32,000 nucleotides of DNA, from NCBI GenBank assembly GCA_963528875.1, contig CAURWT010000001.1, forward strand, positions 120,001 to 152,000. The letters run 5' to 3'. The stretch comes from an uncultured Candidatus Saccharimonas sp. Its GTDB lineage: Bacteria; Patescibacteriota; Saccharimonadia; Saccharimonadales; Saccharimonadaceae. Positions within the stretch are counted from its first letter, which is position 1; each line of letters starts with the position of its first letter. Shown one piece after another: positions 1 through 32,000 of this stretch. The notes under the pieces are model-generated. The model saw only the letters and a list, made by a program, of their open reading frames with translations, ran no database searches and was not told where the DNA came from. The position numbers and the translations under genes were made by a program.

Positions 1-1593
1 ATTTTCAGATCCAGCAAGAACCATATTTGTTTTCAAGATTGCTCCCTTAAGATCAACTTTAAATATCTTTAGTTCCTCAAAAAGTTTTTTAAGAATCTTT
101 TCCGTAACTTCTCGACACTGTTGAATAGTATGTTTTCCAGAATAAACCACCTCTGGCTCAACGATCGGTACAATTCCATAATTCTGGCAAGCTTTAGCAT
201 ATTGCGCCAAAACTCGCAAATTCGAAGTGATTGCAGCTTCGCTTGGCGTTCCTTTTTCTTCATCAATTTCGAAAGCAACTCGCCATTTTGCAAAATCAAT
301 TCCTACTTTTGAATATTTTTGGAGTTTTTCAATCAAGGAATCGAGCCCTATTGAAATCGTCTCACCTTCAAATCCGACTAGAGGACGCAAACCACAGTCA
401 AGCTTCACACCAACCAGAATTCCGCGATTTTTCAAATACTCAACAAAATTAATACCTTCAGAAGTGTTTTGTTCGGTTGTCTCTTCAAAAAGAATAATTC
501 CACTTAAATAATTTTCAATATCTGGTGTTTTGAAAAACATCTCACGATAGGCTCGGCGATTTTCAAAAGTATCTTCAAGCCCAATTGTTTCGAATTTTTT
601 ATGAATATTCCCGCCAGACTCATCTGCAGCAAATATTCCTTTTGGCCGCGCAACTAATTTTGCGGCAGTTTTATGTAATCGTGTTTCAATATCTAGCGTA
701 TTACTCAAAACATCAACAGATAACTCATAGTTTTTACGATTTAAAATTTGATACGCATAAAAAGGCTTCAATATATCATTAAAATCAGATTTATTAGCAA
801 TCGTAACTGCAACTTGCAAATTTTCTTCTAATTTTGAAGAATTCGAAAAATTTTCAGCAACAAAAGCTGCCTGAAAAATATTATTCTGATAAAACGAATT
901 TAATTCGAAATTAGTTTCAATACTAGCAATTTTTTCTTTATTTCCAGCAATTATTTTCGAACCATCAAAAATGACAACGCCTCGCACACCAGTTCTAATT
1001 AGTGAATCTATCGCATTTTCATAACCTGAATAATCAATCAAATCACTTAAATTTTGTTTTCGAAAATCTACAAAAACTAAATTCGCTCGAACGAAAAACT
1101 CATGCGCAAGCTCAGGGCTCAAATCGGCAATATTAAAAACAAGCTCGATCTTTGGATTTTCACGCAAATATTTTTTAAAATCTGCCAGATAATTTTGCGA
1201 AAAATTAGCATCCGCAATATAAATTAAATCTGGTGGAAAAGCTGGCGAAACCCATTTTGTACTACGAGGATTGCTAGTTAAAATAAAACTCTTACCCTTA
1301 TATGAAACTACAAATCGATCAATTAGATCATTATTAATTTCATCATATTCAAAATGAGAAGTACCGTTTGGATTCGCACTTGAAAAAGCCTTAAAGTGTG
1401 CTGCTGTAAAGATTTTTTCACTCAAAATTGTTCCACCATAAACACCAGCTTGTTTTTGATAATTTAAAGTTGAATCATCAAAAGTTAGATCATAATGGAA
1501 ATCATTAAGTTCATCTTTATAAATTTTTTGATTTTGAATGTCTAAAAAGTTATCTTTTGTCGCATTTCCAATCGATAAAATCGTCGGTTTCAT
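1..1593 (-). CDS. fba: Class I (Schiff-base, eukaryote-type) fructose-bisphosphate aldolase preceded by a ~285-aa N-terminal extension; C-terminus runs off the window at position 1
   Basis: Absent from the ORF track (no in-window stop). Hand translation of the minus strand from ATG 1593 (SD AAGGTGG upstream, in-frame TAA at 1603-1605) is open for all 531 codons; I checked triplet by triplet. Residues ~310-531 read AKLVARPKGIFAADESGG..FENRRAYREMF..ILFEET..VGVKLDCG..IDFAKWRV..IVPIVEPEV..AILKTNMV. These match the AADES / VDKG / FAKWR / VEPE / LLKPNM blocks of class I aldolases, including the Schiff-base Lys position. Confidence 0.85.
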   Translation of the reverse strand, partial: MKPTILSIGNATKDNFLDIQNQKIYKDELNDFHYDLTFDDSTLNYQKQAGVYGGTILSEKIFTAAHFKAFSSANPNGTSHFEYDEINNDLIDRFVVSYKGKSFILTSNPRSTKWVSPAFPPDLIYIADANFSQNYLADFKKYLRENPKIELVFNIADLSPELAHEFFVRANLVFVDFRKQNLSDLIDYSGYENAIDSLIRTGVRGVVIFDGSKIIAGNKEKIASIETNFELNSFYQNNIFQAAFVAENFSNSSKLEENLQVAVTIANKSDFNDILKPFYAYQILNRKNYELSVDVLSNTLDIETRLHKTAAKLVARPKGIFAADESGGNIHKKFETIGLEDTFENRRAYREMFFKTPDIENYLSGIILFEETTEQNTSEGINFVEYLKNRGILVGVKLDCGLRPLVGFEGETISIGLDSLIEKLQKYSKVGIDFAKWRVAFEIDEEKGTPSEAAITSNLRVLAQYAKACQNYGIVPIVEPEVVYSGKHTIQQCREVTEKILKKLFEELKIFKVDLKGAILKTNMVLAGSEN

Positions 1594-1659
1594 TTCCCAC
1601 CTTTAAAAATTATTATGCTTTTGCTTAAATTATATCAAATTTTCGAAAATAAATCAAAC

Positions 1660-2985
1660 TTAAAGATTAAACAAATCATTCAGACTTTCAGCCACGGTTG
1701 GGTGGGTAAAAATCTGGTCTCGTAGAACAGTATAATCAAGCCCAGCATCAATCGCCGTTTTTATAATATTTATAACTTCTGGCGAATTATAGCAAAACAG
1801 AGCTGCACCTAAAATTTTATTAGTTTTTGAATCTACAATCGCTCGCAAAAGACCCGCCGTTTTAAATTCAAGCTGAAGTTTTGGTACTGCTGCCGCTGGA
1901 ATCTCCTTTACCTTAATATCGAAACCTTCCGCTAAAGCTTGTTTTTCAGTTAGTCCAACTTTCGAAAACGGAACCTGTAAAAAAATCGAATTCGGCAAAT
2001 TAACACGATTTTTTAGAGAATATTTTCCGTCGCCATAAAACTGTGAGCGCAAAATTCGAAAATCATCTAAAGAAGCATAAGTAAATTGCTCTTTTCCTCT
2101 CACATCACCAACCGCCCAAACTTTTGAATTCGAAGTTTGAAGATTTTCGTCAGTCCAAATTCCGCCATTTTCGAGTGTTTTAATTCCTGCTCGTTCAAGG
2201 TTTAATTTTGCAGTTGCCGGTTTTCGCCCGGTTGAAATTAGTACTTTGTCAAAAGCTAATTTCTTACCATTATTTTGGACTAAAATGCCATTTTCAACAT
2301 TTTCGAAAGCCTCAATATTTGCATTAAACTCAAAATTAATACCTTGCGAAACTAAAAAGTTGAAAATTGCTTTTCGCATCGAATCATCTTCATCAGCTAA
2401 AATTTTATCGCCTCGTTCAAAAATTGTTACTTTCGTGCCCAACTTTGCAAGAGTTGAAGCAAACTCTAGGCCGATAAATCCACCCCCAATAACTGCTAGG
2501 TTGTTAATCACCTCCCGATTCTCAAGAAGCTCTGTACTGGTTAAAATTTTTGAATCCTTCAAACCTTCTTCAATTCCTGAAATTTTAGGAATAAAACTTT
2601 CTGCACCAGTATTAATAATAATCTTATCGGCCGAAAGCTCAAGTTTTTCACCATTCGATTCAACTAAAATTGTGTTTTCATCTAAAAATGAACCAAAGCC
2701 GTCAAAAACCGTAATCGACTCGTTATCTGCAAGCATATGATAATTTTTTGAATTTAGCCGCTGCACAACATCAAATTTTCGCGCAATCGCTTCTTCGAAA
2801 GTTAGATTTTCACTCGCCGCAACTGCTAGAACTTTGGTTGGAATACAAGCAATATTGATGCAGGTTCCGCCATACATTTTCGGCGACTTTTCAATTAATG
2901 CGACTTTTTCACCTTTATTAGCAGCCAGAACTGCCAAAGTTTTTCCAGCTTTTCCAAATCCAATTATAATTTTATCAAATTTCAT
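1660..2985 (-). CDS. rclA: Class I pyridine nucleotide-disulfide oxidoreductase, RclA/YkgC-like flavoprotein
   Basis: 441-aa ORF with SD AAGAGGT. FAD motif IIGFGKAGK, redox-active pair GGTCINIACIPTK, NAD(P)H motif VIGGGFIGLEFA, C-terminal FTHPTVAESLNDLF. From memory, length and blocks resemble E. coli RclA (441 aa) more than lipoamide dehydrogenase. No database search was possible. Confidence 0.85.
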   Translation of the reverse strand: MKFDKIIIGFGKAGKTLAVLAANKGEKVALIEKSPKMYGGTCINIACIPTKVLAVAASENLTFEEAIARKFDVVQRLNSKNYHMLADNESITVFDGFGSFLDENTILVESNGEKLELSADKIIINTGAESFIPKISGIEEGLKDSKILTSTELLENREVINNLAVIGGGFIGLEFASTLAKLGTKVTIFERGDKILADEDDSMRKAIFNFLVSQGINFEFNANIEAFENVENGILVQNNGKKLAFDKVLISTGRKPATAKLNLERAGIKTLENGGIWTDENLQTSNSKVWAVGDVRGKEQFTYASLDDFRILRSQFYGDGKYSLKNRVNLPNSIFLQVPFSKVGLTEKQALAEGFDIKVKEIPAAAVPKLQLEFKTAGLLRAIVDSKTNKILGAALFCYNSPEVINIIKTAIDAGLDYTVLRDQIFTHPTVAESLNDLFNL

Positions 2986-3006
2986 TTTTACCTCTTTTCT
3001 ATTTTA

Positions 3007-3015
3007 ATTTTAACA
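3007..3015 (-). promoter_or_regulatory. Extended -10 element TGTTAAAAT upstream of the rclA-like gene
   Basis: Minus strand reads TGTTAAAAT TAAAAT AGAAAAGAGGTAAAA ATG. The -10 lies 21 nt upstream of ATG 2985. No good -35. Confidence 0.4.
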
Positions 3016-3049
3016 CATTTTACTTAGAAAAGTCTTAAAATTTTAAGAA

Positions 3050-3076
3050 AAAGAAAAAACCCCGAGATTTCGGGAG
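3050..3076 (-). terminator. Intrinsic terminator downstream of tRNA-Asn
   Basis: Minus-strand RNA CUCCCGA-AAUC-UCGGGG followed by UUUUUUCUUUUU. Short GC-rich stem (5-6 bp), tetraloop, U-run. Confidence 0.55.
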
Positions 3077-3083
3077 ATTTTCT

Positions 3084-3158
3084 TGGCTCCGGCAGCTGGG
3101 CTCGAACCAGCGACCTATTGGTTAACAGCCAACCGCTCTACCACTGAGCTATGCCGGA
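3084..3158 (-). tRNA. tRNA-Asn, anticodon GTT, CCA encoded
   Basis: 75 nt. The minus-strand read TCCGGCA-TA-GCTC-AGTGGTA-GAGC-G-GTTGG-CTGTTAA-CCAAT-AGGTC-GCTGG-TTCGAGC-CCAGC-TGCCGGA-G-CCA folds as a canonical cloverleaf with all four stems complementary. Confidence 0.92.
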
Positions 3159-3169
3159 ATAATAATCTT

Positions 3170-3198
3170 ATTATACACGAGTTTTTTAATAATTTCAA
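3170..3198 (-). promoter_or_regulatory. Sigma-70-type promoter for tRNA-Asn
   Basis: Minus strand TTGAAA (3193-3198), 17-nt spacer, TATAAT (3170-3175). The mature tRNA 5' end lies 11 nt downstream of the -10. Confidence 0.7.
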
Positions 3199-3215
3199 GA
3201 CTTTTTTATATTTTT

Positions 3216-3253
3216 TCAGAAAAATCGGCCCACTTTTTTAATGAGCCGATTTC
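3216..3253 (-). terminator. Putative terminator after the ABC permease gene
   Basis: AAAATCGGC (3221-3229) pairs with GCCGATTTT (3245-3253). The 3' arm runs into a U-tract on the minus-strand RNA. The 15-nt loop is large, hence modest confidence. Confidence 0.4.
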
Positions 3254-3260
3254 ATTATCT

Positions 3261-4565
3261 TTATTCAGTTCGAAGAGCCTCAATTGGGTTCATCTTTGCC
3301 GCCTTTCGTGCTGGTAAGAATCCAGAAATCACCGAAAGTAACATCAAACCAACTACCAATAGAATCCAAGCGAATAAATCTGGTTGAAGTAAATTCGTAT
3401 CCACGCCAGAAGTTTTTTGCAGTTTTAAGACACTACTGATTACAGGGTTTAAGAAAGTAATTCCATACGCTACAACAATTCCAATTATTCCACCAAATAA
3501 ACCAATCAGCGCCGCTTCGTATCTAAAAAGTTTCGAAACATCACTCTTTCGCATTCCGAGCGATTTCATTAAACCAATTTGTGAAGTTCGCTCTAAAACT
3601 GAAATATATTGCGTGTTAATAATTCCAAAAGCCGAAGCAAGAAGTGTCAAAAATCCAAATCCAGCAAGACCTGCCGCCATAACATTAATTGCTGTTTGAA
3701 CCGTTGCTTTATCATCTGCAAAAGTGGAAACTTGGTAAAATTCACCACCGTTTAATGCTGTAATTTCCTTTTTAATTTCATCAACTTTTCGTGTGCCGTC
3801 GGTTGTTACGCTAGCACTATAAAACCGCATTTCACCAGAATTTTGCTTTTTCGCAATTTCCAAACCATCACTATTATTCATCCAGAAATTTCCGTGATAG
3901 TTAAAATTAGTATCCGTTTTTCCAGCATCAACTGCTTGAATTTCAAAAGTCTTTTCGAAAGTTTTGCCTTCCGCATCTTTCATTTCGAAAACTACTTTTT
4001 TACCCACAATATCAGCAGGATTTTTACCTCCAAAAGATTCAATATAAGCTTTTGGTGCGATAACTTTTCCATTATCAATTTGATTATTTTTGCTTAGTTT
4101 TCCAGCCGAAAGCCCCATCTCTTGTTCGTCATTTTTAGTGGCAACATATCCGTCGTATTTTATACCATTTTCAGACCGAACAGTCTCAATCTTCACGGGA
4201 ACCGCTGGAGAGACATTTCGAACACCTTTAATTTTTAAAATTTTATCTAAACCTTCCTTCTTAAACGAGTGACTCTCGGCGTCAATTTCAGCTTTTTTCC
4301 TGGCAGCATCTTCACGAGTTGATTCAACCCTATTTGGCGCATAAGGATCTTTTTTATTCTTAATTAATCGCGAGATAGTTAAAGCATTTTGATCACCTAA
4401 TTTATTGGCTAAACTTTCAACATAAGCATTGCCACCCTTTCCGGCTGCAATTGCGAGTGCAACAGTTGTCGCACCAACCGCAATTGCCAAACTTGTCAAA
4501 ATTGTTCGCCCTTTTGCTAAACGAATATTTTTTCCAGCTCGCTTAATAATATCAACTCTACGCAT
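3261..4565 (-). CDS. ABC transporter permease, MacB/FtsX type (N-terminal TM, ~270-aa extracytoplasmic domain, three C-terminal TMs)
   Basis: C-terminal FtsX-like block MKSLGMRKSDVSKLFRYEAALIGLFGG. I prefer ATG 4565 (MRRVDIIKRAG...) because AAGGAG sits 6 nt upstream. The track start at 4580 would contain that SD. Overlaps the ATPase stop as ATGCGTAG. Confidence 0.85.
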   Translation of the reverse strand: MRRVDIIKRAGKNIRLAKGRTILTSLAIAVGATTVALAIAAGKGGNAYVESLANKLGDQNALTISRLIKNKKDPYAPNRVESTREDAARKKAEIDAESHSFKKEGLDKILKIKGVRNVSPAVPVKIETVRSENGIKYDGYVATKNDEQEMGLSAGKLSKNNQIDNGKVIAPKAYIESFGGKNPADIVGKKVVFEMKDAEGKTFEKTFEIQAVDAGKTDTNFNYHGNFWMNNSDGLEIAKKQNSGEMRFYSASVTTDGTRKVDEIKKEITALNGGEFYQVSTFADDKATVQTAINVMAAGLAGFGFLTLLASAFGIINTQYISVLERTSQIGLMKSLGMRKSDVSKLFRYEAALIGLFGGIIGIVVAYGITFLNPVISSVLKLQKTSGVDTNLLQPDLFAWILLVVGLMLLSVISGFLPARKAAKMNPIEALRTE

Positions 4566-5244
4566 TTTTAACTCCTTCAATATGCTCTATTTCGCCATCT
4601 TTTATTCGAATCCGAATATCACATTTTTCTGCTAATTCTTCATCATGAGTAATAATAAATAGCGTTGCACCAGACTTTTTATTATATTCAAAAAGTAATT
4701 TTTCAATTTTTTCACTAGTTGCGGAGTCTAAATTTCCCGTTGGTTCATCCGCAAAAATTATTTCTGGCGAGTTTACAATTGCTCGCGCAATCGCAAGACG
4801 CTGTTTTTGCCCACCCGAAAGGTCGCGGGCTGGTGTTTTGATTTTATCTTTCAAACCAACCGCTTTTAGGGCGTCTTCTACAATTTCTTTCCTTCGAAAA
4901 ATTGGCTCTTCAGAAATTTCAAGTGGCAAACTTACATTTTCGAAACAAGTTTCATTTCCTTGAACGAAAAAGCTTTGAAAAATAAATCCCATTTTTTTCG
5001 AACGAAATTTATCAATCTTCTTTTGATTAATTGATAAAATATTTACTCCGTCCATTAAAACTTCACCTTTTTCTGGAGCGTCTAGGCCACTCATTGCATG
5101 AATTAGTGTTGATTTTCCACTTCCCGATTTCCCAATAATCGCCACGCTTGAACCATTTTCAATCTTGAAACTCACATCTTTTAATGCCTGAAAACGATTC
5201 TTCTTTTTGCCGTAAATTTTTGAAATATTTCGAACTTCAATCAT
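4558..5244 (-). CDS. ABC transporter ATP-binding protein (MacB/LolD-like)
   Basis: Walker A GKSGSGKST, signature LSGGQKQR, Walker B IIFADEPTGNLD, H-loop ITHD. SD AAAGGAGG. Confidence 0.93.
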   Translation of the reverse strand: MIEVRNISKIYGKKKNRFQALKDVSFKIENGSSVAIIGKSGSGKSTLIHAMSGLDAPEKGEVLMDGVNILSINQKKIDKFRSKKMGFIFQSFFVQGNETCFENVSLPLEISEEPIFRRKEIVEDALKAVGLKDKIKTPARDLSGGQKQRLAIARAIVNSPEIIFADEPTGNLDSATSEKIEKLLFEYNKKSGATLFIITHDEELAEKCDIRIRIKDGEIEHIEGVKNA

Positions 5245-5257
5245 ATTCCTCCTTTAG

Positions 5258-6838
5258 TTAAAATTCATCTCTATCTAAATTTTCAAGATAAAAACATTGG
5301 CCTTTAGTATTCTCATTAAAATCATAATCATTCACTTTTACATTTTTTGCGCGAGCTTTCAAACGAGTAACTTTTGGACTATTAAAACTACAATTTTTAG
5401 TTTTAATATTTGCATTTTCAACATTATTTAGTTCAACACTTCCACTATTTGAATTTAATGTTAAGTTTAAAACATCAATGTGCTTTCCTGAAAATACGCC
5501 ATATTCACCTTTCGAAATCTCTAAATTTGTAATTTTAGCTGAATTTTCAAAATAAACTGAGCCACCATTCATTTTTACTTTCATATTCTCAGCATCTTTC
5601 GCAAAATAATTTACGTTCGAATTTGAAGTTACATCAATTTCATTTAGTTCTGGGCCATAAATATGAATTTCTTCATATCCTAATCCGCCAAAATATAGAT
5701 TTTGCGGAACATTATTTAAACTCAATTTCAAAGTTTCTCCTTCAAAATCAACTTTCAAATTATGTTTTCGAAAATTCATATGTGTAAATTCAATTTTTTG
5801 CTCATCTGAAATGTGATAGAAAACAGAAACTGAAGAATCAACTTTTAGTTTTTTAACACTTTTCATTTTTTCAGAATTAATTTTAATTTGTTCAGAGACT
5901 AAACTTTTCGAAACCTTTTCATTAGCCTTATCGCGTAAAATTGTGGTAAAAGAAATCGATCCCAAAATTCCGCCTAAAGCAACTATCACTGAAACAATAA
6001 TTGTTATAATATCAATTTTCGAAGCCTTCAATTTAAACAGTATTTTTGCAATAAAAGCCGTAAAAATCAAATAAGAAATTCCCATTATATTTGCTGAAAT
6101 TACTATACCAGTTGCAGCATTCTTTGCGTTGGCAAAATTAGCCATTTCGCCAATTTGCATTAATGCCCAGTTTCCAAAAAACATCGCTAGGATTCCACCA
6201 AGAAAAGCAAAAACTGTAAAAATTCCAAAAATTATCCCAAAAATTCGAGCAATTTTCATATTTCGAGCTGCATTTTTTTCGAAATTATACTCTTCGTTAA
6301 CTTCTCGAATTGCACTTGCTGTAATAACTTCACCGCGAAGTCGCAAAATATCATTAGCATTTTTTGCCGCTGGAATGATAAGAATTGATAGAATATAAAT
6401 TGGAACAATTGCGCCAAAACTTACAAAAAACATAACCGCTAAAGCTAGCCTGACCCAAACCGTATCAATTTTCAAATATTGCGCTAATCCTGCCGCTACA
6501 CCCGAGATCATTCCGTTTTGTTCATCTCGGAATAGCTTTTTTGAAATTTTTGGAATGCGAATTTCTTCATTTTCACCATCAAAATTCAAATCTTGAAACA
6601 CTTCTGGTGAGCCAATTTGAGCCTCAATTTTTGAAATTTCTTTTTCAGTGATTACTCCGCCTTCTTTTATACCAAGTTCTGCTAGAATTTCAGTGATTCG
6701 AATTTCAACATCTTCAAAAATATCTTCATCGCCAGAGTAGATTTTTAAATCTTTTAGATATTTTTCAAGCCTCTTTTTGGCATAAATTTCAATTTCGTAA
6801 GGAATTTTTGCCAAATGAATTCTTGTAATTTCTTTCAT
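5258..6838 (-). CDS. PspC-domain membrane protein: N-terminal helical (DUF1700/HAAS-like) region, several TMs, C-terminal beta-rich (DUF4097/DUF2807 'toastrack'-like) domain
   Basis: PspC block MISGVAAGLAQYLKIDTVWVRLALAV, followed by about 5 hydrophobic helices. The last ~190 aa have repetitive short beta-strand patterns (VKMNGGSVYFENSAKITNLEISKGE..LNLTLNSNSGSVELNNVENANIK). SD AAGGAG. Names for the flanking domains are inference. Confidence 0.75.
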   Translation of the reverse strand: MKEITRIHLAKIPYEIEIYAKKRLEKYLKDLKIYSGDEDIFEDVEIRITEILAELGIKEGGVITEKEISKIEAQIGSPEVFQDLNFDGENEEIRIPKISKKLFRDEQNGMISGVAAGLAQYLKIDTVWVRLALAVMFFVSFGAIVPIYILSILIIPAAKNANDILRLRGEVITASAIREVNEEYNFEKNAARNMKIARIFGIIFGIFTVFAFLGGILAMFFGNWALMQIGEMANFANAKNAATGIVISANIMGISYLIFTAFIAKILFKLKASKIDIITIIVSVIVALGGILGSISFTTILRDKANEKVSKSLVSEQIKINSEKMKSVKKLKVDSSVSVFYHISDEQKIEFTHMNFRKHNLKVDFEGETLKLSLNNVPQNLYFGGLGYEEIHIYGPELNEIDVTSNSNVNYFAKDAENMKVKMNGGSVYFENSAKITNLEISKGEYGVFSGKHIDVLNLTLNSNSGSVELNNVENANIKTKNCSFNSPKVTRLKARAKNVKVNDYDFNENTKGQCFYLENLDRDEF

Positions 6839-6846
6839 ATTTCTCC

Positions 6847-7188
6847 TTAAAGTTTGCTGATTGTTTTATTTAATTTGCTGATTTCTTCGCTAACCTTTTC
6901 ACAAACATTAGCGCCAAATTCAGTTATTGAATAATATTTTCTAGGCGGACCTTGCTCACTTTCTTGCCATTCATGGCTTAATAATCCATCTTTTTGTAGC
7001 CTTGATAGCAACGGATAAATCGTGCCTTCAACCACAACCATTTTAGCTTCACGCAATTCCTTAATGATGTCGCTGGTGTAAACTGGCTTTTTTGCACAAA
7101 CCTTTAGCACGCAAAACGCCATAAAACCTTTTCGCATCTGGGTTGAAATTTGTGAAGCATATTTTTCAATACTTTCTTGTTCCTTCAT
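6847..7188 (-). CDS. PadR-family winged-helix transcriptional regulator
   Basis: 113 aa with the characteristic EGTIYPLLSRLQKDGLLSHEW...PRKYYSITEFG block. Confidence 0.9.
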   Translation of the reverse strand: MKEQESIEKYASQISTQMRKGFMAFCVLKVCAKKPVYTSDIIKELREAKMVVVEGTIYPLLSRLQKDGLLSHEWQESEQGPPRKYYSITEFGANVCEKVSEEISKLNKTISKL

Positions 7189-7196
7189 ACTTCTAT

Positions 7197-7223
7197 GTTA
7201 TACAAGGTAGCTTAAAAAGTCAA
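7197..7223 (-). promoter_or_regulatory. Putative promoter of the padR operon
   Basis: Minus strand TTGACT (7218-7223), 15-nt spacer, TATAAC (7197-7202), then 8 nt to ATG 7188 with no clear SD. Implies a very short or absent 5' UTR. Confidence 0.4.
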
Positions 7224-7234
7224 GTACTTTTTTC

Positions 7235-7274
7235 AAAAAAAATAAAAAAGTCTGTTCGAAAACAAACTTTTTTT
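7235..7274 (-). terminator. Intrinsic terminator of galE
   Basis: Minus-strand RNA GUUUGUU-UUCG-AACAGAC (7-bp stem with one G.U pair, UUCG tetraloop), then UUUUUUAUUUUUUUU. On the plus strand the same stem has a C.A mismatch, which fits minus-strand function. Confidence 0.8.
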
Positions 7275-7281
7275 AAGATTT

Positions 7282-8295
7282 TTACATTAATCCATTCGGA
7301 TTTTTACTTTGCCAATTCCACGAATCTCGACACATCTCCTCAAGTGTTTTTTCGGTTTTCCAGCCAAGTTCTTTTTCAACCTTGGCAACATCGGCATAAC
7401 AAAATGCAATATCACCTGCACGGCGTGAGGTAATTTCGAAAGGAATCTTTTTGCCAGAGGCTTTTTCGAAAGCACGAACTAGCTCCAAAACACTCACTCC
7501 CGAGCCTGAACCAAGATTATAAATTTTAACGCCACCATTCTTACGGTTATTTTCTAATGCTTTCAAATGACCCTTAGCTAAATCTACAACATGAATATAG
7601 TCACGCACGCCTGTACCATCAGGAGTTTCGTAATCATCGCCAAAAATTGAAAGTTTTTCTCGTTTTCCAATGGCAACTTGAGAAATATACGGCATCAAAT
7701 TATTCGGAATTCCTTGCGGATCTTCACCGATTAAACCGCTTTCATGTGCACCAATTGGGTTGAAATATCGCAAAATCGTAATCGACCAGTGCGTATCAGC
7801 CTTTACTAAATCTTTCAAAATATGTTCAATCACAACTTTAGTATATCCATAAGGATTCGTTGCTGTTTCGCAAGGCATTTCTTCTCGATAAGGAACTGGA
7901 TTTTTGTCGCCATAAACTGTCGCGCTCGAAGAAAAAACAATATCATAAACGTTAAACTCTCGCATAATTTCCAAAAGAGAAATCGTTCCTTGAATATTGT
8001 TTTTATAGTATTTAAGTGGCTTCCCAACGCTTTCGCCAACTGCTTTTAAGCCTGCAAAATGCATCACTTGTTCAATATTATTTTCTTGAAAAATTTTTCG
8101 AAGACCATCTTTATTTAAAATATCAACTTCATAAAATTTAAAATCCTTGCCTGAAATTTCATGAATTCTCTCTAAAGCTTTAGGTTTCGAATTTACAAAA
8201 TTATCAATAATTATAACTTCTTCATTATTTTCAAGAAGTTCAATTGAAGTGTGGGCACCGATAAATCCTGCGCCACCAGTTACTAAAATTGCCAT
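7282..8295 (-). CDS. galE: UDP-glucose 4-epimerase
   Basis: 337 aa. Rossmann VTGGAGFIGAH, catalytic YGYTK (YxxxK), SDR-extended architecture. SD AAGGAAG. Confidence 0.93.
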   Translation of the reverse strand: MAILVTGGAGFIGAHTSIELLENNEEVIIIDNFVNSKPKALERIHEISGKDFKFYEVDILNKDGLRKIFQENNIEQVMHFAGLKAVGESVGKPLKYYKNNIQGTISLLEIMREFNVYDIVFSSSATVYGDKNPVPYREEMPCETATNPYGYTKVVIEHILKDLVKADTHWSITILRYFNPIGAHESGLIGEDPQGIPNNLMPYISQVAIGKREKLSIFGDDYETPDGTGVRDYIHVVDLAKGHLKALENNRKNGGVKIYNLGSGSGVSVLELVRAFEKASGKKIPFEITSRRAGDIAFCYADVAKVEKELGWKTEKTLEEMCRDSWNWQSKNPNGLM

Positions 8296-8337
8296 TTCTT
8301 CCTTTCATAATATAAAATTAAGCACTTTATATTGTAT

Positions 8338-8366
8338 ATTATACTATTTTTCAAAAGACATGGCAA
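8338..8366 (-). promoter_or_regulatory. Promoter of galE
   Basis: Minus strand TTGCCA (8361-8366), 17-nt spacer, TATAAT (8338-8343). Confidence 0.6.
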
Positions 8367-8372
8367 TTTATC

Positions 8373-11183
8373 CTAAAGAATATTTTTAAGATATTTTCCC
8401 GTCCAGCTCTTTTCGACTTTTGAAACCTGTTCTGGAGTTCCAGTCGCCACAACAGTTCCACCACCCGCTCCACCTTCTGGGCCCATATCAATTAGCCAGT
8501 CAGCACTTTTAACAATATCTAAATTATGTTCAATTATTACCATTGAATTTCCGGCATCAACCAAACGGTTCAAAATTGAAAGCAATCTTTTTACATCTGC
8601 ATTATGAAGACCAGTCGTTGGCTCGTCCAGAATATACATTGTTTTACCAGTTGAAGCCCGAGCAAGCTCAGTAGCAAGTTTAATTCGTTGCGCCTCACCG
8701 CCTGAAAAAGTTGTTGCAGGTTGCCCAAGTTTAATATAGCCTAGACCAACTTCTTGAATCGTTTTTAATTTTCGATGAATTGCAGGAATATTTTCGAAGA
8801 ATTCTGTTGCTTCATCAATTGTCATATCCAAGACATCTGAAATTGTTTTTCCTTTATAAAGAATCTCCAGCGCCTCGCGATTATATCGCTTTCCATGGCA
8901 AACATCACATTCTACATAAACATCTGGCAAAAAATGCATCTCAATCTTAATCACACCGTCACCTTGACAGTTTTCACATCGGCCACCTTTAACGTTAAAG
9001 CTAAATCGACCAGCTTTATAGCCACGAATATTTGCTTCTGGCGTGCCAGCAAAAAGCTCACGAATCTGCGTAAAGACACCAGTATAAGTTGCGGGATTCG
9101 AACGTGGCGTACGGCCAATCGCACTTTGATCAATCACAATTGCTTTATCTAATTTTTCTAATCCCAAAATTTCATCATGCGCACCAGGAACTTCTTGTGC
9201 ACGGTGCTTTCGTGCTAACAATTCTTTACTTAAAATTTCATTCACCAAGGTTGATTTTCCACTGCCCGAAACTCCAGAAACTACCGTCATTACACCTAGC
9301 GGAATCTCAACGTTAATATTTTTCAGATTATTTTCTCGTGCATTTTTAATCACCAATTTTTCATTTTTCTGAATTTTTCGGCGCTTTTTTGGTGTTTGGA
9401 TTTTATCTTTTCCGCTTAAAAATTGCCCTGTTAAAGATTTAGGATTTTTCGAAACCTCTTCAGGTGTGCCTGAAGCCACAATCATTCCACCATTTACGCC
9501 AGCGCCAGGACCAACATCAACTAACCAATCTGCCGCCCGAATAGTATCTTCATCATGCTCAACAACTAACACGGTATTATTTAAATCACGGAGATTTTTT
9601 AGCGTAGCAATTAGTTTGTCGTTATCTCGCTGATGAAGGCCAATCGAAGGCTCATCTAAAACATAAAGCACACCTTGAAGCCCTGAACCAATCTGCGTCG
9701 CCAAACGAATTCGCTGCGCTTCACCACCGCTCAAAGTATTAGCTGCGCGCGAAAGCTCCAAATAGTTCAGACCAACATTATTCATAAAGCCTAACCTCGA
9801 AGAAATCTCTTTTAGAATTTGAGTTGAAATAAATTTTTGCTGTTCATTTAGCTCTAAATTTTTGAAAAGTTCAACAGCTTCATCAATTGCAAGATCACAA
9901 ATTTCCACGATGTTCAAACCGGCAACCGTCACAGCAAGAACAACAGGTTTCAATCGCTTTCCGCCACAAGTTTGACATTTTCGAACACGCATAAACCGCT
10001 CAATATCTTTACGCTGAAATTCGCTACCCGTATCGCGATGGCGACGCTCCAAATTCGGAATTACGCCTTCAAAATTCATATTATAAACACGGCCGTTCAT
10101 TTCGATCGGATATTTTTCGTCTGTTTTTGTGCCGTATAGAATAATTTCAATCGCTTCTTTCGAAAGCTTCTTGGTTGGGGCTTTTGTTGAAAATCCATGA
10201 CGTTTTGCAACCTCCTCAAGCAATTTAATTCGATAGCCCTTCTCCATCACACGATTATAAGGCCGAATTGCACCTTCAGAAATTGTTAAATTTGGTGAAA
10301 GCACCAATTCTGGATCAATTTCCATTCGTGTTCCAAGACCCGAACAAGTTTCGCAAGCTCCTTGTGGTGCATTGAATGAAAATAATCGTGGTTCAAGTTC
10401 AGGAATATGCTCATCTGGGTGAAGTTCACAAGCATAGCGTTGAGAAAAAATCTTCACCTCGCCAGTTTCATCATTCAAAATCTCTAAAATTCCGCTAGTC
10501 ATTTCAAGCGCTTGTTCAACACTTTGAGCTAAACGTGTTCGCATCTCTTTCGAAAGCACCAAACGGTCAACTACAATTTCGATATTATGCTTAATATTCT
10601 TTTCAAGCCCAGGGAATTCATCCAAAGCGTAAATCACTCCATCAACCCGCGCACGAGCAAAACCTTTTTTCGAAAATTCTTCAGGGATATGCGCAAATTC
10701 ACCTTTTTTAGCTTTTGCAATTGGCGCAAGCAATATCAACCGTGAACCTTCTTCAAGATTCATGATACTATCAACAATACTTTGCGGTGTACGCCGAACA
10801 ACATCTCGACCACAAATTGGACAATGTGGCGTACCGATTCGTGCAAAAAGAAGACGCAAATAATCATAGATTTCAGTTACAGTTGCTACAGTTGAGCGCG
10901 GATTGCGACTGGTAGATTTTTGATCAATTGAAATAGCTGGGCTGAGTCCCGTAATTTGATCTACATCTGGCTTATCCATTGTGCCTAAAAATTGGCGAGC
11001 ATAAGAATTTAAACTTTCCATATAACGGCGCTGGCCTTCCGCATAAATTGTATCAAATGCTAAACTTGACTTTCCACTACCAGAAAGCCCCGTTATCACC
11101 ACTAATTTGTCACGCGGAATTTTTAAATCTACATTTTTTAAATTATGTTCACGCGCACCTTTAATTTCTAAAAAATCAGCCAT
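8373..11183 (-). CDS. uvrA: Excinuclease ABC subunit A
   Basis: 936 aa. Two ABC modules (GLSGSGKSS and GVSGSGKST Walker A; two LSGGEAQR signatures). Zinc-finger CxxC pairs ([25 protein letters not shown]...CDVCHG). Confidence 0.97.
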
Positions 11184-11208
11184 TTCACCTCTTTCGAAAT
11201 TTATTTAT

Positions 11209-11868
11209 TCATATAGTTTTCGGCGGTATAGCCTTTACAAAGTTAATTTTTAGCCCTTCTGCCGTAAAACGTTTCTCATAAGTTGTCATCACTTTGTAAT
11301 TTTCGTTCAAATTACTTTCATGTAAATCGAAACTAAGACGTTCAATTTTCCAACCTTCTGATACAAGCTGTTCCAAACTCCATTCGAAAAGATTCTTAGC
11401 ATCAGTTTTAAAGTAGAGCGCACCATCTTCAGCCAAAAGCTTAGCATAAATTCGCAAAAAAGTTGGGTGCGTTAAGCGGCGGCCCGAATTACGCTCACGT
11501 GGGTAAGGGTCAGGAAAGGTCACCCAAAGATATTTTACTAAATTTTCACCAAAAGCTTCAAGAAGTTGGTCGGCTCGTGCTCTCAAAAAACGAATATTTT
11601 TAACACCATCTTGCTCAGCTTGAATAGCGCCTTTAACTAGTCGGTCGGCTTTAACATCAACCGCCACAAAATTCTTCATTGGATTTTTTGTTGCCAAAGC
11701 TTCACTAAAAAGCCCTGTTCCTGCACCAATTTCTAAATTATTAACTTCAGCATTTTCTTTTTGCCATTCATTGAATTCAAAACAAATTGCAGAATTATTG
11801 AAAAGCGCAAATTTATAAAGTTTACGCTTGCGAGTAATAATAAAATCTTTCGGATTTAAAAAAGCCAT
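11209..11868 (-). CDS. trmB: tRNA (guanine-N7)-methyltransferase
   Basis: 219 aa. SAM motif [10 protein letters not shown] and [15 protein letters not shown] block typical of TrmB. SD AAAGGAG. Ends in TGA immediately upstream of the uvrA SD. Confidence 0.88.
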
Positions 11869-11877
11869 TCTTCTCCT

Positions 11878-12291
11878 TTATTGGTCTGTTATTCTTAAAG
11901 TTTCATCACTTAAGGAGCTTTCGCTAAACTCATCTGTATGAATTTTCTTTCTTGCTTGTGAATAAAGCCTTTCGAAATCCGCCATGTCTTTATTCGAAAG
12001 ACCACCTTGCGGTAAAAACTCCTCATCTTTTTCATTTTTTTTGCGTTCTTCTTCCTCTTTTTTTGCCTTTTTCTGAGCCTCACGCGCCTCTTGCAAAACT
12101 GGCCTACTTAAATCAAGCTGAATAGTTCCATCCGAAGTGTAAAGAATTAAGCTCGCAATCACCAAAACCAATGCAATTCCTAAGCTTCCCGCAAGAAAAA
12201 TTAGCAAATTTCGAGAACCATTAATTTCTTTTTGTAATTCCAACGGCCGATTTTTAATTTTTGCTTTAATTTTATTCAAATAATTATTCAT
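11878..12291 (-). CDS. Hypothetical single-pass membrane protein with a Lys/Glu-rich segment
   Basis: 137 aa. One TM (LLIFLAGSLGIALVLVIASLILY). SD AGGAG. Its ATG overlaps the stop of the upstream gene by 8 nt. No recognisable family. Confidence 0.6.
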   Translation of the reverse strand: MNNYLNKIKAKIKNRPLELQKEINGSRNLLIFLAGSLGIALVLVIASLILYTSDGTIQLDLSRPVLQEAREAQKKAKKEEEERKKNEKDEEFLPQGGLSNKDMADFERLYSQARKKIHTDEFSESSLSDETLRITDQ

Positions 12292-12874
12292 TCAAAACTC
12301 CTGATGTATTTTTTACAACAAAATCATGAATCTGAACACCATATTTTTCAGCAATTTCATTCAATTTTTTAGTGTTGTAATTTACTTCTCGGCGAGCACG
12401 ACGTATTTTTTCAAGTTTTAAATAAAATTCACGCGGATTTTTAGTACAATCTTGCGAAACTAATTCCGAAAGCTCCCGTTCATAAATCTGAAAATTCTCT
12501 TTAAAATACTTAAAATTCTCTTCAAATTCAGAAACAGTCAAGATTAATTCAGCACCATTTTTCTTGTTTAGAGCAATTCTTGCATTAAAATTCGACATCA
12601 ATCCATTCGAAATCTTCTCATAGCTTTTACCCAGATTAACCCTTTTTAGAGCGTCTTCAGAGCGAATTTTTTTCAAATTGTTTTTTAAATCGTTGCATTT
12701 TTTACTGATTTTCGAAATCTGAATTTCAGTTGGCTTTTCTTTTGCCATTTCTTCGGCAAAAACAATTTTCGAAAATTGAAGCAGAACCAAAAATCCACCA
12801 ATTATAAGAATCACTAGAAAACCAAATTTTTTTTGAAAATTTGCCAATTTATTCTTCATCTTCAGAGAGCTCAA
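12284..12874 (-). CDS. Hypothetical N-terminally anchored helical protein
   Basis: 196 aa. N-terminal TM/signal anchor FGFLVILIIGGFLVLLQF, the rest predicted helical. TTG start at 12874 has AAAGGAG 7 nt upstream. Overlaps the 3' end of aspS by 26 nt. Confidence 0.6.
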   Translation of the reverse strand: MSSLKMKNKLANFQKKFGFLVILIIGGFLVLLQFSKIVFAEEMAKEKPTEIQISKISKKCNDLKNNLKKIRSEDALKRVNLGKSYEKISNGLMSNFNARIALNKKNGAELILTVSEFEENFKYFKENFQIYERELSELVSQDCTKNPREFYLKLEKIRRARREVNYNTKKLNEIAEKYGVQIHDFVVKNTSGVLNE

Positions 12875-14615
12875 TTTTTAACTCCTTTAGCTGACCTTCG
12901 TCCACAAAGCTTGGCGAACTCATCATTACATCCACTCCCGAACCATTCTTTGGAAATGCCACTACCTCACGAATATTATCTTCGTTCATTAAAATCATAA
13001 AAATTCGATCCAAGCCAAATGCACAACCAGCATGCGGAGGCGCACCAAATTTAAATGCATTTAGCATCGCACCAAATTTCGCTTCAACATATTTTTTATC
13101 ATAACCAAGCAAGCCAAAAGCTTCATACATTACCTCTGGGTTATGGTTTCGAACAGCGCCTGAGCAGATTTCATAACCATTCATCACCATATCATATTGG
13201 TCAGCTTTAATCGCCAATTTTTCAGCATCAGTTTCAGCATTTCGAAGAGCTTCAACGCCACCTTTTGGCATAGAAAATGGATTATGGCCAAAATCAACTT
13301 TTTTGTTTTTCTCATCAAATTCATAAAATGGAAAATCTACAACCCAAGCGAGAGCCACTTTATTTTCATCTTTAAGATTAAAGAAATCAGCAAATTCATT
13401 TCGAAGACGACCAAGAACCTTATTTACGACTTCACGTTTATCTGCGCCAAAGAAAATTGCGTCGCCATCTTCAGCACTGGTTTCTTCTTTAATTTTCAAA
13501 AGTTCATTTTCGTTCAAGAATTTAACAATTGGGCTTTTTGCTTCACCTTCAGCATATGTAATATACGCCAAACCGCCAGCGCCCTCGCTTTTAGCAATTT
13601 CAGTGAAGTTATCAATTTGTTTACGGCTCAAACTTGCGCCATTTTTGACACAAATCGCTTTCACGCATTCAGCATTTTTAAACACACCAAATTCAGTTTC
13701 AGCCAAAACATCATTTAAATCAACTAGTTCCATTCCGAAACGCAAGTCAGGCTTATCGCTACCGTATTTTTCCATAGCAACTTCATAAGGAATCCGCGGA
13801 ATTTCTTCGCTCAAAAGCTCTTTTTTAGCAAAATTCTTCACTAGATCTTTAATGAGAACTTCCATTTCTGAGCGAATCTCTTCACCATTTTCAACAAAAG
13901 CCTTTTCAAGGTCAAGCTGATAAAAATCACCATAAAGCCTATCCGCCCGCGGATCTTCATCACGGAAACAAGTAGCAATTTGATAGTATTTGTCAATCCC
14001 ACCAACCATTAAAAGCTGTTTAAACTGTTGTGGAGCTTGCGGCAATGCGTAAAATTTTCCAGGGTGAACACGGCTCGGAATTAAGAAATCACGCGCACCT
14101 TCTGGGCTAGAATTTGCAAGAATCGGCGTAGCGACTTCAATAAATTCGTGATTTTCCATAAATTTTCGAATTTCACGATAAAATTCAGCACGGCGACGCA
14201 ACATTTTTTGCATTTTTTCACGGCGTAAGTCCAAAAAACGATATTTTAATCGTAATTCTTCATTTGATTTTTGACCATTATCTGAAACTGCAATTGGTAA
14301 AGGTTCACTCCGGTTTAAAATTTCAAGATTTTCAACAATAAGCTCAACTTCACCGGTTGAGATATTTGGATTTTTTAAATTTTCAGCACGCTCTTTTATT
14401 ACACCAGTTGCCGAAATCACAAATTCATCACGGCATTTTTCAGCTAATTCAAAACTTTCTGCAAAATCTGGCGAAATCACAAGTTGGAGCAATCCAGAAT
14501 GATCACGTAAATCAATAAAAATCAACCCACCGTGGTCTCGTCGAGAATTCACCCAGCCTTTTACAGTAATTTTTTCACCAATTTTATCAATCGAATTTTT
14601 CGCTAATATCCGCAT
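12849..14615 (-). CDS. aspS: Aspartate--tRNA ligase (bacterial type with insertion domain)
   Basis: Class II motifs FRDEDPRADR and GCAFGLDRIFMIL; OB-fold N-terminus ITVKGWVNSRRDHGGLIFIDLRD. I prefer ATG 14615 (MRILAKNS...) with AGGAGA upstream. The track start at 14657 overlaps a TGGTAAAAT promoter element. Confidence 0.93.
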   Translation of the reverse strand: MRILAKNSIDKIGEKITVKGWVNSRRDHGGLIFIDLRDHSGLLQLVISPDFAESFELAEKCRDEFVISATGVIKERAENLKNPNISTGEVELIVENLEILNRSEPLPIAVSDNGQKSNEELRLKYRFLDLRREKMQKMLRRRAEFYREIRKFMENHEFIEVATPILANSSPEGARDFLIPSRVHPGKFYALPQAPQQFKQLLMVGGIDKYYQIATCFRDEDPRADRLYGDFYQLDLEKAFVENGEEIRSEMEVLIKDLVKNFAKKELLSEEIPRIPYEVAMEKYGSDKPDLRFGMELVDLNDVLAETEFGVFKNAECVKAICVKNGASLSRKQIDNFTEIAKSEGAGGLAYITYAEGEAKSPIVKFLNENELLKIKEETSAEDGDAIFFGADKREVVNKVLGRLRNEFADFFNLKDENKVALAWVVDFPFYEFDEKNKKVDFGHNPFSMPKGGVEALRNAETDAEKLAIKADQYDMVMNGYEICSGAVRNHNPEVMYEAFGLLGYDKKYVEAKFGAMLNAFKFGAPPHAGCAFGLDRIFMILMNEDNIREVVAFPKNGSGVDVMMSSPSFVDEGQLKELKIELSEDEE

Positions 14616-14647
14616 ATTTCTCCTAATTCTTGAATTTAACTCTTTAT

Positions 14648-14677
14648 ATTTTACCACATTTTCCTATTTTTTGCGAA
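14648..14677 (-). promoter_or_regulatory. Putative aspS promoter
   Basis: Minus strand TTCGCA (14672-14677), 18-nt spacer, extended -10 TGGTAAAAT (14648-14656). Confidence 0.4.
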
Positions 14678-15563
14678 TAAAATCTACCAAATTAACGATT
14701 CCAGACAAATCACCATTTCTTTCAAGCAAAATTGCATAGTTTTCACCTTTTGAAAGTATTTTTTCTAAAGCCGCTAAGGCACTTAAATTAGGTTTTATCG
14801 ATAGAAATTCTTCATGCATTACTTTTTGAGCTTTTTTTGAATCACTTGAATCAATTTTAGTAATATCTTCCAGAAAAATTACACCCTTAACTTTATTTTC
14901 TTCCTCGTTCATAACTGGAAAAATCTTTTGTTTAGTTTTAAAAAGTTCATCAATCAATAGTGGTGTTAACAAATCATTATCGTGGATTATCGCCATTTTT
15001 TCACCAGAAACCCCAATTTCTAAAATTGTTTTTTCTTCAAGTTCGAAAACTTTTTCAATCCATTTTTGTTCATTTTCAGTTAAAATTCGCTTATGATTAG
15101 CCAAAAAATTTAAAAGTTCTTCTTTTGAATAAAACGACCACGGTTGTTTTTTATTCGCCATCTTCGAAAGCCTATTTTGTGTTTTTATATTTTGAGCAAA
15201 ATAAATTCCATTTGTAATTGGGATAATTTTACGATTAATCTGGCTTGAAATTCGATTCAAAATACCACTTTTTAAAATTCCCTTCGAAATTAGAAAAACA
15301 ACAAAACAAATAACTATCGACTTCCAAAAATCAAAAACTTTCGAAAGTGAAATTACCGAGACAATCATGATTGCACAGCCAAAATATTGCAAAAAATAAT
15401 TATAAACTGGCGCGAATTTCTTTTTGTTGAGCATTTTTTCAGCTCGTTTGTCGCCGGAGTTAATTCTGCGTTGGAGCTCAAATTCAGAAAATTCAATCTC
15501 CTTTTCTTTCAAAGAAAAAATAATAAGCATTAAAATTAAGCAAATTATACTTATAACTAACAT
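14664..15563 (-). CDS. CNNM/DUF21-type membrane protein with a CBS-domain pair (TlyC/CorC-like, lacking the C-terminal CorC_HlyC domain)
   Basis: 299 aa. The N-terminal hydrophobic region, followed by SKEELLNFLANHKRILTENEQKWIEKVFELEEKTILEI...IFPVMNEEENKVKGVIFLEDI...YAILLERNGDLSGIVNLVDFI, parallels the DUF21-CBS-CBS layout. Confidence 0.7.
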   Translation of the reverse strand: MLVISIICLILMLIIFSLKEKEIEFSEFELQRRINSGDKRAEKMLNKKKFAPVYNYFLQYFGCAIMIVSVISLSKVFDFWKSIVICFVVFLISKGILKSGILNRISSQINRKIIPITNGIYFAQNIKTQNRLSKMANKKQPWSFYSKEELLNFLANHKRILTENEQKWIEKVFELEEKTILEIGVSGEKMAIIHDNDLLTPLLIDELFKTKQKIFPVMNEEENKVKGVIFLEDITKIDSSDSKKAQKVMHEEFLSIKPNLSALAALEKILSKGENYAILLERNGDLSGIVNLVDFIRKK

Positions 15564-15569
15564 ATTTTT

Positions 15570-15578
15570 ATTTTATCA
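15570..15578 (-). promoter_or_regulatory. Extended -10 element TGATAAAAT 6 nt upstream of ATG 15563 (candidate leaderless start)
   Basis: Minus strand TGATAAAAT AAAAAT ATG. No SD in between. Confidence 0.45.
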
Positions 15579-15590
15579 CACTTATGTATT

Positions 15591-15618
15591 TTGAAAAAGC
15601 TTATTTTTATGTTAAAAT
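15591..15618 (+). promoter_or_regulatory. Promoter of the DsbA-like gene
   Basis: TTGAAA (15591-15596), 16-nt spacer ending in TGT, TAAAAT (15613-15618). AAAGGAGG SD precedes ATG 15646. Confidence 0.6.
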
Positions 15619-15645
15619 AGTAATAGTTAGTGAAAAAGGAGGAAA

Positions 15646-16377
15646 ATGTCTACTAATAAAAATAAGGCAAAAAATCTTCAAAAAATAAAAGATTTTATAG
15701 CCGATAATAAATTTGCAATAATTTTTACAGTTTTGGTTGTTCTTTTTTTGAGTGGAATGATCTGGCTATCAAACCTTCAAAAAATTGATTTGAGTAATAT
15801 TGATATTTCGAAAGAGATTTCTTCAAGTAAAAATTCAGGCGATATTTCTGAACATGTTTATCATAAAAACAACTCGAAAGTAACTTTGGTTGAATATGGT
15901 GATTTTCAATGCCCAGGATGTAAAACTGCAGCCAGTCGCGTTAAATCAATCGCGGAAGAATATAAAGATAAGGTTAATGTGATATTTCGAAACTTCCCAT
16001 TAGTCACAATTCACCCAAATGCACTTGCTGCAGCGAGCGTTGCTGAAGCAGCAGGCTTGCAAGGAAAATATTGGGAAATGCACAGTTTGCTTTACGACAA
16101 GCAAGATGAATGGACGGCTTCAACCGCTAGCGAGCGAATGGATTATTTTATAGAATACGCTAAAGAATTAAATCTAAATATTGACCAATTCAAAAAAGAT
16201 ATTGAGAGTGATAAAGTAAAGGCGAAAATTAAATTTGACCAAGCTGTTGGTTCGAAAGCAAAAGTAACTGGAACGCCTTCATTCAAGCTCAACGGCAAAG
16301 ATTTGTCTTCTGATATTTGGGGTGATGATGCAAAATTAAAATCAGCCTTAGATGAAGCAATTAAGAATCAGAAATAA
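15646..16377 (+). CDS. Membrane-anchored DsbA/BdbD-like thiol:disulfide oxidoreductase
   Basis: 243 aa. N-terminal TM (FAIIFTVLVVLFLSGMIWL), thioredoxin-fold active site FQCPGCK, and a late TGTPSF (cis-Pro region). Confidence 0.85.
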   Translation: MSTNKNKAKNLQKIKDFIADNKFAIIFTVLVVLFLSGMIWLSNLQKIDLSNIDISKEISSSKNSGDISEHVYHKNNSKVTLVEYGDFQCPGCKTAASRVKSIAEEYKDKVNVIFRNFPLVTIHPNALAAASVAEAAGLQGKYWEMHSLLYDKQDEWTASTASERMDYFIEYAKELNLNIDQFKKDIESDKVKAKIKFDQAVGSKAKVTGTPSFKLNGKDLSSDIWGDDAKLKSALDEAIKNQK

Positions 16378-16386
16378 TCCCATAAT

Positions 16387-16422
16387 AAAATCTCACTCAG
16401 TAAAGAGTGAGATTTTCTTTTT
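16387..16422. terminator. Bidirectional intrinsic terminator between the DsbA-like gene and the small minus-strand ORF
   Basis: AAAATCTCACTC-AGTAAA-GAGTGAGATTTT: 12-bp perfect stem, 6-nt loop. T-runs on both strands. Confidence 0.85.
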
Positions 16423-16430
16423 GTCACTTT

Positions 16431-16523
16431 TTATTGTTCAATGTAGCGTTGCCATTCAGCAGGCACCACATCCACCGCAATTATTTTCTTCCTTGAAGGA
16501 GGAAAATTGATTTTGATAGGCAT
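16431..16523 (-). CDS. Small ORF, 30 aa (MPIKINFPPSRKKIIAVDVVPAEWQRYIEQ), unknown function
   Basis: Not in the ORF track (too short). AAAGGAG lies 5 nt upstream of ATG 16523. It has its own near-consensus promoter and is followed by the bidirectional terminator. An overlapping 26-aa Cys-rich ORF (16456-16542) is an alternative reading. Confidence 0.4.
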   Translation of the reverse strand: MPIKINFPPSRKKIIAVDVVPAEWQRYIEQ

Positions 16524-16611
16524 GTGTTCTCCTTTTATTCATGCAACTCACGCGCTCGACCGATTTCTTTATTTAATAAATTTTACACGTTTTTGCGCGA
16601 GCCTATCAACT

Positions 16612-16640
16612 ATTCTATCAAAAAAAATAACAAATGTCAA
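16612..16640 (-). promoter_or_regulatory. Near-consensus sigma-70 promoter driving the small-ORF unit
   Basis: Minus strand TTGACA (16635-16640), exactly 17-nt spacer, TAGAAT (16612-16617). Predicted leader of about 85-90 nt before ATG 16523. Confidence 0.7.
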
Positions 16641-16741
16641 GAAAACACGCTATTTTTATGGTTCCTCCCAAAAATAACCTTAGCGCTTATACTTATATAA
16701 TACATCATTTTATACACAAGCGCAATACTTTTTTATTATTT

Positions 16742-17329
16742 TTATGGTTTTTGAAAAATCGCCAAAGTTGCTTCAACTTCTTTTGAAATATTGTGTTTTT
16801 TACACCATTCGTTAACCGCCTTTGAAGCTCCTGGTAGGGCTTGATTTCCATAGTCATCTACAACAACGATTGCACCACTTTCAAGATTATCCCATATTAA
16901 ATTAAGCGGATCTAAAATTGAATCATAATAATCTCCATCCAAAAAAGCAAAGCTAATTTTTTCAGGAATTTGTGTTTTCGAAAGTGTATTAAACCAACCT
17001 TTTGTAATTTTTGGCATTTTTTTAATATTTGATTTACGCAAATTTGAAATTAATTGCTTTTTGCTAGCACACAACTCACCTTTTTTAAAAACTTCACCCA
17101 AAGAATTAATATCTTTCGAAGATTTTTCTGGTAAGCCTTCGAACGAATCGTAAAGCCAAAGTGTTTTAGAACTTCCCCATTTTTCAAGAGTTTTTGCTAA
17201 AAACACACTAGTTGTACCAACATAACAGCCGAACTCTACAACATCTCCAAAAAATGCGCGAGTCTTTTCCAACTCGCGCAAAATTACTTTAATCTCGCGT
17301 TCATCAACTTGATCACTCAATAACTTCAT
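16742..17329 (-). CDS. Class I SAM-dependent methyltransferase, TylF/MycF (macrocin O-methyltransferase)-like
   Basis: 195 aa. EFGCYVGTTSVFLA (SAM-binding loop), LYDSFEGLPE and FLDGDYYDS...VVVDDY blocks typical of the TylF family. Confidence 0.8.
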   Translation of the reverse strand: MKLLSDQVDEREIKVILRELEKTRAFFGDVVEFGCYVGTTSVFLAKTLEKWGSSKTLWLYDSFEGLPEKSSKDINSLGEVFKKGELCASKKQLISNLRKSNIKKMPKITKGWFNTLSKTQIPEKISFAFLDGDYYDSILDPLNLIWDNLESGAIVVVDDYGNQALPGASKAVNEWCKKHNISKEVEATLAIFQKP

Positions 17330-17335
17330 AGTTAA

Positions 17336-17341
17336 ATTATA
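17336..17341 (-). promoter_or_regulatory. TATAAT hexamer abutting the upstream stop codon, 6 nt upstream of ATG 17329
   Basis: Minus strand TAG TATAAT TTAACT ATG. No SD. Confidence 0.35.
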
Positions 17342-17770
17342 CTACGAACGCTTGATTGTGCCAACAATATCATAAGTTTCATCTTCACTAGCAGGAATAA
17401 ATTCACCAGAAATCTCGACTCCGCTTGAATTAGCTTCTCCGTAAAGATTTAAATTACTTCCACCAGAAACAGCATATTTTTGGCCTTTAGAATCAACAAC
17501 TCCAACTTTACATTTGCTTGGATTTGAATTATCAGTTTTACCTTTTTTTAATGAAAGACAAACTACATTTCCTGAAATTGTTATATTTTTCGAAGACTGA
17601 TTCTGATTTTTATTATTCGAAATATTTCGGTGGGCAACTGGCAGTGTAAAATCTAGAAGCTTTACAACAAAACCTACCGCAAAAACTATAGCTACCAGTA
17701 CAGTAATCACCAAAATTGAGGTTAATTTTTGATGAAAAGATTCCTTTTGATATTTCGAAATCTGTTTCAT
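17342..17770 (-). CDS. Hypothetical single-pass membrane protein with a small extracytoplasmic beta-rich domain
   Basis: 142 aa. TM ILVITVLVAIVFAVGFVV, an Asn/Gln/Ser-rich linker, two Cys. Start is 1 nt after the transporter stop. Confidence 0.6.
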   Translation of the reverse strand: MKQISKYQKESFHQKLTSILVITVLVAIVFAVGFVVKLLDFTLPVAHRNISNNKNQNQSSKNITISGNVVCLSLKKGKTDNSNPSKCKVGVVDSKGQKYAVSGGSNLNLYGEANSSGVEISGEFIPASEDETYDIVGTIKRS

Positions 17771-17771
17771 T

Positions 17772-19439
17772 TTATTTTAAGAATCCCATCACAACAATTA
17801 CAATAAGGCTAATTAAAGTTAAAATAGCCATTAATGGAGCAGTTCTCTTAACCCAGTTTTTATAAGGAACACCTGCGAGCGCTAAACCAGCCATTAATGA
17901 TGCAATTGTAGGGGCAACCATATTAAGAAGTCCAGATGCAGTCGCAAACGCAACGACAGCAATTTCTTTAGTTGAACCAGCCAAATCTGCAACAGGAGCA
18001 ATAATTGGCATTGTAGCCTCTGCTAAACCAGAAGATGATGGAATGATAAATGACATTGGGATATAGAAAATATAAGCCAAAACACCAAATATCTGTGATG
18101 GAACTTTTCGAAGAAGTTCTTCACCCCAATAAACAATCGTATCTTGAATTCCACCAGCCTGCATCAAAACGCCAATTGCTGCAGCAACCGCAATAATTAA
18201 AGCAACACTCAATAAATCTGCCGAGCCAGCAAGGAAAGTATTTGTTACAGAAACATCATCTTTTTTAAATTCCTCATGATAAAGAATTTTAATCATTATT
18301 GTCGAGATTAAGAACAGTGCTGAAATTTCGTTAAAATACCAAGAACCAAATGGAACAGCATGCTCAAATCCGAAGATTCCACCAATAATAGGCAAAGTTG
18401 CGAGCCATTCGTGCCAGTCTTCAAAGAATGTTACGTGCAAATCTTTCCAAGGAACAAGTGACATAATCATCACAAGGAAAGTTAGCCCAAAAATTCCCAT
18501 TACAAATTTTCGCTCAAGTGTAAATTCTGGTACTTTCGAAGCATCAATTGCTTTAACTGCCGGTTTTCCTTTAGAATCTTCAGCATATTCACCAGCTTTA
18601 ACTTTAGCAGCATATCGCATCGTAAAGATAATCGAAGCAGCTAAAGATGCAACTAGAATTATAAACTGAGGCAATAATATTTTCGATAATTCTGCACCAG
18701 CAGCGTTTGCAGCAATAATAGTTGAGAATGGATTTACAGTTGAAGCTAAAACACCTGAGCCAGCTCCAAGAACAATTACCATTACGGCAGTCATTGAATT
18801 ATAACCAGCAGCAATCATAATTGGCACGATTAATGCATAAAACGCCACCGCTTCTTCTTGCATACCATAAGTAGTTCCGCCAATCGCAAAAAGTGTCATT
18901 AAAACTGGAATAATCCACTTTTCTTTACCTTTCATCTTTTTGAGTAAACCACCAATTGCAGAATCAAGTGCACCGGTTTTCATCACAACACCCAAGAACC
19001 CACCAAGGATTAAGATGAATACGATTACATCAAGTTTCTTAGCCATTCCATAAATTGGAGACAAGAAAATATCCCAAAATCCTTGCTTTAGATTAATGTA
19101 ATAATCTTTTTTCTCTTTTTCAGCTTTTTTAAAATCGCTTGCTGCATTTTTATAACCTTTGCTTTCTGCCTCAGAAATTGAAATTTCGGTTTTTGGATTT
19201 TTAACTTCTTCAACAACTTTCAAGCGTTTTTCAGTTTGCGAGTAACTGTTGGATTTAATTTTTCCATCTTCCAGTCGTTCATAACGACCACTTGGTATAA
19301 GCCAAGTTAATCCAGCCATTATTGCAATAATAATGAATAAAACACTAAAAGCTGACGGCGATTTAAACACTTTTAGCTTTTTCGAAACCTTTTTAACCTT
19401 TTTTGAAGCAGTTTTATCTGCATCTTTTTTCATAGCCAT
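17772..19439 (-). CDS. arcD: ArcD/YfcC-family (DcuC-like, IT superfamily) transporter, putative arginine/ornithine antiporter
   Basis: 555 aa, polytopic throughout, SD AGGAGAAG. Lies immediately downstream of arcA-arcB. The family assignment rests on overall pattern and context, not on a search. Confidence 0.8.
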   Translation of the reverse strand: MAMKKDADKTASKKVKKVSKKLKVFKSPSAFSVLFIIIAIMAGLTWLIPSGRYERLEDGKIKSNSYSQTEKRLKVVEEVKNPKTEISISEAESKGYKNAASDFKKAEKEKKDYYINLKQGFWDIFLSPIYGMAKKLDVIVFILILGGFLGVVMKTGALDSAIGGLLKKMKGKEKWIIPVLMTLFAIGGTTYGMQEEAVAFYALIVPIMIAAGYNSMTAVMVIVLGAGSGVLASTVNPFSTIIAANAAGAELSKILLPQFIILVASLAASIIFTMRYAAKVKAGEYAEDSKGKPAVKAIDASKVPEFTLERKFVMGIFGLTFLVMIMSLVPWKDLHVTFFEDWHEWLATLPIIGGIFGFEHAVPFGSWYFNEISALFLISTIMIKILYHEEFKKDDVSVTNTFLAGSADLLSVALIIAVAAAIGVLMQAGGIQDTIVYWGEELLRKVPSQIFGVLAYIFYIPMSFIIPSSSGLAEATMPIIAPVADLAGSTKEIAVVAFATASGLLNMVAPTIASLMAGLALAGVPYKNWVKRTAPLMAILTLISLIVIVVMGFLK

Positions 19440-19454
19440 TTTCTTCTCCTAAAA

Positions 19455-20444
19455 TTACAAAGTTAAAGCCATAACCGCTTTAATCGTGTGCATGCGGTTT
19501 TCAGCTTCATCGAATACAATTGAAGTGTTTGAGTTAAAGACTTCATCAGTAACTTCCATTTCTTTCAATCCATATTTTTCGAAAATTTCTTTTCCAATTT
19601 TTGTATTTAAATCATGGAATGCTGGTAAACAGTGCATAAATTTCACATTTGGGTTTCCAGTTGCATGAAGAAGTGCCATATTTACTTGAAATCCGCGTAG
19701 TTGGTGGATTCGTTCCTCAAATTTATCTTCTTCTCCCATTGATACCCATACATCAGTATAGATGAAATCTGCGCCGTGAGCAGCACCATATAGGTCATCT
19801 GTAATTGTAATTTTCGCACCAGTTTCACGGGCAATTTCACGGCATTTTTCAACCAAGGCAGGGTCTGGATGAAGATTATTTGGAGCAGCAATTCGAAAAT
19901 CAACACCCATTTTAGCTGAGCCAATCATCAAGCTGTTCGCCATATTATTGCGTCCGTCACCAACAAATACTAATTTAGCACCTTTTAGATATCCAAGATG
20001 TTCTTCAATTGTCATAAAATCAGCCAAAATTTGAGTTGGGTGATACATATCAGTCAAACCATTCCAAACAGGCACACCAGCATATTTTGCAAGCTCTTCA
20101 ACGGTCGAATGATCGAAACCACGAAATTCAATTCCATCAAATGAGCGACCAAGTACAATTGCTGTATCTTTAATTGACTCCTTCTTACCCATTTGAATAT
20201 CATCTTTACCTAAAAATTCTGGGTGAATTCCCAAATCTCGAGCCGCCACAGTGAAAGCAGTTCGAGTTCGGGTTGAAGTTTTTTCGAAAAGCAAAGCAAC
20301 TTGCTTACCTTCGTGAATTTTGTGAGCAATTCCAGCTCGTTTTAAACGTTTGTACTCATGCGAAACATCAAGCATCAAGCGAATTTCTTCTGGTGCAAAA
20401 TCTAAAAGTGTTAGAAAATTTCGATTTTTCAAATTTAATGCCAT
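19455..20444 (-). CDS. arcB: Ornithine carbamoyltransferase (catabolic context)
   Basis: STRTR carbamoyl-phosphate motif ([10 protein letters not shown]), HPTQ, DVWVSMG, HCLPAFH. I prefer ATG 20444 ([10 protein letters not shown]...), which has GAGAGGAG upstream and sits 2 nt after the arcA TAA. Confidence 0.95.
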
Positions 20445-20446
20445 TA

Positions 20447-21697
20447 TTAAATCTCCTCTCTCCAAATTGGCATTGACATACAGCGTGGGCCCCCACGACC
20501 ACGACCAAGCTCAGCTCCTTGAATTTCAATAACTTCAACACCAGCTTCACGCAGAGCTCTGTTGGTTACATAGTTTCGATCATAAGTTACAACTACACCT
20601 GGAGCGATTGCTAGAGTATTCGAGCCGTCGTTCCACTGTTCGCGAGCCGCCGCAATCGGATCACCATCACCGCATTGAATCAAAGTTACATGGCCGAGAC
20701 CAAGAACTTCCTCTAGGGTTTCTTTCAAATTTGTTCGATGAGTAATTTTTGGCTGTCCTGGAATACCAGAATCTTCCAAAACGTAAATATTCAATTCACC
20801 ATCTTTGTCTAAAATTTCTGGGTGAACTGTAAATTTATCATAATCAATCATTGTGAAAACAGTATCAAGATGCATAAAAGCATGTGAAACTGGAATTTGA
20901 ATTGCTAAAATTTTATTAAAATCTGAAAATTCAAACAATTTCGAAGCAACTTTTTCGATTGCTTCAGGAGTTGTTCGTTGTGAAACACCAATCGCCATTA
21001 CATTCTTCGAAAGAACTAGCTCATCACCACCTTCCATATTGAATTTATTATAGCGATCAAACCAAACCGGAACTTCACCACCAGGAGTTTTTGCTGCAAA
21101 TCGTGGGTGATAGCGCATAATATATTCCATAAACAAACTCTCGCGTCGGCGAGCTGGATATCGCATTTTGTTGATTGTTAAACCATTTCCAACTGCAGCT
21201 GCTGGGTCACGAGTAAAGTAAAGATTTGGCATTGGGTCGAGCAAAAATGGATAGTCGCTCTTAAAATAATAGTTCAAATGAGATTTTTCATCTTCATCAG
21301 TTTTAATTTCATCTTTTTTAACACCCGCCATAATTTTTCGAACAAGCTCGAGTGGCTCAAATTCTCCTAAATAACGCATCAAAGCATGGGTTACATGTCG
21401 TTCACCTTGCTTCGAAGCTCGCACAAAATCAGAAATAAATCGCCACTTAATTTCATCATTATAAAGCGATTCTGCTGCTAATTGATCGAGATAAAGAACT
21501 TCAACTCCATGATTTCGAAGAGTTTCCGCAAAAGCATCATGCTCAGCTTGTGCAACCTCCAAATATGGAATATCATCAAAGAGTAGCTGTTCCAAATAAT
21601 CCGGAGTTAGCCCTTCGAGTTCTTTTCCTGGTCTATGTAAAATTACGGTTTTGAGTTTTCCGATTTCACTATTAACTTGAATCGGTTTTTCACCCAT
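20447..21697 (-). CDS. arcA: Arginine deiminase
   Basis: [38 protein letters not shown], and a C-terminal catalytic Cys in [10 protein letters not shown] prefer ATG 21697 (MGEKPIQV...) with GGGAGGG upstream. The track start at 21739 overlaps the promoter -10. Confidence 0.95.
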
Positions 21698-21729
21698 ATT
21701 CCCTCCCTTTATTTTATGTTTATGCTTTA

Positions 21730-21758
21730 ATTTTACCATAAAGATTATCTTTTATCAA
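21730..21758 (-). promoter_or_regulatory. Promoter of the arc cluster
   Basis: Minus strand TTGATA (21753-21758), 17-nt spacer, extended -10 TGGTAAAAT (21730-21738). Confidence 0.6.
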
Positions 21759-21772
21759 ACGATTTAACTTTA

Positions 21773-21801
21773 TTGACTTTTTATTAGAAAAATTATATAA
21801 T
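21773..21801 (+). promoter_or_regulatory. Near-consensus promoter of the 108-aa orphan gene
   Basis: TTGACT (21773-21778), 17-nt spacer, TATAAT (21796-21801). GGAGGTG SD precedes ATG 21836. Confidence 0.7.
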
Positions 21802-21835
21802 AATAGCATCTTAGTACATTTTTGGAGGTGAAAAT

Positions 21836-22162
21836 ATGGTAAAAATTAGAGTTTCGCACAAATTTCTAAAACGAATAGTCGAATTAGATATTCCAGAAGA
21901 TTTACTTATCAAAGCCGAAAAAGGCTACTCTTCTGCAATTTATAAAATTTTTAAAATGTATTTTGCCAAATGTAACTATTCGCGCAAAAAAGTTCAAGCC
22001 CAAAGTATAATTTTTCAGAGAATTGACTCAAACTTTAAAACCGTAAAAAGTCAATCTTTCGCACATAGATCAGATGATTTCTCAGCCTGTGAAAAAGAAA
22101 ATTGCTCATTTTGTGAGGCTGGAAAATATGAAGAATGCCCGAATAATCGCCGTAAATTATAA
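21836..22162 (+). CDS. Hypothetical basic 108-aa protein with a C-terminal four-Cys cluster
   Basis: Strong promoter and SD. C-terminus reads CEKENCSFCEAGKYEEC (C-x4-C-x2-C-x7-C). The N-terminus MVKIRVSHKFLKRIVELDIPEDLL is vaguely ribbon-helix-helix-like. No family recognised. Confidence 0.6.
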   Translation: MVKIRVSHKFLKRIVELDIPEDLLIKAEKGYSSAIYKIFKMYFAKCNYSRKKVQAQSIIFQRIDSNFKTVKSQSFAHRSDDFSACEKENCSFCEAGKYEECPNNRRKL

Positions 22163-22190
22163 AACTCTTTTGAAAAGGGTTTTATTTTTT
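22161..22190. terminator. Bidirectional terminator between the convergent 108-aa gene and the MscS gene
   Basis: AAAACTCTT-TTGAA-AAGGGTTTT hairpin (one G.U pair), flanked by A- and T-runs. Overlaps both stop codons. Confidence 0.6.
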
Positions 22191-23123
22191 AAATTGTTTT
22201 ATAGATGAATGCTTTTGGTGGCGAGTGCGAGCTTTTGAATTTTTCATTTTAGCGGTAATTCGATTTACATCATGAATGACCATTTGTGGATAAGGCAAAA
22301 TAATATCGTTTTCATCAAAAGCTTTTTTGATTTCCCGCCGAAAAATTCCGGCAACATTCCATTGTTTTCCAGCTTTCACCCTTCCTAAACACTTAATTTC
22401 CATCGAGGAATCCAAGAATTTATTCACTCGTACGAATACAATTGGCTCAATAATATCTTTTTTCAATTCCGGATCTTCAAGCATTTTTAGCCCAACATTA
22501 TTTATCACCTTTTCCAAAACATCAATATCCGTATCATAAGATACACCAAAAAGTAAGTTGACATTAGCATATTTAAACGAAAGATTGGTTACCGCTTCGC
22601 TTGCACCATTTCGAATTGTATGAACCTTTCCGTCGGCATCACGAACCTGCGTAATTCGTAAAGAAATATTTTCTACTTTCCCCGAAATTAGCCTTCCCGC
22701 AATCATAATTTCAATTGTATCTCCAACTCGATATTGATTTTCACCAACGATAAAAAATCCCGCTAAAATATCACGCGTTGTCGTTTGAGCACCAAGACCA
22801 ACCACTACACCAATTAAACCAGCACCCGTCATTAAAGATGCAACATTAACACCAATTGAGCTAAGAAAGTTTATCGCCGCAGTCATCCAAATAACAATAT
22901 CAATCGCAGTTTTTGCAATTTTTGAAATAGTTTCATTTCTCTTCAATCGCTCCTCGGAGCGTTTTATTTTTTTAGTTTTTTTACGAATACCAAAAGCAAA
23001 ATCGATAGTTTTACGTGATAAAAAACTTGCAAGAATTGCAGCAAAAATAATGACAATTGGGTTAAACCAATCGTAATCCAAAAAACCTGTTATAAATTTT
23101 TCGAAACTCTTAAAAATATCCAT
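22182..23123 (-). CDS. Small-conductance mechanosensitive channel (MscS family)
   Basis: 313 aa. Three N-terminal TMs, pore-helix region GLIGVVVGLGAQTTTRDILAGFFIVGENQYRVGDTIEI, and a beta-domain typical of MscS. Confidence 0.9.
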   Translation of the reverse strand: MDIFKSFEKFITGFLDYDWFNPIVIIFAAILASFLSRKTIDFAFGIRKKTKKIKRSEERLKRNETISKIAKTAIDIVIWMTAAINFLSSIGVNVASLMTGAGLIGVVVGLGAQTTTRDILAGFFIVGENQYRVGDTIEIMIAGRLISGKVENISLRITQVRDADGKVHTIRNGASEAVTNLSFKYANVNLLFGVSYDTDIDVLEKVINNVGLKMLEDPELKKDIIEPIVFVRVNKFLDSSMEIKCLGRVKAGKQWNVAGIFRREIKKAFDENDIILPYPQMVIHDVNRITAKMKNSKARTRHQKHSSIKQFKK

Positions 23124-23167
23124 TACTAATTATTATTAAAACATAAACACTTTATTTTTTCAATATT

Positions 23168-23518
23168 CTAATACCACAAAGTTAGAATTGCATCATCAAT
23201 TTTTCTTGCTTGTTCGATTTGATTATTTTCAGCATAAAAGTCTCGCTTCTTAACTAAAAAATCATGAATATTTTTTTCATCGCCAGAAAGTTCTGATATT
23301 TGTTTCTTAATAGAAATCGAACGAGCTTCGCCGCCATCAGATTTAGTTATTTTTCCCATTAAAACCAAATTATCGATATGCTTTGCTACCGTTGCAACAG
23401 ATTTATAACCCATACCACGAGCAATTTCGCGATATGTTGGGCTATAACCAGATTCTTCAATAAAAACTTCTACAAAATTCAACAGTTCAACTTGTTTTTT
23501 AGTCAAATTAATTGCCAT
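23168..23518 (-). CDS. LexA N-terminal DNA-binding-domain protein lacking the S24 autopeptidase domain
   Basis: LTKKQVELLNFVEVFIEESGYSPTYREIARGMGYKSVATVAKHIDNLVLMGKITK aligns (from memory) with E. coli LexA residues ~4-60. The remaining ~50 aa have no Ala-Gly site or Ser/Lys dyad. I prefer ATG 23518 with AGGTGA 5 nt upstream. 11-nt overlap with the LCP gene. Confidence 0.8.
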   Translation of the reverse strand: MAINLTKKQVELLNFVEVFIEESGYSPTYREIARGMGYKSVATVAKHIDNLVLMGKITKSDGGEARSISIKKQISELSGDEKNIHDFLVKKRDFYAENNQIEQARKIDDAILTLWY

Positions 23519-25199
23519 TATCTTCACCTAACAAAATAATTATATCTGAACCTTCTCCTATTTTTGATAATTCTGATGGTAATTTTTCAGCTTTGGTTGA
23601 ATATTTAGATTCAAGATTTTTAATTGTTGCGGTTTTCGAATCTTTTTTCACATAATAAATTTTAGTTTTAGCATAATCTCGCTTTGGTGCAGAATCAATA
23701 TCTTGAATATTAAAGCCTTCCTTCTCAAGATTTTTCTGTTCTTGAGCCGCCAATCCCGAATAATTCGTGCCATTTAAAATTTTAATTTTAGCGTTTTCCT
23801 TAATAACCTCACCACCAATTGTATTTTTTGAAATATAAGCTTGAATTTGGCTATAATTATAAGTTCCAGCTTTTGGTAAAACTGCACTCACTGAATTAAT
23901 TACTCCAGTTGTAAAATAATTTGCAGGCTGATCATTTTCATTAACAAGTGGTAAAGAAGTTATAGATCCACCGTTAAAGTCTTGAGCAATTTCAGCCGCA
24001 GTTTTTAGTTCATCTCCACTAAATGAGTGGTGGATATTTTCGCCCAAAGATGAAGCGAGCGAAAGTAAAGTTATTGGGTTAGTTTTTTGTTCGTTTATCT
24101 TAGAAAACGCCGCTTTTAAAATCTTCTGTTGATTTCGTTCACGATCAAAATTACTTCCACTTAAACCAACTCCACCCTCTGAACCTCGAGCGCGTGAAAA
24201 CGCTAATGCCGTTTCACCATCCATATGATAAGTTTCACCACTCTTATAGTTAATTTTTGTAGCTACATCATAAACTCGGTTCGAGCCATCATAAGCTTCA
24301 ACTTTCACATCAATTCCGCCAACAGAATTAATAGCGTCAATTAGAACTTTCCAATTGCCATGAACAACATATTGAATATCTAAACCTAGAATTTCTTTTG
24401 CTTTTTTAGCTAAAGCGCTTTGACCAGCTTTCTCTGATTCTTCTTCACTTGAGCCACTATTTTTAGCATCATAATAACTACAACCATAGGTTTCATTAAG
24501 TTTTCCGGCAGTTGTTCCAAGCCAGCTACGACAAGTATGTTTAACCCAAAGGTCTCGCGGTAACGAGATAGTATAAATTTTCTTAGTTTCCTGATTAACA
24601 GACACAACCATCACAGAATCGGTCAAGTTCTCGCCATCCCAACCTTTTGGCGAAGTTCCAAAAAGTAAAATATTTGTACGACCATTAGAATCAGCCTTCA
24701 ACTTCTTTTTCTCTCCAAAAACGGCACCAATAACATTACCATTCGTTAATTTATACAAATCTTTGTATGCTTTATATGCAAAATATACACCAACGATAAT
24801 TAAAATCGATAAAATAATAGCAAAAATTTGCCCCAAAATTCGACGTCGCTTAAATTGCTCTAAGGAAAGAGCTTCTTTACCTTTTTTCTCGCGCTTCAAA
24901 TTCTTTTTTTCGAGTTTTCGAAGAAGCTTTCGTTGTTTTTTTGAAGCTATTCGTTCTTTCCGCTCATTTTCCTGAACTTCTTCAATTTCTAAATTTTGTA
25001 AAGCAGACTCAATATCTTCATTTAAATTTTCTTCTCGATTTTTAGCTTTTTTCGAATGCTCAATTTTCGTTATTCTTGGTTGAACCTGATTGTTCGAAAC
25101 TGGTTTTTTAGCTAATTTCTCATAACTGTTATCACGACTTAAAGAATCGACCCGTCGTCTTGGTGTGAATCCATCTATTGATTGCTGATTTTTTTTCAT
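23508..25199 (-). CDS. LytR-CpsA-Psr (LCP) family glycopolymer ligase with a C-terminal LytR_C-like domain
   Basis: Charged ~125-aa cytoplasmic N-terminus, one TM. LCP blocks TNILLFGTS, TDSVMVVSVN...ISLPRDLWV, GETALAFSRARG. C-terminal KIKILNGTNYSGLAAQ. Start is ATG 25199 or TTG 25211. Confidence 0.88.
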   Translation of the reverse strand: MKKNQQSIDGFTPRRRVDSLSRDNSYEKLAKKPVSNNQVQPRITKIEHSKKAKNREENLNEDIESALQNLEIEEVQENERKERIASKKQRKLLRKLEKKNLKREKKGKEALSLEQFKRRRILGQIFAIILSILIIVGVYFAYKAYKDLYKLTNGNVIGAVFGEKKKLKADSNGRTNILLFGTSPKGWDGENLTDSVMVVSVNQETKKIYTISLPRDLWVKHTCRSWLGTTAGKLNETYGCSYYDAKNSGSSEEESEKAGQSALAKKAKEILGLDIQYVVHGNWKVLIDAINSVGGIDVKVEAYDGSNRVYDVATKINYKSGETYHMDGETALAFSRARGSEGGVGLSGSNFDRERNQQKILKAAFSKINEQKTNPITLLSLASSLGENIHHSFSGDELKTAAEIAQDFNGGSITSLPLVNENDQPANYFTTGVINSVSAVLPKAGTYNYSQIQAYISKNTIGGEVIKENAKIKILNGTNYSGLAAQEQKNLEKEGFNIQDIDSAPKRDYAKTKIYYVKKDSKTATIKNLESKYSTKAEKLPSELSKIGEGSDIIILLGEDNGN

Positions 25200-26598
25200 A
25201 AGCTCTTTCAATTATAGCAAATGATACTGCTAAAATCAAATAAATATGTAGCGCATTTGGTAGTCCTGAAAAGAAAAACCATTGAACTAAAAACGCAGTT
25301 AAAATTGCCCAAATATACTTTTCTTCTCTAGATTTTAGAAAAATTCCGAATATTATTAAGCCCCAAATAATTAAACCAAAAATACCCAATTCTAATAAAA
25401 TCGATAAAAATTCATTCTGAACAATTTCTGAACTGTTAGCTATCTGGTGCGTGGAATTTAAAATCGCCGTTCCAGAAGCTCCAGAACCAACTCCAAAGAA
25501 TACAACAAAAGGGTTCGAAAGCCAAGTCTCTATTGCTAAATCCGACATTTTTGTGCGTTCATTGGTTGATTTTTCAACATAACCATCGAACATTGCCTTT
25601 TTAGGTTTTTCTATATCTTTTTCTGTTGATCCTTTTGAATTTAAACCATTGCTCTCAATTTCTGGCTCTTTAATTTCTTGATTAATCGCTTTTTCAATTT
25701 TCGGCAATTTAATTTTCCCCAAACTTATTTGGTTTACACTTTTAGAAATTGAATCATAAAAACCATCACTCACTCGCGGGTTTAACTCGGTAAAAATTGC
25801 ATGGAAAATCATTCCACCAAAAAAACTCGAAACAATAAACCAGCCAGAAATTAAAAAATTTTGTAAAATTACTTTTTTCGAAAGTTTTTGATTTACAAAA
25901 ATTAAAACTAAAACTGCCAATAAAAATGCAAAAATTGCGCCACGCGAAAGTGTTAAATATAAAGCAAAAAGCATAATCCAAACTGCTATTTTTTCTTTTT
26001 TTGTAGATTTTTTATTAAAAATTCTACTTATTAAAATTAAAATTGGTGCAAGAAGTATGCTTGCAAAAAATTGTGGTTCAATTGCAAAAACGCTTGGGCG
26101 CACAAATCCAAAACCTCGTGCACTGCACCCAGCGCAGAGGCCCCAATCCGACCAAGTTCCATAAACAACCTGAATTATTGCAAAGATTGACATTAAAAAA
26201 GCACTAAAAATAAAGTTTTTTATAAGGCTTTCAAACAATTTTTTATTTTTCGAAAAACTCAAAATCGCCAAAAAACCAAGCCATAAAACTAACCAAACGC
26301 CAGAAACCAAAAAACTCCTCAATTGATTTTGCGAACTTAAAATCGTTAAAAAATTCCAAAAAACAAAAAATCCAGTAATTAAAACTGCGTTATTTTTAAA
26401 AAGAGTTTTGCGGTTTTTAAAAATATTTTTAATGCTAAAGATTGCTAAAATTACAGCATAAATTAGAGCAATTGAAAACTCTAAATTTGCACCAGCTGCT
26501 TTTCCAAAATTAAAATTTGGGTAATATGAAAACCAAACCATAAATGGTGCAAAAAATAATATTTTTTCAGCTAAACTAAGTTTTTTAAATTTTTTCAT
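25132..26598 (-). CDS. O-antigen ligase / Wzy-like polytopic membrane protein
   Basis: About 11-12 TMs with the LTLSRGAIFAFLLAVL block (Wzy_C-like SRG motif) and a hydrophilic external loop. I prefer ATG 26598 (MKKFKKLSL...) with GGAAAGGA upstream; this gives a 14-nt overlap with the GT4 gene. Confidence 0.75.
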   Translation of the reverse strand: MKKFKKLSLAEKILFFAPFMVWFSYYPNFNFGKAAGANLEFSIALIYAVILAIFSIKNIFKNRKTLFKNNAVLITGFFVFWNFLTILSSQNQLRSFLVSGVWLVLWLGFLAILSFSKNKKLFESLIKNFIFSAFLMSIFAIIQVVYGTWSDWGLCAGCSARGFGFVRPSVFAIEPQFFASILLAPILILISRIFNKKSTKKEKIAVWIMLFALYLTLSRGAIFAFLLAVLVLIFVNQKLSKKVILQNFLISGWFIVSSFFGGMIFHAIFTELNPRVSDGFYDSISKSVNQISLGKIKLPKIEKAINQEIKEPEIESNGLNSKGSTEKDIEKPKKAMFDGYVEKSTNERTKMSDLAIETWLSNPFVVFFGVGSGASGTAILNSTHQIANSSEIVQNEFLSILLELGIFGLIIWGLIIFGIFLKSREEKYIWAILTAFLVQWFFFSGLPNALHIYLILAVSFAIIERAYEKKSAINRWIHTKTTGRFFKS

Positions 26599-27724
26599 TA
26601 AATCCTTTCCTGATTTCTCTTTCGAAATTTTTCTTAAAATTATATTTCGAAAAACTTTTAGCACTTTCTGAAACTTTTTTAGCATCAAAATTTAATTTTT
26701 CGAATTTTTTAATGGCATTTAAAATTGACTCAGCTGATTGCTCATCAAAAAATACACCATTTTTACCCTCTTGAATATAATCTTGCGAACCACCTTTATT
26801 GAATGCTAAAATTGGCGTTCCCGTAGCGAGAGCTTCGATTGGCGCAATTCCAAAAGGTTCCAAACTAGGAAAAATAAAACCTTTTGCTTCGCCAACAATT
26901 TTTGAAAGCTCTTTTGGGCTATTAACTCTTTGAATAAACTCAATATTTTGTGAGTTTTTTGCAAGGTTTTTCAACTTTTGATGCTCGGCTCCGCCACCAA
27001 CCAAAATCAACCTTTTACCATTTTTAGCAAAAGCTTTAACTGCTAAATCAAGTTTTTTCCAATTAACTTGGCGAGAAGTTGTAATGTAGTAATTTTTCTT
27101 TTTATCTTGAAACTTAAATTCTCTAATTTCTACTGGTGGAAAAACCACGGTTGACTCTCTTTTATAATACTTCGAAATCTCGTTTTTAGAATAGTTTGAA
27201 TTTGCGATCAAAAAATCTGGTTTTTGAGCAAGTTTAAAATCGTTTTTTCGAAGTGGATTAACCAATAATTTAAATAAAAATCGCACCAAAAAATTCAACC
27301 TACCAAACCCAGGATTTTCAATATAATCGTTATACATTCCCCAATAATATTGGATTGGAGGGCCTTGTAAATAACTAATATGGAGCTGGTTATTCGAAAG
27401 GTTTAATCCTTTGCTTTCAGCGCAACAAATTGAAATAACAACATCAAAATCTTTTAGTTTTTTGCCTAAATTTCGAAAATATAGAATTCGCCCAACTGGT
27501 AATGTTTTACGCAATTTTGCCGGGAAAATATTCAACCAACCAACCCGAACATCTTTTTTCGAAAACCAATCAACTTCTTTTTCTGAGTACTGTGAAGTAA
27601 AAATTGGCGCTTCGGGGAAAATCTCTGAAACCGTAGCAACAACCTTTTCAGCACCACCATAAGTGGTGAGCCAGTCTGTTACAATCGCAACTTTCTTGCC
27701 ATTTAGCCATTTTGGGTTTTGCAT
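26585..27724 (-). CDS. Glycosyltransferase family 4 (GT-B, retaining)
   Basis: 379 aa. GFIFPSLEPFGIAPIEALATGTPILAF (E-x7-E region). SD GAGGAG. The ATG shares one base with the upstream TAA (TAATG). Confidence 0.9.
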   Translation of the reverse strand: MQNPKWLNGKKVAIVTDWLTTYGGAEKVVATVSEIFPEAPIFTSQYSEKEVDWFSKKDVRVGWLNIFPAKLRKTLPVGRILYFRNLGKKLKDFDVVISICCAESKGLNLSNNQLHISYLQGPPIQYYWGMYNDYIENPGFGRLNFLVRFLFKLLVNPLRKNDFKLAQKPDFLIANSNYSKNEISKYYKRESTVVFPPVEIREFKFQDKKKNYYITTSRQVNWKKLDLAVKAFAKNGKRLILVGGGAEHQKLKNLAKNSQNIEFIQRVNSPKELSKIVGEAKGFIFPSLEPFGIAPIEALATGTPILAFNKGGSQDYIQEGKNGVFFDEQSAESILNAIKKFEKLNFDAKKVSESAKSFSKYNFKKNFEREIRKGFNEKI

Positions 27725-29151
27725 TATTTTGCTCCTCTTCGAAAAATTACACTTGCAACAGTTTTAAATAAAATTTGAATATCAAAAATAATTGACCAGT
27801 TTTGAACATAATAAACATCCAGCCTACGACGTTCTTCGAAAGAAATATCACGACGACCTGAAACCTGGGCCAATCCAGTGACGCCAGCTTTTACCGCCAA
27901 AATAATATTTTTTCTATTTGATTTGTTAATCTCTTGTGGAATTAAAGCCCGAGGACCAACAAGTGAAATATCGCCACGAACAACATTAAAAAGCTGCGGT
28001 AGTTCATCAATAGAGGTAGCGCGAATAAATTTTCCAATTTTTGTAATTCTTGGGTCATTATCAAGCTGATCGCCATTTTTGCGATATTCTTTTGCAAGCT
28101 CAGGTTTTCCTATTTTTTCGAAAGCCTGCTCTGGCGTTAAGCCGTCAAATTCAGCCTTTTGTGAGCGAAATTTATAGATATAAAACTCCCGATTGAAGCG
28201 TGTTAGACGAACTTGCCTAAAGAAAATTGAATCTTTAGGATTGGTAATCTTCATAATGATCGCCACAATTAACATTATCGGTGAAACTAAAATTAAACCA
28301 AAGATTGCTAAAGTTAGATCCATTAAACGCTTCCATATTCGACCCATTCCAAACAATTTTGTAATTTTTACATCAATAATTGGGGTTCCGCCAATAACTT
28401 CGATTGTATTAATCTGCGAAAGAAGCCTATCTTGTTGTGGAACAAACATATACTCAAGGTGATTTTCGATCGCATAGTTATAAATATCTTCACTCCTAAG
28501 CGTATCGGTTTGAATTAAAATATCAGGATTTGTTTTTAAAGCTGCATCTTTAAAACTCGCAAAATGGCGAACAGCCGATTTTGTTGGCAAAAATTGACTT
28601 TTCGAAACCATTCCAATCACATCATAACCAAAATCAATATTGTCATGAAAAAATTGAGCTAATTCTGTTGAACGAGAGTTCGAACCAATAATTAAAACTT
28701 TTTGGCGACCAAAACCACTTCGAATCAAAGCGCGGCGAATAAAACGCACTATTTCACGACCAAGAATCATCATTAAGAAATTAATTGGAACAAAAAAAAC
28801 TGCAATTATTCGAACTGGAAAAACTTCATCACCAGTGAAAAATTCATAAGAAATCATCGCCATGATACTAATTATCGAAACAACTAAAGCTCTACCATAC
28901 TCTTTTGGTCGATAAAAAAATACCGAACGGTCATAAAGGCCAAAGAAATAATTAATAGCCAGCCAAAGTGGCAAGAGAGAAACCGCCAAAAATACAAAAT
29001 TCCAGATATTTGGTGCAAAATAATACGCACGCGAATCAAGATGAGTTCGTGCAAAATAAGCAAACATAAACGAACTAACAACTGCTAAGGTATCAGACAA
29101 TACTAAATTGACTTTAAATATGGTTATTTTATCTTTTTTCATTACGGCCAT
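27724..29151 (-). CDS. Polyprenyl-phosphate hexose-1-phosphate transferase (WbaP/CpsE-like priming sugar transferase)
   Basis: 475 aa. N-terminal TMs, central Rossmann-like linker, Bac_transf blocks RLMDLTLAIFGLILVSPIML, KFRSQ, DPRITKIGKFIRATSIDELPQLFNVVRGDISLVGPR. SD GGAGGTG. Confidence 0.92.
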   Translation of the reverse strand: MAVMKKDKITIFKVNLVLSDTLAVVSSFMFAYFARTHLDSRAYYFAPNIWNFVFLAVSLLPLWLAINYFFGLYDRSVFFYRPKEYGRALVVSIISIMAMISYEFFTGDEVFPVRIIAVFFVPINFLMMILGREIVRFIRRALIRSGFGRQKVLIIGSNSRSTELAQFFHDNIDFGYDVIGMVSKSQFLPTKSAVRHFASFKDAALKTNPDILIQTDTLRSEDIYNYAIENHLEYMFVPQQDRLLSQINTIEVIGGTPIIDVKITKLFGMGRIWKRLMDLTLAIFGLILVSPIMLIVAIIMKITNPKDSIFFRQVRLTRFNREFYIYKFRSQKAEFDGLTPEQAFEKIGKPELAKEYRKNGDQLDNDPRITKIGKFIRATSIDELPQLFNVVRGDISLVGPRALIPQEINKSNRKNIILAVKAGVTGLAQVSGRRDISFEERRRLDVYYVQNWSIIFDIQILFKTVASVIFRRGAK

Positions 29152-30670
29152 TATACACCTCCAATATAAAATTTAAACCAAACGCAGCGCCTACTATAAA
29201 AATAGGTAAATATATAAAAATATATCTTGCCCTACTTTCAAATAAAACCTGATATGCAACTACTAAAAGAGTGAAAAATAGTAAAACTAAATGATAGTGT
29301 TTAAACTTATTAGCTGATTTAAAGATAAAAATTGTAAATAAAGTAAGAATAGCTCCCCATACAATAGAAATAAAAACACTAAATAGCCGAAATTTATCAC
29401 CGTTCCAAGATAGAAAACGCCTAAATTTATGCACTATATTACCTTCAGCTAAAAACTGTATGAAATTATTTCTATTAGAACCCTCTCCCCACACTCCGAA
29501 TGTTCCGTCGTTAAAGAAATTCGAAATCTTTAAAATAGCAAATTTGAGCCATCCAAAAGGAAAATTATTCGTCAAACTATCAATAAATATATTTAAACTT
29601 ACTTTCTCACGCTCTCTTGCGCCTTTAGTAGCAGTATCATCAGCATATCTTGGGCAATATGATCCAGTATTACATTCATTATAAGGTGGAAGTCCTCGCA
29701 TAGATCCCATACCTAAATAATGCAAAAATCCAGTTCTTTTTTCGCGTATTTGACTACTGGAATATTTTGCAAAACCGTTAGAAGATACAATTAAAGTATT
29801 CAATACGAAAAAGGAAGAAACCGCTCCAAATATAAATAAACCAAAATATTTTGCGATTATTTTAACATTTCGACATCTATTTATAAAAAATAACGAAGAT
29901 AGAAATATTGATATCATCAATATTAAAGTAGTAGGCTTTATAGCATACCCTAAGTAAGCAAAAATTCCTAATAATATAGTTAAGATCTTTAGTATGTAGC
30001 CATTGCCTTTTTTTGCATATAATTCAATAAGTAAAAGAATAAATAATTGAGAAGCAACAAAAAACAGACCGACAGTATCCGTATAAAATACCGTAGAATA
30101 TGGAGAAAAGTTTATTATAGCAATAATAAATGTTGATATAATAGAAAATACATATTTATTAAATTTAACATAGATAATAGCCATTATAAACAATGAAGAA
30201 AGAAGAATTAATATATTATTTATAAAAATTAGAAGTATATCTTTATCAATACCCACAAAATTAGCTATACGATATATTATTACTACAAAATAAGTTATAG
30301 TTATATTATTATCATATCTCAATAAATAATTATATTCCCAAGCCTTATCGTCTGGATCAGTGTTACCAGTTTTTATATAATTATTAGCTATGGTTTGTAT
30401 AGCACCAGCATCCCAAGAGTGTTGTGTTGAGGCAGTAGAAAAGCCAGTTATCATTTGAGAGATTAAAGCAATAAAAATAAAGAATACAAGCAGAGTTTTC
30501 TTACTAAATTTTTTAGATAATAAAAAAACCGCCACAACAAATAAAATCAATAATATTGTTACAACTAATACTTTATAAGAATCATATATACTGAATATAT
30601 TTTTCGAAAGACCAAATATGCCAAATATTAAGCTGATAAGAGAAAATAATCTTAATGCCTTAATTACCAT
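29129..30670 (-). CDS. Large polytopic membrane protein, tentatively a GT-C-fold (ArnT/PMT-like) glycosyltransferase
   Basis: About 13 hydrophobic helices with a ~110-aa hydrophilic loop near the C-terminal third. The function is tentative; the CDS itself is solid. I prefer ATG 30670 (MVIKALRLF...) because the track's GTG 30688 lies upstream of an extended -10 element. Confidence 0.6.
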   Translation of the reverse strand: MVIKALRLFSLISLIFGIFGLSKNIFSIYDSYKVLVVTILLILFVVAVFLLSKKFSKKTLLVFFIFIALISQMITGFSTASTQHSWDAGAIQTIANNYIKTGNTDPDDKAWEYNYLLRYDNNITITYFVVIIYRIANFVGIDKDILLIFINNILILLSSLFIMAIIYVKFNKYVFSIISTFIIAIINFSPYSTVFYTDTVGLFFVASQLFILLLIELYAKKGNGYILKILTILLGIFAYLGYAIKPTTLILMISIFLSSLFFINRCRNVKIIAKYFGLFIFGAVSSFFVLNTLIVSSNGFAKYSSSQIREKRTGFLHYLGMGSMRGLPPYNECNTGSYCPRYADDTATKGAREREKVSLNIFIDSLTNNFPFGWLKFAILKISNFFNDGTFGVWGEGSNRNNFIQFLAEGNIVHKFRRFLSWNGDKFRLFSVFISIVWGAILTLFTIFIFKSANKFKHYHLVLLFFTLLVVAYQVLFESRARYIFIYLPIFIVGAAFGLNFILEVYNGRNEKR

Positions 30671-30676
30671 GTCATC

Positions 30677-30685
30677 ATTATAACA
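30677..30685 (-). promoter_or_regulatory. Extended -10 element TGTTATAAT, 6 nt upstream of ATG 30670
   Basis: Minus strand TGTTATAAT GATGAC ATG. No SD. Confidence 0.5.
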
Positions 30686-30720
30686 CACGCTAATCCAATA
30701 TTCAATTTCAACACACTGTA

Positions 30721-30729
30721 TGCTATAAT
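30721..30729 (+). promoter_or_regulatory. Extended -10 element TGCTATAAT, 7 nt upstream of ATG 30737
   Basis: Plus strand TGCTATAAT GGTATAT ATG. No SD. An in-frame ATG at 30728 lies inside the -10. Confidence 0.5.
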
Positions 30730-30736
30730 GGTATAT

Positions 30737-32000
30737 ATGAAAAGTATAGAAGAGACTAAATTATCTATAGTAGTAACAGCCCATAACGAAGGATTGTATC
30801 TATATAAAACAATATTATCCATAGAAAAATCTATAGAACTGTTACCCGAAATAAGCTATGAAATAATTATAAGTCTAGATAATCCAGATGATGAAACTAT
30901 AAGAGTTGCTAAATTTTTGAGTAAGAAAAAACAAATCAGAATATTCGAATCATCTTTCGGAAACCCTGCAGATAATAGAAATTTTGCAATTTCGAAAGCA
31001 AAAGGATCAATATGTGCGCTTATAGATGGCGATGATCTAGTGTCTAAGAATTGGTTCAAGAATGGATTAGAAAAATTAAAAGAAAACGAAAATTCAATTA
31101 TTAGGCCTCAAATACATGCAATGTTTGGTACACGCATGAATTCTCTATCAATATGGCAAATGCGAAATTCTACAGAAAAAAATATAGACTCTATACAGAT
31201 GTCATATTGGAATCCATGGACATTAACTTTAATAGCTAAAACAGAGTTATTAAAAGATACGCCATTCAAACCCCAAAAAGGAGGTTTTGGATTCGAGGAT
31301 TATCTATTTAACTGTGATATTATTTCTAAAAATATACCCATACTTATTGCGCCTGAAACTACTTTCTTCTATCGCCAGCGACCTAACGTCTCGGTATCAA
31401 CCCAACACAAAAATACAATCCTAGACTATTCAGATCTGTTCGATATAGAATATATTAAGTCAGTCGAAATGCCAACACCTCAAAAAAAGACAAGCTCTAG
31501 GATTAATATTAAAAAATATTATCGAGCACTATACGATATTGCAAAAAAATCAGAGAATATAAGAAGGGCTATGTCGCCAGTAGCATCAAGAATCCTGAGC
31601 AAAAAAAATATGAAAAAGCTCCCTACCTTCTTTATTGAAGATTGGCGAGAAATTAATGCTATAGAAAATCAACTCTACCCCACGAAAGAAAAAATATCAC
31701 AAGTAGAATTTCATCCACTAACTTTTAACCCATTAGACAATGAGTATGGAATCGTATATAAAAAGCTATGCGAACAGATATCTGGAAATAATATAGATTA
31801 TTTGTTCTTAGCACCTGCTATGAGCGGAAGGGGCGGAACAGAAAAGTTAATTTCTAACTATATCAGAGCTTTAAAAGAGATTCACCCTAAATGGAATATA
31901 GGAATATTATCGACACAGCCTTTTAATAAGCCAACTATCGATTTTTTCAGTAATTTAGGCGTAGATCTAATAGATTTCGGAAGATTAACTAAAAAAATGG
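30737..32000 (+). CDS. Two-domain glycosyltransferase: N-terminal GT2 (GT-A) domain plus the start of a C-terminal GT-B-like domain; 3' end runs off the window
   Basis: Absent from the ORF track. Hand translation is open from ATG 30737 to 32000 (421 codons, checked triplet by triplet). The N-terminus has LSIVVTAHNEG and ALIDGDD (DxD). From about residue 350, IDYLFLAPAMSGRGGTEKLISNY resembles the N-terminal glycine-rich loop of GT4-type enzymes. Confidence 0.85.
   Translation, partial: MKSIEETKLSIVVTAHNEGLYLYKTILSIEKSIELLPEISYEIIISLDNPDDETIRVAKFLSKKKQIRIFESSFGNPADNRNFAISKAKGSICALIDGDDLVSKNWFKNGLEKLKENENSIIRPQIHAMFGTRMNSLSIWQMRNSTEKNIDSIQMSYWNPWTLTLIAKTELLKDTPFKPQKGGFGFEDYLFNCDIISKNIPILIAPETTFFYRQRPNVSVSTQHKNTILDYSDLFDIEYIKSVEMPTPQKKTSSRINIKKYYRALYDIAKKSENIRRAMSPVASRILSKKNMKKLPTFFIEDWREINAIENQLYPTKEKISQVEFHPLTFNPLDNEYGIVYKKLCEQISGNNIDYLFLAPAMSGRGGTEKLISNYIRALKEIHPKWNIGILSTQPFNKPTIDFFSNLGVDLIDFGRLTKKM

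Follow-up and report, generated by a model that had tools for sequence, protein, structure and literature searches.

The TTCGAA Sites of the Window

The window, that is, the whole 32,000-nt stretch analysed here, is housekeeping DNA of a Candidatus Saccharimonas-like bacterium. Saccharibacteria are tiny bacteria that live on other bacteria. The genes in the window include an aldolase gene, a pyridine-nucleotide-disulphide oxidoreductase gene, galE, uvrA and a trmB-like gene (Table 1). An exact count gave 105 copies of the palindrome TTCGAA, about 1 per 305 bp, against 10.6 expected from independent bases. This bears out the sequence-only reading of the same DNA, which had put the number by eye at about 100, a roughly nine-fold excess over an expectation of 10–12. 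The control palindromes ATCGAT and AACGTT, each also expected 10.6 times, occur 9 and 5 times (earlier estimates, about 8 and about 4), and 54% of the 195 TCGA tetramers in the window lie within TTCGAA, consistent with the earlier figure of more than half. TTCGAA is by far the most over-represented of the 64 palindromic hexamers in the window, and the CV of its spacing within 49 kb is 1.03, which cannot be told from random placement.

Three copies fall in the 1,196 non-coding bases, where about 0.4 would be expected from base composition. As previously claimed, two of them are in spacers, and the third is at the loop of a hairpin downstream of galE, which by RNA folding has a 13-bp stem and a 4-nt loop (−11.0 kcal/mol) and is followed by a T-run.

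Table 1. Positions of the TTCGAA copies and associated features in the window.
Feature	Position	Strand	Description
TTCGAA array	1..32000		105 copies, 42 of them the full octamer TTTCGAAA, placed at random
TTCGAA starts (1)	221, 268, 589, 842, 904, 956, 1059, 1642, 1961, 2055, 2129, 2302, 2794, 3269, 3532, 3954, 3984, 4217, 4605, 4893, 4939, 4997		
TTCGAA starts (2)	5229, 5511, 5616, 5767, 5907, 6018, 6278, 6697, 7255, 7435, 7465, 8097, 8186, 8793, 9097, 9448, 9980		
TTCGAA starts (3)	10159, 10549, 10669, 11193, 11383, 11971, 11993, 12606, 12711, 12768, 13148, 13241, 13400, 14165		
TTCGAA starts (4)	15042, 15163, 15283, 15340, 15807, 15986, 16251, 16977, 17115, 17138, 17589, 17616, 17754, 18107, 18535, 19381, 19578, 19892		
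TTCGAA starts (5)	20283, 20940, 21006, 21337, 21411, 21514, 22610, 23100, 23635, 24917		
TTCGAA starts (6)	25051, 25093, 25514, 25877, 26249, 26621, 26646, 26699, 27171, 27247, 27393, 27472, 27558, 27738, 27835, 28117, 28601, 28679, 28719, 28809, 29520, 30603, 30944, 30991		
Non-coding TTCGAA	1642..1647		Spacer, aldolase gene/pyridine-nucleotide-disulphide oxidoreductase gene
Three-phase TTCGAA trio	1961..2307	-	In gene 1660–2985: 2302, TTC GAA (FE); 2055, xTT CGA Axx (FRI); 1961, xxT TCG AAx (FSK)
tRNA-Asn	3084..3158	-	Unoccupied here; integration site in relatives
Non-coding TTCGAA	7255..7260		Loop of terminator-like hairpin downstream of galE (7282–8295, - strand)
uvrA	8373..11183	-	7 TTCGAA
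Non-coding TTCGAA	11193..11198		Spacer, trmB-like gene (11209–11868)/uvrA
Low-use segment	29129..32000		Hypothetical CHIM_prot gene and glycosyltransferase gene running off the window; GC 27–32%

Null Models and Codon Choice

In an AT-rich genome, the word could simply follow from the codons, dipeptides or dinucleotides in use (TCG, CGA, TTC-GAA). TCG and CGA are indeed unusually common codons here, and of Markov models of order 1–4, which predict 23.2, 41.8, 53.5 and 89.9 copies, the last gives 90 of the 105. However, the order-4 prediction is circular, because the pentamers are themselves built from the word. Dinucleotide-preserving shuffles yielded 23.76 ± 4.88 copies (maximum 36), and none of 100 reached 105. 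Compared to 104 copies in coding DNA, permutation of synonymous codons gave 28.6 ± 4.6, permutation of third positions with dinucleotides also kept gave 49.6 ± 5.1, and shuffling of the codon order gave 22.9 ± 4.9, with control words at expectation in the codon-aware nulls. The excess in the window thus survives all of the Markov, dinucleotide- and codon-preserving nulls to which the sequence-only reading had pointed, and the codon- and dinucleotide-preserving shuffles give only 23–50 copies.

The word is found in all three phases, with 24 copies read as TTC GAA, 28 as xTT CGA Axx and 52 as xxT TCG AAx; the three examples reported earlier inside one gene were verified (Table 1). It occupies 104 of the 224 places where the protein permits it (≈46%), or 49, 48 and 44% by phase. 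TTC encodes 24 of the 42 Phe residues preceding GAA, compared to 18% elsewhere; CGA encodes 28 of the 35 Arg residues in the xTT_Axx context (26–42% elsewhere); and TCG encodes 52 of the 93 Ser residues in the xxT_AAx context (11–19% elsewhere). The preference noted earlier in the aldolase gene was confirmed: GAA follows 3 of 6 TTC codons, but only 4 of 31 TTT codons. TCG, CGA and TTC are thus picked only where they complete the word. Furthermore, non-coding DNA is enriched as well, and a sister lineage of the same GC, with homologous proteins, uses 12% of its opportunities rather than 46%. The by-product explanation is refuted by these data and retains hardly any credibility: TTCGAA itself is favoured, not its codons or dinucleotides.

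The Octamer

The flanking bias toward T on the 5′ side and A on the 3′ side, previously described, is present at 69 and 65 of the 105 sites, respectively. The full octamer, TTTCGAAA, occurs 42 times in the window against 1.2 expected, and is the top 8-mer (z = 31). The excess of TTCGAA rises from 2.5× with no matching flank to 9× with one and 35× with two, and T..A flanks surround 42% of the sites, compared to ≈15% of control TTNNAA words. At 15% divergence, cognate flanks were conserved in 62 of 62 cases and non-cognate flanks in 28 of 34. The constrained unit is therefore nearer to tTTCGAAa, in which the six core positions and the two flanks are all constrained.

Dimeric DNA-binding proteins typically recognise extended, graded palindromes of this kind, here 8 bp long with conserved flanks. 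The sites might be occupied by an abundant protein specific to the clade that associates with the nucleoid or organises the chromosome. Xu et al. suggested binding of this kind for the cyanobacterial palindrome HIP1 (GCGATCGC), and retention of the TTCGAA sites (see below) would fit it. However, the spacing is random within 49 kb, there is no reason for the core of a mobile element to be selected to the same density, and no candidate protein is in view, making this explanation quite improbable.

Distribution among Relatives

All comparisons with relatives were anchored on uvrA. Only four lineages show the excess, and they form a single young clade with at least 84% identity between members. 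There is no excess in the sister lineage L183 (76% identity, similar GC), in which homologous proteins use 8 of 67 opportunities, nor in ≈160 other loci that were compared. The bias arose after the split from this sister and persists in four descendant lineages, and the origin of the iteration is very recent, inside this clade. Neither the restriction to a young clade nor the conserved octamer had been noticed in the sequence-only reading.

Across five lineages, the TTCGAA copies in uvrA occupy a mosaic of the same 8 positions. One of them lies on an invariant RSN tripeptide and is therefore pure codon choice, while others occur where the residue in the window departs from the outgroup majority (VSK vs VAK, VRK vs ERK).

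Islands inserted at tRNA-Asn in relatives provided natural controls for accumulation of the word. The L001 island contains 2 copies in 4.3 kb. In the L184 integrative element, the word fills 12 of 37 opportunities in the 4.2-kb mobility core (12 copies), but 2 of 56 in the 6.75-kb defence cargo (2 copies). Newly acquired DNA thus lacks the word and the old core of a resident mobile element carries it, a pattern of amelioration. A recombinase has an identical protein sequence in lineages 15% apart, and uvrA of L183 matches the L001 type at 95% identity, whereas identity between its flanking DNA and the window is 76%; both appear to be signs of DNA exchange inside the clade.

The drop in density that had been described after about 29,150 is real but mild (4 sites vs 9.9 expected, P = 0.03). 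It reflects a smaller share of available positions being used: the last two genes of the window use 4 of 19 synonymous opportunities and the next 8.7 kb use 22 of 66, compared to 100 of 205 upstream. This polysaccharide-gene cluster may be younger in this genome, which would explain the low use.

Retention, Loss and Gain of Sites

Conservation of the sites in related genomes was among the checks that the sequence-only reading had proposed. TTCGAA sites are kept better across relatives than control palindromes of the same composition. The Jaccard indices of site sharing were 0.76, 0.41 and 0.56 for TTCGAA and 0.51, 0.19 and 0.22 for the controls (P = 1e-4 to 2e-3). Against L183, sharing was not above that of the controls, and one-off variants of the word were not conserved above controls. 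Polarised losses numbered 8, compared to 17.9 expected (P = 0.0075), and loss SNPs 15, compared to 31.1 (P = 0.001), so that sites are lost about half as fast as matched neutral change would predict, both within the CpG and outside it. The CpGs in the word mutate no faster than other CpGs (6 changes vs 10.8 expected), an argument against 5-methylcytosine that does not extend to m6A or m4C. For gains, no rise over the neutral expectation could be detected (4 observed vs 2.5 expected, and 5 vs 5.2), although the power of this comparison is low.

Differences between close relatives are mostly TTCGAA versus TTTGAA or TTCAAA, and the CG/(TG+CA) ratio is 1.14 in the TTCGAA context, against a median of 0.26. 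Both observations would fit the model that Elhai put forward for HIP1, a mutational ratchet driven by motif-directed mismatch repair. In a heteroduplex, the strand with the perfect (methylated) word would serve as template, so that near-cognates turn into the word and sites already present are restored (PMC4390886; discussed in PMC5861425). Such a ratchet would also match a bias that touches anything replicating in the cell, the mobile-element core included. However, in its broad form it is a hypothesis for every organism, and the gains show no measurable increase; we consider it an unlikely explanation.

The narrow form of the ratchet is Vsr-type T:G repair, acting on the CpG only. The Dcm/Vsr footprint in E. 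coli is likewise an over-represented palindrome (CCWGG, a methylation site) in which C-to-T neighbour exchange dominates recent differences. According to analyses by Bhagwat and McClelland and by Merkl and Fritz, Vsr reportedly acts only on T:G at methylated C, and T-containing neighbours are depleted. The TTCGAA data differ in three respects, on which the narrow form fails. The Arg and Ser codon choices make the word by non-CpG changes, with CGA favoured over AGA and CGT in the TT_A context; protection of the non-CpG positions is no weaker than that of the CpG (2 losses vs 7.1 expected); and the transition neighbours TTTGAA and TTCAAA are not depleted, totalling 25 in the window type and 15 in the unenriched sister over the same aligned 8.6 kb. 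The earlier proposal that the word is promoted as DNA, through a positive role or a directional process, stands, but one of its four candidates, context-specific repair, does not in the strict Vsr/T:G sense.

Comparison with Known Systems

A real word-level bias, whatever reads the word, is very likely. As the sequence-only reading had argued, this is not a dipeptide or codon effect: the excess survives the nulls, is equal in the frames, is clade-specific, and is absent from recently acquired DNA, and the sites are retained better than controls. The evidence thus rules out restriction avoidance, repair confined to the CpG, and a mere by-product of codons or dinucleotides. TTCGAA has the same six bases as the recognition site of the BstBI/AsuII/NspV enzyme family, and might have been the target of a restriction-modification system of that specificity. 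However, such targets are avoided (in Microcystis, with NspV, TTCGAA occurs once per 209 kb), whereas here the hexamer is ten-fold enriched in chromosomal DNA, with enrichment in a resident mobile element too, and this explanation is almost certainly wrong.

The best explanation is that tTTCGAAa is a lineage-specific, highly iterated palindrome, which a genome-wide, frame-blind, weak but persistent bias would drive into all long-resident DNA of this Saccharibacteria clade and keep there. It resembles the self-marking DNA words (HIP1, uptake sequences) of a few other bacterial groups. For HIP1, methylation and transformation are the current leads (PMC4390886, PMC5861425, bioRxiv 10.1101/2024.09.10.611283, 10.64898/2026.06.24.733823). 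Like HIP1 and the alternative cyanobacterial palindromes, TTCGAA is a short and strongly over-represented palindrome, reaching up to about one copy per gene, and it falls in every reading frame as well as outside genes. In both cases, sites are conserved between related genomes above control palindromes and above the same codons elsewhere, the outer positions are softer than the 6-bp core, and the preferred word is lineage-specific. HIP1 is a GC-rich octamer containing GATC, whereas the present word is rich in AT and has a core of six bases centred on CpG, and its host belongs to a different phylum, the Saccharibacteria/Patescibacteria, with genomes of ≈1 Mb. Its excess is smaller (10× for the hexamer and 35× for the octamer, compared to 15–300× for HIP1), its origin is very recent, and one-off variants, conserved for HIP1 (HIP1*), are not conserved here.

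Two orphan methyltransferases recognise HIP1. By the same token, an orphan DNA methyltransferase could modify TTCGAA and serve an intracellular function (repair strand discrimination, replication timing or gene regulation), with site density held by selection and no role in uptake. TTCGAA is a known methylation motif in a thermophile genome, with the last A modified; the sharp, palindromic 6-bp core is like that of type II methyltransferase sites, and the sites are retained while one-off variants are not conserved above controls. On the other hand, the conserved T/A flanks exceed a hexamer site, no methyltransferase was found in 49 kb, and some 3 sites per kb, each under very weak selection, would be hard for selection alone to keep in a small-genome symbiont. 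Nor, to our knowledge, does enrichment reach ten-fold at the orphan targets that are well studied (Dam GATC, CcrM GANTC). An orphan methyltransferase target is thus possible, but not likely.

The uptake sequences of the Pasteurellaceae (USS) and Neisseriaceae (DUS) are likewise scattered over coding DNA without regard to frame, with at least about one copy per kb. They are clade-specific, carry graded information beyond the core, reflect a weak bias rather than strong per-site selection, and are carried at the cost of codon choice and some amino-acid choices. They differ from TTCGAA, a palindrome of 6–8 bp, in being 9–12 bp long and non-palindromic, with an uptake preference shown experimentally. 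In Campylobacter jejuni, we know of no strong over-representation of RAATTY as part of the system. There, uptake by a naturally competent host is limited to DNA methylated at this hexamer, which, like TTCGAA, is short, AT-rich and palindromic (PMC10046745). In C. jejuni the word itself is already common, and it is its methyl group that serves as the self mark.

By analogy with these systems, tTTCGAAa may be a self-DNA tag read in natural transformation, a reading that we favour only tentatively. The word would be recognised, possibly only if methylated, when DNA is taken up or when the incoming DNA recombines, and incoming alleles with it would replace alleles without it, as proposed for Haemophilus and Neisseria uptake sequences and recently for HIP1. 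Methylation of HIP1 raised transformation up to 100-fold (bioRxiv 10.1101/2024.09.10.611283), and Saccharibacteria are described as naturally competent via ComEC (PMC10633639). The 49 kb of genome examined contained no competence gene, DNA receptor, DNA methyltransferase or endonuclease, so that the link to uptake is one of analogy. Several observations stand against a tag. An AT-rich word of 6–8 bp discriminates foreign DNA only modestly, known uptake sequences are longer and non-palindromic, the spacing is random rather than even, gains are not detectably raised, and cultured Saccharibacteria were transformed with synthetic DNA, with no sequence requirement recorded in the relevant passages of PMC10633639. 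Any process favouring the whole word inside the cell fits the data equally.

The numbers are consistent with a stationary fixation bias of scaled strength S ≈ 2. The odds ratio between 46% and 12% use of available positions is 6.4, and S ≈ 2 predicts 6.1 losses and 5.5 gains on two recent branches, on which 8 and 4 were seen.

Excess of TTCGAA over null models

The window consists of ordinary Saccharibacteria (TM7) chromosomal DNA with a G+C content of 34.1%, comprising mostly housekeeping genes, nearly all on the minus strand. Its UvrA shares 99% identity with the UvrA of a MAG labelled as Candidatus Saccharimonas sp.; the next-nearest matches are other Saccharibacteria. The other genes encode an aldolase, a disulphide oxidoreductase, an ABC/FtsX pair, PspC, PadR, GalE, TrmB, AspRS, a DsbA-like protein, a TylF-like methyltransferase, an arginine deiminase cluster, MscS, LytR, an O-antigen ligase and glycosyltransferases. 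CpG is undepleted despite the low G+C content (observed/expected 1.22), and on recent branches synonymous CpG transitions are only ≈1.6 times faster than non-CpG ones (10.4% vs. 6.5%). Features of the window and of the relatives' loci compared with it (L-numbers) are listed below; uvrA served as the anchor for these comparisons.

Positions of features in the window and in related loci
Feature	Locus	Position	Strand
tRNA-Asn; integration hotspot	Window	3084-3158	-
uvrA	Window	8373-11183	-
Polysaccharide-gene segment	Window	after 29129	
Restriction-modification island (4.3 kb)	L001	18100-22424	
Integrative element at tRNA-Asn	L175	18058-22811	
Integrative element at tRNA-Asn (at least 11.6 kb)	L184	1-11600	
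uvrA	L183	10001-12811	
LGFP-repeat protein gene with ≈80%-identical internal repeats (≈4.5-4.9 kb past the window's right end)	L087	3814-4151	

The sequence-only reading had described a strong excess of the hexamer TTCGAA. An exact count gave 105 copies, above the expectation of every null model, and the counts of control words and every detailed site example in that reading were confirmed on recheck. The excess survives the codon- and dinucleotide-preserving nulls, which predict 23-50 copies against the 104-105 found. The Markov order-4 figure is not a true null, since TTCGA and TCGAA, the pentamers behind it, are mostly part of TTCGAA itself. The codon nulls are conservative, since the codon usage that they retain is already inflated by the hexamer (TCG 141, CGA 143). 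Ten control words were at expectation under the codon-aware nulls.

Copies of TTCGAA expected in the window under null models
Null model	Expected	Observed
Independent bases	10.6	105
Markov order 1	23.2	105
Markov order 2	41.8	105
Markov order 3	53.5	105
Markov order 4	89.9	105
Dinucleotide-preserving shuffles	23.76 ± 4.88 (maximum 36)	105
Synonymous-codon permutation	28.6 ± 4.6	104 (coding)
Third-position permutation preserving amino acids and all dinucleotides	49.6 ± 5.1	104 (coding)
Codon-order shuffle	22.9 ± 4.9	104 (coding)

A bias at the DNA level

As the sequence-only reading had also claimed, the hexamer occurs in all three codon phases (24, 28 and 52 copies) and in non-coding DNA, where 3 copies were found in 1,196 bases against ≈0.4 expected (Poisson P ≈ 0.008). 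We counted as an opportunity every place where the protein sequence permits TTCGAA through synonymous codons. In the window, 104 of 224 opportunities are used, at nearly the same rate in each phase (49%, 48% and 44%). Codon choice shifts sharply where a codon would complete TTCGAA. Phenylalanine before GAA is encoded by TTC in 24 of 42 cases, compared to 18% elsewhere and 10% before other codons starting with G. Between xTT and Axx, arginine is encoded by CGA in 28 of 35 cases; with the left context alone the figure is 2 of 35, and otherwise it is 26-42%. Serine between xxT and AAx is encoded by TCG in 52 of 93 cases, compared to 11-19% otherwise. The force that favours TTCGAA thus acts on the DNA and is blind to reading frame. 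An origin as a by-product of codon or dinucleotide usage is ruled out by the null models, by this context-dependent codon choice and by the unenriched sister lineage, L183.

At two of the TTCGAA copies in uvrA (codons at nt 1730 and 1198 of the gene), the window has residues unlike the majority of 37 outgroup UvrA proteins (VSK vs. VAK and VRK vs. ERK), which hints that TTCGAA may have cost some amino-acid replacements. Positions capable of TTCGAA are 25% denser per residue than in L183 (2.16% vs. 1.73%), in gene sets that differ between the two.

Constraint extends beyond the hexamer. The octamer tTTCGAAa was found 42 times against 1.2 expected, and TTTCGAAA is the top over-represented 8-mer, with no unrelated word near it. 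T before and A after the core occur jointly at 42% of the sites, compared to ≈15% for control TTNNAA words, and the excess over base composition rises from ≈2.5-fold with neither flank to 9-fold with one and 35-fold with both. At cores conserved between lineages 15% apart, the cognate flanking base was kept in 62 of 62 cases and the non-cognate base in 28 of 34. Hexamers with one mismatch to TTCGAA were not conserved above controls.

Distribution in the clade and maintenance of sites

Besides the window type, three lineages are enriched, and the four are mutually 84-95% identical. No comparable excess of TTCGAA was found in ≈160 other uvrA-region loci from Saccharibacteria and other bacteria. 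The sister lineage L183 (sample ERZ28634918, G+C 37%) uses only 8 of 67 synonymous opportunities and has no other enriched palindrome; the trait therefore arose after the L183 split and before the four lineages diverged. A scan of metagenome contigs for intermediate relatives returned only outgroups of at most 75% identity, none of them enriched, and two scans of viral contigs, for relatives of the replication protein of the element described below and for dense tTTCGAAa, gave nothing usable. In the distant outgroups, uvrA alone is syntenic, and its 7 sites are anecdotal as evidence of orthologous states. A UvrA protein search yielded no intermediate lineages, the matches listed all being variants at least 99% identical; these amount to more than 120 distinct variants on hundreds of contigs from many samples. 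The organism is thus very widely sampled, which makes a large-scale population analysis feasible.

Retention of sites was compared with that of pooled control palindromes of the same composition, in a test modelled on one used for HIP1, a cyanobacterial highly iterated palindrome (PMC5861425).

Abundance of TTCGAA and sharing of sites with the window
Lineage	Identity to window	TTCGAA abundance	Jaccard, TTCGAA	Jaccard, controls	P
Window type		3.3 per kb			
L001 type	95%	9x over base composition	0.76	0.51	1e-4
L002	85%	8x over base composition	0.41	0.19	2e-3
L184 type	84%	3.45 per kb	0.56	0.22	3e-4
L183 (unenriched)	≈76% (flanking genes)		0.12	0.12	n.s.

Sites are maintained and are not mere leftovers. 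For the window and L001 branches, 650 substitutions were polarised against L002 and L184 as outgroup, and the expected numbers were matched for the type of mutation, for CpG context and for whether a change was synonymous. There were 8 losses of TTCGAA against 17.9 expected (P = 0.0075), and 4 gains against 2.5. In 1,234 polarised SNPs from eleven L001-type strains, a set that overlaps partly with the branch substitutions, there were 15 losses against 31.1 expected (P = 0.001), and 5 gains against 5.2. Conservation of codons inside vs. outside the motif had the expected direction for CGA and TCG and showed no difference for TTC, in an underpowered comparison. A simple stationary model fits these data: use of 46% vs. 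12% of opportunities gives an odds ratio that would correspond to a scaled bias S of ≈1.9, under which the two branches should together show 6.1 losses and 5.5 gains.

Fewer sites than expected were lost both at the CpG (6 against 10.8) and across the remaining four positions (2 against 7.1). The latter figure speaks against one candidate of the sequence-only reading, context-specific repair, in its strict Vsr-type, CpG-only form. Such repair produces an excess only by T-to-C change at methylated CpG and depletes the neighbouring TG/CA words, and neither is seen here. AGA-to-CGA and CGT-to-CGA choices also create TTCGAA, and the neighbours TTTGAA and TTCAAA are commoner, not rarer, than in the sister lineage (25 vs. 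15 in the same 8.6 kb). In this alignment the TTYRAA family as a whole is also more frequent (60 vs. 31), which we read as creation of TTCGAA followed by C-to-T decay. Codon choice, protection outside the CpG and undepleted transition neighbours thus all contradict the strict repair model. The CpGs of the motif mutate no faster than other CpGs and so give no support for 5-methylcytosine, but this says nothing about N6-adenine methylation, which TTCGAA carries in a thermophile genome.

Acquired DNA and a mobile element

The window has no insertion at its tRNA-Asn site, which is occupied in relatives. The L001 island contains 2 copies of TTCGAA against 15.5 expected at core density (P = 2.5e-5); its proteins include one of 621 aa with two DPPY methyltransferase motifs and an HNH-like one of 401 aa. 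The integrative element of L175 and L184-L186 falls into two parts. The mobility core encodes a serine recombinase, a Rep-like (Phage_CRI-like) protein, SpoVG and an excisionase-like HTH protein (HTH_17); TTCGAA occurs there 12 times in 4.2 kb, with 12 of 37 opportunities used. The 6.75 kb of defence cargo, in contrast, carry 2 copies, with 2 of 56 opportunities used; encoded there are an 833-aa C5+Eco57I methyltransferase, a 417-aa protein and Hachiman HamA/HamB (HamA and a DEAD-box helicase). Lower use also accounts for the two-fold fall in density that the sequence-only reading had placed after ≈29150: the polysaccharide-gene segment uses 4 of 19 opportunities and the next 8.7 kb 22 of 66, compared to 100 of 205. 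Resident DNA carries TTCGAA and newcomer DNA is without it; from the contrasts between island, cargo, core and segment it follows that the word accumulates with residence time in the clade. The long-resident mobile element is under the same force as the chromosome.

The methyltransferases beside the relatives' tRNA-Asn are rejected as the cause of TTCGAA, since they belong to strain-specific cargo and contain almost no copies of the word themselves. A role as a restriction target of BstBI/NspV specificity is excluded by the direction of the effect. A type II target would be expected to be avoided in host and mobile elements (in Microcystis with NspV, TTCGAA occurs once per 209 kb), whereas here both the chromosome and the core of the resident element are ten-fold enriched in the site.

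DNA evidently moves within the clade. The element's recombinase (P0121) is 100% identical in protein sequence between L184-L186 and L175, whose host chromosomes are ≈15% apart, and the element therefore moved recently between species of the clade. In L183, uvrA matches the L001 type at 95% identity and the window at 91%, compared to ≈76% identity of its flanks to the window, and the gene order (CBS protein, uvrA, aldolase) is unlike that of the window; this mosaic reflects either a recent inter-lineage transfer or a chimeric metagenome contig.

A possible self-DNA tag

We favour, by analogy, a role of TTCGAA as a tag of self DNA that would be read at uptake or recombination, possibly through methylation, and that could have spread by biased replacement of alleles. 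This preference rests on the movement of DNA within the clade and on three parallels. In recent work, methylated HIP1 sites are reported to raise natural transformation up to 100-fold (bioRxiv 10.1101/2024.09.10.611283), and HIP1 abundance is reported to track proteins that its authors call a type IV secretion system and link to DNA uptake. In Campylobacter jejuni, uptake is restricted to DNA that is methylated at RAATTY, a palindromic hexamer (PMC10046745). Natural competence through ComEC has been shown for Saccharibacteria outside this clade (PMC10633639).

Some observations do not favour the tag. Gains were not measurably raised, and within the window and its 17 kb flanks (49 kb) the spacing is random (CV 1.03), with none of the evenness expected under selection for site density. 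No reader or writer was found in the same 49 kb: Pfam searches of all ORFs, hypothetical ones included, detected no DNA methyltransferase, endonuclease, Vsr or competence protein, and the only methyltransferases are the tRNA methyltransferase TrmB and the TylF-like O-methyltransferase, which the unenriched sister also has. The same sequence statistics also fit an in-cell role of methylated TTCGAA, a motif-directed repair ratchet or a nucleoid protein that binds the word.

Relation to known iterated words

Hyper-abundant short palindromes such as HIP1 have posed a puzzle of origin and function for ≈30 years, partly because the cyanobacterial trait is ancient and phylum-wide. TTCGAA parallels these palindromes point by point, except in host, sequence and magnitude: it is a short palindrome far above composition, Markov and codon nulls, found in every reading frame as well as outside genes, and kept between relatives above control palindromes of the same composition. 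HIP1 is a cyanobacterial GCGATCGC or a GC-rich variant, while here the host belongs to the Saccharibacteria and the word is tTTCGAAa, which therefore works like HIP but is not HIP1. With the uptake sequences of Pasteurellaceae and Neisseriaceae (USS/DUS) it shares its population behaviour: it is clade-specific, occurs about once per kb or more in genes and spacers, and is rare in recently acquired DNA. USS and DUS differ in being non-palindromic 9-12-mers, often in inverted pairs at terminators, compared to a palindrome of 6-8 bp here.

We regard TTCGAA as a word of the HIP/USS type whose phylum is new, whose composition differs and whose recent origin can be dated. A full-text literature search, incomplete in coverage, returned no report of TTCGAA over-representation, of a relevant Saccharibacteria methylome or of an uptake sequence in the phylum. 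With more doubt than confidence, we consider it possible that TTCGAA evolved recently as a DNA word for self-recognition in a bacterium of the candidate phyla radiation, and that it is the first HIP/USS-like tag system for uptake or recombination outside Proteobacteria and Cyanobacteria, possibly methylation-dependent. If so, the system has been caught near its origin, with an unenriched sister at 76% identity, and a simple comparison of gene content could therefore reveal the gene that reads the word. The same kind of signal is present here in a genome of ≈1 Mb, with a recent origin and hundreds of metagenomes, and is directly testable through gene content of enriched vs. sister lineages, population fixation bias, and uptake and transformation in a naturally competent phylum. 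TTCGAA is also a strong binning marker for the clade and a clock of gene residence time, which here told islands, cargo and core apart, and tTTCGAAa may serve as a design rule for transforming these bacteria.

In five Clostridia/Lachnospiraceae-like loci (L034, L042, L057, L038 and L078), another palindrome, TCCGGA, was strongly over-represented. L034, for example, has 36 copies where a first-order Markov model predicts 4.6, and L042 has 31 where 6.7 are predicted. A codon effect may lie behind this excess, or TCCGGA may be a further iterated palindrome.
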